Position numbers and translations under genes: made by a program
Shown here: positions 1 to 64,000 of the stretch, in pieces
How the letters are laid out: each line of letters begins with the position of its first letter
Position numbering within the stretch: the first letter of the stretch is position 1
Assembly: GCA_963575745.1 (NCBI GenBank)
Contig: CAUYUJ010000016.1
Location: forward strand, 1 to 64,000
Length of the DNA stretch: 64,000 bases
Reading direction: 5' to 3'
Source of the DNA: Prorocentrum cordatum
Taxonomy: Eukaryota
The notes under the pieces: generated by a model
Told to the model about the DNA's origin: nothing
Seen by the model: the letters and a program-made list of their open reading frames with translations, nothing else
The model's database searches: none

Positions 1-499
1 CCTCCTCCCTCCTCCTCCTCCTCCTCCTCCTCCTCCTCCTCCTCCTGCTCCTGGCTGGGTACGGCACCGAGGTGCAGATTCGGGGGTGGGGGCCTGGAGG
101 TCCAGATGGAGGTCCTGGAGGTCCTCGGAGCAAGAAGTCGAGATCGGGAGAGCATCGGCTCGCGATGAATCGTGGATCTCCGAGATCCGGCGGTTCTGAG
201 GGATGCTTCTGGCGTCGCGACCTTCTCGGAGACTTCTGGAGCGCTCTGAGTTCCAGGACGCCCTGGGGCCACTCTATCCCGATCCTGGACCCGATTTATT
301 TACGCAGGTTCCTGGGACCCCCCGAAGTCCCCAGGACGTCTCCAAAGTCCCAGGAGGGCTCCAGAAGCCTCAGAGGGGGCCGGCACCAGAGGACGACGCT
401 GGCGGAAGACAGCGGACGGGAACGACGAGGCGCACGGGGACTGCGAGGCGACGGAGCCAGAGCATGACACTTGAGAGGCCCACGACGAGGACGAGGGAC

Positions 500-2200
500 A
501 GCGGTTCCCTCCTCCTCCCTCCTCCCTCCTCTCCTTTGCCTCCCTCCTCCCTCCTCCCTCCTCCCCTTCCTCCTCCTCCCTGCCTCCCTCCTCCCTCCTC
601 CCTCCTCCTCCTACTCCCCTCCTCCCTCCTCCTCCTCCTCCTCCCTCCTCCTCCTCCTCCTCCTCCTCCTGCTCCTCCTCCTGGGCGGGGTGGTCCATCG
701 AGGCCACCTCGGCGATCCGTGGGTGCTTTGGAGGTCGCTGCCGTGGGGCATGGCTCGGCTCTCCGGCGGCCGCTCGGGACCCGTGTGGACGATCTAGACC
801 ACCCCTCGGTCGCCCCCGGGGAGGGAAGGAGTTCAGGCGCGGCTGTTGGAAAAAGCGTCCCGACACGGGAAGCCCGCTGGTGGAACGTCGCCGGGAGTCG
901 AACAGTGAGGGGAGAGAAGAGGAAGAGAGAAAAAGGAGAACAGGTTGACGGGAGAGAAGAGGGAGAGGAGAAAGGAGGGAGACAGGAGGAACAGGAAAGA
1001 ACGGGAGTAGGGAGTGTGAGGAGAACAGGAGAGAGAAGGAGGACGTGTGGGAAAAGAAGGAAGGGAGGGAGAGGAGGAAGGAGGAGGAGGAGAGGCGGAG
1101 AGGAGGAGCGAGAAGAGGAGGGAGGAGGAGGGAGGAGGAGGAAGGAGGGACAGGAGAGGAGAGTAGGAGGCGTGGAGGCGGAGAGTTAGGAGGAAGGATA
1201 TAAGGAGGGAGGGAGAGGAGGATGGAGGGAAGGAGAAGTGGAGTGAGGAGGAGAGGAAGGCAGGGGAGGAGAGGAGGAAGAAGGTGGCAGGATAGGAGGA
1301 GGGGAAGGAAACGGAAGGTGGAGAGATAGCGGAGGAGAGGAGGAGGAGGAGGAGGAGGAGGGAGGAGGATAACTAACAAACGCCCTCAAAACCTCCAAAC
1401 TCGAAGCCTCCAAACCTCGAAGCCTCTCGCTAAGCCTGTTCCCCCCCCCTGACGTTACCGTTTTTAGGAGCGAGAAGCGCGTCCTTCTTCTCCTGGTCCT
1501 CCTCCGCGTGCGCGCCGGCCACGTCGTGCATCTTCTTCATGACCATCGCGGACTTCGCGACGCTCGAGACCGCCTGCGAGGCTGCGGCAGTCCTCCTCCT
1601 CCTCCTCATCCTCCTCCCTCCTCCCTCCCTCCCTCCCTCCCTCCGTCCCTCCCTCCCTCTCCTCCCTCCCTCCCTCCCTCCCTCCCCTCCCCCTCTCTCC
1701 TCTCCTCCTTTCCTCCTCCTCCCCCTCCTCCCCTCCCCCCTCCTCCCCCCTCCTCCTCCTCCTCCTCTCCTCCTCCTCCTCCTCCTCGTCATCCTCTTCC
1801 TCCATCTCTCCTCTGATCCTCCTGCTCATCCTGTTTCCTCCTGCTTCTCCTCCCTCGCCTCCTTCCTCCTCCTCCTCCTCCTCCTCCTCTCCTTCCTCCT
1901 CTACTCCTCCTCCGCCTCCCCCTCGCTCCTCCTTTGCTGCGGATCCTCTCCTCCTCCTCCTCCTCCTTGTCCCCCTCCTCTCCCCTCCTCCTCCTCCTCC
2001 TCCTCCTCCTCCTCCTCCTCCTCCTGCCAATCCTCCTGCTATTCCTCCTCTCCTCCTCCTCTCCTCCCTCCCTCCTCCTCCCCTCCTCCGCCTCCTTCCT
2101 CCTCCTCCCTTCCTCCTCCTCTCTCCTGCTCCCCGCTCCCCCTCCCTCCCCCTCCCCTCCTCCTCCTCCTCCTCCTCCTCCTCCTCCTCCTCCTCCTCCT
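500..2200. repeat. (CCT)n/(GGA)n low-complexity blocks
   Basis: Direct reading; unique islands at ~680-900 and ~1370-1590. Confidence 0.9.
1484..1573 (-). CDS. Candidate internal exon of an unidentified host gene (AVSSVAKSAMVMKKMHDVAGAHAEEDQEKK)
   Basis: CAG|G acceptor, AAG|GA donor (dinoflagellate-type), 90 bp, every codon ends in G or C, island between microsatellites. Confidence 0.45.
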
Positions 2201-2349
2201 GCTACGACGAAGAAGCCAAGACTCGAACACCATCGGACCAGGATGGGTCGCATCCCTGGTGACCATCGAGGTCTGCAAGACTCACCGAGCGTCGCGGCCA
2301 CTCCAGGGGCCTCCGGAACGCGTTCCGAGAGCGCCCCAGAACGCTCACG

Positions 2350-2710
2350 ATCTTTGTCCTGGCCCCAGCCCCGCCCGACCTCCGAGGAGGCTTGAAGTCT
2401 GAGGCTTCCAGACTCTCGGCTACCTTGGGTTTTTTACGGTTTGTGTCCTGGTCCCAGCCCCGCCAGATCTCCGCGGAGGCTCGAAGTCCGAGGCTTCCAG
2501 ACTCTCGGCGATCTTGGGTTTTTCTCGCGACTTGTGTCCTGGTCCCAGCCCGGCCCGACCTGCGAGGAGGCTCGAAGTCCGAGGCTTTCAGACTCTCGGC
2601 GATCTTGGGTTTTTCTCGCGACTTGTTTCCTGGTCCCAGCCCCGCACGACCTCCGAGGAGGCTCGAGGTCCGAGGCTTCCAGACTCTCGGCGATCTTGGG
2701 TCTTTTTTGT
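2350..2710. repeat. Tandem repeat, ~90-bp unit, 4 copies
   Basis: GTCCTGG anchor at 2356, 2445, 2536, 2627; unit contains CGAAGTCCGAGGCTTCCAGACTCTCGGCGATCTTGGG. Confidence 0.9.
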
Positions 2711-4019
2711 TTGGGAGGGGGGCCTCTGGGGGCTTCTTGGAGCATCTTGGGAGCCACATCGAGCCATCCTGGGCTGCCTTGGGCCGTCTTGGGAGGTCAT
2801 CCTGGGCTCCCCGAGGCCCTCTTGGAGCCATCTTGGGCCGCCTCGGGGCCTCGAACGGGCAGCCTCTCGGGACCTCCGAGGACCTCCGGCGACAAACCTG
2901 CCGCTCGCCGCCGCCGCCCTTCCGGCGTCCCCGCAGGCCGCTGCCGGACGCCAGAGGGGCCGTCGGGGAGTCGGAGGACGAGCGGGGTCTGGCCATCGCT
3001 CGGACGTCCATTCCCTGTGTTTTTTTCGGCTTCGTGCGTGGTTTTTTCGCCAGCTGATCAGGGATGCTCCTCGATGGTCCTCGCCGAAGGAGGAGTGCAC
3101 ACGTCCGAGCGATGCCAAGGGGGAGGGAAGACGGGCCGCGGGGGAGGGGGTCGCGGCCGCTCGGCGAGGTCTCGGCCCACGCGGCACGGCGCAGGCTGTT
3201 CGGCCCTCGGGGCCGAGCAGCTGCGCGTCGTTCACTTCTAATCGTGCTCGCTTCTGATTGTGCTCGCTTCTGGTGGTTCCTGGCCCCCTAGTGGCCAGAA
3301 GAGGCCCAGGATAGAACAATTACAGACGAAAGGATCTTGGCCTCCAAAACATCGAGGAATATTCGCATAATTAAACATGAGCAATGTGTATGCACCGTAG
3401 CATTGCTGGGTCGAGGATCGACGCCTCCAGAGACGCCCACGCGGCACGGTGAGCACAGGCTGTCCGCGGATCCCCGACCTCTCCAGATGCGTCTGGAGAT
3501 CCGCTGGCCTGCCAAGTTCATCGGGGCTTGGGACCGACTTGTGCAGACATGCAGTCGGGGCTGTTTGGAGAGGACACGCGAGAGGACACAAGACCCTTCC
3601 GAGGGCCACATTGCCATAGGAATGTAAGAAGGCATGGGTGGCGAAGCTCAGGACACAAGGGTACCCTTGATCTGGCAGGGTCGACCTACTAATCAATCTC
3701 GACTATACTTGAACTTTGAACTTTTGGCGGTTCGCGCGGATTCCTTGGACCTGCGCTGGACCCCCCTCCCTGGCGCGCTCCACGCGCCAGGGGCGGCGCT
3801 GGAGGCGCCGCCAGGACGCTCCAGCGCAGATCCTGGAGGTCCGCGCGGAGCGCCAACAATTTATGTCGGCGGCGTGCGAGGGGGAATTTCTTCTGTCTCC
3901 GGGTAAGGCTCAGGGGGACCTCCGGGCCTTCTGAGCAAGTCTTCTCCCTCTCACTTCCCCCCCTCGCTCGCCGCCGACTCTGTTTGTGCCGTTTTTTTTC
4001 TTTGACTACAGTGGAGGCC

Positions 4020-4175
4020 AATCCACAAGAAACCTCCCGCAAGAAACCCAACCCCGAGATCCCAGCACGTCCGTGGATTTTTGGTGTGGGAGCGTCGCGC
4101 CTTCCACAGCGAAACCATGGAACCCCAGGAAACCCAGGGCACCCTGAAGGCAAGCAGGGTGTTTCTTGCCATGCG
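4020..4175 (+). repeat. Dispersed ~160-bp repeat (copies also at ~4635-4790 and ~60850-61010)
   Basis: AGAAACCC..CCCGAGATCCCAG.ACGTC...GTGGGAGCGTCGCGC...AACCCAGGGCACC shared. Confidence 0.8.
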
Positions 4176-4962
4176 TCTCCACTGTACACGCAAGACTGAC
4201 CCCCGGCAGGGGTGCCCTCCGGTGCACAGCTTGCCGATGGCTGCGCGCGGTGCGGAGCAAAGGCGGGCCGCGTGCTCGGCCCTTTGCCCCCCCCCCCCGC
4301 CCGCCCGGTCGCTCCCTGAGAGCCGCGTCTTCTCGGACGCACCTCTGCTTCTCAGAAGGTGTGGGCCCTGTCTGCAGATGGAAGGCCGGCGCCTTCTCCG
4401 AGGCAGCCTGCTTCCAAGAAGCCTTCCCCCTCCCCCTGCCCCCCTCTGTGCGTGGCCGAGAAGGGTCGGCGGCGTGCCCAGGTTCGGACTTCGAGGCAAT
4501 GCTTCCCAGTTTTCGGCCTAAGGGGGCCGTTTTCGGGCCCCCCGAGAAACTCGATCCGGGGTGGAAAACCGCGTCGGATGGACCCTGGGAGGGGTCCCAG
4601 GATCGGTTTTGATCGGTACAGAGGGAGCTCGACCACAAGGAACCTTCCAGAAGAAACCCAACCCTGAGATCCCAGGACGTCCATTGATTTCTGGTGTGGG
4701 AACGTCACGCTTTTCATAGCAAAGCCATCGAAACCCAAGGAACCCAGGGCACCGAGGAGGCACACACAAAGTTGCTTGGCATGGGTGTCCACTATGGAGG
4801 GGGCGGGTCTCCTCAGGATGCCGCTGGGAACGTCTCAGAAGGCCGGATGGGCTTCTCAGAAGCCCTGCCGCCTTTTGAAAGGGTCTGCCCCCCCCCCCCC
4901 CCTCCCTTGCCCCCCCCTCCTCAGCGCGCCGCCGAAAGGGGCATTTCTACGTGCAGCCGAGC

Positions 4963-5118
4963 AAAATTCTGGAGGTCGGGAAGGGGTGTGGCGTACTGTA
5001 GAGGGGTGTGGTGCCAATCGTGGACATGGCGACGCTACCAACGGTAGATAACCTCGCCAAATCCAGCATCGGCACCACACCCCTCTACACCACACCCTTT
5101 TCCTACCTCCAGAAAATC
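4963..5118. repeat. Imperfect inverted-repeat element
   Basis: TTCTGGAGGT...TGTAGAGGGGTGTGGTGCC mirrored by GGCACCACACCCCTCTACA...ACCTCCAGAA. Confidence 0.55.
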
Positions 5119-5309
5119 TGGCACGTCTTCGACCGTTCCCGCCCGGCGCACTCCAACGGAAGCTCGAGAAGGCTGAGACGAGGATGATGTCAAGATGCGA
5201 TAAGCTCAAGGCATGTTCCAAGCATCCTGGAATATTCGGCGAGCCTTTTTTTTGGAGCCTGGGCGGGGCAATCGGGAATTTCGCAGCAAATGCTGCGATT
5301 GTTGGAATG

Positions 5310-6132
<823 letters not shown>

Positions 6133-7299
6133 GTCACAACTTTCGCGGCGCGCAGAGGGGGGCAGGAGGAGGGGGGAAGGCTTCTTAGAAGGACGCTGCT
6201 TCTTAGAAGGCGTGGGCCTTACATCTACAGACAAGGCCCGCGCCTTCTGAGAAGCATGACTGCTTCTGAGAAGCCCTTCCCCCCCCCTTACCCCCCCTTT
6301 CTGCGCGTGGCCGATGACTGCTCGCTCCCCTCAGAGCTGAAGCTGGGAGCCCCTCTGCCCTCGGAGACGGCATCCTCGGAGACGACGGCGGCGGAGGAGA
6401 GGAAGCCCACAGCAGGCAAACGGCGCCGAGCCGCACACGGGGGCCGCTCCCGCGTGCGGCGGCCCTGGGGAGCGGAAGGGGGACGCGCACCAAAGGCCAG
6501 GCAGGGGGCGCGAGCCGGCCAGGCGCGGCCCCGCCTGCACCTTGACGCTGGTCGCGCGGATGCTGTCGCGCCTGATGGGCGCCCGCGCGGCTCTGTCTTC
6601 CCCGTTGCTCCCCAAAGTGCTCTCGTGAGAGTCCAGCCCTCGGTCTGAAGCAGCCGCGCGCGCGCCTCCTCCCTCTCCTCCCGCTGCCCCTGCTCCAGCT
6701 CCCGTGCCGTTCGAGCCAGCCCTCCTCTGGGGCTGCGTGCCTCGGAGGTGCTGGCGGGCCGGTGCCCCACGCGGGGGGTGCAGGCAGCCGCTGCGATGCT
6801 CTTCGAGTCTGCGGCCGAAGTTGCCCACTCCCAGAGCCACAGGCGACCAGGCCCAGCGAGCTGACTCATGTGACTCCATGGGCTCGTCTCGTCTCCTGCC
6901 CCTGCTCTCCGCATGCCCGCTCTGGCACGCCCCTCGCACGTTCCGCGAGGAGGGGGAGGAGGAGGATGGGGCAGGAGGATGGGGCATGAGAAGGAGGAGG
7001 AGGAGGAGGAGGAGGAGGAGGAGGAGGAGGAGGAGATGGAGGAGGAGAAGGAGGAAGACCAGAAAAGGAACTCTCCACCTGCGGCCCCGGTGGGCGCGAC
7101 CGCGCGGCGCACGCACCCCTCGCACGCGCGGCCGCGGGGCATGCGCGCCCCCGAGCTCGGCGCACCCCTCGCGCGCCTCGTGGCCCCCGCGAGAAGCGCC
7201 GCCCGCGGCCCCGGCGCGCGGCCGCGGGGCGGACGCGCCGGAAAGTCGGCACGCCCAGCTCTTCGCGTGACAGTCGCGCCGTCGCGGGTGCGAATGTCG

Positions 7300-7477
7300 G
7301 CGTCCGTAGGGGGCCTCGTGCGAGCCCTATCCCTGCCCCCCCCCCCACGATTTCTGAGGGGGGGAGGGTGGGGGTTCACTTCGCTCGGGCGCTCCCGAGC
7401 GAAGTGAACCCCACCCTCCCCCTCAGAAATCGTGGGGGGGGTAGGGGTAGGGTTCGCACGAGGCCCCCTACGGACGC
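7300..7477. repeat. Near-perfect 178-bp palindrome (foldback); second copy at ~38200-38420
   Basis: Centre TTCACTTCGCTCGGG-CGCT-CCCGAGCGAAGTGAA; outer arms GCGTCCGTAGGGGGCCTCGTGCGA / TCGCACGAGGCCCCCTACGGACGC. Confidence 0.88.
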
Positions 7478-8369
7478 GCCCGAAAGTCTGCCCGAAAGTC
7501 GGGCGGACGCGCCCGAAAGTCGCGCGCGTCGTGGCCTCATCTCTGGGCGACCCAGAAAGGGGGTCCCACTGCAACGGGGGGTGGTGCAACAACTTTGGGG
7601 CAATTGTGTTGCGAGTGTACTGCGATGGAGAATGGTATTGCATTGTGCTGCAACGAATGTATTGCACGCGAACATCCAGCGGTACATTTGCGCCCCGGAA
7701 ATGTAATGCACGCCCAGACTGTATTGCAACCCCACAAATCACTTGCACCACATCTATTGCACCACCCCCTCGTCGCTGGACACCCTTTTGGGTCAACCCG
7801 ATCATCGGGGAGTTCCACCCACGGTCTGCCCGACCGCATGGCGCACCCGCCCCCCCAACTCGGCACACCCCTCGCGCATCTCGTGGCACCATAGGCAGCT
7901 TCACCTGCGGCCTCAGCGTGCACCCAGGGATCTGAACGGGACGCGTGGTCTGCCACGTGTTGCGCCTTGAGAAGCTTCTGGCCGTGCTTCGGCAACGGAC
8001 TGGCCACGCACAATTCCAACATATACCAACAAAACGTGACAATGATTCCACGTTTTCTGGACATGCGTCCAACGAACTAATTGGCTTCTGGACATGATTC
8101 CACGTTTCAAGAAGTACAGTACCACCAGAACATGACAGACCTCCCTGCACAACTGCCGACGGAATTCCCCGTCCCGTCGTGCGCATGTCGGGTCGGAGCC
8201 ATATAAGCTAGAGCCCGTGGGCTGTGGAAACTTCGGCCAAAACAACCGTAAACTCGCATTCCGGGAGATCACGAACCGTCAGACAAAGATGCAAAAACGC
8301 ACAACGAACAACGCTCGTGCCGTCTGGCTCGGGAACTTCCGGGTTACCGCAGGCAGCGACGCACAGTCA

Positions 8370-8462
8370 ACGATGGTGATGATGGTGATGGTGGTAATGA
8401 TGATGACGATGATGATGCTGATGCTGCTGATGCTGATGCTGATGACGACGATGCTGATGCTG

Positions 8463-8493
<31 letters not shown>

Positions 8494-8494
8494 A

Positions 8495-8562
<68 letters not shown>

Positions 8563-8861
8563 CGACAACGACGACGATGACAACGACGGCGACAATGATG
8601 GTGATGACGATTATGATGATGCTGATGCTGATGATGATGATGATGATAATGGTGAGGATGCTGCTGCTGATGATGCACAAGATGAGTAGTTATGATTACA
8701 TCATGATGATGCTGATGATGCTGCTGATGATGGTGGGTGATGCTGGTGAACATGATGCTGATGCTGTTGATGATAATGATCATGCAGCTGATGATGTTGC
8801 GGATGATGCTCCAGCTGATGATGATGATTCTGATGATGGTGATGGGGATGATGATGCTGCT

Positions 8862-8906
<45 letters not shown>

Positions 8907-8915
8907 GAGGATGAT
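8370..8915. repeat. (GAT)n/(GCT)n microsatellite
   Basis: Direct reading. Confidence 0.95.
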
Positions 8916-9803
8916 GGTAAGGAACGTGCTCCACATACTGGCTCCTGATGACTGGGAAGCGGGAAAGCAGGAGCGTGAAGATGAGGAGACGGAGCGGGAG
9001 ATGGCAACGCAGACCAAGGAGGTGAGCAGAGGGAACAAAAACGGGCATGCAGGATCAATCAGCAGGGGCACGGAATCGAACTCGAATGGGATCGGTCGCG
9101 CCAAGATGCACAGCAACGCCGTGCAAACACCTTGTCGCATCGCATCGCCCAGAAACTGGGAGCGAATTGGATCGGGCCTGGCGGAATGGATATTCACTCG
9201 GATCGAGCGGATCGAAGCGAACCCTGCCATGAGTGCAAGGGTCCAGGCAGAGCCTTCGTTGCCTCAACCTCCCGCGCCTCAAGCGGGATGTGCGAAGGCG
9301 CGCTGTAGACCCCGTCGGCAGGCGTAGCTGTGACCTCGTCGGCCAGGCCTTCACAGGCCTCGCGCAGCTTGGGGTCCATGGCTTCTCTGCGTCTGCTCCG
9401 CTGCCCGGTCCTGCTCTTCGACCTCTTGCTGTCCGCCCGCGGCTGACGAGCGGGCCGAGGCCTGGCAGTTGGGCGGGCTTGAGGGGAGCAAGCGACTGAT
9501 GCCGCCAATCGTCATGGCCGCTCGAGACGTCCAGCACCAACCCAACGTGGGCCTTCCAAGGGACGAGCGCCCCCGCTTCTAGGCGTTGTTCTGCTCGAGA
9601 CCCTTTTCGCAGAAGGCATGGTTGGTGAACGAAGCGCTCTTGGTTTTGGCGCAAGTGGCTGACATGTCGGGCGCGACCGCCACTCCATTGACGAGGCTGA
9701 GGTATCGGAGGAGGAGGTGGAGGAGGAGGAGCAGGAGGAGGGGGGGGGGGAAGGGGGAGGAGGAGGAGGAGGAGGAGGAGGAGGAGGAGGAGGAGAAGGA
9801 GGG

Positions 9804-9825
9804 ACCGTAGCCATTTTGGCTCAAG
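9804..9825 (+). other. Genomic copy of the dinoflagellate spliced leader (DinoSL)
   Basis: ACCGTAGCCATTTTGGCTCAAG, 22/22 match to DCCGTAGCCATTTTGGCTCAAG; followed by AC, not the GT donor of an SL RNA gene. Confidence 0.97.
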
Positions 9826-10020
9826 ACTTAAACGCTGTGAAGGGCTATAGACGCCCGAGAACCAGCGATTAGGTCTTGGCCCGTCCGTAGCAGGGCCCAA
9901 GGTTTTGGAGCACAGCGCTCCTCGGCAACACGACCGCTCTGGCCAAGATCCTGGTCAGGTTCACCACTTTCCTCTTTGTTTCTGCTCCCGCTGCGGAGCT
10001 CCAGTCAGCAGGTTCCGTTG

Positions 10021-11457
10021 ATGGCGCCATGGACGTGCGCATGGCAGTGCAGATGCGGGCAGCAGAACTGGAATTCGTCGGTGAACTGCGTCAAGTGCAA
10101 CGGTCATTGGAAGTCTTCCAAGAAAGAGAGCGGCACCAGCAACCCCAAGGGCCGCCAGCGATCCAAAAGCCAGAAGAGCCAGAGATCAGCATCAGAGTCG
10201 CGCCCATGGGAAGACGACCTGAAGTCCAACGGAGCCCCGTTCGTTCGCATGGCGACCCCTGCAGAAACACAGGCTCATCCAGATTACCGACCCCTGAGCT
10301 CGCGCGCCACCGAGTCGGAGAAGAAGGAGTACTACCGCGAGACGCGCTCCAGGCTGAACCTGCTCCAGCAGCGGTACAACCTCGCGTGGGCCATGAGGGA
10401 GCCAGTGCAGGAACTCGCCACTTCCATTTCCATACTGAGAAGAATGTTGATCTCCGAGAAGAGCTTGCACCAGCAAAGTGCTTGGGCGGAGACTACGTTA
10501 GCCAGGATGATGCTGCGCGTGGAAGCAGCAAACAAAGAAGTCATTTCGCTCAAGGACCAGCTCCAAGCGAAGGTCAACATCAGAGACAACTTGCAGGACC
10601 AGCTGGATGCTCTGAAGCGTACCAAGAAGGAGATCCACCAGCTCATGGAGGAGGAGAAGCGCCAGAAGGAACTGGAGGCCAGCGAGGACATGGACGAGGA
10701 CAAGCCGAGCCAGGGCGTTGTGGTCTTCCTCGAGCGCACCTTGGAGGAGATCCCAGCAGGTCAGCCGGCCCCTGCTTCGCCAGTGATTCCGACTCCAGTC
10801 GCGCTCTCCTCCTCAGCATCGACACCGGCGGCGTCCACAGCAGGTACTGCACCATCGAGTGCCAGCATACAGCATGCGGTCCAGCAGCAGGTCGAGGCAC
10901 AGCTGAAGCCCATGGCGGACCAGATGCTGCAGATGCAGCAGATGATGGAGGCCATGATGATGAGAGACGTGGTGCGCGCGGCAGCGCCAGCGGCAGCGGT
11001 AGCAGGCCACATCTCTGTGCCAGCTTCACCAGCGCCGTCACCACCGACTGCAGCTCCCAGTTCACCACCATCGTTGACGCCGACGCAGCCGTGGACGCCG
11101 ATACCGAGGGTGGAGTCCACAGCGCAGGACATGACCGCGGGACGGACTTCGGTGAGGGAGCGGGCTGCGGCTTTCGAGAGCGGCTCCGAGGGCCAGTTCT
11201 CGCTCGGGCCGCGCCAGCGTGGCAGCCAGAGGACGTCAGCATCGCGGAGTCCAAGCGTTCGCACCCAGAGGGCGAGAGCGCCAGGATCTTCAAGGCGTCC
11301 CGCCAACGACAAGGGCAAGTCGAGGGCGGCGATGGCAGCATTCCGCAAGCCGCTGAGACGGACAGATGTCGAGGCGGTCGCTCAGGCAGCGGAGGACCAC
11401 CGAGTGCCGAGCAGCGACGCTGCCCAGATCGACACCTACGCGGAGGCCGAGTACTGA
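10021..11457 (+). CDS. LINE ORF1 protein (RanBP2-like zinc finger, coiled coil, P/S/A-rich tail), 478 aa from ATG
   Basis: Open ORF; WQCRCGQQNWNSSVNCVKC resembles W-x-C-x(2,4)-C-x3-N-x6-C-x2-C with shortened first spacing; E/K/Q/L heptad-rich middle; lies between the SL and ORF2. Confidence 0.8.
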   Translation: MAPWTCAWQCRCGQQNWNSSVNCVKCNGHWKSSKKESGTSNPKGRQRSKSQKSQRSASESRPWEDDLKSNGAPFVRMATPAETQAHPDYRPLSSRATESEKKEYYRETRSRLNLLQQRYNLAWAMREPVQELATSISILRRMLISEKSLHQQSAWAETTLARMMLRVEAANKEVISLKDQLQAKVNIRDNLQDQLDALKRTKKEIHQLMEEEKRQKELEASEDMDEDKPSQGVVVFLERTLEEIPAGQPAPASPVIPTPVALSSSASTPAASTAGTAPSSASIQHAVQQQVEAQLKPMADQMLQMQQMMEAMMMRDVVRAAAPAAAVAGHISVPASPAPSPPTAAPSSPPSLTPTQPWTPIPRVESTAQDMTAGRTSVRERAAAFESGSEGQFSLGPRQRGSQRTSASRSPSVRTQRARAPGSSRRPANDKGKSRAAMAAFRKPLRRTDVEAVAQAAEDHRVPSSDAAQIDTYAEAEY

Positions 11458-11949
11458 GCCTACACGGCCATGATGAGGTGTCGGATGGGGAGATGCTGAC
11501 ACCCACCAACATGCATGTAGACTCTAGCGAGAATACACCGCCACCCCAACGCTGTAGTGTTGAATTCGATAGGACCAAGTCCAAGGTGGCATTCGCCACG
11601 ACTGTGCCTTCTCACTTCTATGATCCCTCCTCTTCCTCCTCCTCTTTTCCCGGTGGTGGGTTGGGCAGTTCGGAGGCGCGGACCCTGGGACTCTGGGGGG
11701 TTCGGAGGTTGGAAGTCTCGTGGGCCCTCAGGTCCTTGACCTTGACAGTCGGATCCCGATCGAGGTCGCGATCGTGGGTGATGATCCTGCCGACTCGATC
11801 AGTTGTAAGTTGGGGCAGATAGGTTTGCTCACGCGCCTCCAACAAGAGGGATGCGAGATAGACCTTGAGTTAGATTTCAACAAAGAGGGCTTGCATGCCC
11901 ACGCGCAGCTTGGCTTGGACATGTGCCCGACTAGCGAGCACGTTGCCGG

Positions 11950-12395
11950 CCAGATTTCAATCTTCGTCGACGGGTCCTTCGACGAAACGAACCCTAGCAC
12001 AGCGGCCTGGGCGATGGCCGTGGTGGCCAAGGACAGAGCAGGAGCCTTTTCTTTTCTGGGGGCTGGGACAGGGAAGGTTATCGCATCCGTTGGCATTTCT
12101 TTAGATACCACTCGTTTTAGCAGCACTACGCCAGAGATGGGGGGTGTCCTCTGGGCCCTGCTTTGGATCGGACTTCTTGGGCAGCATGAGGCTGATGGTT
12201 TTGTCATTGAGTCTGACTCCGCTTCTGCGATTCAGATTGCTGAAGGCTCTGCTCCATCTACTGCCCATCCTGAGTTTGGTACCTTGTTGCGACACTTGGT
12301 CGTGGACCTGCGAGCGAGGTATGACCTCACGTTCCGCCACGTCCCGTCCCACAATGCCCATCCATGGAACGAGTTAGTCGATGGCCTCTCTAAGC
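11950..12395 (+). pseudogene. ORF2 N-terminal RNase H domain
   Basis: IFVDGS...TTPEMGGVLWAL...IESDSASAI...FRHVPSHNAHPWNELVDGLSK gives the D-E-D-H-D RNase HI pattern; a frameshift follows near 12390. Confidence 0.88.
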
Positions 12396-12644
12396 GTAGG
12401 CGAACGGACTCCGAATCTCGCGACCCCCGACTGGGCGATGCTCTTGACCCCTGCGGTAGGAGACGCCTGGTCATGGGTTGCTGAGCTGGAAGCCGATCGC
12501 ATCGCGTATCCTGAGATCACCGAGCACGGTGGACAGGCCAGTTTCATTACGCCCGTGCGCACATACGCGACGGGACACCCTCACCACTACTTACCCCTTG
12601 GACAAGAAGGTGGTCTTGAGCCCCCTAAAGAAATGGCTGGTGAT

Positions 12645-13445
12645 CTCACTCTTAATGTTGCGACCTACAATGCGATGTCCATGCTTGAGAATACCAAAAG
12701 GCAGCAGCGGAGACACAATGCTAAATTGGCCAGAAAACAGTTTCACGAACAGGGCATTCAGGTCCTTGGGATCCAAGAAGCGCGGACACCTGAAGGGACC
12801 AGGTCCGCTGATGGCTACTATATCCTTGCCTCTGGAGGCGACGGGAAAAACTTCGGTGTGGAAGCCTGTTTTTCGCTGACCATTCCGTATATGAGACACC
12901 AAGGTCACCCAAGGTACTTTCAAAAAAAACATTTTCTTGTCACGCATAGATATATCCGCAGGATTGTAGTGCAAGTCCGCGCGCCAGGACTTCATTTCAC
13001 TTTCATGGTCCTGCACGCTCCCTATCAGGACGCGCAGAGCAGGACCATCGATGCTGGTGCACTTCAGAGGTGGTGGGAGGAGACTACCGCGATAGCCCAG
13101 CGTATGTCGGTCGACGTCGTGTCTGTCGATGCTAACGCGCGTGTTGGTAGCATTTCGTCCGTCGCTGTCGGGGTCGGAGGATGGGCGGAGGAAGAAAATG
13201 TTTCGGGAACCTGCTTTCACCAGTGCATGTGCGAGTTAGGTCTTGTCGCCCCCTCCACTTTCTCTGATCCCAGCTGGAGCAGGGATACAGAGCCCAGCAG
13301 TTTCACCTTTGTGAAGAATGGCGCCCACCACAGGATCGATTACGTTCTTGTGAAGCCCCACTTCGTGCCGGCCATCGCTTTCGAGCAAGTCTGGAGTGAT
13401 CTCGATGATCTGATGGAGGTCAGTGATCACTTCCCTGTTGTGCTG
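12645..13445 (+). pseudogene. ORF2 apurinic-like (APE/EEP) endonuclease domain
   Basis: VATYNA, LGIQEAR, LHAP, VDANARVG, RIDYVLV and SDHFPV motifs in canonical order. Confidence 0.92.
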
Positions 13446-14364
13446 GGAATGGCGTGGGTAATCCTCGACAGCCCAGAGCCTAGTAACCGAAGCGAGGTCA
13501 GCAGGCCTAGATACAATCGTAAGTTGACCAGCGACCAGCACAGAGTTGCGATCTTCAAATCATTCTTGTCTACCATCCCCTTGATGCCATGGTCGACTGA
13601 TATCAATAAACAGTATAGTCAAGTTCAGGAGCGGATTCTTTGGGCGGCGGCTGCCGCTTTCCCTGTCCAGGTAGTCTACCCGCGGAAGCCTTACACTGAT
13701 CAGTTGACACTCTACTTCGTCAATTGGAGGCGAAAGAACAAGGCCGTCCTTCGCACTGCCCCTGACAAGGGAGCCCAAGCTATGTACAACTGGGCCAACA
13801 CTCTTGTTCAGCCTTGTCCTGCCCCCGTTTTCGAGGGTGGGGAAGAGGCCCGTAGCCTCTTCATCTCCTTCGAGGCCTGTCTGTGAGAGCTTAAGCTGTC
13901 TGCCTTGGCTTTCTTGGAACTCTTGGACCTCGATTCTTGGGGCGGGGCGTTCCGAAGCCTCCTCTCCGCCACGGCTGGACTGCTCAAAAAGAATTTGGAC
14001 ATCGACAAGACTGACACCCTGGAAAGGATGGTCAGTGATATGAGTGATGCCATCGAGGATGGCAATGCTAAAAAAGAATGGCAGGTTGCTCGGTCCCTTC
14101 AAGCTTTCGGAGGTCGTCGGACGAAACTCCAGGGTGGTGCCCTTCCCATTCGTAACGGGCCCGACGGATGTCCCCTTAAGACGAAGACCGAGGTGGCCGA
14201 TTCGGTTCAGGCCTACTTTGCTGGCATAGAAGGCGGGGCCCTGTACACCGAAAGCGATCTTTGTGCCAAGTATAGCGAAGATAATCGTGACCGCCCCCCC
14301 CTCCTTGAGTGCCCTGCTGAAAATCTGATGACTTGGGATCAACTTCGTTTTTCGTTCTCGCAGG

Positions 14365-15490
14365 CCACCCCAGGCAAGGCAGGGGGACCCGATGACGTTG
14401 TTGAAGATCTTTTACGATGCGCTCCCGCTGAGACTGCCCGACTGGTCCGCCCGGTCATCTTGAAGGCGGGCGTGCGCACTCAGGAGCCACTTGCTTTCAA
14501 GGGAGGGTGGGCCCACGACTTGTATAAGAACAGCGGCAATGCGGCGACGCACGAGAGCTATCGCCAAATACTTCTGATGAACAATGTTGCCAAACACCAT
14601 CACAAATTTGTGAGACATCAGTTTAAAACGTTAATTGCGGGGCTTATGATCGAGACTCAGATGGGTGGGGCCCAGGGAAAAGGGACCGACATGGCGACCC
14701 ATCTGGTTCGTACTTTCTCGGCTGTGTCCTGTGCCAAGGGCCTCTCCACGGTGTTAGCCTTCATCGATCTGAAATCGGCCTTCTACAAGGTCATTCGCCC
14801 CATAGTTATGCCCTTTCTTTTGGACCCCCAGGACATGGCTGACGCTATCGATGCCGCCGATATCCCAGCGGCCCTGGTGCCGATCTTGGAGCACGCCATT
14901 GCGCAACCCTCTGTTTTGGGAGACCTCGACAATGTTCACTTGTTAAGAATGCTGGCGGACCTTCACACTAGCACTTGGTTCAAAACCAAGGGGTCCCGAT
15001 GAGTTATTCGAACCGCCACATGCAGCCGCCCTGGTAGCTCGCCTGCGGACCTCGTTTTCAACCTCCTCTTCGTGCCTATCGTGCGCGAAATTCGAGAGGA
15101 GCTCAGCAGTGCCAACTACCTGCTTGAGCTCGAAGGCCAGCAGGACCCACTTTTTCTCTGCCCCAGGACGCTGAGACTGACTGTCTCGCGGACAGCACCT
15201 TTGTTGATGACCTCTGCGTCATGGCCGTGGTTCAGTGTGCTGCCGACCTCCCCCAGGCGATGTCTGACGTGGTCGTCGCCATCAGCAGCGCCACGGCCAA
15301 GCGAGGCATGACTATTACTTTCAAACAAGGTAAGTCTGCGCTCCTTGTTCACCCTCGAGGTGCGGGGGCCCGCACGGTCAGAGCCGATCTCTTTCCTGTT
15401 GCTGATCCTGTCCATGTCACCCACTATGATGATGAGATATTTCTCCGGCGATCATACAAGTACCTAGGTGCCATGTTAGCCCAAAGTGGA
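14365..15490 (+). pseudogene. ORF2 non-LTR reverse transcriptase domain
   Basis: KAGGPD, YRQILL, QMGG, FIDLKSAFYKV, SRPGSSPADLVF, FVDD (15200-15211), YKYLG; in-frame TGA at 15000-15002 and frameshift near 15160. Confidence 0.93.
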
Positions 15491-16179
15491 AGCCTCGCTC
15501 CCGAGTTGGCCCATAGAAGGACCCAGCAGAAGACGGGGCTCGGACCTTTGCGTAGGACGATTCTCAAGGCCAAAAGGCTCCCCACCAAGACTCGGACCAA
15601 GTATGTTGACGCCCTCTGTACTTCGAGACTGCTTCATAATGCCCATGTTTGGGGAGAGTTGTCTAAGGAGCAGCAGAATGCGATGATTGCCGCCCACCTG
15701 GCTCCTTTCAAGTCCATCTTGGGGATTCGGCTCGGACGCCCCGACCAGCCGCATGTTGCCAACGAGCAAGTTTTGCTCGATGTCGACAGGCTCGCTGTTC
15801 CCGACGTCCTGCGTCTCATGCGGCTTCGGTACTTGGCCAGGCTGATGACTTCGGCCCCGCCCCAGCTGCGGCAGCTCCTCGATATGGAAGGCCGCTGTAA
15901 GAAGTCTTGGGGCGCTCTTGTTCGGGAGGATCTGGCCTGGCTGCAGAAATTCTATGATTTTGAAGCAGATCACACGCTCTCAGCTCGCGAGCTTTTGTTG
16001 CAGGCGTCTGCCGACCCAGCCCGTTGGAAAAGAATCTGCAGGACTGCGGCACGAAATTTTAAAACATGACAAGCAGATCAGTACCGGCAGCAGTTGTGGA
16101 GAAATGAGTTGCGCAACACATGTAAGGCTCACGCCATTCCGCCGCCTGATACTGCTCCGCTCCCTGAGCCGATCACGAA

Positions 16180-16350
16180 GCACGTCTGTGATACGTGCCA
16201 ATATGTGTGCTTCCATGAAGGAGCCATGCGATCCCACATCGCCAAGAAGCATGACGACCCTGCGGGCAGAATCGCCGAGACGGGTCTGTGCCTGGCTTGC
16301 GGGGTTGACTTTGCCACGCGTCCCCGTCTCCTCAAGCACCTTCGGCATGC
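16180..16350 (+). pseudogene. Two C2H2-type zinc fingers in ORF2
   Basis: CDTC-x12-H-x4-H (HVCDTCQYVCFHEGAMRSHIAKKH) and CLAC-x12-H-x2-H (CLACGVDFATRPRLLKHLRH). Confidence 0.8.
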
Positions 16351-16644
16351 TCGTGCTGGTTGTCTCGAGCTCTGGAGTCGTACCATGGCTCCCGTCCCCG
16401 ACGCGAGATGCGAGGAATTGCGTGAAGATGATCGCACTTTGGTGGCCTCCCTGAAGGCCAAGGGTATGCGCGCCACCGAGGCTGACATCCCCGCTCGCCC
16501 CGAGGACCCAGGAGATGCCCTCCTTTCTGCCCTGGATGGTCTCGGTCCTCCTCTGCTCCGCCCTGCTTTTACCCCCGTTGTTTGGTTCCCCGAGGCCGAA
16601 GGGTATGTCCCTCCGAGCCCCCGTATGCTTCAGCCTAGCGAAAC

Positions 16645-17576
16645 TAGATACATTCTCCATCTCTTTAGTAGACAGAGACGGAGAGAAGACTTTCAGCACT
16701 GTGTAGAGTTGTTTCAGATTCTTGAGGCTCCCACTGGGCCTCTTGCCGTTGTCTCGATAGACATCGTCAACAATGATGTCGATGGCGATCTCAGGTCTCA
16801 CAGTGCCCGCAATAAACTTGCTTCACTTGTTTTCCAAGGTCTCGCCATTGGTGTTCTTGTAGGACCCCCGTGCGAGACCTGGTCGTCGGCTCGATTTCTA
16901 GAGGCCCCCCAAGGCCAGCGTTCTCGTCCGCTTCGGTCTATACAGTTCGAGTGGGGTCGACCTCTAGCCACTCCCAGAGTGGGCTCAGATTTCTACAGCG
17001 AATGATCTGTATCGTGCCGCATTGTATTCCATGTACGTTTGTCTTGCATTGGATGCTTGCGGTATGCTCGAGAACCCTGCTTGCCCGTTGAATCAGGTTG
17101 CTCCCTCGAGTTGGTTCCTGAAGGAAACCAGCCACATGCGGACCTTGTCTTCGATGGGTTTTAATGTTGACACGATCTGGATAGACCAGTGTATGCTTGG
17201 TTCGCAGTCGACGAAACCAACGATGTTCCTGACAGTGAATCTTCCCTCCGTGCGCAGAGAAGTCCACGTGATGCCGAACCGAAGACGCTGCAACCATGGA
17301 GGCCACGCGATTCTGGAAGGAGTCGATAACTTAGGCCGCTGGAAGACCCAGGCAGCCAAGCAGTATCCTCCCGAGCTGTGCATGTTTCTTGCCCGACATT
17401 TTGTCGCGTTCGCTTGTCAGGAGCTCAGAGAGAGGGGTGAGGTCCATCCGCGGAGCAGTGTTGACCTGACCCGTCACCCCCCTCTCGATCCTTCTTTGGC
17501 GTGCTTCTTTTGCCCGCTCGACCCGTACTGTGAGGCCCAGCAGGTCGGTGCCTACAATCAAGATTTCCATTTGTAA
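16645..17576 (+). pseudogene. C-terminal C5 cytosine DNA methyltransferase-like domain of ORF2
   Basis: Motif I-like ILHLFS[R] (expected FSG), VSID, catalytic GPPCETWS (Cys codon 16871-16873), LENP (17070), DQCMLG..KPT, motif X-like AAKQYPPELC; frameshift near 16980-17020. Confidence 0.82.
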
Positions 17577-17646
17577 GCTCGCCATTCCCGAATTCACGTG
17601 CTGGCAGCGGATCTTCGTCCCCTAATGCCGTCGAACAGAACAGACC

Positions 17647-17833
17647 AGGAGAAGGAGGAGGAGGAGGAGAGGCGGAGGAACGAGGAACAAGGAGGAGGAG
17701 GAGTGAGGAGGAGAAGGAGGATGATGAGGAGGAAAGGAGGAGGAGGACGAGGAGGAGGAGGAGGAGGAGGGGGAGGAGGGGGATGAGGAGGGGAGGAGGA
17801 GGAGGAGGGGAGGAGGAGGAGGAGGAGGAGGAG

Positions 17834-17868
<35 letters not shown>

Positions 17869-17963
17869 GAGGAAGAGGAGGAAGCGGAGGAGGAGGAGGA
17901 GGAGGAGGAGAAAGGAGGAGGAGGAGGAGGAGGAGGAGGAGGAGGAGGAGGAGGAGGAGGGGA

Positions 17964-18017
<54 letters not shown>

Positions 18018-18120
18018 CTGATGATTATGATGCTGATGATGATGGTGATAATGATGATGGTGATGACGATGATGATGGTGATGATGATGATGCTGATGAT
18101 GATGGTGATGATGAGGAGGA
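17647..18120. repeat. (GAG)n then (GAT)n microsatellite
   Basis: Direct reading. Confidence 0.95.
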
Positions 18121-18988
18121 GCTCAGCTGGTGGATGGCGCGGCCTCCGCGGGCCCTTGCAGCAGCTGCTCTGCCATCGGGGGGCGTGCGCCCCCGCCGTC
18201 GGCGGCCCCAGCGGGAGCTCTGCCGGGATCGGGGGCGTCGGCCGCCCGCGCGTCCGCGGCCCTGCTCTGCTGGTGAGTGTGGCGCGGCCTCCACAGGCCA
18301 TCGTCGTGTCATGTGATGCCGCGGTCCGCGCCCCGTCCCCTTGGAATTCCCCCGCGCCCGCGGCCTCGCCGACCGAGATGCTCGCCTCGACTGCCGCGCC
18401 CGAGGCTCGGGGCGCGTCGTGAGCGACAAGGGGCGCGCGGCGCCCTCGGCGAGCCTCCGCGCACGCGGGCCCCCGGACCGAAGTCCCCGGCGAGCTCCGC
18501 GCCCTCGGCGTCGAGGGCATCGACCGCCCGCACTCCGGCTGCGCCGAGGAGCGGTGGCGGCGCAGGGGCTTTGACCGCCCGCCCGTCGTCGGCCCCGCCG
18601 CCGCCAATCGCCGATTCCACACGCTGCCTCTGGCCCTCCTCGTTCGCGACGTCCGTCTCCAGCGACGCTGCGCCAAGCTGCGAAGCTCCAGCGCCGCGCC
18701 CCCTAGCGCGCGGCACCGGCATCGCGGCGCAAGGCGGGGCGTCGGCGACGGACTGGACATCCGAATCCCTCGGCAAGCCTTCGCCCGCCGCGGTGGCTCC
18801 TGGGACGAAGCCCTCGGCGAGCCCCTGCGCCGCTCGGGCGGCTTCTCGGCGCGGGCCCCGCGGCCGGCGCCCTGGTCGGCCCGTGCTGACGGCTTCGAGC
18901 ACGAGCTCCCCGAGCTGCACTTGCTCTCCGCCGCCCTCGGGCGGGGCCCGCTCGCGCCGTCTGCGGACCGCTCAGCTGCGCCGAGTCC

Positions 18989-19354
18989 GACCATCATGCG
19001 GCTGAGCGGAACCTCGGGATCGAGGGCTGCCGATCCTTCTGGCCAGGGGCCTGGCACCACGACCCGTCCTCTAGGGGAACAGAAACTGGCATAAACATCA
19101 AAACTCGGAGGTCCGCGCGGATTTCTCGGATCGGCGCTGGACCCCCCTCTCTGGCGCGCGGAGCGCGCCAGGTGCGGCGCCGGAGGCGCCGCCGGGGGGC
19201 CCCAGCGCCGATCCGAGAAATCTGCGCGGACCTCCGAGTTGTTATGTCTATGCCACTTTTTTGTTCCCCTAGAGGACAGGTCGTGGTGCCAGGCCCTTGG
19301 CCAGAAGGATCGGCAGCCCTCGATCCCGAGGTTCCGCTCAGCCGCATGATGGTC
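18989..19354. mobile_element. Foldback element/MITE with ~150-bp inverted arms
   Basis: GACCATCATGCGGCTGAGCGGAACCTCGGGATCGAGGGCTGCCGATCCTTCTGGCCA... mirrored at the right end; related core at ~3730-3865 and partial copies near 46860 and 63570. Confidence 0.85.
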
Positions 19355-19581
19355 ACATTTTGTTCCCCTGGTCCTCCTCTGGTGAGGCTGCCCAGAGGGC
19401 ACCGGGCGCTGCAGCGGCAGCAGCGGCAGCAGCGCCCAGTGCCACGCGGCCCGAGCCGCCGCAACGGCCCTCCGCTCCTGGCCGGGCGCCCCGACGCCGC
19501 CCGTGACTCGGCCGGGGTGGCCGCCAACGACTCGACGTCGTGGGCGTCGTCCTCGTCCATGAGCGTCCTGTCGCTATCCTC

Positions 19582-19767
19582 TGATGGGCGAGTTTTCCAC
19601 CACCACCACCATAAGTTTGATGGGGGGAAGGGGGAGGAGGAGGAGGAGGAGGAGGAGGAGGAGGAGGAGGAGGAGGAGGAGGAGGAGGAGGAGGAGGAGG
19701 AGGAGGAGGAGGAGGAGGAGACCCCCCCACCAACTTATGGTGGTGCTGGTGGAAAACACGCCCATCA
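19582..19767. mobile_element. Small TIR element whose core is a pure (GAG)n tract
   Basis: About 45-bp inverted repeats (TGATGGGCGAGTTTTCCACCACCACCACCATAAGTT / AACTTATGGTGGTGCTGGTGGAAAACACGCCCATCA); TCCTC on both flanks. Confidence 0.75.
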
Positions 19768-19779
19768 TCCTCGCCTGGA

Positions 19780-20650
19780 TGCTTGGCGCGCCTGGGCGGA
19801 GAAGACGGGTCCGCGGGGGCCGCCGTCGCGGCCGGCTGCGCCTCGGGATCAGGGCCAGCCTCTCGTGCGGTGGTGTCGGGTCTGGCGCGCTGCGCTTCTT
19901 GCGAGCCCCATCCACTGCTGTCACTCTCTGCTTCTCCAACTCCTACCTTGGCGTCGAAGTCCGCCGTGGCCTGCGCGGCCTGGGGCCAGAGCGTCGTCTG
20001 GCCTTTCGAGCTGGTGGCAACACTCTGGGCCTCCATCGCACGATGCTTTCCGACGCGTGCACGGGCCAGTGCCATGGCTGCACATGGTGGGCCTCCTTCG
20101 CCTCTTCAGGCCAAGTCTCAACGTCGACCAGCTCGGCAGTAGCCTTCTGGAGAACGCGCTGCGCGTGGTTCTCCTTGCCAGTGGCCAACTGCAGGATCTG
20201 AGAGGTGGTCTTTGTTTGGGCCACTCGGGATTGGGCGACAGGGCTCTGGCTGCGTCCATCAGCGCTTTGACCTGGGCAGGATCAGCTCCCTGAGGGAACT
20301 TCGCGTTGCAGATCTCGGCGAGGCAGCTGGAACGCCATGGAGTTCCCGCCGTCGCGTCAGTTACTTTGCCGCCGCCGTCCGTCGAGCCCTTGGCTCCCAC
20401 CTTGCCTCCGTCGGCCGACTCCGCTGCTCACGCGCAGCCTGGCGGTGGTGGAGTCGTCGACCTTGGGAGCCAGGCCGTGGTTGCACCAATGGCACCAGGC
20501 TCCCGTCGCTACGTTCCAGCGGCGCTTGCGAGTCGTGCAAATGTCGAACTGCGGTGCGCCCGCCTCTTGGCGCCTTCCGCCGTGCCGCCGACGCCCGGGA
20601 GCGAACGCGGAGGAACACCTGCTCACCCGACGGGCGCGGGCGGCAGGCAG
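19780..20650 (-). pseudogene. Possible LINE ORF1 remnant
   Basis: Degenerate Cys/Trp finger (ICTTRKRRWN..WCHWC) followed by helical segments (ENHAQRVLQKATAELVDVE), frameshifted. Confidence 0.35.
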
Positions 20651-20660
20651 CCACTGGGGT

Positions 20661-21152
20661 TAGGTCGGGCATGTCCTCCTACACAGGGATTGTGGCTGAA
20701 AAACAAGTAGTCCAATCATAATACCACATGGCTAACAATAGTCGAACAGTCGTCCCCATGTTTTAAACATTTTTCCCTACCTAGGCTCTGCCCAGAGGGT
20801 TCTTACTCGCTGGGCTTAAAGGGGCCGGGCAGTGTTCCTCGCCCCGGGCGGTTCCCCCAGTATCCGCCCCGCGGTTCCCCCAGTCCCCTGGGAGCTTTAC
20901 CTTTAGCTTAGCTTCAGCTTAGCTTTAGTTTAGCTTTAGCTTAGCTTTAGCTTAGCTTTGGCTTAGCTTTGGCTTAGCTTTAGCTTAGCTTTGGCTTAGC
21001 TTTAGCTTAGCTTTAGCTTAGCTGTAGCTTAGCTTTAACTTAGCTTTACTGTTACTACTAATGCTGCTTTCCTAGGGGCTCCAACTCCTAGGCAGGGTCG
21101 CACTGTGATAATTTTTAAATGTTCCCCCTGTGGAGGGACAGGCCCGACTTAA
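20661..21152. mobile_element. Same MITE family, expanded copy containing a TTTAGCTTAGC minisatellite
   Basis: Left TTAGGTCGGGCATGTCCTCCTACACAGGGA; right TCCCCCTGTGGAGGGACAGGCCCGACTTAA. Confidence 0.7.
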
Positions 21153-22509
21153 CACTGGGGCAGACCAGCTGCTGCGAGGAACTCGAAGCTGCCGCGGACC
21201 TGGGAAAATCAAGAGGTACCGACACCGCTACTCCTCGGACCCCTCCTGGGGTGCGTTCTGACCAGGATCTCGAGGCGAATCCAGCGGTGGCACGGAGGAC
21301 CTCCGAGGAGGCCACAAAGAGGGGAATACGAGGGATGGGTAGAGGCAGGGTACCATTTCCGCCTCTGAGATATCCCGGAGGAACTCATAGCCCTGAGCCG
21401 CAGTGGCCACGGAACCCTCCCGAGGTGCTGGGGCCCGAGTACAGGGGGGCGGAGGAGGAGACAGGATGGGGAGGAGGAGGAGGAGGAGGAGGAGGAGGAG
21501 GAGGCGGAGGAGGAGGAGGTGGAAAAGGAGGGAAGAGGAGGAGGAGGAGGAGGAGGAGGAGGAGGAGAAGGAGGAGGAGGAGGAGGAGGAGGAGGAGGAG
21601 GAGGATGAGGAGGACGGGGAGGAGGAGGAGGAGGAGGAGAGGGCGGAGGAGGAGGAGTAACCAGAAGTAGCTATGAAGGGGCGACGTCCGAGGAAGACAA
21701 AACGAGTTAAACGGGGGCTGGTCTGACGACGAGCCCCCTCGGTGAGGGAGGACGGTAGGGTGGCGCGCGCGGGGCCGTCCTCCTGCCGGGCGGCTCCTTG
21801 ACGAAGCCGCCGACGGCGGGGAGGCAGCCGCCGCGCGCGGGGCGGCGGGTGCCGCCGCGTATCCCCCTCCCGCCGACGACGCCGGCTCACCTCCCTCGCC
21901 TGGCCTCCGCCGCGACCCGCCCAGCTCTGACCAACTGGATGGACCGTAGGGGCCCTCTGTGGGAGGGGAAGAGACCTCTGCGCAACCGCACGAGGTTCTG
22001 AGCTCCTTTGGGGGTGGGGTCTGCACATTCCTTGGCTAGCCATCTGCCGTCAAGCGTGGCAGTGGACCCGCATCTGGAACACACATGCAATGCCAAATCA
22101 GGCCAGAAATGCACTACATGCGTGCTGTGTGCTCGAGTGGTGCCTATCCAGACTTCGCCCTGCCTGCGAACGAACTGCGACCACTCCGACGCAACCGAAT
22201 CATCTACAGGGGAAAGGCCAGGGCACTCCATCGCACAGAACCTGAGCAGCTGTGAAGTGGGAGCCAGCTGCAAGCACTTGGTGCACCTCCATTTGGACCC
22301 AATCTGTTTGCACTCGTGCGTTGACACTCTGAGAGCTCGGACCTGCTGTGGGGGAGGAGCTACTCTCTGCTTCGAAAGACGAGTGGCCTGCCACGGGTCT
22401 ACCCGGAGCGAGGAAAGAAGTGCTCTGCGTGCCCTGCGCCTCACCAAGTGAGCAATGCAACCATGCTTGCCTGTCAGCGGCACTGGCTGCACGGCAAAAT
22501 CCGACCACG

Positions 22510-23215
22510 CACGCTGCGCCGCCAGGCCTGCCAACTCACCTGCATGCTTGTTGCCTGCGTTGAGAAAGGCCTGCCTGGCCGAAAGCCGCTGGCCCGCGTC
22601 CTCCACGGGGGGGGCGGCCTGCACGGAGGGGGGAGGACAGGGCCGGAGGAGGAGGAGGAGGAGGAGGAGGAGGAGGAGGAGGAGGAGGAGGAGGAGGAGG
22701 AGGAGGGGCAGGAGGAGGAGGAGGAGGAGGAGGAGGAGGAGGAGGAGGAGGAGGAGGAGGAGGAGGAGGAGGAGGCGGCCGTCCACGCGGCGTGCACCTC
22801 GGCCTCGCCGCGCTCGCGAAGAGGCCGCCGCCGCTCGATGCCGCAGGAGCCTGCTTCGGGCCCTGGCCTGCCGGGGGGCGCGGCCCGCTCTCCGATGCGC
22901 CCAGGACCGGCTGGCCATCGATGGCGTACACGAGCGGGCCCGCGGTTCCCTCCAGCGCCACGGCGAGCGCCGCCATCTCCGCGCGCGGCACTGTTTGCCG
23001 CGGCCCAATATTCAATCTTATTAAGCTTTGCAGATTGCTGAATCTTTATGCATATTAGCACGAGAATATTTTATGAGCCGGGGGCCCGACACGCCACAAG
23101 CTGGCTCCCAGGAGCCGTCGTCTCCCTGCTAAAACTGAAGGCGGCCGCCGAGCCGCACCTGCGTCTCCCGGGGTCGCTGCTGAACTGTCCGCCCGACCCA
23201 TCCCCAAAGAAGCGC
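22510..23215 (-). pseudogene. RNase H domain interrupted by two insertions
   Basis: GDGSG...[AT-rich insert]...QTVPRAEMAAL...AIDGQPV...[(CCT)n]...GNKHAGELAGLAA. Confidence 0.75.
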
Positions 23216-24177
23216 GGTGGGTCCGGGCCTGGCTGGACACAAAAATCGATAAGCCGAGGAGTGCCATGGTACTGGTACGGGGGAGGGTCGAGAGGGTCGA
23301 GGAAACGAGGACAGGCGAGGTCTCTCGACGGCACTCCTCGATGCCACAGCGATGGGTCCGACTCCCGCTGTGCCGTAGCTTGGGTGAGAAGGACCTGCGT
23401 TTTGTCGAAGTCAGGATGCCCCTTGTTGCTGTCGCACTGCCAAATTCTGTGAAACAAGGTCTCTGGGCCCGCCTTACATCGAGGGCAAGTGACATCAATC
23501 GTGTAGCCGCTGTCAACTTGCCCCTGGCGGGGCCACTGTCCTCGTGAGCTCGCGCATAACTCCATCCCCCACAGGTCCGCCTCCCCCCGCACCTCGAACC
23601 GACGGGGCTCTTGTTGGAGGAGGAGGATGTCCGCCCCAGCACTCGGGCTGCTGCCGCTGTCGTGCCGAGCAGCAGCCTGCCAGAGGTTGGCTCGGATGTC
23701 GGCAAGTAGCTCAAGCAGGAGTCGGCATGATCTGAAAGGCCCGCCAAGTCGAAATCTGGGTCTCCGAGTCTCGGGCATCTCCAGGCATGGTCCGCGTGCG
23801 AGGGTCTCTCCAGGAGGTCGGGCTCCTTGGGGTCCCACCCCGCTTCCAGCAGGAGTGGCCCGGGGCGCAGCTGTCGGCCCTCGGATCCCTCTCCAGCGAA
23901 ACTGACCAGCTTCTTTCCAGCCGCGCCCTGACCAGGCCCCAGGAGCGACGGATCCGCGGCTGGAGGGCAGGGGACCTCTTCTTCCAGAGCTGGAGCCACG
24001 CGTCAACAAACCGGCGGCGGACCTCCAACGCGGGGCCGCCGTCTCCCAGCGCAGTCCGCAGACCAATTGTTGAGAGCGCTTTCCTCCCCCAGGAGCCGAG
24101 GCTGTGCGAGCAGCTTTTCGTCTGAGCAACAGGACCTGACTCGGTGGCGTGCCCAGGCATTGACGGCCGTAGCTGGC

Positions 24178-25380
24178 CTACGGCACAGCTCCAGTGCGCC
24201 GCGCACCCTGGGGCACTTTGCGCAGCCCAGCCAGCCGCCGCATCTGGAGGATTCTCGCAGAGCGCCCGCTGGCTTTGGTCATCATCTGTCTGGCCTGGCG
24301 CCGAGACCTGAATCGACCCGCCGCGGTGTCAACTCCCAAGTCGACTCCAGTAGATGCATGCCTGGCTGGCATACCCCGAGCACGGAGAATCTTAGCCACT
24401 CGCTGGCCAAGCTCTGGTGACGTCGACAACGCAACAATCTTGTCCGACACCGTAAGTCGTTTGGTCTGGAAACCTTCTGAAAACGCGCCAGCCAACTCAG
24501 TCATCTCTGAAATCACAGCCTCTTGTATGCCCTCGGATCTACCAACAGTATCGTCAACGAAGGTCCACAAACAGGCTCTAGGGGCTTTTTTTCTGTGAGC
24601 GGCTTCCAAACCTGAATGCAAGAACACTTTTCCCAAGCACACGCCATGCGAAGAACTTGCAACGATAGAACGTCCTGGGCAGAAGGGGTCACTGATGACC
24701 GGCTTCTCCTTGAGGATGCGCGGCGCCATGAAGAGTAAGACCTCCATGATCACCACTGCTGGTGGGAAATTGAGCGACCTGGCCGCCACAATGAGGAGCA
24801 CATAGGAGATCGAATCATAGAACTTGGCGATGTCAAGCAGCACCGTGACGGCAGAGAAGCCCATCGTGACAGTGACCTCGTCCATCAAGCTCCTTGCCGT
24901 GGCTGCTCTGAGGGCGCTGCTGCCGCGGATGGCCGTGTCCCAGAACGCACTCAGCCCTTCTGACCACTCCGACGTGATAGAACTCCTGGCCTGGCTCCTT
25001 GTTTTGTAAATCTGGGGTAGGATTCCCAATACTCTGGTCCCGCCTGGCGCTTTGGGCATGACCGCGCAAATCGTGGCGAGGAGTGCCGTAGGCAACGTGA
25101 GCTCCTTCTCCACGTGGTGCAGCAGGTAGGTGAACTCCTTCATGCCTGAGCTTGGCATTCTCTGCAGGTCTATAGGTCCCAATCCGTCCACCCCTCGCGC
25201 CTTATTGGGAGCTTGCCGCCTGAGGGTGGTCTCAAGCTGGCCTTCGTTGAGGGGCGGCAGTGGTTCCTCTCGCGCATCACGGGCCAAGCCCTCCAACGCC
25301 CAACGCATATCCTGTGCTGGCCCTTGGGGTCCGTCCAGACTGTTTGCCATGCCTCCTTCTCGGCGCGCATCAGGATGCAC
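24178..25380 (-). pseudogene. Reverse transcriptase domain (non-LTR)
   Basis: 400-aa open segment with RT motifs including WTFVDDTVG and GVDLGVD. Confidence 0.9.
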
Positions 25381-25414
25381 GGCTCAGCGGTAAGTTTGCC
25401 ATCTCGTAGCACCT

Positions 25415-26168
25415 CAGGAGGAGGAGGAGGAGGAGGAGGCAAAGGAGGAAAAGGAGGAGGCGGAACCTGATGATGCTGATGCTGATGCTGATGCTGCTGA
25501 TGATGATGATGATGATGATGAGGAGGAGGAGGAGGAGGAGGAGGATTACCCAAGGATTACCCCAAGCCGACGCAGTCGGAGACGCCTCTGGAAGGAGGCT
25601 CACTTAAGAGGCCTACCCTCGGAAAGGAGGAGGAGGAGGAAAAGGAGGAGGAGGAGGAAAAGGAGGAGGAGGAACAGGAGGAGGATGAGGAGAAGGAGGA
25701 GGAAAAGGAGGAGGAGGAGGAGGAAAATGATGATGCTGCTGATGATGATGCTGCTGCTGATGATGAGGATGGGGAGGAGGAGGAGAAGGAGGATGATGAG
25801 GAGGAGAAACACGAGGAGGAGGAGACGGAGTGGGAGGAGAAGGAGGAAAAGGACGGGGAGGAGGAGGAGGAGGAGGAGGAAAAAGGAGGAGGAGGAAAAG
25901 GAGGACGAGGAGGAGGACAAGGAGGAGGAGGAGGAGGAGGAGGAGGAGGAGGAGGAAAGGAGGAGGAAGGGAGGAGGGACATGAGGAGGAGGATGAGGGG
26001 GGAGGAGGAAAAGGACGGGGAGGCGGAGGAGGAGGACAATGAGAGGAGGGATGAGGAGGAGGCGGAGGAGGAGAAGGAGGAACATGAAGAGGAGGATGAG
26101 GAGGAGGAAAAGAAGGAAAAGGAGGAGGAGGGGAAAGGAGGAGGAACATGATGAGGATTCGGATGATA

Positions 26169-26235
<67 letters not shown>

Positions 26236-26333
26236 CGAGGAGGAGGAGGAGGAGGAGGAGGAGGGAAAGGACGGGGAGGAGAGGAGGAACATGAGGAGGA
26301 GGAGGAGGACAAGGAGGAGGAGGAGGAACATGG

Positions 26334-26418
<85 letters not shown>

Positions 26419-26497
26419 ATGAGGAGGAGGAGGAGGAGAGGAGGAGGAGGAGGAGGAGGAGGAGGAGGAGGAGGAGGAGGAGGGGGAGGAGGAGGGG
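25415..26497. repeat. (GAG)n/(GAT)n compound microsatellite
   Basis: Direct reading. Confidence 0.95.
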
Positions 26498-28264
26498 AAG
26501 CGGCCGCCGCGCCACGAGACGAGCTGCGCGTCGAGCGTGAAGCTCCCGTGCAAGGATATCAAGAACTCCTCCCGCGGGCCGCCGGCTGCCGGGTACTGCC
26601 AGGATGCGGCCCTGGCCCAGAATGCAATCGACCCGTATCAGAAGGGTGCGCGAGGCTTCTCACGAGATCCCAACGAACATCCAAGAGGCCTCTGAACCAC
26701 AACCCAGGCACCCACACCGGCATCGTAAGTCACGCAGCACCCAGAAGCAGCAACAGCGACTCTCCCCCAAGGGGTCGGCGGTGCGGCGAAAGCCAAAGAA
26801 TCATGAGGGTGCGCAGCCTTGGAAGCCCCTGTGAGCGTTTCTCGAACGAGGTCCGCCAGCGAAAGGCGCAAGGGATGGGCCGACGCGGCAGGGATGCAAG
26901 GGTACCCTTGGGAAGGTTACCCATCCTCACTACGCGGGTCCGCCCAAACCTTCTGGGAGGTCCAATGCCCAGGGAGAAAGGGCCAGAGAAGGCACCGAGA
27001 CCGCGACAGGTGAAGCATGGCCACACGAGCGCCCAGCAGGAGCCCGCGGCCCCTGCCCGAAAACCCCGGGCCCCATGCGGAGGTGCCCCCCGCGCGAGGG
27101 CGCTGGCTCGAGGCGAAGAGGCCGGACAGGAAGAGCAGAAGCGTGCCCCTCCAGAGCTGGGCTGCGTGCTCTGCGGGCGCAGCTCGCAGGGGGGCCGCGG
27201 GAGGCAGCGCGCGGCCCGCGGGCACGCGCGGTGCGCGTGCTGCAGGCGTGCGCGTGGATCGCCTGGCAAGCGCGCGCGCGGGGGCAGGTCCGCGCGCGGG
27301 CGCGCGCCTGCGCTGCGCAGGCGGCAGGCGGGGTCGCTGCGCAGGCGGCAGGCGGCAGGCAGGTGGATCTCTCAAGCTCTCCGCCGCCTCTGGCGGTGTG
27401 CGTTGCGAGCAGGAACGCAACAAAGACACAGGAAAGCGCGGCATTGACAATGTAGATCCGCACACGTGACAAATTCTGACGAGCAAGAACACAACAAAGC
27501 CCATCAGGTCTCCCCGGACCTCTCCGGAGGTGCGCTCTGGCCAGCATCTCGAGGCTAATCCAGCCGTGGTAACACAAGGAGAGCAGTGGCGTCGGTACCC
27601 ATCGGTCGGAAAAAGTCGGTAGAAACGCGAAGCAGGAAGGCGCTGAACACAGATTGGATTTCTGCCCGCCCCCTCAAGAGAACGGGGAAAGTGGCACCAC
27701 TCGATCATTGAAGCAGGAGGGCACTACTTCCAACGACTGGCGTGTACTTTTTTTGGTCGCGACCGCGGCGAAAAGGTCGGGCGGCGTCCAGGAGCGGTGC
27801 ACACGGGCAACGGCCTAAACTCGCGCACGGGGAGAGGAGGGCCGAGAAGAGAGACAAGGCCGAGCGGGCAGAGAGGCGCAAAACAGGAGGCGAGCCCCGC
27901 TGCCGCCCACGGGAGGGCGCACACCAGGAGCCCCCTCCCCCTATCACAGTAGATTGGAACCTGGGACTCTTAAGATACTTCCTTTCATCGACCGATGGGA
28001 ATCTCTCTTCCCCTGCTGCAGGCAGGGCCTCCAGACCCCCTCCCGCGAGGCCCAGAAGCAAGGGCTCCCAACTTCGCGCTTCGCGCTGCGCGACCCTTGC
28101 AGAAGGCCCCAAGAGCGGGGTCCGAAGCTGCGCGAGCCACGGGGAGGCTACCCTGTGCCAAAGAAAACACTTCCGGCAGCCTCTTCGGACACTCTGGCGT
28201 CGGCCGCTCTCTCCCGTGCGTCTCCCCCCCTCTTTTTCTCGGTGTATATACACGTATATTGCTG

Positions 28265-30055
<1,791 letters not shown>

Positions 30056-31903
30056 GCGTAGAAACGTTCTAGCGCCCCCCAAGTTGGGATGGATCCCAAG
30101 GTTCCATAGGCCCTCCCCCCGAATGGGGTACGGGGGGGGAAGCGACGGTTGCGCTGGCCCGGAGGCCCTGCGGGGATGTTGGCACTCGCAACGGGGTGGG
30201 CCCGTCCCCAGGGGGGGGACCCATTCTTCACGCAGTCCAAATCACGCAGTCCCTCCCTCCCTCCCGCCCTCCCTCCCTCCTCCTCCTCCTCCACCTCCTT
30301 CTCATCTTCCTCCTCTTTTTTTTTCCCTTATAACTTAGAAAATAATTTCTCCTTGTCGCACCCCGAGGCCAATTTTTAGAGCGGGCTGGGCGTTCCGCCT
30401 GAGACCTCCTCACCATCTATGCTTTTGAAGCTTGAAATTCACAGCAGCTTCACAGATGGAGGGCGGGTCGTTTTCAAGATGTGGCCCTCGCCTTAGCGCC
30501 GCGCTCGTTCGTTTTGAATATTTGCAGAAGGGTTGCACGGATTAAAGGCGCATCGTTTTCAACATGTGGCTTTCGCCTTAGCGCCGCGCACGTACAAATT
30601 TGCAATAATTTCACGGGTTGAATGCGATTCCGTTTCAACATGTGGCTCTCGCCTTCGCGCCGCGCACATTCGTTTATAACAGTTGCAAGAGTTTCACGGA
30701 CTCCCATTACCAGCGTACCATAAGTAGTGTTGGAAGGATTCAGGATTATGCGGGTGCAATGTTTACGTTGGTTCGAGGTGTTGAAGTCTCAAAAATGGCG
30801 TTCTGGCACGATTGAGGATCGTCAAGACGCAACAATCAAGTTGATCCGTGGCGTTGAAACTCGAGGACAATGTCTTGGCATGCTTCAGGGTATTGAAACG
30901 GTTGTCTTTCAACGATGCAGTTACCTCGATGGAAATGAACCGCTGTAGGGGACTATGAAGAGGGAGCTTGGACGGAGGGCTTATTCCAACATCGTCGATG
31001 GCTCTTGGGCTTACTCTGGTCCTCCTCCTCCTCCTCCTCCTCCTCCTCCTCCTCCTCCTCCTCCTCCCCCCTCCTCCTCCCCCTCCTCATCCCTCCCCTT
31101 CCTTCGCTTCGCCTCGGGCGGTCGCATGCCGCCGCGGGCCGCGCGCCCTCCCCCCTCCACCGTGCCGCGCCGTGGGGGCCCCAAGACAGCATCGCCTGCG
31201 GCTCCCGTCCCCTCCCCTCCCGTCCCTTCCCCCCGCCTCTTCCTCCCTTGGGAGGGCAACTCCTTCCCCCCCCTTCCCCCCCTCCCCCTTCCCTCCCCTA
31301 CCCCTTCCCTCCCCCTCTTCCCTCCCCTCCCCTGTCCTCTCTTCTGAGCGGCTCCCTTCCCTCCCCCTCCCCCCCCTCCCGCCCTCCCCTCCCCTTTCCC
31401 TTCCCTCCCCCCCTTCCCTCCCTCTCCCTTCCCTCCCCCCCTTTCCCTCTGGAGGCCTCGAGCGGCAACTGGAGACCCAATATCGGTCGGATCCACGTCA
31501 GACTTGCGTTGGGTTCACGGCGGGATGCATCGGATTCACGCCCGATTCACGCCAAATCTACGTCGGGCTTACGTCGGAATATCGTGGCGCGAATGTCGTC
31601 CCATATCTAACGGGGCGCAGGTGCAGACTAGATCATACAACTGTTGCGCGCCGCGCGAGGCTTGGCTGCAGGTCAGAGGCCTCTTGGACACCTGTGTGCA
31701 TCTGTTGCGAGGCCTCTCGGATGCCTCTTGGAGACGGTTTAGGGGGCCTCTCGGGGGCCTCTTCGGGCCCGAGTTGGGCCTCTTCAGTGGGGCATCTCGG
31801 AGGCCTGCTGGCGGTCTCAGAGGTCCTCTTGGTGCGGAAAGCTCAACATGTCGGCTCGTGCTCCCCTGCCCCTCTTGGGGCCTCGTGGGCCCCCCCTATG
31901 AGC

Positions 31904-32051
31904 ATCGTTTAACCGACCCCTATCCCCCACCGGCGTGGCCTGGGCCCCACTGGCCGATTACCCGCCCAGATGGGGATCCAGGCCGTTTCCCTGGGTTTCG
32001 AGGGGTATATTCTCACCGGATGGGGATGGGGATAGGGGTCGGTTAAACGAT
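31904..32051. mobile_element. MITE-like element with 24-bp perfect inverted repeats
   Basis: ATCGTTTAACCGACCCCTATCCCC / GGGGATAGGGGTCGGTTAAACGAT. Confidence 0.75.
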
Positions 32052-32247
32052 CCTGAGTTGCCGCTGCTCCCCGGACCTCACCCGTGGTGCGTTCTGACCA
32101 GGATTTCGAGGCGAATCCAGCAGTAGCGACGAGGGTCTGCCAGGAGGCCCCCAAAAAGAGAGAACCGAGGGAAGGGTAGGGGTGCGGGTCGGTGAAACGA
32201 TCCTGACCCACAGCGGGTGGCGGGAGGCGAAGCTGGAACTCACTGTC

Positions 32248-32370
32248 ATGTGTGTATGTATGTATGTATGCATGCATGTATGTATGTATGTATGTATGTA
32301 TGCATGTATGCATGTATGTATGCATGTATGTATGCATGTATGTATGTATGTATGTATGTATGTATGTATG

Positions 32371-32410
<40 letters not shown>

Positions 32411-32659
32411 TGTACGTACGTACGTACGTACGTACGTATGCATGTATGTATGTATGTATGTATGTATGTACGTATGTATGTATGTATGTATGTATGTATG
32501 TATGTATGTATGTATGTATGTTTGCATACATGTATATATGTATGTATGTATGCATGCATGAATGCATAACTGTATGTATGTATGTATGTATGTACGTACG
32601 TACGTATGTATGTATGTATGTATGTATGTATGTATGTATGTATGTATATATATGTATGT
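32248..32659. repeat. (ATGT)n microsatellite, target site of the SL-capped short element
   Basis: Direct reading. Confidence 0.95.
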
Positions 32660-32686
32660 CACTCGTACACCATGGGTCTGTTCATC

Positions 32687-34168
32687 TTAGCGGGGTCGGA
32701 GCACGGCAGCAGCCAGCTCAGAAGTCGTAGAAGAGGAAGCCGTCGAAGACGACAAAGAAGATGTCGAGCCTCCCTGGCCGCATGGGTTCTCGCATGTCCT
32801 CGGCTCCTCCGCCGAATCTGCGACCAGGAAGGCTGGTTTAATCAGCTTGCAGCCGTCGATACCTAAGAACTCCACCTGAACCCTCTCTCCGACGAAGCCA
32901 CGGACGCAGCCCACCAGCCCATTCAGAGCCGACGTAGCGAGGCTGTGCGGGCGCACCAAGTCACCCACCTGGAAATGGTCGCCCTGGCACTCGGGAAGGG
33001 ACACGGGGCCATCGCCCTTGACCCGGTCACTCCAGGGAACTTGAGGCGCCACATTCCCAAATTTGGTCTCAAGAGCCTGGACCTTCCTCTCCAGTGTGTC
33101 TAGAATCTTCGCAGAAGCGGCACTCACAGCAGACAGACATTGGTCGCCCAGAGATCGCTGATGAGTCGTGAAACTGTCGCACAGCTCCTGCTTCAGAGTG
33201 TCCAAAGGAGACTGCAAAGATAGGCTGGCAGCGTCCAGAATGTGTGACTTCATTTCCTCGAGCTTAGGCGGCAGCCGACGGCTGAGCGAAGCCTCGACCG
33301 CTCTGGCGAGTTCAGCTTGCAGCTGGGTGACCTGCGCCGACACTGCAGCAGTTTTGTCATCCACGTAGGCCTGCAGCACCGAAAAAGAGATATTAGGAAG
33401 GGCCACCGTCCTCAGCTGCTCCAGCTCCTGGATCAACAAAGCAATCGTGTTGTTCTGAGCGTCGATCAGCTGTTGCACAGAAGAGTCCCCAGTAATGAGA
33501 TGGGAGTGCCCCCTGCCCGCCGAACTGCCGCAGGGGCCTGGGCCAGGCTCAGCCAAAACACGACAAGGGCGTGCAAACTTATAACGAGGAGCCACAATCT
33601 TGCCACAATCACCAGTACAAGACAAAAACGAATTGTTGCCATTAGCGTTGCAAGCATCCTGAGGGACGAATTCAGTGACCAAAGGGTTGAATTTGGATAC
33701 CGCTGGTGGCAAACCCTGCCCACAAGAAAGGGCGTCGAATATGCTAATAATGCAGGGCCCAGGCCCCGAGCGCTCAGAAGATGGTACGTCCACCACCGAC
33801 TTACCATACCCACCTCTCTGCCGCCTGCGGCGCCGGCAAAACGATGGGAAAAAGCAGAACCACTGTGAATGTTTCGCGGCACCAGCAGCCGAGTTGACCA
33901 TCATAGCCAGGCGAAAGATGGGAGCAGGAATAAGACCATGAAGAAACATAATCGCAGCACATGTTGAAGTAAACTCCCGTCCAGCAGCCGCCACCGCACA
34001 CGAATGAATCGTAAGTTGCAAACCAATGATTAAAAGACGATATGGGATCGAAGAGAAGCCAGCCGCGATGCAGAGGCAGAAGGATAGCGCCACATCAGCA
34101 GCCCACAGGCAGCATCGCGGGGACACGAGGGGGACCATGCCGAGCAAAGATGAATTGCGCAGCGACAT
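32687..34168 (-). CDS. 493-aa intronless ORF1-like protein (hydrophobic N-terminus, PAM2-like motif, coiled coil, C-terminal SH3/KOW-like segment)
   Basis: ATG 14 nt after the SL; uninterrupted frame; SKFNPLVTEFVP; QQLIDAQNNTIALLIQELEQL...; FQVGDLVRPHSL..ALNGLVGCV...RVQVEF...KLIKPAFL. Confidence 0.7.
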   Translation of the reverse strand: MSLRNSSLLGMVPLVSPRCCLWAADVALSFCLCIAAGFSSIPYRLLIIGLQLTIHSCAVAAAGREFTSTCAAIMFLHGLIPAPIFRLAMMVNSAAGAAKHSQWFCFFPSFCRRRRRQRGGYGKSVVDVPSSERSGPGPCIISIFDALSCGQGLPPAVSKFNPLVTEFVPQDACNANGNNSFLSCTGDCGKIVAPRYKFARPCRVLAEPGPGPCGSSAGRGHSHLITGDSSVQQLIDAQNNTIALLIQELEQLRTVALPNISFSVLQAYVDDKTAAVSAQVTQLQAELARAVEASLSRRLPPKLEEMKSHILDAASLSLQSPLDTLKQELCDSFTTHQRSLGDQCLSAVSAASAKILDTLERKVQALETKFGNVAPQVPWSDRVKGDGPVSLPECQGDHFQVGDLVRPHSLATSALNGLVGCVRGFVGERVQVEFLGIDGCKLIKPAFLVADSAEEPRTCENPCGQGGSTSSLSSSTASSSTTSELAAAVLRPR

Positions 34169-34182
34169 CTTGGCAAGCCTGG

Positions 34183-34204
34183 CTTGAGCCAAAATGGCTA
34201 CGGA
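34183..34204 (-). other. Genomic DinoSL copy
   Basis: Reverse complement reads TCCGTAGCCATTTTGGCTCAAG (22/22). Confidence 0.97.
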
Positions 34205-35038
34205 TGTATATATATGTATGTGTATGTGCATGTGTATGTGTATGTGTGTGTGGTTGTGATAATGATAATGATTTTGATTGTGATTGTGTGTGTGACCCTT
34301 TGGACCACCCTTCGGGTGGATGCATCGACGGAGAAAAGGGCGGCCGAGGTTGGGGTGGCCTGAAAAATGCGGAGGCGGGCGAGGAACGAGGGAATGTGGA
34401 GAGACACAAGAGAGGAGGAGGAGGAAGAAGAGGAGGAAAGGGCTCACGAGGAGGTGGCCTCCACCTTCGCCTCCCGCCTCAGCGCGAGCTTCGCCCCCCC
34501 CCGGCTTCTCCTTGGCGCGTCCCCGCTCCCCTCCCCAGCGGCCCGCGGAGGAGCGCCGCTCCTCCGCCTTCGCCTCGTACACGGCGCCGATGGTCCTGAC
34601 CCCCCCTCCCCCCCCCTTGGTGGGTCCCGCCCCCCCTCCGCCGTGGTCAGCGGGGCGGGCGCCTTGGGACAACCCGCGACGTCGACCCTCGGAGTGCGGG
34701 GCGCGGCCAGAAGGTCGCGCCGCAGCGCGGCGGGCCAGGACCGGCGGCGCAGCCCGTCGAGCCAGAGCTCCCGACCGTGAGCCGGGACATTGCCGACCAG
34801 GGCTCCGAGGATTCCACCCGGAGGGAGAGAAGAACATCGGAGGCCTGGAAATGGGCACCAGCACCAACACAAGGGGGTTTGCCTCCACAGGGGGAAGATG
34901 GATCCCCGTTTTTTGTTTTTGGTGGTGCCAGCTCGGTCACCACGGGGGCCAGAAGATTGCCACCCTCACCGAGATCGGGATCTCCTTCCCTCGGTGGAGG
35001 CGCACCGCCGATATTGGTACTGGTGTCAACCTCCAGGC

Positions 35039-35205
35039 TTAAGTCGGGCCTGTCCCCCTACAGGGGGATTTTCGACGAAAAATAAAACATACCCCCCAAA
35101 TAATCCCCAAATAGCCCAGAAATAGTCAGGGGACTATTTTTGGAGCATTTTTTGACCTTTTTGGGGTATCTTTGGGGTATCTTTGATTCTTCATCGAAAA
35201 TCACC
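35039..35205. mobile_element. Same MITE family, right TIR truncated
   Basis: Left TIR identical to the 46451 copy; similar AT-rich core. Confidence 0.75.
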
Positions 35206-37658
35206 CTGGCCTGCGAGAACAGAGAATGTCTCCACCCACGGCCACAGTCTTCTCGGGTGCGCCAGTGTCCTGGTTCACCACGGTCCCCGCTCGCGGGGCC
35301 CTGGCAAATTTCCAGGATCGCAGGGCCGGTCGGCATCCGACCGGGCGCTTGCTGGGGATCCCGACGCGGTGCGGTGACAGACCGTGCGGTGACCTGGAGA
35401 GACCTCACCGCACGGTCCGTCGCCGCACCGCCTTGGGACCCGAAAGACCGCAGCCGCCCGAGACATCCTCGGAAAACGAGCCAAGTCCCCAAACTCGCGT
35501 GGTGACCCCGAATCGCCGCTGGCTCACCACACGATGTGGTCACGCCATTTGGGGCCCCCCCCGAGAGACCTCGGATCGGACTGGAGTTTGCTCTGGATCG
35601 CACCGCATCGGCACGGAGCCGAAGTCGGATCGGATCGGCTGCGCCAGGATGCACAGAAATGCCATGCACGCATCGGGCAACATCGGCACATCGTTGGAAT
35701 ATCGGAATCGAATCGGATCGGGCGCAGTCGATATCGAATCGGATGGATCGGACCGGGATTGAACCTGGCATCGAGACTCGAAGATCAAAGTATTTCGGAT
35801 CGAAGATCAAGAAGGAACGCGTTTCAGAACTTTTGTCCTCTGGGAACGTTTCTCTGGGGGGTCCCGTGCTCTTGGGCGAACAAAAAAGCGACTCCAAATA
35901 AGCAGCCAGTCATGAGGCATGACTCAGGACTTCAAGTGAGGCCGCTTTGAAACATCAGCAGTTTGGAAGGCTGGTGATGGATCAAAGTCCGAGGATCCAA
36001 CTGTATGTGCGTTATCACCCTCTTGGGGCTTCCGGCAAACTTCTCGTCGCCACAGAAGGGTGGGTTTACCTCGCATCTCTGGTCAGAACACATCCTGGGG
36101 CAGGTCTGGGGCTCGAATGTTTTCCCTCCGCGATGCGCACCGCGATTGCCGGCCGAGGTGACAACTAATCCTGCGAACCGCTCTCGGCGGGGGGAACCTC
36201 GAACCCTCGACCAGGGGAGGGAGGGAGGGAGGGGGAACGGGGTTAGAGGAGGATCGAGGATCGCGGATCGAAGCCTGTGGACGCTCTCGGCCCTTCATGG
36301 GCCTCGGGAGACCTCCCACGAGGAGGAAGGAGGATGATGAGGAACAAGGGCACTGGCCAGTAGTGGAAGGGCAGACAGGGACAGGACAAGGCAAATCGGG
36401 GATATCACATTTGTGAGAACTAGCAGAGTTTGAGGATGCCAGCGCAATCGAGGTACACGGCAACAGCGACATCGACAAAGCGACACCATACCGTTGCGGG
36501 AGAGGGCGAGAAGGCTGACGAGGAGTAGGAGTATGAGGAGTATGAGGAGGAGGAGGAGGAGGAGGAGGAGGAGGAGGAGAAGGAGGAGGAGGAGGAGGAG
36601 GAGGAGGAGGAGGATGAGGATGAAGATGAGGATGCTGCTGCTGCTGATGATGCTGCTGATGATGATGCTGATGCTGATGATGCTGATGATGACGAAGCTG
36701 ATGATTATGACGATGATGCTGCTGATGACGTTGATGATGATGCTGCTGCTGAGGACGAGGAGGAGGAGACGGAGGAGAAGGAGGAGGAGGAGGAGGAAGG
36801 AAGGGTAGGTACCTCTGACATCTCTGTTGGACCAGAAGGGCCAGAGGCGGAAGAGGATGTGGGAGGATGAGAATGAACACCATGATTCTGAGGAAGAGGC
36901 GGAGGAGGAGTATGAGTATGAGTATGAGTATGAGAATGAGTATGAGTATGAGTATGAGTATGAGTATGAGTATGAGGAGTAGTTATGAGGAGTATGAGGA
37001 ATAGGAGGAGGAATAGGAGGAGGATCTTTGACCTGGCAATGGCCCGCCACAAGCGTGAAGGCCACGTGTTTGAAATCACTGCCAACGACGAGGACGCAAT
37101 CAGAGTCGTCCGAGACGCTGGCTTTGGGAAGGCTGGCGAAGTCTTCCCTCTTCCCAGAAGACTGATCCAGCCTGAGAGACAATGAGTTGAGGTGACTCTT
37201 GGATGGTAGCCTCGCGTCAAGATCTGGAGCCGGTAGCATCTTGAACTTTTGACCATTCCGCCTGCTCGATGCCGACAGGTCAGACGTTCGTCCGAGAGGC
37301 CTCGAGCGTGCTGAACGAAGTGTAAGCACTGCATAGCGAGCAGCAGCAGGCGGGGCCTGCCCGGTGGAGCGTGCGCTGTCCTGACCACGCTCGCGGCACC
37401 TTAGCTGACGCTCGTGCAAACAGATCGTGCACACAGATCGCTGCCCGAGCCTCGTAGTCGCGGGGTCGAACTGCGAGTGAGGACGGAGCGGACCGAGAGC
37501 CCCTTCGATCCTGTCGATCCCCTCTTCCTGGCGCCTCTGGCCGGGCGGCCTCGGGGGTGGCCGTGCTGAGAAGTTGCGAGAGGCGCCTCGCATGCAGAAT
37601 GAGGCCACCACCTCGACGGCCTCGCGCGAGCCCGAGCGGGCGGAGACAAGGGCAGGGG

Positions 37659-38692
37659 TCAACTCGGGCAGGTCCCCCGACAAGGGGACCTTGGACGAAA
37701 CGTGAAACACAGTCCCGCAAATACCCCCCGATTGGCAGAAATGGTAGAGACATCGTCCCCGCACTATTTTCTTTGACCAGTTTCGAATCGGCCTCCCGTA
37801 GAGGGACACACACCCGACTGCAGGCAGGGGGCGAACGGGCGCGGCCTTCCCTCCGAGCTCCGCCGCCTCGGCCGCGCCTTGGCACTCCCGGCGTGCTGCC
37901 GCGCCGAGGCAACGGAACAACCGGCGGCCGCTGGGGCCTGGCGCGGGGGCCTTGGCGCGAGGGGCCCCCCGCGGGCGTCACCCCCCACGCTCAGTGCGCT
38001 CAGGGTGGGCATGTCCACCCACAGGGGGACTCTGGACGAAAAATCAAACATGCCCCCAGAACATCCCAAAAGGTGCTCACAGATAGTAACAAAAATCGTC
38101 CCCCAGGCTATTTTTTTCCGACTACTTTGGAATATTCCTCCTGTAGAGGGACACGCCCGACTCACGCCTTGGCGCGAGAGGCCTCCACCGACTCTCAGTT
38201 AGGGGGCCACATGCGAACCCTGCCCCTGCCCCCCACGATTTCTGAGGGGGAGGGTGGGGTTCACTTCGCTCGGGAGCTCCCGAGCGAAGCGAACCCCCCC
38301 GGGCCCCCCCGGGCACGCCCAGGCACGCCCGGGCACCCCCGGGCACCCCCGGGCACCCGGGCGTGCGGCCTCCTCCTCAGAAATCGTGGGGGGTAGGGGC
38401 AGGGCTCGCATGTGGCCCCCCGCGCTCGGTGCGCGCCTCCAGGCCTCCAGGCCGGACGTCGCCGGCAGCCGGTGCCGGCACGGGCCAAGGTGCCTGCAGT
38501 GCGTGCGAAAACGCAGCTGGGCGCGCACGCAGTGAGCACACAAGTTAGGTCGGAGTATTTAGGGCGAAAAAATGTAACATACTTCAAACACATCCCCCAA
38601 AGAGAAAACCAAACTAACATACATCGTCGTCGTAGTATTTTCTTTGGGCAATTCTTGAATATTCCTCCTTTGGAGGGACAGGCCCGACTTAA
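37659..38692. mobile_element. Cluster of three degenerate copies of the same MITE (~37660-37820, ~38004-38165, ~38545-38692) plus a foldback element
   Basis: GAGGGACA(C/G)GCCCGACT-like right ends near 37800, 38150 and 38675 with degenerate left ends. Confidence 0.6.
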
Positions 38693-41067
38693 CACAGACC
38701 GTAAGACATCTTGCTATGAGAAATCCTGAGGTACTGTCTTCGTCGATCCTCGAAGGTCCTTCCGTGCTCCGGAGCTGATGTGTGTCCCGAGGCCTGTCGG
38801 GGGATATGACATTTCCTCGGGGCACCTGCTGACGGGCCCAGGTCTTGTTGCATGCCTACTGCTTGACGCACGGCGGCGAGAAAAGCGACCATCTCCGCCG
38901 CAGGCACCGTCTGCACCCAGGACGGCAGCGGGCCGTGCAGGCGAGCAACAGCCTTGACCCCTTGTGCGTTGGACCTGGGCGCCTCGTGCGTCGACCCCCC
39001 ACGCGGGGCCACGTGCGCGTGCGCGTTGACCCCTCATGCCGAGCTTTTCGCACCCTCGTGCGCCGACGCAGCCCGGCTTCAATGCTGGTGGTCCTGTGCT
39101 CCCGCCCGCCGAGGCACTGACCCTTTGGTCACAGCCTGGTGGCAGTGCAAATGGTCCTGCGCGGCTGCTGTGCGGAATGTGGAAGCGTGGTTGCCGGCGG
39201 CAATGCGGTGGTCCTGCAGGTGGCCGCCACGAGGTACGCGGAGTCGCACACGTGCTTGTGATCCAATGCGCATTGGCCCCTAACCGCACCGTCTGAGGCA
39301 CGAGAAACGCCCATCCGTCTCACAGCAATCTCCCCAAGCCGTGCATATCGAGGACAAGGCTAGGTGAACGCACCGTCCACACCACCCTCTGCACACCGAG
39401 GGGGAGATGCTCCCCGATGCCGCCTCTTTCTCTGTCTCTCTTCCTGCTCTCCTGAGAACAAAAAGAACCACAGCCACCAGAACTCCATCGAACTCCGTTC
39501 CCAAACACCACCTCCGACAACTCATGGCATTCCGTTCCGGGCATTCTCTGGGGCGCGCACTGGAACGGGGTGCCACGGGCTCGGTGGGTGGAGCGGCCAG
39601 CCCCCCTCGCCGGTGGTGGTGGTTTCTTGCTCCTCTGGTGCTGCTTCCCCGCCGGGGGAGGAGGAGGAGGCGCACCGCTGGGGCCCGCCCCTGATTCAAG
39701 CGCGGGCAGCGGGAGACCGGGCAGAGCCCTGGGACGAGGGGGTGCCAACAGCCTGCACCACCCCCGTCCAGACAGGAGGGCTGCCGTGGACGAGAGCCCA
39801 CCTCAGCCCCCCAAAAAGATCCTCGGCCGCGAGCCCACGCCGCTGCCGCAGTGCAGACCGCGCCGTGGCAACAGCCGGGGCCCTATGGTCGAGGGTCCCG
39901 CCCCGCGGGGACCTCATCCCTGAACCACTTTTGGCCAGGGGTCGGGCCTCCCCCGCAGGGCCCGAGCAACGTGCGCCAAGACGGCGCCTCGGTTAGGCAG
40001 TGGGCCCCGCACTTCCTGCAGATCAAGTGCCGGCCCTCCGCTTGGACCACGTGGCCCTCGCGCAGGAAGGGCGGAGCCAGTGTCGGGGGCTCGCCTTGCT
40101 CTGAATCAACACCGAAGGCCGTCCAGGCCAGTCGCGCGGCCGCGCTGCGCGCCCGCCTCGGGGCGCCCTTGCGCCTCGCCGCACGCACTGCCGAAAGGGA
40201 AAGGTGCAGGGCTGTGGGCTCGCACTTGGCCCCTGGCATGCTCCAAGCGCGCTCGGGGCTTCGGCGTGCGCGCAGAGGCGTGGCACCACACACAGCGAAC
40301 TGCGCCCTCTGGGACTTCCTCGAGGTCGTGGGAAAGCAAAACCTGTTTTGGCATCGCGGGACCAGGCCGCGCAGGCGGCCTGTCCTCCATCGTGGAGGTC
40401 GAGGCCGCAATCTGGGCCGCCCGAGCCGAAACATCAAGAAAGCGGTACACGTCTTTAAGCCTGCAAAGTAGGAATGTCTACTGTAGATCGGCATGCTGTA
40501 TCTCCCCAGCTCCGACCTTCGCAGAGAAGTCCGCCCACGTGCTCCCAAGATGATCAACCGCGGTGGACACCTCAGCATCTCTTGGGGCCTGCAAGAGCTC
40601 ATCTAAATTGCCGTGGGCTGGCGGCCACTGGAAAGAAGGCCTCTCTGGTCTTCCCTCGTAGAGCTGGAGAACCTGCCTCCAAATACTTGCGTGCTTGCCC
40701 GCGCCTCTACTCAGCTCGGGGCACCAGCTGGCTCCATCCTTGGCAGCGGACAGGTGGTCCGACACAAAAGTGGCCCCCCCCAGGGCCCAACTTTCAAAGC
40801 TTCCAACATCGCCTGGCGCTCCGCCCTCGGCACCGTCTGGCACCTCCCTCCCAAAGGGCCTCAACGGGCGTGGATCGGACAACCTTTGGCAGCCAGCTCG
40901 GCTACTGACCAGCCACATCCAGTAAGCTCGGGTACTCCATCGGCTTGGCCGCTGCCGTCCGTGCGCAGCCGCAGCCCCCAGAGAAGATGAGAGGCTCCCC
41001 GGGCCCTGACTGGGGCGGCGCTCGGAGCGGGCTCGACGCAGATAGGAAAGAGGGGAAGCTCGTAGGC

Positions 41068-41108
<41 letters not shown>

Positions 41109-41177
41109 CTTCGATGATGATGATAATGATAATGATGATGATGATGATGATGCTGCTGCTGATGATGCTGATGACAG

Positions 41178-41263
<86 letters not shown>

Positions 41264-42269
41264 GCTCGACGGCGTCGAAGTCGTGCGGCAGACCCCGGGC
41301 CGAATCGATCATCTTCCGCCGCTGCTCCTGCGCATCGCTGGGGAGAGGATGTGCAGCGTCGGGATCCTCGTCGCCTTGCTGCCACACCTGATCACAATCA
41401 AAAGACTGGTGCCCGAAAGTGCCCTCGGCCACGCCGCAGAACTGACGTGTCGAACTGCGGGAACATCCCATCGCGAACTTTCGCGCTGGGGGCCCGAGCC
41501 CCCCCCCCCCCGAGCAGGCGCCTCGAGGTAGCCTTGCGCGCTGGATTTCGCGCCAAGTTCACGCCCCAACGAGGCGCGCGACCCCGCGCATTCTCGGATC
41601 CGTGCGCCTCGGGGATAGTGGAGGGCAGATGCAACGTCTGGGCTCGATGGATGCCCCCTCTGAACTGCTGCCTAACATCACGAGGGGAGACTAACAGCAA
41701 GTTCGAAACTTCGTCCTGGTCAATTTTGACCACGTGGGGCCCGGCGAGATCCCACCCGACACGGCAAAGGCCAAGCTGAACCGCCACGACGGGGCCCCGC
41801 GCGAGCCTCCGAAAGGGCTGCAGAGAAGTGTTCCATCAGCCTTTTGCCAGGCCTTCAACAAATCAACGTCGCTCACCCAGATCCAACAGCAATAACGAAG
41901 CACTAGCGGAACCGTCGCGCCGACCACGGGATCGTAGCTGGGATCGTGATGGGTGGCAAGGCAGGCTGTGTGAAGCACGCGGCCTCGGGCTCCCACGAGC
42001 TCGGCAGCCAGCGCTCGCAGCGATCTTAAAGTGGAGCCCTGGAGGCCCATGACCGCCGCCCCGTGACCCCCGCTGGGCATTGAGGCCGCGCGCCAGAGCG
42101 CGGCCACCTTAGGCCCGGCAGTCCTCTTGAGGACTCGCAGCTTCGCCCGACGTTCCTGGAGTTTTCGTTTTTTTTTTTTTTTTTTTTGTTTGTTGTTGTT
42201 GTTTGTTTTCAAATTATTTTCCCTTTTTCTTTATAATAGTTATTTTTTCATCAAACATTAATTTTACGC

Positions 42270-43250
42270 GCGCCTCCCGAAAAAAAAGTCATGGCCCACA
42301 TTCCTTAAATTCTTGTTGCCTCTGAAACTTGGGACCGAGGCGTCAAACTTAATTCGCTTTTCTGCCGCAGTGCTGCGTGCCAGGCAGCCTGACATGTTAG
42401 GCTGAAACAATAGGCCAATCGGTGCAACGCGACGGCACAGCTCACGAACCGCCTTGAACACCACATCGGCTCTCGCAACATCTGGCCCTTCCCATTGCAG
42501 CGAGACGTCGCGTCGTCCATAAGGGCACGAACCTGCACTGCTGGGAATCTCCTGACCGTCTCTCTCACGGGCGCCAGGAGCACAGCAAGCATCGTGGCGC
42601 CAGCGTGAACGCCCCACCAGGATTCCCTGGAAGGAGACGTACCTTTCGCTCAAACTGCCGAACGCGTCTAGTCGTCTGGGGGCTGTGTAGCACTGAATGA
42701 GTATCCACCCCAATCGGAAGGGGGACACCTTCCTGTCGGAAAATCTCAGAAACACGACCGAGAGCTTAATCATGTCATAGCACTTGGCCATGTCAAGCAA
42801 CGCACCAGTCCAATGTAGATCCTTTGCCTTGGCTGCGGCCGACAGGTTCAAATCAAGGGCCGGATCGCTAGAACTCCGCCCCTTCCCGCTCCCCCAGAAA
42901 TCATCCGTTCTATGTTCGCTCTCCCAGCGCTCTGATGCAGGCCGTCGAAGCCTGCTCTACACTCGGATGAACGTGTCTAGGAACGCTATCAAACGGTGGC
43001 CACCGTCTGGCTCTGCTAAACGTATACGCCCACTGACCCGACGCCGATCGGGCCAGCGCAGACGCACATTTCACACTGATGCAGCAATGCAGCGAAGGCC
43101 TCGAGGGCCTCATCGGAAAGGTACATCAGCGACCGAGGATGTATGTGACAGCGCCCTACAGCCGCGCGCTCTGGAAACTTCAAGATGGCTGCCCGGAGAC
43201 CAGACGCATACACCTCAGGGAGGGGGTCCCAAAGATGCGCGTCTCCAAGG
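42270..43250 (-). pseudogene. Reverse transcriptase remnant
   Basis: FWGSGKGRSSSD, GALLDMAKCYDMI, QGILVG, LMDD in a shifted frame. Confidence 0.8.
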
Positions 43251-44129
43251 ATCTCTGGCTCGGGAGCGCCCGTGGGTGGCCCAAATTTTCCCCCACTCCG
43301 ACATCGCGTCATGAGACAGCTCGTAGGTCGGGCCCTTCGGGTGGTTCCCGTGACCTCCTGGATCGCGCGGGCCCTCCAGAAGTGATGGGCCCCCTCGGCC
43401 CCCCCCGCAAAACTGTCTCGGGCCCACTTTTGCCACTCGTTGCTTTTCTCAGCCAGGTGGGTCGTCTCGTGTTCGGCGGCGCGGTCTAAAATGCGGTGCG
43501 CGAAGTCCTGAAAAAGCGGGGTCTGCTAGGGCCGACAATCTGGCCTTGAAAAAGCCGCTTGAGAACGAGTCCAGCTGGCTGTGCGCCCGCTCGATCCTGG
43601 CGACGCAGCCGTAGTGTCGTTCCACGTCCAGCAGCGCCTTGGCGACCCTGCGCGCGCGGCTGTCCTGGTCTCCGCCGTCGAGGTCCAGCCTGGGCACGTA
43701 GGTGCGCAGCAGCGTGTCTACCTGCCTCAAGTGGCGGGCCCACCTGGCCGCCATGCTCCAGGCAGCCTGCTCGGAGGTCACCTGCAACGTCTAGGGCTTC
43801 GGGACGAACTGCAGCCTCTTCCGCGCCACCTCATGAGGTCCTTCGCGGCCCTCGTAGGCGCGGCGCTCAATCCCCATGGCGCCGTGCCTATCCAGCAGCT
43901 CGCGCCCCACTCCCTTCAAGAAGACGCCCCAGTGCTCGCTCAGGTCGGCTCCGCTCTTAGCCGACTTGACCTTCTCGTGCAAATGGTTCCAGTGACGTGG
44001 GTGCCTCGTGCAACCAGGCTTCGCCATGGTCGGAGTGCGCATGGGCTGACGCGCCACTCGGGGCCGCAACATCGCGTCCGCTCCCAACGGGCCCAACTGG
44101 ACTGGCTTGTGAGGCGCGGAGTCAACATC

Positions 44130-44780
44130 ATCTAATGCAACTGCTCGGCTGGTGCGAATAGCGAGGTTCGCGCTGATGAAGATGTTGTCAATGGCAGTGC
44201 CTGGGGCCGACTGCAGACAAGTAGCCGCAGCTGGCGCCGAAATAACTTAGCCGCAAATAACGGCCCAGCTGCCCGAGATCTCCGGCTCCATCTGAAAGTC
44301 GCCGCCGATGACCCGCTCCCAGCCGAGCTCGTTCAGCTGGGCGCAGTTCCTGGCCGCCTCCGCCAGGAGCGCCGCGTTGAAGGCGCCCGCCTGGCCATCC
44401 ACGTGCAAGTGGAGCGAGGTCGCGACGAAGCCGCCCTTGGCCACGGAGTGCAAGTGCCCGGCCACGGCTCGCGCCGACGCCAACTGCCCTCCTGCCGCGA
44501 GGGGCGGCGCTGTGATCTGAATCTTCCCGGGGCTGAGAATGCCCCCCCCCCCCCCCGACTTTCCCCCGCAATCGGTGGCCGGAGCCCTCGACCATGTGCC
44601 GTGGTATCCAACCGCGCCTGCTCGAACCAGGAAGTCGGGCAGCTCGTCGTCCACATGGAGTTCCTGCGCGCGAAGAATCATGGCCTCCCTATCGAGCGAA
44701 CCCGAGGGCTCCTTCGCCTCAAGCAGCTTGCCAAGGGGGGCGTGGCTCGTAGCATTAGCTGTTGCGACTCTGACCATGGC
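44130..44780 (-). pseudogene. APE endonuclease remnant
   Basis: VRVATANATS, AQELH, VIGGDFQMEP, AIDNIFIS. Confidence 0.75.
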
Positions 44781-46145
44781 TACTAAGTGGAAGAGCATTC
44801 TCACGATTCTACAAGTCTGGAAGGCTGGCGTACGCGGACGAAGCGCGCCTGATCTTCTTCGCGAAGTTCTCCAACTGTTCACTTGCTCGTTTGGTTGCTT
44901 CGCCAAGTTCTTCGTCTAAGTCTGGGGCAGCCGCGTGGGCACTTCTAAGAAACTCACGTAGCGCATCAGGGTCGGCATCCGCAGCCTTTGGGATCCACTC
45001 TGGCCCAGGGCCAGGGTTGGCGCTGCCACCGCCTCCCTCGCCCGCAGCTTGCTCCGCGGCTGCTGCTGCCTGCCTGGCGCTCTCGGCCTCGCGCTGCTGC
45101 TTCTCCCTGTGAGCCTTCTCCGCGTCCCGCACCTCCGCGAGCGCGCTGTGAAGGTTCTTCGCCATCGCCTCGGACGCGCCGACCCCCTGCAAGATCGAGC
45201 CCAATTGCTCGACCGTGGGCTCGGTGCTGGACCCGAGCACCTGGCCCAGCGACTGCGGCTTCCCTTTCTGCGACTCTGGAGGCTGAGGGGCTTCCGCAAC
45301 GAGTGCGCGCCGCAACTCCTCCAGCTCAAGCAGCTCCGCCTTCGTGCCGCTGAGCGCTGCGGAGGCCTCCCGCACAGCTTCTTGCGCCTGCAGCACCTTG
45401 CCCTCCAGCTCCAGCAGCTGATCTTGTTGCCTCTTGGCCTTTGCCTCCAGCTTCGCGTGCTGGAAGGACATCTTCTTGAGCCGCATGTCCACCGGCTTCG
45501 ACTCCGCCCACTGTTTGCGAAGCCTTGCCTGCTTCTCTCGAAGCAGGCGATCATCCTCTTGAGCCTCCTCCGATTTGACATCCTTGATCGCGTCGATGTG
45601 TGCCGCCAGCCCCGCCTACTGCTGCTTGATGTCACTCGGGGCGCCCGCATTGCCTCCGTCGACATCCATGGCTGACGGTGGCGGCTCGGGCGGGGCCTTG
45701 GCGACTCCTGCTGACGCTGACGCAACTGCTGTTCCACAGTCGACTTCCCTGGCGCATGCAAAAGACTCTGCGGCGGGGCTGAAGGCTTCCGAATACCTCC
45801 GAATGCAGTGGACTAGTGCTGCTGGCATTTGCTGTATTCTGACAAATCAGCACGGTTCCACTACTGTTCTCCTTTGTTGTAACAACAATGTTTGCACACC
45901 CGCGGAGAAGCCCAAGCCTTCCGAGCCTTCTGGTGCCCCGAAAATACAGGCCCTCGTGCTCGTCCCTGCTGCGGTGCCATCTGGCTCGGCCTCTGAGCCT
46001 CGCCGACGTCGTGACAAGGTGAAGGAAATGCAGGCTAACCGCGGTACCGTATCGAAGATGTGGCGCCGCCAGGGGCGACAAAAACGGTGGGGGCCGTCCC
46101 TCCCCCTTGCCAGGCGGCTCCTGTCCTTGAGCGAAACACTACGGA

Positions 46146-46167
46146 CTTGAGCCACAATGGCTACGGA
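46146..46167 (-). other. Genomic DinoSL copy (1 mismatch)
   Basis: Reverse complement TCCGTAGCCATTGTGGCTCAAG (21/22). Confidence 0.93.
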
Positions 46168-46450
46168 GGAGGAGGAGCAGGAGGAGGAGGAGGAGGAGGA
46201 GGAGGAGGAGGAGGAGGAGGAGGAGGAGGAGGAGGAGGAAAGGAGATACTGGAGGAGGAGGAGGAGGAGGAGGAGGAAAACGAGGGGGGGAGGGGAACTC
46301 ACGCCTGAACGTCATCAGGCGATGCAGTTGCGACGTGAACAAAAACTCGCTTCCAGCGGGCCCTGCGCCTCGCGGCGTCGACCAGGGGGGCTCTTCTCTG
46401 GCTGCCTGCCTGAAGGCCCGGGCAGGCCGGGAAGTTGGGGCCTCCCAGTC

Positions 46451-46633
46451 TTAAGTCGGGCCTGTCCCCCTACAGGGGGATTTTCGACGAAAAATAAAAA
46501 AATACCCCAAGAATGCAACAGAAAGGCCAAACAATACTTGAAAAATAGTCCCCAGACTATTTTTGGACTATTTTTGGGGTGCTCTTGTATTTTTTGTCGA
46601 AAATCCTCCCGTAGGGGGACAGGCCCGACTGAA
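46451..46633. mobile_element. MITE, best-preserved copy of the TTAAGTCGGGCCTGTCCC family
   Basis: About 47-bp terminal inverted repeats (TTAAGTCGGGCCTGTCCCCCTACAGGGGGATTTTCGACGAAAAATA / TATTTTTTGTCGAAAATCCTCCCGTAGGGGGACAGGCCCGACTGAA) around an AT-rich core. Confidence 0.85.
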
Positions 46634-47424
46634 TCTTGCCTGAGGGCCAGGGCAGGCTGGGAAGCTGGGGCCTCCCAGCCTCTGCTTTCTTCCTGCTTGC
46701 CTCAGCGAGCGCGGGGGCTCTGTGGCGGGCTGACCATGGGCCCTCATCCCGTCCGATCCTCCTCCTGTCTCTCTTCCTCCTCCCCCTCCTCCTCCTCCTC
46801 CTCCTCCTCATCCCCTCCCTCCCCAGAGGAACAGCCAATTGTATCAACACCACTTCTGGGAGGTCCGCGCGGAGCTCCACACAACTATGTTTATGTTTCC
46901 TGCTGCTCTTCGGCTCCCACCCTCCTCACATGTTCGTCCCCTCCCCCCCCTCCTCCCAACGGGAGGGGGACCCTGCGCCTTGCGCCGGGCACCCTGGCGC
47001 CGCGCGCGCTGGCGGTAGTCTCCACCTGGGCCCCCCGAGGCCCCCTCCCCGCCCTCATCGCTTGGTGGAGGTGCGGGCGTGGATTCGGGGGCGGCCAAGA
47101 GGGGGACGTCCAAGAGAGAGGGGCACAAATCGTGGCCGGCAGCATGTGCGCGGCCCAGGGGGGGACCGGGGACGTATTACGGTAATCAGAGGCGCCATGA
47201 AATCTGGGGAGATCTCATGCCCCCCGCCATGATGCCCCCCCCCATAGGTCATCACCCCCCTCTTTGCCGACCCCGATGGACAGCGTGCCGCGCCGAAGCG
47301 TGGTGGGCCGGGACTGGCGGCGCGACACGCTGAGCCCCACGTTCCTGACCGTGCGTCCTTCTGCTGCCATCCGGCCTGCTCCTCCTCCTCCCCGAACGTC
47401 CCGAGCTTCGTGCTGACTACCTAC

Positions 47425-47576
47425 CAGACCACCCCAACCCAACCCGAAGACCCGAATTTGACCCGAATTTCGGGTTGGGGGGGGTACGGGTTCCATGTGT
47501 TTTTTCAACGTTCCCCGACCCCCCCCCTGGAAATGGAGGGCAAATTGAGGCTTTCGGGTTGGGTTGGGGTGGTTTG
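47425..47576. mobile_element. MITE-like element
   Basis: ACCACCCCAACCCAACCCGAA / TTCGGGTTGGGTTGGGGTGGT inverted repeat. Confidence 0.6.
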
Positions 47577-48897
47577 GTCGGTGGTGACGTGCTCCCCCAG
47601 GACCTCTCGCTCCCTTGCCAAAGGCTGGCTCGTCCTGCCCGACTGCTTCTTGGACTGCCCCGGAACCCGCAGCTGGCCTCCAAAGACCAGACGTGCAGAC
47701 AAACCGGCCACTCTGATTCTTTCGAGGCGCCCGATGTCTGGGTCCTCGCCTTGCTAGGTAACCGCAACCCCGTGCTTTGCCGCTTTCGCTATCCCACCGC
47801 CTACGTGGGCTGTTACTCGCCCTGCGTGGCACCGGAACGGTCCGCAACAAGCGACCGCCGAACGAGACGTGCGTCAGCTCTTTCGCCTCCTGGCCGGCAC
47901 AAATGATAGGCATCGTGACAATTCCATGCCTGCGACGTAGTGTTTTTTTGCAATGCGGGGTCCCTGGAGATCTCGCGCCTTTCCTGGGGACCGATTTTTC
48001 ATTTTGGGCCATGCTGTGGTTGTCCCAGGGCCCAGACATGGTCCTGGAAAGGCCGAGGAAGACGAAACACGACGGAATTGGCAACACAAATATACACGTC
48101 GGAGGTTTAGGGTCGGACCAGCAGCAACGAGAGAGGCAACAGCAGATGGAACAATGATGACACATAGTAAGGTACATGGGCGTTACGGCTTCGCCACCTG
48201 ATATCCACGAGATAGCGGGAACAACCATCGAGATAAATGAAAGCACTGGCACGACACGGCGAAACTGAATGACTTAACGCATAAGTCTCGACTGTGGCCT
48301 GGTTGTCCAGCGGCCCGGCCTGGTCATTAGAAACACGGCGACTCATTTTGCGTGGTGGTTTGGTAGGCATTCGCAACTGCACCAGCTCAGGAGGAGGAGA
48401 GGAGAAGGAGAGAAGAAGGAGGATGAGGAGGAGAAGAATGAAGAGGAGAAGGAGAAGAGGAGGATGATGAGATGAGGAGATGAGAAGGAGGATGAGGAGG
48501 ATGAGGAGGATGAGGAGGATGAGGAGATGATGAGGATGGTGCGCGCATCCGAGAGGAGAAGGAGGATGAGGAGGATGAAAGCTCGCATCCGAGGGGGGAG
48601 GGGAGGCTGCAGAGGCCTCCAGAGGCCCTGAGGCAACTGGGGAGAGATGGAGGAGAAACAACAGGAGGATGACGATGAGGCGGAGCGCGCCCATCCGACG
48701 GGGGTGGAGGAAGAGGTGGAGGAGTAGGAGGAGGAGGAGGAATGCTGGCATCCGAGAAGGGAGCTTTGGAGACTTCCGGAAGCCGAAAAAGGTTAGACAA
48801 CTTCCGCCCATCACACGCGAGACCTCAAGGAGGAGGTGGAGGGGAGGAGGAGGAGGTGGAGGAGGAGGAGAAGGAAGAGGAGAGCACGCATCCGAAG

Positions 48898-48945
<48 letters not shown>

Positions 48946-48946
48946 C

Positions 48947-48995
<49 letters not shown>

Positions 48996-49014
48996 TTGAT
49001 GTTGATGTTGATGT

Positions 49015-49053
<39 letters not shown>

Positions 49054-49299
49054 GGCAGTGGAGGAGGAGGAGGAGAAGGAACACCAGGAAGAAGAGACTT
49101 ACGCTTTGGATGATCGAAATTGGGACGGAAATGTGAGGACGTTGCCCAAGAGAGAGCGAGTGTTGCTCCAAACCGACAGCGGCCGCCGTTGGGCAGGCGC
49201 CTTTTTGCCTCAGCGAGTAAAGTCCGCGGCAGCTCCGACGGCGGCTCCTGTTCAGACATGCTGATGGTCTGCGCCCCCATTCTGGGGAGACCCCAAGAG

Positions 49300-49445
49300 G
49301 TACCGATACCGCTGCTCCCCAGACCTTTCCCGGGGTGCGATGTGACCAGCATTTCGAGGCGAATCCAGTGGTGGCGACGAGGGCATCCCAGGAGGTCCCA
49401 AAAAGAGGGAACACGAGGAAGGGGTAGCGGTATGGGTACCTCTTC
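49300..49445 (+). repeat. Dispersed ~150-bp repeat (copies at ~21215-21360, ~27510-27570, ~32060-32165; reverse at ~36015-36112)
   Basis: TGACCAG.AT.TCGAGGCGAATCCAG core shared. Confidence 0.75.
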
Positions 49446-50003
49446 CTCCTCTGACATTCCTTCCGCCCCGTACCCCTGGGACAGCGAAAACCGCGCGTGG
49501 CCGAACAAAGGCCGGCGCCAGCCTCAGGCTACCGACGGATTTGGTAAGAACCATGAAACATAGCCGTAAATACTCAAGATGAACAAAGCATTGCAGAAAC
49601 ATCGTCCCCAGACTATTCGACGCTTCTTGAAGCTTGCTCCTGCAAAGGGACATGCCTGACTTAACGCGAGCCCCGGGCACCCGGGAGCCGGCCGAACGGT
49701 GCGCCGCCGTGGGCCGCACCTCAGAGGGGGGAGGCTCCGGCCCACCTGGGCAACAAAAAGCACGGGTGGTTCGTGTCGTGCCGACTCCGGCGCTGGTTCC
49801 GTTACACCGCGGGGATCGTTCCATCTTGAACGATCGGCCCTTTCCGAAACGACATATCGTTCAACACCGAGCGATTCTGGGTCGCCGGCGGCGTGCAACG
49901 TTGAACGCTGGCGGCGGGGTCGCCGCCGGTCGACACGACGCGAACCTACCGTAGGGCCATCCCCCGTTCGGCCCTCTCGAGAGGAAGCTCACTCGGGGAT
50001 GTC

Positions 50004-50124
50004 CTGGGATATCTGGGCCATGAACCCGGCCTCGTCGCGCTCCAGCACCCATTTGCTCAATTGGTCTCGGAGGCTCACCGCGCACTTGACCTCTCTCTCC
50101 CCCTCCTCCTCCTTCCCCATGCCC
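50004..50124 (-). CDS. Candidate internal exon (GMGKEEEGEREVKCAVSLRDQLSKWVLERDEAGFMAQISQ)
   Basis: Pyrimidine tract plus CAG|G acceptor, CAG|GA donor, high GC3. Confidence 0.35.
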
Positions 50125-50739
50125 CTGGCGGGAAAGGAGGATGAGGGCGAATCAATTCTTTCGGGGGGAATGGGAACAAAAAAAACGGGGGAGGCAGGGG
50201 GAAGGGGTTGAGGGGATACAGGGGGCGGGCGGGGAGGGGGAAGGGGGGGGAGGGAGGGGAAGAAGAGGGGGGCGCGTGTGGGAGGGAGAGAGGGCGGGGG
50301 GAAGTGAAGGCTGGGGGAGAGGGAAGGTGGAGGGAGAGGAGACCAACTTGAGGGTCGACGCCTCCGTGCGAAACTCACCCTTTTATGCTTAGGCCCCTCT
50401 GCCCGCTTCGCGCTTCGCTCCCTTTCTGACCTCTCCCCCCTCTCTCTCTCTCCTTCCCTCTCCCGCAATCTCAGCCACTCAGGCTTGGGCATGGAGCCTG
50501 GGCACCCGAGGTCCCTCTCCGAAGTCTTTGAAGAGCTTGGCTCCCAATCCGCTGGTGGTGCTGGGGGGGCAATGAAAAAAACAATAGCAATTTCTCCCAA
50601 ACATCCTGTGGTGCTCGGTCCTCGTCTTGACGAGACGGTCCCCGCGTCCCTCCTCTCCTCCATCTCCCGCTCCTCCCTCCTCCTCGTCCTCCTCGTCCTC
50701 CTCGTCCTCCTCCTCCTCCTCCTCCCGCTTCGCCCTCCT

Positions 50740-52331
50740 CCCGTCACCCCCCTCACTTTGGCACACCCCTCACACGCTTCGTGGCCCCAAAGGGAGCTGC
50801 ACCTAAGGCCCCAGTGGTTGCGCCCGCATGCCGCCACCGCCTCATTTTTGTACAACCCTCACACGTTTCGTGGCCCCACAAGGAGCTCCACCCAAGGACC
50901 CGGTGGCTGCGCCCGCATGCCGCCACCCCCTCATTTTGGCACACCCCTTACGCGTTTCGTGGCTCCGTTGGGAGCTACATCTAAGGCCCCAATGGCTGCG
51001 CCTGCATGCCACCACCCCATGACTTTGGCACACCCGTGACACGTTCCGTGGTACCATAGAGAGCTCCACCCAGGCCCCAGTGGCTGCGCTCGCATGCCGC
51101 CACCCTTTCGCTGTGGCACACCCTTCACACATTTCGTGGTCCCATAAAGGAGCTGCGCCTAGGGCCCCACTGGTTTTGCCCGCATGGCGCCACCCCTTCA
51201 TATTTATACACCCCTGCACATTTCGTGGCCCTATAGGGAACTCCACCTAAGGTCCCAATGGTTGCGCCCGCATGCCGCCACCCCCTCACTTTGGCATACC
51301 CCTCACACGTTTCGTGGCCAACAAGGGGAGCTCCAACCAAGGACCCAGTGGTTGCGCCCGCATGCCGCCACCGCTTCATTTTTGTTCAACCATCACACGT
51401 TTCGTGGCCCCACAAGGAGCTCCACCCAAGGCCCCGGTGGCTGCGCCCGCATGCCGCCACCCCATCATTTTGGCACACCCCTTACGCGTTTCGCGGCCAA
51501 CAAGGGGAGCTACATCTAAGGCCCCAATGGCTGCGACCGCATGCCGCCACCTCCTCATTTTGGCAAACCCGTCACACGTTTCGTGGTCCCATAGGGAGCT
51601 CCACCTTAAGGCCCCAATGGCTGCGCCCGCATGCCGCCACCCCCTGACTTTGGAACACTTCTCGTACGTTCCGTGGCCCCAAAGGGAGCTGCGCCTACGG
51701 CTCCAGTGGTTGCGCCCGCACGCCGCCACCGCCTCATGTTTGTACACCCCTCACACGTTTCGTGTGCCCACAAGGAGCTTCACCTAAGGCCCCGGTGGCT
51801 GCGCCCGCATGCCGCCACCCCCTCATTTCGACACACCCCTTACGCGTTTCGTGGCTCCGTAGGGTGCTACATCGAAGGCCCCAATGGCTGCGCCCGCATG
51901 CCGCCACCCCATGACTTTGGCACACCCGTGACACGTTCCGTGGTCCCATAGGGAATCTCACCTAAGGCCCCAGTGGCTGCGCCCGCATGCCGCTACCCCT
52001 TCGCTTTGGCACACTCCTTACGCATTTCGTGGTCCCCTAAGAAGCTCCCCCCACCTGTTGCGCCCGCATGCTGCCATCCCCTCATGTCGGTACACCGGTC
52101 ACACGTTTCGTGGCCGCACAGGGAGCTCCACCTAAGGCCCCAGAGGCTGCGCTCGCATGCCGCCACCCACTCATTTTGGCACACCACTCGAATCTCGTGA
52201 CCCCACAAGGAGCTCCACCCAAGGCCCCGGTGGCTGCGCTCGCATGCCGCCCCTCCCTCATTTTGGCACACTCTCACACGCTTCGTGGGCCCATCCTAAG
52301 GCCCCAATGGCTGCGCCCGCATGCCGCCACA
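50740..52331. repeat. Satellite, ~89-bp unit, about 18 copies
   Basis: GCGCCCGCATGCCGCCACC recurs about every 89 bp; unit also has CACGTTTCGTGG and GGAGCTCCACCTAAGGCCCC. Confidence 0.93.
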
Positions 52332-52739
52332 GTCTCATACTGTAGTAGTGCTCTCGAATTGTTGTCCTGTGGAGGTAGCATTGCGGTGGTAGCGCTGGTT
52401 TTTGTAGTAATGTAATAATGCTGCAATAATGCTGTGGTAGTAAGCAGTACTTTACTACTGTGATGACAATAGTACTCTAGCACTGGCAGTAGTAGTCGTG
52501 CTGACATTCTGTAATCGTATTTCTCTGTCACTGTAGTACTGTGGTAATGTACTAGTGTTGTAGTTATGTAGTTCTTTAGGGGTCGCACTGAACTAGCACT
52601 CCAATGCAAACGTGTTACTTCAGTAGTACTCTGATACGAGTACCAATGCGGGCAATCTGATATTATAGTAGTCGTGATCTCGTCCTGGCTGTAGTAGTGG
52701 TGGTGTAGTACCGTGGTATTGAAATGTTATATATCGTAC

Positions 52740-58140
<5,401 letters not shown>

Positions 58141-58477
58141 CAGTAATACGTCAGTCACGAACTATAGAAAAGCGGGGGCGGGCAGGGCAGGTGGAGGAGT
58201 TTGACGGGGCCGAAATGTTGAGCGGGGATATTCAAAAAAGAGCAGCCACGTTACGGAAAGTAACGACCCACCACGAACATGAAAGGTCACCGCCAGCAAC
58301 AAACATTCTCGCAAAACACGCAGGGGTGGATTCGACCATTTAACCGAGGGGAGCCCCATTTCCTTCCTCCGTTTCCCTTCCTCTTGCTCCCCCCTCGAGC
58401 ATCCCACTTCTCGCTCCCTCCCTTCCTCCCTCCCTCTCTCTCTGTATGTATGTCAAGCTGCCTGTCTTTTTTTGTTG

Positions 58478-58508
<31 letters not shown>

Positions 58509-61500
58509 CATCGTCTCTCTTTCTCACCTTCTCTCTCTCTCTCGCTCTCTCGTCGTGTTCCCTCTCTATTGTTATTCTCTCTCTCTCTCTTTCTTTCTCC
58601 GTCTCTATCACACTCCATCTCTCTCCCTCTCTCTCGCTCCGTCTCTCTCTCCCTCTCTCTCTCTCTCCCTGATTCTCGCTACCTCTCTCTCTCGCTCGCT
58701 CCCTCTCTCTATCTTACCTCTCGTATGCTCTCTCTTCCTCTCTCTCTCTCCCTCTTTCTCTCTCCCCCTCTGCCTTCCTCCCTCCCTCCCCCCCTTGCCC
58801 TCCATGTCCCTCCCCTCCTCTGCCATTACGTGCTGCTCAGGTTGTTGCTTCATATTCTCTCTGTCTCTCTCCCTCTCTCTTTCTTGCTCCCTCTCGTTTT
58901 CTCCCTATCGGCTTCCTCTCTTCCTTTTCCTCCCTCTCGCTTTCCCGCTTCCTCCCTCTCGTTTGTTGTTTCCTATTCGATCTCTCTCTCTCTCTCTCTC
59001 TCTTTTTCCCTCTCGTTCTCTCTTAAATATCTCCCTCCGCAACCCCTTGTATCACCCTTTAGCTCTTGCACCCCCCCCCCGCAGCACTGCGCCCTTTCTG
59101 GCGGCCCTCCGTCTTGGCACTCCCCGGCTATTCTCGGCCCGGCCGCGGCCCATCTGAGGGGCAACGATCGGGGGGCGGTGACTGATCCTCCTCTAAGGGG
59201 AGGAGGAGGAGGAGGAGGAGGAGGAGGAGGAGGAGGAGGAGGAGGAGGAGGAGAAGGAGGAGGAGGAGGAGGAGGAGGAGTGGGGCAACGATCTGACGAT
59301 AGGAGGAGGATGTGGGGTAACGATTGCAACGATCGGGGGGACTTGCGTAGGGGGGGGCACATCGACCTAGAATCGGCGATGCAGCGCCTATGGATCGGCG
59401 GTAGGCCCCCGAAAGTAAATCCGCACGTTCCTGGGCAGGTTGGGGGGGGACTATCGGCTACCTCTCGGCGATCAGTGGGCGATGGGGGGTCGATGCGACC
59501 CCCATCCCTGTGTCTATCCCCCCCTACCGTTGCCCCTGACCGTCTCTCAAGTCCAACTTCCCTCCATCGCCTCAGGCGGGTGGAGGGTGACCCAAATTGG
59601 GGGGTGAAGAAATAGGTCCCAAAGTGGCCCTTGAAGGCTCCTTTTGGAGCCCACCCGCCCGATTCTTTCCTCCACTCGCCATCATCCGTCGCATCTGGGG
59701 TGGTCACCCCGTCGCATCCTTTCGACCCACCTTCGCCCGCCATCACCGGTCGCGCCAAGGCTGCGGCGTCGTGCGGCTGTGACCCGCTCGGGGGGGATGT
59801 TGCCGTGGCCCCGCCCCGGGGGTGGCTGCGCCGCACGCCTCGATTGCCGCCACGGTGCAGAGACGGAGCGGACTGGCAGGCAGGATGGGGGGGAACATCT
59901 GTTTTAGAAGAGGCGGGGAGGATCGAGGCTTTTGGACGTGTTTGACTGTTCTCGTGCCTCCAGCTCTGGCAACGTCTGCCCCCCCCCCCCCCCCCCCACC
60001 CAGGGGCCGCTGGGAGGGGAAGAAGGGGAGGGGCCAGTAGCAGCGGCAAGAGAGAGCTGAAGGCTGCGAGGAGGACCTGGAAAATATGTCTTGTTTCCGT
60101 CCGTGACCGCCCGCCGTCTGACAAGAGACTGCAGATGCTCCTGCTGCTACTGCTGCTGTTGCCGCTGCTGCTCCTTCCTCCCTCCGTCGTTCTCCGACTC
60201 GGACTCGTTATCCTTCAACCACCACCTCCTCCTCCTCTTCTATTCTTTTGCACTGGCCTGTCATTCGGTGAGATCCTGTCCTCCCTCCTCCCCATCTGCC
60301 TCTTCGTCCACCCTCCACCTTCTCCTCCTCTCCTCCTTCACCCAAAAGGGAAGGGGGATGGAGACAGGAGGGAAGGGAGAATGTCTCACCCTTTCTCAGT
60401 TCAACCCGTCATCTTCGCATGTGCGTAGAGTCGTGGCGGGGGGATGCAGCCCCTGCAAGGGGATGTTGGATGACAAATCAAAAACATGCAAAAACACTCA
60501 AACATAGCCAAACAATACTCAAAACATCGTTCCCAGTTTTTGTGTATTTTATGTGTGCTTATATATATATATATTAAAACACTATTTTTGTTTATTCCTC
60601 CTGTCGAGGGACAAGCCCGAGTCAGAGCTGTTACCCTGCGCCCTCCTCCTCGCAGCCGACCGCGAGGAGCACGGGGCGCTCCACGAGAGCGGCAGACGGG
60701 TGGGGGGCGAGCGCGGACGTCGCGCACGAGAGCGAGCAGGTAACCGAGGCACCGGGTCCGCCTGCAACACCAAACATCCACGCAGCGCACACAGTGCGTG
60801 CACGTGAGCTCCACGTGTGCCTGCGTCGAAACACAGCAATGGAGGCTGGCCATTCCACGAGAGACCTTCCAGAAGAAACCCGACCCCGAGACCCCAGGAC
60901 GTCAACTGGTTCTTGGCGTGGGAGCGTCGCGCTCTCCATGGCAAAGCCACCGAAACCCAAGACATCCAGGGCACCCTGGAGGCAAGAAGGGTGTTTCTTG
61001 ACATGGGCCCCCACTGTATCTGCGTCGAAAGAAGCCTGCTGAGCGCACGCTGAACGAACGCCAGACAAGCTGGGCATTGAAGGGGCCGCCCTGCTGCTGG
61101 ATCGCGGCCATTCACCAACCCATCGCGGCCATGCCTCAATCAGGGTTATGCGGCTCGGAGCCAGCCAGTCGCGGGCCCTGCGCCTAGCAGCGTTGTGCGG
61201 CTCGGTCGGACACGGGAGGGCCTGGGAATCGAGCGTCGCCGACCCTCCGGCGACTCGGTCGCCGCACCGTCGGCAGACGACTGACGGCCCCGACCGGCGG
61301 ATCCGATCCCCGTCGCACGCGCTTGCGCATCCGCCTCAGGGCCGGCAGCAGCAGCAGCCACGTTTCCACCTTGATGCGCCACTCGGGCTGTGCAGCAGCC
61401 CGAGGGGGAAACGAAGAGCGGGGACAGCAGCAGATACATACGCCCATTCTTTATGTCTAAAAATTCGGCTGCGTTGAGGACTGCGTCGCGATCCGTTCAC

Positions 61501-63674
61501 TCCGAATCGCAAGAGCGCCTCGCTGTCACGCCACAGCGTGATCCCACACTTGGAGAGTATCCAGTCCCCCCGATGAGAACTGAGAGCGGGGCTCCGAAAC
61601 TCGAAAGCAAGTCACCCCCTCGTTCTGGCGACTCCTGGCTAGACAGGCCACGCAGAAAATCCCAATATTGCCCGAGAGATCACCAAGTATCTAGGCGATC
61701 ACAGAGAAATGTGAATCGGCATCAGTACCTGTCTACATCAAGGAAAGCAATGGGATAATGTTGATGTACCCCTAAGCCCCCCAACAAATTTTTGATTAAA
61801 CGACGAAATCATGTTCACGCAAAGCCGCCCGATACGCTCGCTACGATCTTCGTCTCGTGGGCGAAGGACGGCGGGCGCGCGCAGACTGTCCCAAATGTCT
61901 TCAGGGCCTAAGAGCAGCTCGATCCCGTCGGTCTCCCACTCCATTGTGCTCAAGGTCCGCGTCTCGACGGGGAGTGTGTCCATGCAAGGCAGACTGGCCA
62001 TGGCGTCCGCGTCCCTGGAATCCTCGCGAGCGTTCATGAACGCCGCGCTGAATGCAGTGAGCTGGCGCAAATCCAGATGGGCGTGCGAAGCTCTGAGAAT
62101 CTCGTCTGCGTAAGCGATGGGCAGCCAGCCGCGCAAAGGGGACCTCAGAATGTTTCGAAACCGAATGTATACCTCCGACATCGTGCCGTATGACCTCGGC
62201 GATAGAAGCACTCGCCCAGACTCTCAGAAGCATTGCAGCCTGCATCAACCAGTGTCGATGGTGCAGTGCTCGGGGCCGCAGGGGCCACGCGATCAATGCC
62301 AGCTATGGGTAGCACAGCGAGACGAGGGAGCAGAAGTGCTTCACGAGGTACCTGATGAGTGCGGACAAACTTAAGGATGTGTGCGCTCGCTTGCATCCGG
62401 GCCTCACGCCCTGCAGCCAGCCGCCCGCGGCGCCAGCGGCGGCGCGAGCTCGGGCCACGGGCCCGCGAGCGCCGAGGGGCCACGCATCCCATAGGGCGGC
62501 CCGCGCACGGGGCCAGGCAGATGGCCGCCGTCATCGGGGGGGGCGCTGCGGCGAGTGAAATCGTCGCGACTCGGCGAGCATCATCCCCAGGCCGTAGGGC
62601 GGCCAGTTTGATCCAGGGTGGCCTCATACGACGAAACATTTTGCTTTGGGAGATCGATGGGCACGCTGGTCAAGCTCTGAACTTCCTCGGGAGTCCGAAG
62701 GCTTCTGTGGGCCCCCCTTTACGAACCGGTGATATGACATGTTCGTGGGGCACCGGCTCCCAGGTCAGTTTCTCATGTGACGTGCCTACTGCACTTTGTT
62801 CCCCACAGGGTATGGCGGTACCCTCGTCGCACTAGCGACGGTGACGGGATGTTCGACCTTACTCTGATCGATGAGACTTGAGCGTCAGGCGAATCCAGCC
62901 TGCTGTTCTCGAATATTGTGATGGCTCAACATGGAGTGGACCATGTACTGCCGAAGGGTGAGCATCCCCCCATGTGCGTTGACTTCGCGGGTAAACCTTC
63001 TGAGTCCATCAAGTTCGCTGGAACCCAGTTCCTCTTCATCGATGGCTCCGCGAGCTTCTCAGCGGGGCCTGCAGGGGTAATCCAAGCAATTGGCATTACG
63101 ATCAGACAGCCCTTTCTCGGGGAACAACGCTCCTCCTCGATGTATTTTAACAAATGGACAAGGGAACGCACCGTGATCCAGCAAGTCTGGGCAGACTGCA
63201 CGGCACTTCTCTCTGGCGGCCAGCGGTCGTCCTTGGACCGGCACCCTCCCCTGGGTGAGCATTGGCGTCTCACTCGTGCCATCCCGCCCAGGTGGGACAC
63301 CAGCAAAGCTGCATCACATCGGAGCGAGAAGCAGGCAAGCAGTGAGGGCGAACATGTGCGGATGAGGGGAGTCGGTTTGCGGACTGGCAATCTGCAGCGG
63401 GCACCTCAGGAAAACGAGCTCAAGCCATCGGACGTCGACACAGTTCAGCAGGCGAGGGCCAAGATTACGTCCTTCGCTCTGGTCGCTGTCAAAAGGCTGG
63501 GCTTTTGGCCCAGCTGAGGAACTCTCCCGCAATTTTTACAAGGACGAACCTCAACATGAACATGACTTTCGGAGGTCCGTGCGGATTTCTCGGATCGGTG
63601 CTGGGCCACCTTGGAGATTTAGAAGCATTCCGAGGCCCCCCCCCGATTATACAGCGGGCTCGGCCGTTTCTGCA

Positions 63675-63781
63675 ACCTCAGATCGCTCAACATCGATCGA
63701 GTCTGGGTCGCCAGCGGCATTCAACGCTGAACGCCGGCGGCGAGGTCGCCGCCGGTCGACACAACGCGAACCTACCGTAGG
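63675..63781 (+). repeat. Dispersed repeat shared with 49855-49954
   Basis: TCTGGGTCGCC...GGTCGCCGCCGGTCGACAC.ACGCGAACCTACCGTAGG in both. Confidence 0.8.
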
Positions 63782-64000
63782 ATAATTTCCAAAGGGATGT
63801 CTTCACCTGTGACGGGCTGCGGTGGCGATGCCCACGGTGCACTAGGCGGTTTTGAGATCCTTTGAAGACCCATGGCCCGACCGTCGCGCGTGGTGGGGGC
63901 CACTGGATGGTGAGGGGTTCAATGCTCGCTCCTTGTACACCGCTCGCGCCATCCTGCACCGCATCCCTGCCCTCTTTCGGGACATATGGCAAATTCGGGA

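What the first reader, a model, noticed from the sequence alone, without database searches (positions are those of the whole stretch)
9804..17646. SL-capped LINE encoding an RNase H-APE-RT-ZnF-cytosine methyltransferase polyprotein
Seen: a complete 7.8-kb element from SL to TSD whose ORF2, read through 3 stops and about 3-4 frameshifts, carries RNase H, APE, RT (FVDD), two C2H2-type fingers and C5-MTase motifs (LHLFS, GPPC, ENP, QC..G..KPT, YPPELC). Known: DNMT-bearing retrotransposons, including LINEs, are reported from Symbiodiniaceae, so the DNMT fusion alone is not new. Inference: the combination of SL cap, N-terminal RNase H, microsatellite target and DNMT describes a self-contained mobile unit that may methylate its own new copies. 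This is the best candidate system in the window.
Basis: partly seen in the sequence, partly recalled or inferred. Interest (0 to 1): 0.88.

Follow-up and report, generated by a model that had tools for sequence, protein, structure and literature searches.

The report
Dead dinoflagellate LINE with hidden methyltransferase-like domain
This is a decayed copy of a dinoflagellate jumping gene that was copied from a spliced-leader-capped messenger RNA, and whose family carries, at the end of its reverse-transcriptase protein, a conserved domain shaped like a DNA cytosine methyltransferase that standard domain searches do not detect.

Summary
Window 9804-17646 (+) is one non-LTR retrotransposon copy. 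It starts with an exact 22-nt DinoSL and is inserted in a (GGA)n microsatellite that abuts both ends. ORF1 is open. ORF2 is broken by 3 in-frame stops and 3 frameshifts.

ORF2 reads RNase H-like, APE, RT, two zinc fingers and a roughly 300-aa C-terminal domain. The same order recurs in unrelated proteins and in metagenome DNA: 40 of 53 loci with at least 5 kb upstream have RT and the C-domain in one open frame.

The window's "ENP" is a mutated family "EHP". Methylation is unproven, and CpG is not depleted in this copy.

This is not the published SymbioLINE-Dnmt architecture, which has the DNMT in ORF1. I rate it a new variant of a known kind, of moderate to high interest.

The parts
9707..9802 (.). 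(GGA)n microsatellite, the 5' flank of the insertion
   Evidence: TRF, period 3, 31.7 copies; sequence
9791..9802 (+). Candidate left target-site duplication, AGGAGAAGGAGG
   Evidence: Exact 12-mer also at 17647, but it occurs 13 times on the + strand of the window
9804..9825 (+). [quoted passage not shown]
   Evidence: Sequence; the only + strand copy in the window; consensus as quoted in PMC5585692
9826..10020 (+). 5' UTR
   Evidence: Lies between the SL and the ORF1 ATG; P0001 residue 1 maps to 10021
10021..11457 (+). ORF1, open, 478 aa plus stop. The N-terminus has a Cys4 zinc-ribbon-like motif (MAPWTCAWQCRCG...CVKC, by eye), followed by a coiled-coil-like, low-complexity region.
   Evidence: ORF list. 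No credible Pfam family: only Selenoprotein_S at E 0.0025, below cut-off. 64% identity to P0001.
11951..12397 (+). RNase H-like domain at the N-terminus of ORF2 (frame 2)
   Evidence: Pfam RNase_H E 0.002, below cut-off. The family profile hits E. coli RNase HI at E 4e-4 at its N-terminal end. RNH lies upstream of APE in 6 long relatives.
12426..12451 (+). Frameshift 1 (frame 2 to frame 0)
   Evidence: tblastn HSP boundaries of P0001
12465..13757 (+). Apurinic/apyrimidinic-type endonuclease (APE)
   Evidence: Pfam Exo_endo_phos E 0.0017; family profile against L1 ORF2p; phmmer and tblastn to relatives
13884..13886 (+). In-frame stop 1
14037..15955 (+). Reverse transcriptase, with FVDD at about 15170; interrupted by stop 2 and frameshift 2
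   Evidence: Pfam RVT_1 E 0.0017; profile hits L1 ORF2p at 1.9e-23 and R2 at 2.8e-17
15000..15002 (+). In-frame stop 2
   Evidence: the P0027 HSP runs through it in frame 0
15107..15137 (+). Frameshift 2 (frame 0 to frame 2)
16067..16069 (+). In-frame stop 3
16187..16252 (+). Zinc finger 1, C2H2 (C-x2-C-x12-H-x4-H)
   Evidence: Translation; weak ZFAT and zf-met hits; family profile hits CTCF/SALL4 fingers at 2.6e-6
16289..16363 (+). Zinc finger 2, C2H2/C2HC-like
   Evidence: Translation; family consensus C..C....H...R...HL.....C
16640..17567 (+). C-terminal C5-methyltransferase-fold domain. Family motifs: FSGxRRxGD, SxD, GD, GPPCETWSxAR, EHP, DQC..G...KPT, GRCxH..H, K.YP..LC. In this copy it is broken by frameshift 3, and it carries R at the invariant G of motif I and N at the invariant H of EHP.
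   Evidence: family; fold; the relative reads EHP
16972..16978 (+). Frameshift 3 (frame 2 to frame 0)
   Evidence: tblastn of P0004 and P0069
17574..17576 (+). ORF2 stop codon (TAA)
17577..17646 (+). 3' UTR, with no poly(A) tail
   Evidence: Sequence
17647..17960 (.). (AGG)n microsatellite, the 3' flank. Its first 12 bases are the candidate right target-site duplication.
   Evidence: TRF

Best explanation
The element is an inactive retrocopy of an APE-type non-LTR retrotransposon (LINE). The family is widespread in core dinoflagellates. The closest named relative is a Prorocentrum cordatum gene model, and more distant ones come from Cladocopium.

Shown:
- The copy begins with the complete DinoSL. 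Its template was therefore a mature, trans-spliced mRNA, reverse-transcribed to its very 5' end.
- It sits inside a (GGA)n array.
- ORF2 of the family is RNase H-like, APE, RT, two zinc fingers and a roughly 300-aa domain with a C5-cytosine-methyltransferase-like fold. That domain is under strong purifying selection. Its invariant residues include the Pro-Cys of motif IV, a Glu at the motif VI position, and acidic residues at the motif II and III positions.

Inferred:
- APE nicks the microsatellite target.
- Target-primed reverse transcription copies the RNA, SL included.
- RNase H removes the template.
- The fingers and the C-domain act on the nucleic acid. The C-domain is most likely a catalytic pyrimidine-C5 enzyme that uses the Cys as nucleophile. 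The leading candidate activity is SAM-dependent cytosine methylation of the new cDNA or the insertion site.
- Because the SL ends in AG and is retained in the DNA, a copy transcribed by read-through can be trans-spliced again. That removes the need for an internal promoter. Relative L013 carries a truncated relic SL followed by a full SL.

This particular copy is dead: 3 stops, 3 frameshifts and 2 substitutions at invariant C-domain positions.
For: SL and ends.

Breaks.

Architecture:
- Six long proteins carry RNH-APE-RT-ZnF-C in the same order.
- Of the 80 metagenome loci kept (from 455 confirmed stretches), 53 have at least 5 kb upstream of the C-domain. Of these 53, 51 have RT upstream, 49 APE, 13 RNH, and 40 have RT and the C-domain in one uninterrupted frame.
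- A family profile hits L1 ORF2p at 1.9e-23, C2H2 fingers at 2.6e-6 and RNase HI at 4e-4.

C-domain family:
- 648 representatives at E<=1e-3 and 103 at E<=1e-10.
- 25 invariant columns in 58 DNA-derived sequences, including GPPCE, EH, RR..D, S.D and K.T.
- dN/dS below 0.25 in 30 of 30 usable pairs, median 0.09.

Fold:
- The nearest named Atlas cluster is PF00145, score 0.87, a lead only.

SL recycling: L013 has a relic SL plus a full SL directly upstream of its ORF1. The retrogene model is described in PMC5585692 (passages).
Against: Sequence-level homology to C5-MTases is not significant.
- PF00145 scores E 0.13 on P0002.
- It is found in only 3 of 38 family members, best E 0.11.
- Profile A1 against PDB sequences returns only M.HaeIII motif IV, at E 2.2. 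Profile A5 returns nothing at E<=10.
- hhalign against Dcm/phage DNMT profiles gives probabilities of 0.3-3.5%, covering motifs III-IV only.
- A DNMT HMM finds none of the LINE C-domains in six-frame ORF pieces (60 aa or longer) of the 80 loci and the window. It does find one canonical DNMT there.

Motif I is F-S-G-x-R-R-x-G-D, not F-x-G-x-G-G. Motif VIII has the Q but not the R-x-R. There is only a short stretch where a target-recognition domain would be.

No ligand or activity test was possible.

CpG observed/expected is the same in the element (0.846) as in the rest of the window (0.842).

The SL was found upstream on the same strand in only 1 of 80 related loci. Many of those loci do not reach the 5' end: 13 ORFs are still open at the locus edge.
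Confidence: 0.6

Rival explanations
1. The C-terminal domain is a Rossmann-like module that is not a methyltransferase. It could be a nucleic-acid-binding or base-flipping domain, or an enzyme that uses the conserved Cys for other chemistry, such as covalent attachment, deamination, or a non-SAM C5 modification. On this view the likeness to DNMTs reflects very distant ancestry or convergence.
For: The canonical glycine loop is replaced by invariant G-x-R-R-x-x-D. No profile-level match to PF00145 or to PDB DNMT sequences was found. The Z margin over SDR Rossmann folds is only about 2. There is no CpG depletion in this copy.
Against: In two unbiased PDB-wide scans with independent models, the top 17 and top 16 chains are all C5-MTases. 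The invariant GPPC-E..S..R and E-H-P sit at the positions of motifs IV and VI. Conserved acidic residues sit at the positions of motifs II and III (S-x-D, G-D), in the right order and spacing.
Confidence: 0.25
2. The domain is an active methyltransferase that acts on RNA, meaning the element's own transcript or the RNA strand of the hybrid, rather than on DNA. This would resemble Dnmt2, and it was suggested for the ORF1 DNMT of SymbioLINE-Dnmt.
Confidence: 0.12
3. The SL at the 5' end does not derive from a trans-spliced LINE mRNA. Instead it reflects insertion next to or into an SL gene (as SLACS/CRE-type elements do in trypanosomatids; recalled), or chance adjacency.
For: Only 1 of 80 related loci shows an SL upstream on the same strand.
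Against: The 22-nt SL is complete. It abuts the (GGA)n array on its 5' side and runs straight into the 5' UTR, with no SL-intron sequence. The same microsatellite resumes at the 3' end. L013 shows the relic-plus-full SL signature of repeated retroposition. A second, unrelated SL-tagged retrocopy lies in the same window.
Confidence: 0.03
4. The DNMT-like region is a separate insertion next to an ordinary LINE, not part of the element.
For: None found.
Against: RT and the C-domain lie in one uninterrupted frame in 40 of 53 loci with enough upstream DNA. Six long proteins are colinear. The ORF2 stop follows the domain directly.
Confidence: 0.01

Closest known systems
SymbioLINE-Dnmt (de Mendoza et al. 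2018, PMC5890265; results section 6 and passages read)
   Same: A dinoflagellate LINE with an APE+RT ORF2, flanking target-site duplications and no poly(A) tail. It carries a cytosine-methyltransferase-type module that is under purifying selection; the paper reports Ka/Ks below 0.2 for a majority of its DNMT comparisons.
   Different: There the DNMT is in ORF1, upstream of the RT ORF, and is detected by PF00145. Here ORF1 has no DNMT. The upstream 1,700-2,000 aa of 6 of 6 giant relatives have no PF00145 match. The DNMT-fold domain is the C-terminus of ORF2 and escapes PF00145. The paper's main text does not mention a spliced leader (0 occurrences). CpG depletion, reported for SymbioLINE-Dnmt, is absent in this copy. 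I did not see the paper's supplementary figures.
L1-type LINE ORF2p (human LINE-1 ORF2p structures 8uw3, 8sxt)
   Same: An APE followed by RT in one protein. It is the best PDB sequence match of the family profile, at E 1.9e-23 over about 620 residues.
   Different: This family adds an N-terminal RNase H-like domain, two C2H2-type fingers and a DNMT-fold domain. It has no poly(A) tail. SL trans-splicing supplies the 5' end.
C5-cytosine DNA methyltransferases (DNMT3A/B, M.HhaI, M.HaeIII, DNMT1, Dnmt2)
   Different: No significant sequence-profile match. Motif I is G-x-R-R, not G-x-G-G. Motif VI is E-H-P, not E-N-V. Motif VIII is Q-C/G...K-P-T, not Q-x-R-x-R. The segment between motif VIII and the C-terminal helix is short. 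In most members it carries co-varying Cys/His residues (DQC plus GRCxH..H: 19 of 27 have both Cys, 7 have neither), which suggests a small zinc site.
DinoSL-tagged retrogenes (Slamovits & Keeling 2008, recalled; Song et al. 2017, PMC5585692, passages read)
   Same: A full or relic DinoSL at the 5' end of an intronless genomic copy. Tandem relic SLs mark repeated rounds of retroposition. The AG inside the SL can be reused as an acceptor.
   Different: Here the retroposed mRNA encodes the retrotransposition machinery itself, so the SL tag marks the LINE's own life cycle rather than a passenger gene.

Membership tests
APE-type non-LTR retrotransposon (LINE) | Reverse transcriptase of the non-LTR type | tested here: met
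   The family profile hits L1 ORF2p at 1.9e-23 and R2 at 2.8e-17. RVT_1 scores E<=0.001 in 9 of 16 long relatives, 4 of them above Pfam's cut-off. The window piece alone scores E 0.0017, below cut-off.
APE-type non-LTR retrotransposon (LINE) | Apurinic-type endonuclease N-terminal to RT | tested here: met
   Exo_endo_phos scores E 0.0017 on the window piece and 4.2e-5 on P0099. The L1 ORF2p match starts at chain residue 95, within the region N-terminal to RT. APE lies upstream of RT in 49 of 53 loci.
APE-type non-LTR retrotransposon (LINE) | Target-site duplication flanking the insertion | tested here: inconclusive
   A 12-mer is present at both ends, but it occurs 13 times in the window because the target is a microsatellite.
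C5-cytosine methyltransferase (Pfam PF00145) | Sequence-profile match above the family threshold | tested here: not met
   E 0.13 and 12.1 bits against a cut-off of 22 on P0002. Found in 3 of 38 members, best E 0.11. No significant hits in PDB profile searches. hhalign probability at most 3.5%.
C5-cytosine methyltransferase (Pfam PF00145) | Motif IV Pro-Cys with the catalytic cysteine | tested here: met
   GPPCE is invariant in 27 of 27 and in 58 of 58 sequences. It is the only stretch that aligns to M.HaeIII and Dcm.
C5-cytosine methyltransferase (Pfam PF00145) | Motif I F-x-G-x-G-G (SAM-binding loop) | tested here: not met
   The family has F/Y-S-G-x-R-R-x-G-D. G, R, R and D are invariant in 58 of 58. 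The window copy has R at the G position.
C5-cytosine methyltransferase (Pfam PF00145) | Motif VI E-N-V glutamate | tested here: inconclusive
   E-H-P is invariant at the end of the corresponding strand. The equivalence rests on the fold models only; no residue-level superposition was available.
C5-cytosine methyltransferase (Pfam PF00145) | Motif VIII Q-x-R-x-R, and a target-recognition domain with motifs IX and X | tested here: inconclusive
   Q is invariant, but it is followed by C/G..G....K-P-T. The segment is short. A C-terminal K.YP..LC helix occupies the motif X position in the models.
C5-cytosine methyltransferase (Pfam PF00145) | C5-MTase fold | tested here: met
C5-cytosine methyltransferase (Pfam PF00145) | SAM binding and methyl transfer | not testable with these tools
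   No ligand docking or assay was available.
SymbioLINE-Dnmt | DNMT encoded in ORF1, upstream of the RT-bearing ORF2 | tested here: not met
   ORF1 has no DNMT. No PF00145 match in the upstream parts of 6 of 6 giant relatives. The definition comes from PMC5890265.
SymbioLINE-Dnmt | Reduced CpG observed/expected relative to the genome | tested here: not met
   0.846 in the element against 0.842 in the rest of the window. This is a single old copy, so the test is weak.
DinoSL-tagged retrocopy | DinoSL or its relic directly at the 5' end of an intronless copy | tested here: met
   An exact 22-mer at 9804-9825. L013 has a relic plus a full SL.
RNase H (type 1) | Profile match with the catalytic acidic residues | tested here: inconclusive
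   Pfam E 0.002, below cut-off. The family profile hits E. coli RNase HI at E 4e-4. L055 scores RNase_H E 2.2e-4. D/E/D/D candidates are visible by eye in FVDGS, PEMGG, ESDS and ELVDG.

The most novel reading that the evidence does not exclude
A major LINE lineage shared by Prorocentrales and Symbiodiniaceae carries, as the last domain of its RT protein, a cryptic and catalytically competent C5-methyltransferase-fold enzyme that all PF00145-based surveys have missed. These LINEs propagate through SL-trans-spliced mRNAs and can be re-spliced from read-through transcripts, so they need no promoter of their own. If the domain marks new cDNA, by methylation or by another C5 modification, then LINE activity itself could be a main writer of the unusual genome-wide base modification of dinoflagellate DNA.
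Probability: 0.25. Interest if true: 0.85.

Novelty: new variant of a known kind. Interest (0 to 1): 0.62.

Why it matters
Retrotransposons that carry DNA methyltransferases are rare. The only LINE case in print has the DNMT in ORF1. This finding adds a second, architecturally distinct solution: a methyltransferase-fold domain fused to the C-terminus of the RT protein.

The family is large, old and strongly selected, yet Pfam does not see it, so published counts of transposon-borne DNMT-like genes in dinoflagellates are probably too low. It also offers intact natural sequences in which the question "what does a transposon gain from a DNMT?" can be tested biochemically.

The SL tag shows directly that LINE mRNAs enter the trans-splicing pathway. 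That would explain how such elements can do without an internal promoter, and it ties them to the mass retroposition of host genes in these genomes.

Tried and rejected
- **Own genome:** none is held for this window, so no genome-wide consensus or copy count was possible.
- **Self-comparison:** the window holds no second copy of the element.
- **Word-indexed protein search,** ZnF plus N-half piece, 'longer' mode: only 2 hits.
- **Search with E. coli Dcm to build a DNMT profile:** it returned only close orthologues, at least 74% identical. The profile from them (A3) gave hhalign probability 3.5%. A more diverse profile that added 5 phage DNMTs (A4) gave 0.3% and 0.7%. A sixth phage locus, L088, was fetched but not used because its gene was cut.
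- **Earlier findings of this scan:** three look-ups returned nothing.
- **Sequencing runs:** no RNA holder is listed. The only DNA holder has a share of 0.16, and I did not lay reads on it.
- **SL in related loci:** a search allowing 2 mismatches added only an intra-element chance match in L053 and minus-strand matches in L039 and L048.
- **TSD in L013:** only a 9-mer is shared between the 80 bases before the SL and the 3' flank. By my own estimate, about 0.3 such matches are expected by chance, so I do not count it.
- **Taxon names:** a second cluster look-up gave none.
- failed because one reference contained stop codons. I repeated it without that reference.
- **Complex prediction:** not used, because the report makes no binding claim.

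Full report
**Anatomy of the copy**

The window is GC-rich. Its closest named protein relative is a chimeric gene model from Prorocentrum cordatum, P0001, which is 84% identical over the part of the query it covers and 57-91% identical across tblastn segments.

At 9804-9825 the + strand reads ACCGTAGCCATTTTGGCTCAAG. This is the 22-nt dinoflagellate spliced leader, as quoted in PMC5585692 (passages). It is the only + strand copy in the window.

TRF places (GGA)n at 9707-9802 and (AGG)n at 17647-17960, so the element is bounded on both sides by one interrupted microsatellite. A 12-mer, AGGAGAAGGAGG, flanks it, but that 12-mer occurs 13 times in the window. A target-site duplication is therefore compatible but unprovable. 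The 3' end has no poly(A).

ORF1 (10021-11457) is open and has no credible Pfam family. By eye it starts with a Cys4 zinc-ribbon-like motif.

ORF2 is read in pieces:
- Frame 2 from about 11684.
- Shift to frame 0 at about 12426-12451.
- Stop at 13884-13886.
- Stop at 15000-15002.
- Shift to frame 2 at about 15107-15137.
- Stop at 16067-16069.
- Shift to frame 0 at about 16972-16978.
- Natural stop at 17574-17576.

There is no other copy of the element in the window.

**Domains upstream of the C-terminus**

On the broken pieces, Pfam gives only sub-threshold hits: RNase_H E 0.002, Exo_endo_phos 0.0017, RVT_1 0.0017.

I built a profile (A2) from 13 relatives plus the window pieces. Against PDB sequences it hits human LINE-1 ORF2p at 1.9e-23, R2 proteins at 2.8e-17, C2H2 fingers of CTCF/SALL4 at 2.6e-6, and E. 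coli RNase HI at 4e-4 at its N-terminal end.

RVT_1 reaches E<=0.001 in 9 of 16 long relatives, and is above Pfam's cut-off in 4 of them. The order RNase H-like, APE, RT, fingers is therefore real. The RNase H call is the weakest of the four.

**The C-terminal domain is an integral, selected part of the family**

A full HMMER scan with the 202-aa C-half found 648 representative proteins at E<=1e-3 and 103 at E<=1e-10. In long hits the match lies at the C-terminus.

phmmer of the six window pieces against all fetched proteins shows RNH-APE-RT-ZnF-C in the same order in six long proteins: P0027, P0061, P0076, P0099, P0117 and P0130. Four more have APE-RT-ZnF-C. Named members come from Cladocopium goreaui and Cladocopium sp. 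Y103.

At the DNA level, a metagenome scan found 486 pattern matches. Of these, 455 were confirmed as relatives, and 80 loci were kept. What the loci show:
- 53 loci have at least 5 kb upstream of the domain.
- Of these, 51 have RT upstream on the same strand, 49 have APE and 13 have RNH.
- 40 have RT and the C-domain in one uninterrupted frame.
- 13 have an ORF still open at the locus edge. These ORFs exceed 3,500 codons.

Among 58 domain-only translations (58 of the 66 stop-free ones; the 8 dropped are named in steps_to_tell), 25 columns are invariant. They include:
- G, R, R and D of F-S-G-x-R-R-x-G-D.
- S-x-D.
- G-P-P-C-E..S..R.
- E-H.
- Q.
- K-x-T.
- Y.

Nei-Gojobori dN/dS was computed on all pairs of the 66 domain sequences. 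Thirty pairs passed my filters: 50-98% amino-acid identity, dS above 0.05, and not saturated. All 30 gave values below 0.25, with a median of 0.09. For the five least saturated pairs the values are 0.03-0.11. The pairs are not phylogenetically independent, and many have high dS.

The window copy has R at the invariant G of motif I and N at the invariant H of E-H-P. The 82%-identical fragment P0069 reads straight across the window's third frameshift and has EHP.

**What the domain is**

Sequence methods do not place it in the C5-methyltransferase family.
- PF00145 gives E 0.13 on P0002.
- It appears in only 3 of 38 members, best E 0.11.
- Profile A1 against PDB sequences finds only M.HaeIII motif IV, at E 2.2. 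Profile A5 finds nothing at E<=10.
- hhalign against a Dcm profile and a Dcm-plus-phage DNMT profile aligns only the motif III-IV stretch, at probabilities of 0.3-3.5%.
- A DNMT HMM run over six-frame ORF pieces (60 aa or longer) of the 80 loci and the window finds none of the LINE C-domains.
- That HMM does find one canonical DNMT ORF, on the opposite strand of L035, which Pfam confirms at 24.2 bits. This serves as a positive control for the method.

Fold methods agree with each other. I made two models from different sequence sets.
- Model 1 is P0021 with alignment A1: pLDDT 82.7, pTM 0.80.
- Model 2 is the L022 domain with alignment A5: pLDDT 86.6, pTM 0.84.

Foldseek against the PDB lists only C5-MTases among the 50 rows shown for each model. 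The best E-values are 1.6e-4 and 2.8e-4. TM-scores are only 0.27-0.41.

The Atlas search names a PF00145 cluster as the nearest annotated one, with a score of 0.87, which is only a lead.

Read on the models, the order is as follows:

| Structural position | Conserved residues | Motif position |
|---|---|---|
| Loop after strand 1 | F-S-G-x-R-R-x-G-D | I |
| End of strand 2 | S-x-D | II |
| Following loop | G-D | III |
| Loop after the next strand | GPPCE | IV |
| After a long helix, end of a strand | E-H-P | VI |
| Hairpin | Q...K-P-T | VIII |
| C-terminal helix | K.YP..LC | X |

In 19 of 27 sequences the Cys of D-Q-C and the Cys of G-R-C-x-H..H are both present. In 7 both are absent, and in 1 only the second is present. 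This hints at a small zinc site where a target-recognition domain would sit.

I conclude that the domain has a C5-MTase-like fold and retains the residues for covalent catalysis at a pyrimidine. Whether it binds SAM is open, because the glycine loop is replaced by an invariant Arg-Arg loop.

**Spliced leader and life cycle**

The complete SL at the 5' end, with no SL-gene intron and with the microsatellite resuming at the 3' end, shows that the template was a trans-spliced mRNA copied to its end.

Among the 80 related loci, only L013 has an SL upstream on the same strand. There, a truncated relic (AGCCATTTTGGCTCAAG) is followed directly by a full SL (TCCGTAGCCATTTTGGCTCAAG), and 62 bases later by the ATG of an 884-codon open frame (ORF1). 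This is the published signature of repeated rounds of trans-splicing and retroposition (PMC5585692, passages).

The other loci either do not reach the 5' end of the element or belong to a Symbiodiniaceae-like branch with much longer 5' parts. The SL is therefore shown for two family members, not for the family as a whole.

**Comparison with what is known**

De Mendoza et al. 2018 (PMC5890265; outline, section 6 and passages read) describe SymbioLINE-Dnmt. It has a PF00145-positive DNMT in ORF1, upstream of an APE+RT ORF2, with target-site duplications, conserved UTRs, no poly(A), reduced CpG, and Ka/Ks below 0.2 for a majority of its DNMT comparisons. The text does not mention a spliced leader.

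The present family differs in where the module sits and in its sequence type. Its ORF1, and the upstream 1,700-2,000 aa of 6 of 6 giant relatives, lack PF00145. CpG observed/expected is 0.846 in the element and 0.842 in the rest of the window.

Four full-text searches and passages from two later papers that cite SymbioLINE turned up no description of a C-terminal DNMT-like domain in dinoflagellate LINE ORF2. I did not see the supplements of these papers.

**Verdict**

The element is a dead copy. Its value lies in the family it reveals: a LINE lineage with RNase H-like, APE, RT, fingers and a cryptic methyltransferase-fold domain, tagged by the spliced leader. I rate it a new variant of a known kind, with interest 0.62.

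Noticed in passing
window 32660-34203 (- strand): A second SL-tagged retrocopy. A full DinoSL (TCCGTAGCCATTTTGGCTCAAG) lies at 34182-34203 on the minus strand, and an ATG follows 14 bases downstream. On its 5' side it abuts (TATGTG)n at 34211-34252. About 1.5 kb downstream lies (ATGT)n at 32248-32659. Like the LINE, it therefore sits inside a microsatellite. The 749-aa stop-to-stop frame across it has no Pfam family.
   Followed up: partly
window 46146-46161 (- strand): A 16-mer on the minus strand matches the DinoSL 3' part with one mismatch. It may be a further relic SL.
   Followed up: no
L055, L036, L058, L075, L072, L066, L080, L057, L061, L060 (metagenome loci): Single uninterrupted reading frames of more than 3,500 codons run from the edge of the fetched DNA to the end of the C-domain. 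The 1,700-2,000 aa upstream of RNase H/APE have no Pfam family in 6 of 6 tested, apart from RNase_H itself in L055. A very large N-terminal part of these LINE proteins is therefore unexplained.
   Followed up: partly
L013 75-120 and 77-10003: A nearly intact relative with a truncated relic SL followed by a full SL. It has ORF1 (884 codons) and then two overlapping frames, 2473-5871 and 4967-10003, that carry RNH-APE-RT-ZnF-C. Whether the frame change inside APE is decay or programmed was not examined.
   Followed up: partly
L035 33-1607 (- strand): A canonical PF00145 DNA methylase ORF (24.2 bits, above cut-off) lies about 8 kb upstream of, and opposite to, a LINE of this family on the same metagenome contig. 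It served as a positive control. Its own context was not studied.
   Followed up: partly
window 8372-8916, 17964-18114, 28294-28721, 29842-30029, 53000-58000: The window is rich in long microsatellites: (GAT)n, (ATGATG)n, (TG)n and (TGTC)n. It also holds a 5-kb stretch of low GC (0.34-0.41) with extreme GC skew (+0.5 to +0.73).
   Followed up: no
P0001 (Prorocentrum cordatum gene model): A public gene model fuses pieces of a copy of this LINE (ORF1, RNH, APE, RT, finger) to an ion-transport domain (PF00520, E 7e-19). It is probably an annotation chimera that spliced around the element's defects.
   Followed up: partly

What the first reader, a model, noticed from the sequence alone, without database searches (positions are those of the whole stretch)
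9804..46167. Three independent retroelements each begin exactly at a full spliced leader
Seen: DinoSL at 9804-9825 (+), 34183-34204 (-) and 46146-46167 (-), each at the 5' junction between a microsatellite and a retroelement, none followed by the GT donor of an SL RNA gene. Known: dinoflagellate mRNAs are SL trans-spliced and relic SLs mark recycled cDNAs. Inference: these elements transpose through trans-spliced RNA. The SL's terminal AG could act again as acceptor, regenerating a precise capped 5' end from read-through transcripts, so no internal promoter would be needed.
Basis: partly seen in the sequence, partly recalled or inferred. Interest (0 to 1): 0.82.

Follow-up and report, generated by a model that had tools for sequence, protein, structure and literature searches.

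The report
Spliced-leader-capped LINEs inside microsatellites
Two worn jumping genes (LINEs) and one retro-copied gene of the dinoflagellate Prorocentrum cordatum each begin with a DNA copy of the short leader that the cell splices onto its messenger RNAs and sit inside simple repeats, so they were copied back from mature messages, which points to LINEs as the engine of dinoflagellate gene retro-copying.

Summary
The three DinoSL copies are real: 9804-9825 (+) and 34183-34204 (-) match 22 of 22, 46146-46167 (-) matches 21 of 22. None is expected by chance. Each abuts a microsatellite and none is followed by GT. Only two head retrotransposons. Element 1 (9804-17646) and element 3 (from 46167 downwards) are decayed endonuclease/RT LINEs of two unrelated families. 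Element 2 (34204-32660) is a 1.5-kb intronless copy of an orphan P. cordatum gene with no RT, so it is a passenger retrocopy.

Elements 1 and 2, and a 5'-truncated LINE at 25416-22776, carry the same repeat motif on both flanks and no poly(A). An unrelated environmental contig holds an intact LINE with the same layout.

Best reading: LINE reverse transcription copied mature trans-spliced RNAs to their 5' ends, within microsatellites. Relatives of element 2 carry leader plus a 15-nt relic, which indicates the internal AG.

Leader-tagged retrocopies are known. I found no explicit description of leader-headed, repeat-embedded LINEs in six literature searches. This scan noted the same thing before on other pieces of this genome.

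The parts
9707..9803 (+). (GGA)n microsatellite abutting the 5' end of element 1
   Evidence: TRF row 9707-9802, period 3. Sequence read. Repeat score 0.89 for the 30 nt upstream.
9804..9825 (+). DinoSL copy 1, 22 of 22 (ACCGTAGCCATTTTGGCTCAAG), first bases of element 1
   Evidence: Followed by AC, not GT.
9826..10020 (+). 5'UTR of element 1 (195 nt)
   Evidence: Sequence. ATG at 10021 is in the frame of the ORF listed as 9841..11457; translated 10021-11454 in that frame without a stop.
10021..11457 (+). Element 1 ORF1 (478 aa). The N-terminal Cys motif resembles a RanBP2-type zinc finger; the coiled-coil look of the rest is eyeballed.
   Evidence: The frame is open (and the translation). BLASTP to the Pfam-validated zinc ribbon of L132 ORF1 gives E 0.010, which is weak. 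The same ORF1 sequence recurs in P. cordatum gene models P0009 and P0010 (consensus).
11624..17576 (+). Element 1 ORF2 region, decayed: RNase H-like 11624-12481, endonuclease 12378-13883, RT 13887-14999 continuing 15128-16066, C2H2-like finger about 16070-17002, last ORF to the stop near 17575. In-frame stops at 13884 and 15000, and at least one frameshift near 15100-15300.
   Evidence: Pfam hits RNase_H E 2e-3, Exo_endo_phos 1.7e-3 and RVT_1 1.7e-3, all below the curated cut-offs but collinear. Read-through translation. Homolog P0011 matches at E 3.7e-32 and carries Exo_endo_phos at 34 bits against a cut-off of 24.5, plus a weak C2H2 hit. In the protein atlas 30 of 30 named hits are RVT_1, score 0.92.
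17577..17646 (+). 3'UTR of element 1, no poly(A)
   Evidence: Sequence.
17647..17960 (+). (AGG)n microsatellite at the 3' end of element 1, the same motif and strand as the 5' flank
   Evidence: TRF; sequence.
34205..34290 (-). (CA/CATA)n repeat abutting the 5' end of element 2
   Evidence: Sequence. TRF row 34211-34252. Repeat score 0.83.
34183..34204 (-). DinoSL copy 2, 22 of 22 (TCCGTAG...)
   Evidence: Followed by CC.
32687..34168 (-). Element 2 ORF (493 aa, P0001) after a 14-nt 5'UTR (34182-34169). Orphan protein with no retroelement domain.
   Evidence: Translation. Pfam finds nothing below E 0.2. It is an annotated P. cordatum protein in a 7-member 90% cluster. Alignment.
32660..32686 (-). 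27-nt 3'UTR of element 2, no poly(A)
   Evidence: Sequence.
32248..32659 (-). (ACAT)n microsatellite at the 3' end of element 2, the same motif as its 5' flank
   Evidence: TRF (ATGT)n on the + strand; sequence.
46168..46277 (-). (CCT)n on the element strand, abutting the 5' end of element 3
   Evidence: Sequence. TRF row 46165-46277. Repeat score 0.93.
46146..46167 (-). DinoSL copy 3, 21 of 22 (T to G in CCATTGTGG)
46126..46145 (-). Second, degenerate leader-like 20-mer (tccgtagtgtttcgctcaag). It keeps the TCCGTAG head, so it is an older full leader and not a truncated relic.
   Evidence: Sequence. By my own hand alignment it matches 17 of 22 with a 2-nt gap.
41694..44915 (-). Element 3 LINE body, decayed: endonuclease-like 44915-43794, RT 42956-42267, thumb 42230-41694. 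The 3' end is not located (somewhere between about 40400 and 37023).
   Evidence: The long frame has 3 in-frame stops. The RT piece has 73 hits at E<=1e-3 among 1.84 billion representatives. The EN, RT and thumb pieces hit the same long proteins. The RT piece matches the element 4 RT at E 9e-4. Profile A3, which includes it, hits LINE-1 ORF2p 8c8j at E 2.6e-9. The EN piece aligns to the Pfam Exo_endo_phos region of L139 ORF2 at E 5.9e-4. Pfam alone finds nothing.
22776..25416 (-). Element 4: a 5'-truncated LINE (RT onwards) of the element 3 family. It has no leader and lies between (CCT)n blocks on the element strand (25417-25467 and 22775-22645).
   Evidence: Junction sequences. The RT ORF 24181-25383 gives 28 of 30 atlas hits as RVT_1, score 0.95. 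It is the first row of profile A3, which hits L1 ORF2p. BLASTP to the L139 ORF2 RVT_1 region gives E 1.7e-11.

Best explanation
All three units are DNA copies of mature, spliced-leader (SL) trans-spliced RNAs. I propose they were inserted by LINE target-primed reverse transcription that ran to the very 5' end of the template.

Element 1 and element 3 are autonomous-type LINEs (ORF1, then endonuclease and RT) of two unrelated families. Both are now decayed. Element 2 is a passenger: the processed mRNA of an orphan P. cordatum gene family, copied by the same kind of machinery.

Shown:
- A full leader sits at the first base of each unit.
- There is no SL-gene intron at either junction.
- Elements 1 and 3 have LINE domains.
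- Elements 1, 2 and 4 have the same repeat motif on both flanks and no poly(A).
- The element 2 family carries leader + 15-nt relic in other members.

Inferred:
- Copies lie in repeats because the RNA 3' end pairs with a nicked repeat of the same motif. That 3' end may be an element tail, or read-through into the flanking repeat.
- New rounds start from read-through transcripts that are trans-spliced again, mostly at the first AG met. That is the internal AG of an old leader, or an AG of a purine-rich flank.
For: Leaders are exact and non-random, sit on repeat edges (about 2e-6 by chance), and are followed by AC, CC and TC. The three bodies are unrelated: self-BLASTN and tBLASTN find no shared sequence.

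Element 1:
- Collinear weak Pfam hits for RNase H, endonuclease and RT.
- Homolog P0011 at E 3.7e-32 has Exo_endo_phos above the cut-off.
- Atlas: 30 of 30 named hits are RVT_1.
- It is a multi-copy family. 416 contigs of run X1 lie over all 30 bins at 85-100% identity, and one crosses the leader/5'UTR junction.

Elements 3 and 4:
- 73 relatives for the element 3 RT piece.
- The pieces are collinear on the same long proteins.
- The profile hits LINE-1 ORF2p at E 2.6e-9, R2 at 1.3e-4 and a group II intron RT at 7e-5.

Flanks:
- (GGA)n | element 1 | (AGG)n.
- (CA/CATA)n | element 2 | (ACAT)n.
- (CCT)n | element 4 | (CCT)n.

Element 2 family: 7 members at 90% identity or more. The N-termini of P0006 and P0007 read LAQAILAQARLAKM, against SVAILAQARLAKM in the genome. 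That corresponds to leader + relic + the same 5'UTR.

Independent replicate: contig L139 (9096 bp, GC 0.70, from a mis-binned MAG).
- Layout: (GA)n | leader 117-137 | 93-nt 5'UTR | intact ORF1 | intact ORF2 | short 3'UTR ending in A6 | (GA)n.
- ORF1 carries a RanBP2 zinc ribbon at 30.9 bits (cut-off 27).
- ORF2 is 2353 aa from its ATG, with Exo_endo_phos at 36.6 bits (cut-off 24.5) and RVT_1 at 43.3 bits (cut-off 29.6).
- L135 has a leader, then an Exo_endo_phos ORF (32.9 bits) 0.9 kb downstream.

In that sample of leader sites that are not SL genes, 3 of 12 assessable sites have a repeat directly upstream at score 0.8 or more, and a fourth (L120) scores 0.75. For SL RNA genes the figure is 0 of 6.
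Against: - No transcript of either LINE was seen, and no RNA run is listed.
- No target-site duplication can be read, because the flanks are repeats.
- The 3' end of element 3 was not found, so 'same motif on both flanks' is untested for it.
- Microsatellites also occur inside element 3 (41068-41263) and cover much of the window, so some flank repeats could be later expansions.
- Pfam alone does not recognise element 3, and it scores element 1 below its cut-offs.
- The parent gene of element 2 is unknown, so 'intronless copy of an intron-bearing gene' is untested.
- P0006 and P0007 come from contigs of unknown type (DNA or RNA) that I could not fetch (one search found 0).
- Two loci of the MAG sample (L121, L127) lie on long contigs and may not be dinoflagellate DNA.
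Confidence: 0.8

Rival explanations
1. In a leader-bearing genomic copy, the leader's own terminal AG (CTCAAG|) is the acceptor. Each round then regenerates exactly one leader, and the element needs no promoter of its own.
For: Every full-length LINE copy other than a family's founder must descend from a retrocopy that already had a genomic leader. Yet element 1, L139 and L135 show one leader and no relic. The terminal AG lies exactly where the original acceptor must have been.
Against: Where 5' ends of relatives can be read (element 2 family, 2 of 2: P0006 and P0007), the internal AG was used and a relic was left. Element 3 has leader + old leader. L130 has a leader + 2 relics. A few leaderless master copies would also give single-leader daughters. 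No LINE transcripts are available.
Confidence: 0.3
2. Inherited leader. The leader was acquired once and is now ordinary element sequence, transcribed from an internal promoter that starts at base 1 (as in jockey/L1-type LINEs). No trans-splicing is needed in later rounds. This would be leader mimicry.
For: It explains single leaders without relics and exact 5' ends. The upstream flanks differ between copies, so any promoter would have to be internal. Encoded leaders do exist elsewhere: giant-virus contigs carry the leader behind a conserved AT-rich block.
Against: Three unrelated 5'UTRs (element 1, element 3, element 2), plus L139 and L135, all carry the leader. A passenger mRNA (element 2) has it too, and an internal LINE promoter cannot explain that. 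Relics and tandem leaders show repeated addition.
Confidence: 0.12
3. Site-specific insertion into SL RNA genes, as in SLACS/CRE/NeSL. On this view the leader belongs to the target, not to the element.
For: Only the bare co-occurrence of a leader and a non-LTR element.
Against: The complete leader is upstream and directly joined to the element. What precedes it is a microsatellite, not an SL gene promoter. No GT donor or intron follows the leader, and none lies at the 3' junctions, which are repeats. Real SL genes in the MAG sample look different: leader + gtac...cctttttg, with no repeat upstream (6 of 6).
Confidence: 0.02
4. The microsatellites are not targets. They arose or expanded after insertion, or they simply reflect how repeat-rich this region is.
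For: Repeats cover much of the window and occur inside element 3. 10% of positions have a repeat upstream.
Against: All three leaders and the truncated end of element 4 sit exactly on repeat edges. The motif and strand are the same on both flanks for elements 1, 2 and 4 and for L139. The pattern recurs in unrelated contigs with other motifs: 3 of 12 at score 0.8 or more, plus L120 at 0.75.
Confidence: 0.1

Closest known systems
DinoSL-relic retrogenes, 'recycled processed cDNAs'. Slamovits & Keeling 2008 is recalled, and is described in passages of PMC6050394 and PMC7245778. Song et al. 2017 is PMC5585692 (passages read).
   Same: A genomic leader sits directly upstream of an intronless unit. 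Re-expression adds a new leader and leaves a 15-nt relic, as seen in the element 2 family. Song et al. report the GO term 'RNA-dependent DNA replication' enriched among leader-tagged genes. RT genes with leaders were therefore already in their sets, though not discussed as such.
   Different: Here the tagged units include the autonomous LINEs themselves. The copies lack poly(A) and are embedded in one repeat motif on both sides. The passages that I read in these papers do not describe either point. The 2018 review states that the responsible element is unknown and favours copia.
Symbiodinium LINEs, including SymbioLINE-Dnmt (de Mendoza et al. 2018, PMC5890265, passages read)
   Same: Dinoflagellate LINEs with Exo_endo_phos, RVT_1 and RNase_H domains, conserved UTRs and no poly(A) tail.
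   Different: That paper has 0 occurrences of 'spliced leader'. It reports TSDs, not repeat-embedded copies. No DNMT domain was detected here by Pfam.
SL-gene-specific non-LTR elements SLACS, CRE and NeSL (recalled)
   Same: Non-LTR retrotransposons physically linked to spliced-leader sequence.
   Different: Those elements insert into SL RNA genes and use a restriction-like endonuclease. Here the leader is the element's own 5' end. The endonuclease is of the Exo_endo_phos type, and neither flank is an SL gene.
Microsatellite-specific LINEs of the R1 clade: Waldo, Mino, Kibi, Koshi and Dong
   Same: The same simple repeat lies on both sides of the insertion, with one motif per family.
   Different: Clade membership was not tested. 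The RT profile here is closest to LINE-1 ORF2p. Those animal elements carry no spliced leader.
L1-mediated processed pseudogenes of mammals (recalled; cited in PMC12014239 and PMC5585692 passages)
   Same: LINE machinery copies cellular mRNAs in trans. Element 2 next to LINEs with the same junction signature fits this.
   Different: Mammalian copies have poly(A) tails and TSDs, and are mostly dead on arrival. Here there is no poly(A), the flanks are repeats, and the copy family shows leader + relic, a sign of re-expression.

Membership tests
DinoSL-tagged retrocopy (recycled processed cDNA) | Genomic DinoSL (full or relic) directly at the 5' end of the unit, not part of an SL RNA gene | tested here: met
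   3 of 3 sites match 22/22, 22/22 and 21/22. The next bases are AC, CC and TC.
DinoSL-tagged retrocopy (recycled processed cDNA) | Relatives or transcripts carry a new leader followed by a 15-nt relic cut at the internal AG | tested here: met
   Met for the element 2 family only. The N-termini of P0006 and P0007 read LAQ-AILAQ-ARLAKM. Element 3 has a full old leader instead. Element 1 has none.
DinoSL-tagged retrocopy (recycled processed cDNA) | Intron-less copy of an intron-bearing parent gene | not testable with these tools
   No whole genome is held. Only near-identical paralogs were found, and no parent.
Poly(A)-dependent processed pseudogene (L1 type) | Poly(A) tail at the 3' end, and a target-site duplication | tested here: not met
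   The 3' ends run straight into (AGG)n and (ACAT)n with no A run. A TSD is unreadable in repeats. L139 has only A6 before (GA)n.
APE-type LINE (non-LTR retrotransposon) | Reverse transcriptase domain of the LINE type | tested here: met
   Elements 3 and 4: the profile hits LINE-1 ORF2p at E 2.6e-9. Element 1: RVT_1 at E 1.7e-3, below the cut-off, with 30 of 30 atlas hits as RVT_1. L139: RVT_1 at 43.3 bits, above 29.6.
APE-type LINE (non-LTR retrotransposon) | Exo_endo_phos (APE-like) endonuclease N-terminal to the RT | tested here: met
   Element 1 scores E 1.7e-3 itself, and its homolog P0011 scores 34 bits against 24.5. The element 3 piece aligns to the Exo_endo_phos region of L139 ORF2 at E 5.9e-4. 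Pfam on element 3 itself finds nothing.
APE-type LINE (non-LTR retrotransposon) | RT or endonuclease in element 2 | tested here: not met
   Pfam finds nothing below E 0.2. Homologs are only orphan P. cordatum proteins without Pfam domains. The AF2 model has pLDDT 44 and is uninformative.
SL-gene-specific LINE (SLACS/CRE/NeSL) | Insertion within an SL RNA gene, with SL intron or gene sequence at the junctions | tested here: not met
   Both junctions of elements 1 and 2 are microsatellites, and no GT follows the leader.
Microsatellite-targeting LINE | The same repeat motif and strand on both flanks | tested here: met
   Element 1 has GGA/AGG, element 2 CA-CATA/ACAT, element 4 CCT/CCT and L139 GA/GA. 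Element 3 is untested because its 3' end was not found.
Microsatellite-targeting LINE | Empty target sites are uninterrupted repeats, and the endonuclease nicks the repeat | not testable with these tools
   This needs other alleles or genomes, or biochemistry.

The most novel reading that the evidence does not exclude
Dinoflagellate LINEs may live entirely on host RNA processing and on simple repeats.

- Copies embedded in a microsatellite are transcribed by read-through and capped by SL trans-splicing, so they need no promoter.
- They read out into the flanking repeat, so their RNA ends in a repeat tail. That tail primes reverse transcription at other repeats of the same motif.
- The same machinery copies ordinary SL-mRNAs such as element 2. 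This would make LINEs, not copia elements, the long-sought engine of the mass retroposition that shaped dinoflagellate genomes.
- It would also tie the spread of retrogenes to the genome's microsatellite load.
Probability: 0.35. Interest if true: 0.8.

Novelty: new variant of a known kind. Interest (0 to 1): 0.55.

Why it matters
Reviews of dinoflagellate retrogenes say that the element behind the very frequent retroposition is unknown. About a fifth of genes carry leader relics, and the reviews lean to copia (PMC6050394; PMC12014239).

This window puts three things side by side: two leader-headed LINE families, a truncated LINE, and a leader-headed passenger gene copy. They share one junction signature, with no poly(A) and the same repeat on both flanks. 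The signature recurs on an intact LINE in an unrelated contig.

That gives a concrete, countable signature for testing LINE-mediated retroposition genome-wide. It also gives a way to ask whether these elements depend on trans-splicing instead of a promoter.

It has a practical side too. Two P. cordatum gene models (P0009, P0010) are chimeras that swallowed pieces of this LINE family.

Tried and rejected
- Whole genome: none is held.
I used shorter ones instead.
- Pfam on element 3 read through its stops: 0 families.
- Single-sequence searches of solved structures with element 1, element 3, element 4 and P0011: 0 hits each.
- The search for homologous proteins with the element 4 RT at 'near' lengths: no hit. 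Relatives are longer proteins.
- Pfam on 12 relatives of the element 3 RT: no RVT_1 at E<=1e-3. One weak Exo_endo_phos hit in P0056.
- Alignment A4 for an element 1 profile was too messy to use.
- A Cys-rich motif that I thought elements 3 and 4 shared downstream: BLASTP E 1.9, dropped.
- Element 1 ORF (frame 9891-11819, not the ORF1 frame) against P0001: no similarity, E 0.28. Element 1 RT against element 4 RT: none.
- Metagenome scans for an element 2 coding pattern and for the start of the element 1 5'UTR: 0 loci each.
- IMG/VR scan for the leader: 134 unique sites, nearly all in AT-rich giant-virus contigs. It is no use for nuclear LINEs.
- Sequencing runs: no RNA holder is listed. There is one small DNA holder, X1, and X2 and X3 laid nothing.
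- Earlier-findings look-ups by sequence: nothing. By place: nothing.
- AF2 of P0001: pLDDT 44, so no fold search was made.
- phmmer of window pieces against L139 ORFs gave no hits, while BLASTP did.
- The first literature search with the term 5' was a syntax error; one search replaced it.
- Searches that found no explicit description of leader-headed LINEs. Supplements of these papers were not opened and may hold relevant tables.

Full report
**Organism and setting**

The window is nuclear DNA of a dinoflagellate. The 493-aa ORF of element 2 is, letter for letter, an annotated 'unnamed protein product' of Prorocentrum cordatum. The window has 58% G+C and is very rich in simple repeats: 69 TRF rows, including a (TAG)n array of almost 5 kb. 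Apart from the units below, no ORF of 200 aa or more gave a meaningful Pfam match. No whole genome is held.

**The observation**

The 21-nt DinoSL core occurs three times at up to 3 mismatches: 9805-9825 (+), 34183-34203 (-) and 46146-46166 (-, one mismatch). In 100 shuffles the mean was 0.00 matches.

The next two bases are AC, CC and TC, so none of the three is an SL RNA gene. The 15-nt relic pattern finds nothing else above chance.

Each leader is preceded, without a gap, by a microsatellite: (GGA)n, (CA/CATA)n and (CCT)n, read on the element strand. In this window 10.1% of positions have a repeat in the 30 nt upstream and 1.3% are repeat edges. All three leaders are on edges, roughly 2e-6 by chance.

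**Element 1 (9804-17646, +) is a LINE**

After the leader come:
- a 195-nt 5'UTR;
- an ORF1 of 478 aa (10021-11457);
- a decayed ORF2 region with collinear weak Pfam hits to RNase H, Exo_endo_phos and RVT_1 (E about 2e-3 each, below the curated cut-offs). It is broken by two in-frame stops and at least one frameshift.

The read-through ORF2 finds P0011 (E 3.7e-32). P0011 has Exo_endo_phos above the cut-off and a weak C2H2 hit. It also finds two P. cordatum gene models, P0009 and P0010, at 80-86% identity. These are chimeras of this LINE with an aspartyl protease and an ion channel. The protein atlas gives RVT_1 for 30 of 30 named neighbours.

The element ends 70 nt after its last stop codon, with no A run, directly in (AGG)n. 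That is the same motif and strand as its 5' flank.

It belongs to a multi-copy family. 416 short contigs of a related DNA run lie over all 30 bins. Of these, 37 are at 99% identity or more, 84 at 95-99%, 151 at 90-95% and 144 below 90%. One contig crosses the leader/5'UTR junction with a 1-nt deletion.

**Element 3 (from 46167, -) is a LINE of another family, much more decayed**

A frame of 787 codons has only three stops. Pfam and single-sequence structure searches see nothing. The evidence for LINE identity is as follows:
- Its 230-aa RT piece has 73 relatives at E<=1e-3 among 1.84 billion representatives, many of them 1100-2300 aa long.
- Its endonuclease-like, RT and thumb pieces hit the same long proteins.
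- A profile of that family, containing the element 3 piece and the intact RT ORF of element 4, hits LINE-1 ORF2p (8c8j, E 2.6e-9), R2 (1.3e-4) and a group II intron RT (7e-5).
- Its endonuclease-like piece aligns to the Pfam-validated Exo_endo_phos region of the L139 LINE (E 5.9e-4).

I could not place its 3' end.

Behind its leader lies a second, degenerate leader-like 20-mer that keeps the TCCGTAG head. This is a full old leader, not the usual truncated relic.

**Element 4 (25416-22776, -)**

It is a 5'-truncated member of the same family. It starts just before the RT, has no leader, and lies between two (CCT)n blocks.

**Element 2 (34204-32660, -) is not a retroelement in the strict sense**

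Its layout is leader, 14-nt 5'UTR, a 493-aa ORF, a 27-nt 3'UTR and then (ACAT)n. The 5' flank is the same kind of repeat.

The protein has no Pfam family and no relatives outside a 7-member cluster at 90% identity or more. Its AF2 model is of low confidence and shows only N-terminal helices and a long central helix.

Two members, P0006 and P0007, sit on contigs of only 1590 and 1574 nt. Their N-termini run through the 5'UTR and read LAQ-AILAQ-ARLAKM, where the window reads SVAILAQ-ARLAKM. Back-read, that is ...TTGGCTCAAG + CCATTTTGGCTCAAG + the same 5'UTR. This is a new leader joined at the internal AG of an older, DNA-encoded leader. Whether those contigs are RNA or DNA, the inference is the same: leader-bearing copies of this family were re-expressed and trans-spliced at CCGTAG|CC. 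That is the classic relic described for dinoflagellate retrogenes (passages in PMC7245778; PMC6050394).

**An independent replicate**

The exact leader occurs at 20 unique sites on contigs mis-binned into prokaryote MAGs.
- Six are SL RNA genes (leader + gtac...cctttttg). None has a repeat upstream.
- Of 14 other sites, 12 have enough upstream sequence to judge. Three of the 12 abut a microsatellite at score 0.8 or more: (TCA)n, (GA)n and (GACA)n. A fourth, (GT)n, scores 0.75.

One of these, the whole 9096-bp contig L139, is an intact LINE. Its layout is (GA)n | leader | 93-nt 5'UTR | ORF1 | ORF2 | 31-nt 3'UTR and A6 | (GA)n.
- ORF1 is 370 aa with a RanBP2 zinc ribbon above the Pfam cut-off.
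- ORF2 is 2353 aa from its first ATG, with Exo_endo_phos and RVT_1 above the cut-offs.

Its RT is related to that of element 4 (E 1.7e-11). L135 has a leader followed 0.9 kb later by an Exo_endo_phos ORF. L130 shows a leader plus two relics.

Two loci on long contigs (L121, L127) may not be dinoflagellate DNA and carry little weight.

**Mechanism**

Shown:
- Full leaders sit at the first base of unrelated units.
- No SL-gene sequence lies at either junction.
- Two of the three units have LINE domains.
- The flanks carry the same motif, and there is no poly(A).
- A relic occurs in the passenger family.

Inferred:
- These are products of LINE target-primed reverse transcription of mature, trans-spliced RNAs, run to the cap.
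- Insertion happens in repeats because the RNA's 3' end pairs with the nicked repeat. That 3' end may be a repeat tail, or read-through into the flanking repeat.
- New rounds start from read-through transcripts that are trans-spliced at the first suitable AG.

The tandem full leaders of element 3 fit a parent whose purine-rich flank ended in AG right at the old leader. This is inference only.

The terminal-AG idea is not shown, and the element 2 family contradicts it. It is not excluded for the LINEs, and it has one argument in its favour. Every full-length LINE copy descends from a copy that already had a leader, yet three LINEs show one leader and no relic: element 1, L139 and L135. A few leaderless master copies would explain that equally well. 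So would an inherited leader with an internal promoter.

Insertion into SL genes, as in SLACS/CRE/NeSL, is contradicted by both junctions.

**Known or new**

Leader relics as marks of retroposition are well known. Song et al. 2017 even report 'RNA-dependent DNA replication' enriched among leader-tagged genes, so leader-tagged RT genes were implicitly in their lists.

De Mendoza et al. 2018 describe Symbiodinium LINEs without poly(A) but never mention the leader. The 2018 and 2025 retrogene papers and the 2024 genomics review call the responsible element unknown or merely suspect retrotransposons. Veglia et al. 2023 argue for LINE-mediated integration of RNA-virus genes from proximity only.

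In six full-text searches I found no paper that states either of two things: that dinoflagellate LINEs themselves begin with the leader, or that they and retrogene copies are embedded in one repeat motif. I read passages only, not whole papers or supplements.

Other agents of this scan noted leader-headed LINEs on other pieces of this genome, including ones inside (TCC)n. I treat those as leads, and they agree with what I see here.

**Verdict**

The label 'three retroelements' is two-thirds right. The general reading, transposition through trans-spliced RNA, is well supported by anatomy and by an independent intact example. The specific splice-site cycle is open.

A specialist would probably expect LINE mRNAs to be trans-spliced like all others, so the leader itself is only mildly surprising. 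The added value is the shared repeat-embedded, poly(A)-less signature of LINEs and a passenger gene copy. That signature makes the question 'which machinery makes dinoflagellate retrogenes' directly countable.

Noticed in passing
IMG/VR loci L001-L119 (e.g. L011, L013, L020, L024, L060): The exact DinoSL occurs at 134 unique sites, nearly all on AT-rich giant-virus MAG contigs. There it follows a conserved AT-rich block (e.g. aaatcaattttttattttttatttttaaatataaatttta) and runs straight into gene-specific sequence. Only 3 of 134 are followed by GT. It looks as if giant viruses of dinoflagellates encode the host leader at the start of many genes. One title-level literature search showed no paper on this.
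   Followed up: partly
L047, L049, L067, L084: These are GC-rich IMG/VR contigs with a leader next to long ORFs (770 to 1100 aa). In L047 and L084 the leader is preceded by a run of G. They are probably dinoRNAV-like RNA-virus sequences or their endogenous copies, for which a 5' dinoSL is described in PMC10235124.
   Followed up: partly
window 21210-21371, 32061-32189, 49294-49457: An interspersed repeat of about 170 bp, with three copies in the same orientation at 78-83% identity. Two of them lie just downstream of the 3' repeats of elements 4 and 2. Its nature is unknown; it may be SINE-like.
   Followed up: partly
window 50748-52293 and 52745-58069: An 89-bp satellite with 17.5 copies, then a (TAG)n array of about 4.9 kb. 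The array continues after a 100-N assembly gap at 57611-57710.
   Followed up: no
proteins P0009, P0010 (P. cordatum gene models): Annotated proteins that join an aspartyl protease or an ion-transport domain to 80-86% identical pieces of the element 1 LINE family. They are probably chimeric gene predictions.
   Followed up: partly
window about 41850-41950 (-) and 41068-41263: Element 3 carries an A-rich stretch (read as NNNNKQKKKKKKRK) inside its RT-thumb region. It also has internal (ATG)n/(TCA)n repeats between the zinc-knuckle-like and the putative RNase H regions. So repeats also grow inside these elements.
   Followed up: no
window 16900-17576 (+): The C-terminal part of element 1 ORF2, after a C2H2-like finger, has no Pfam match. 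It holds a GPPCETWS motif that reminded me of the cytosine methyltransferase motif IV. This is a recalled resemblance only and was not tested.
   Followed up: no
L127 8001-8021 (-) and L130: In L127 the leader is flanked on both sides by the same 19-nt sequence (ttttgcttgcaggcgtgag). A sub-threshold RVT_1 ORF lies 4 kb downstream. L130 ends in a leader + two perfect 15-nt relics.
   Followed up: no
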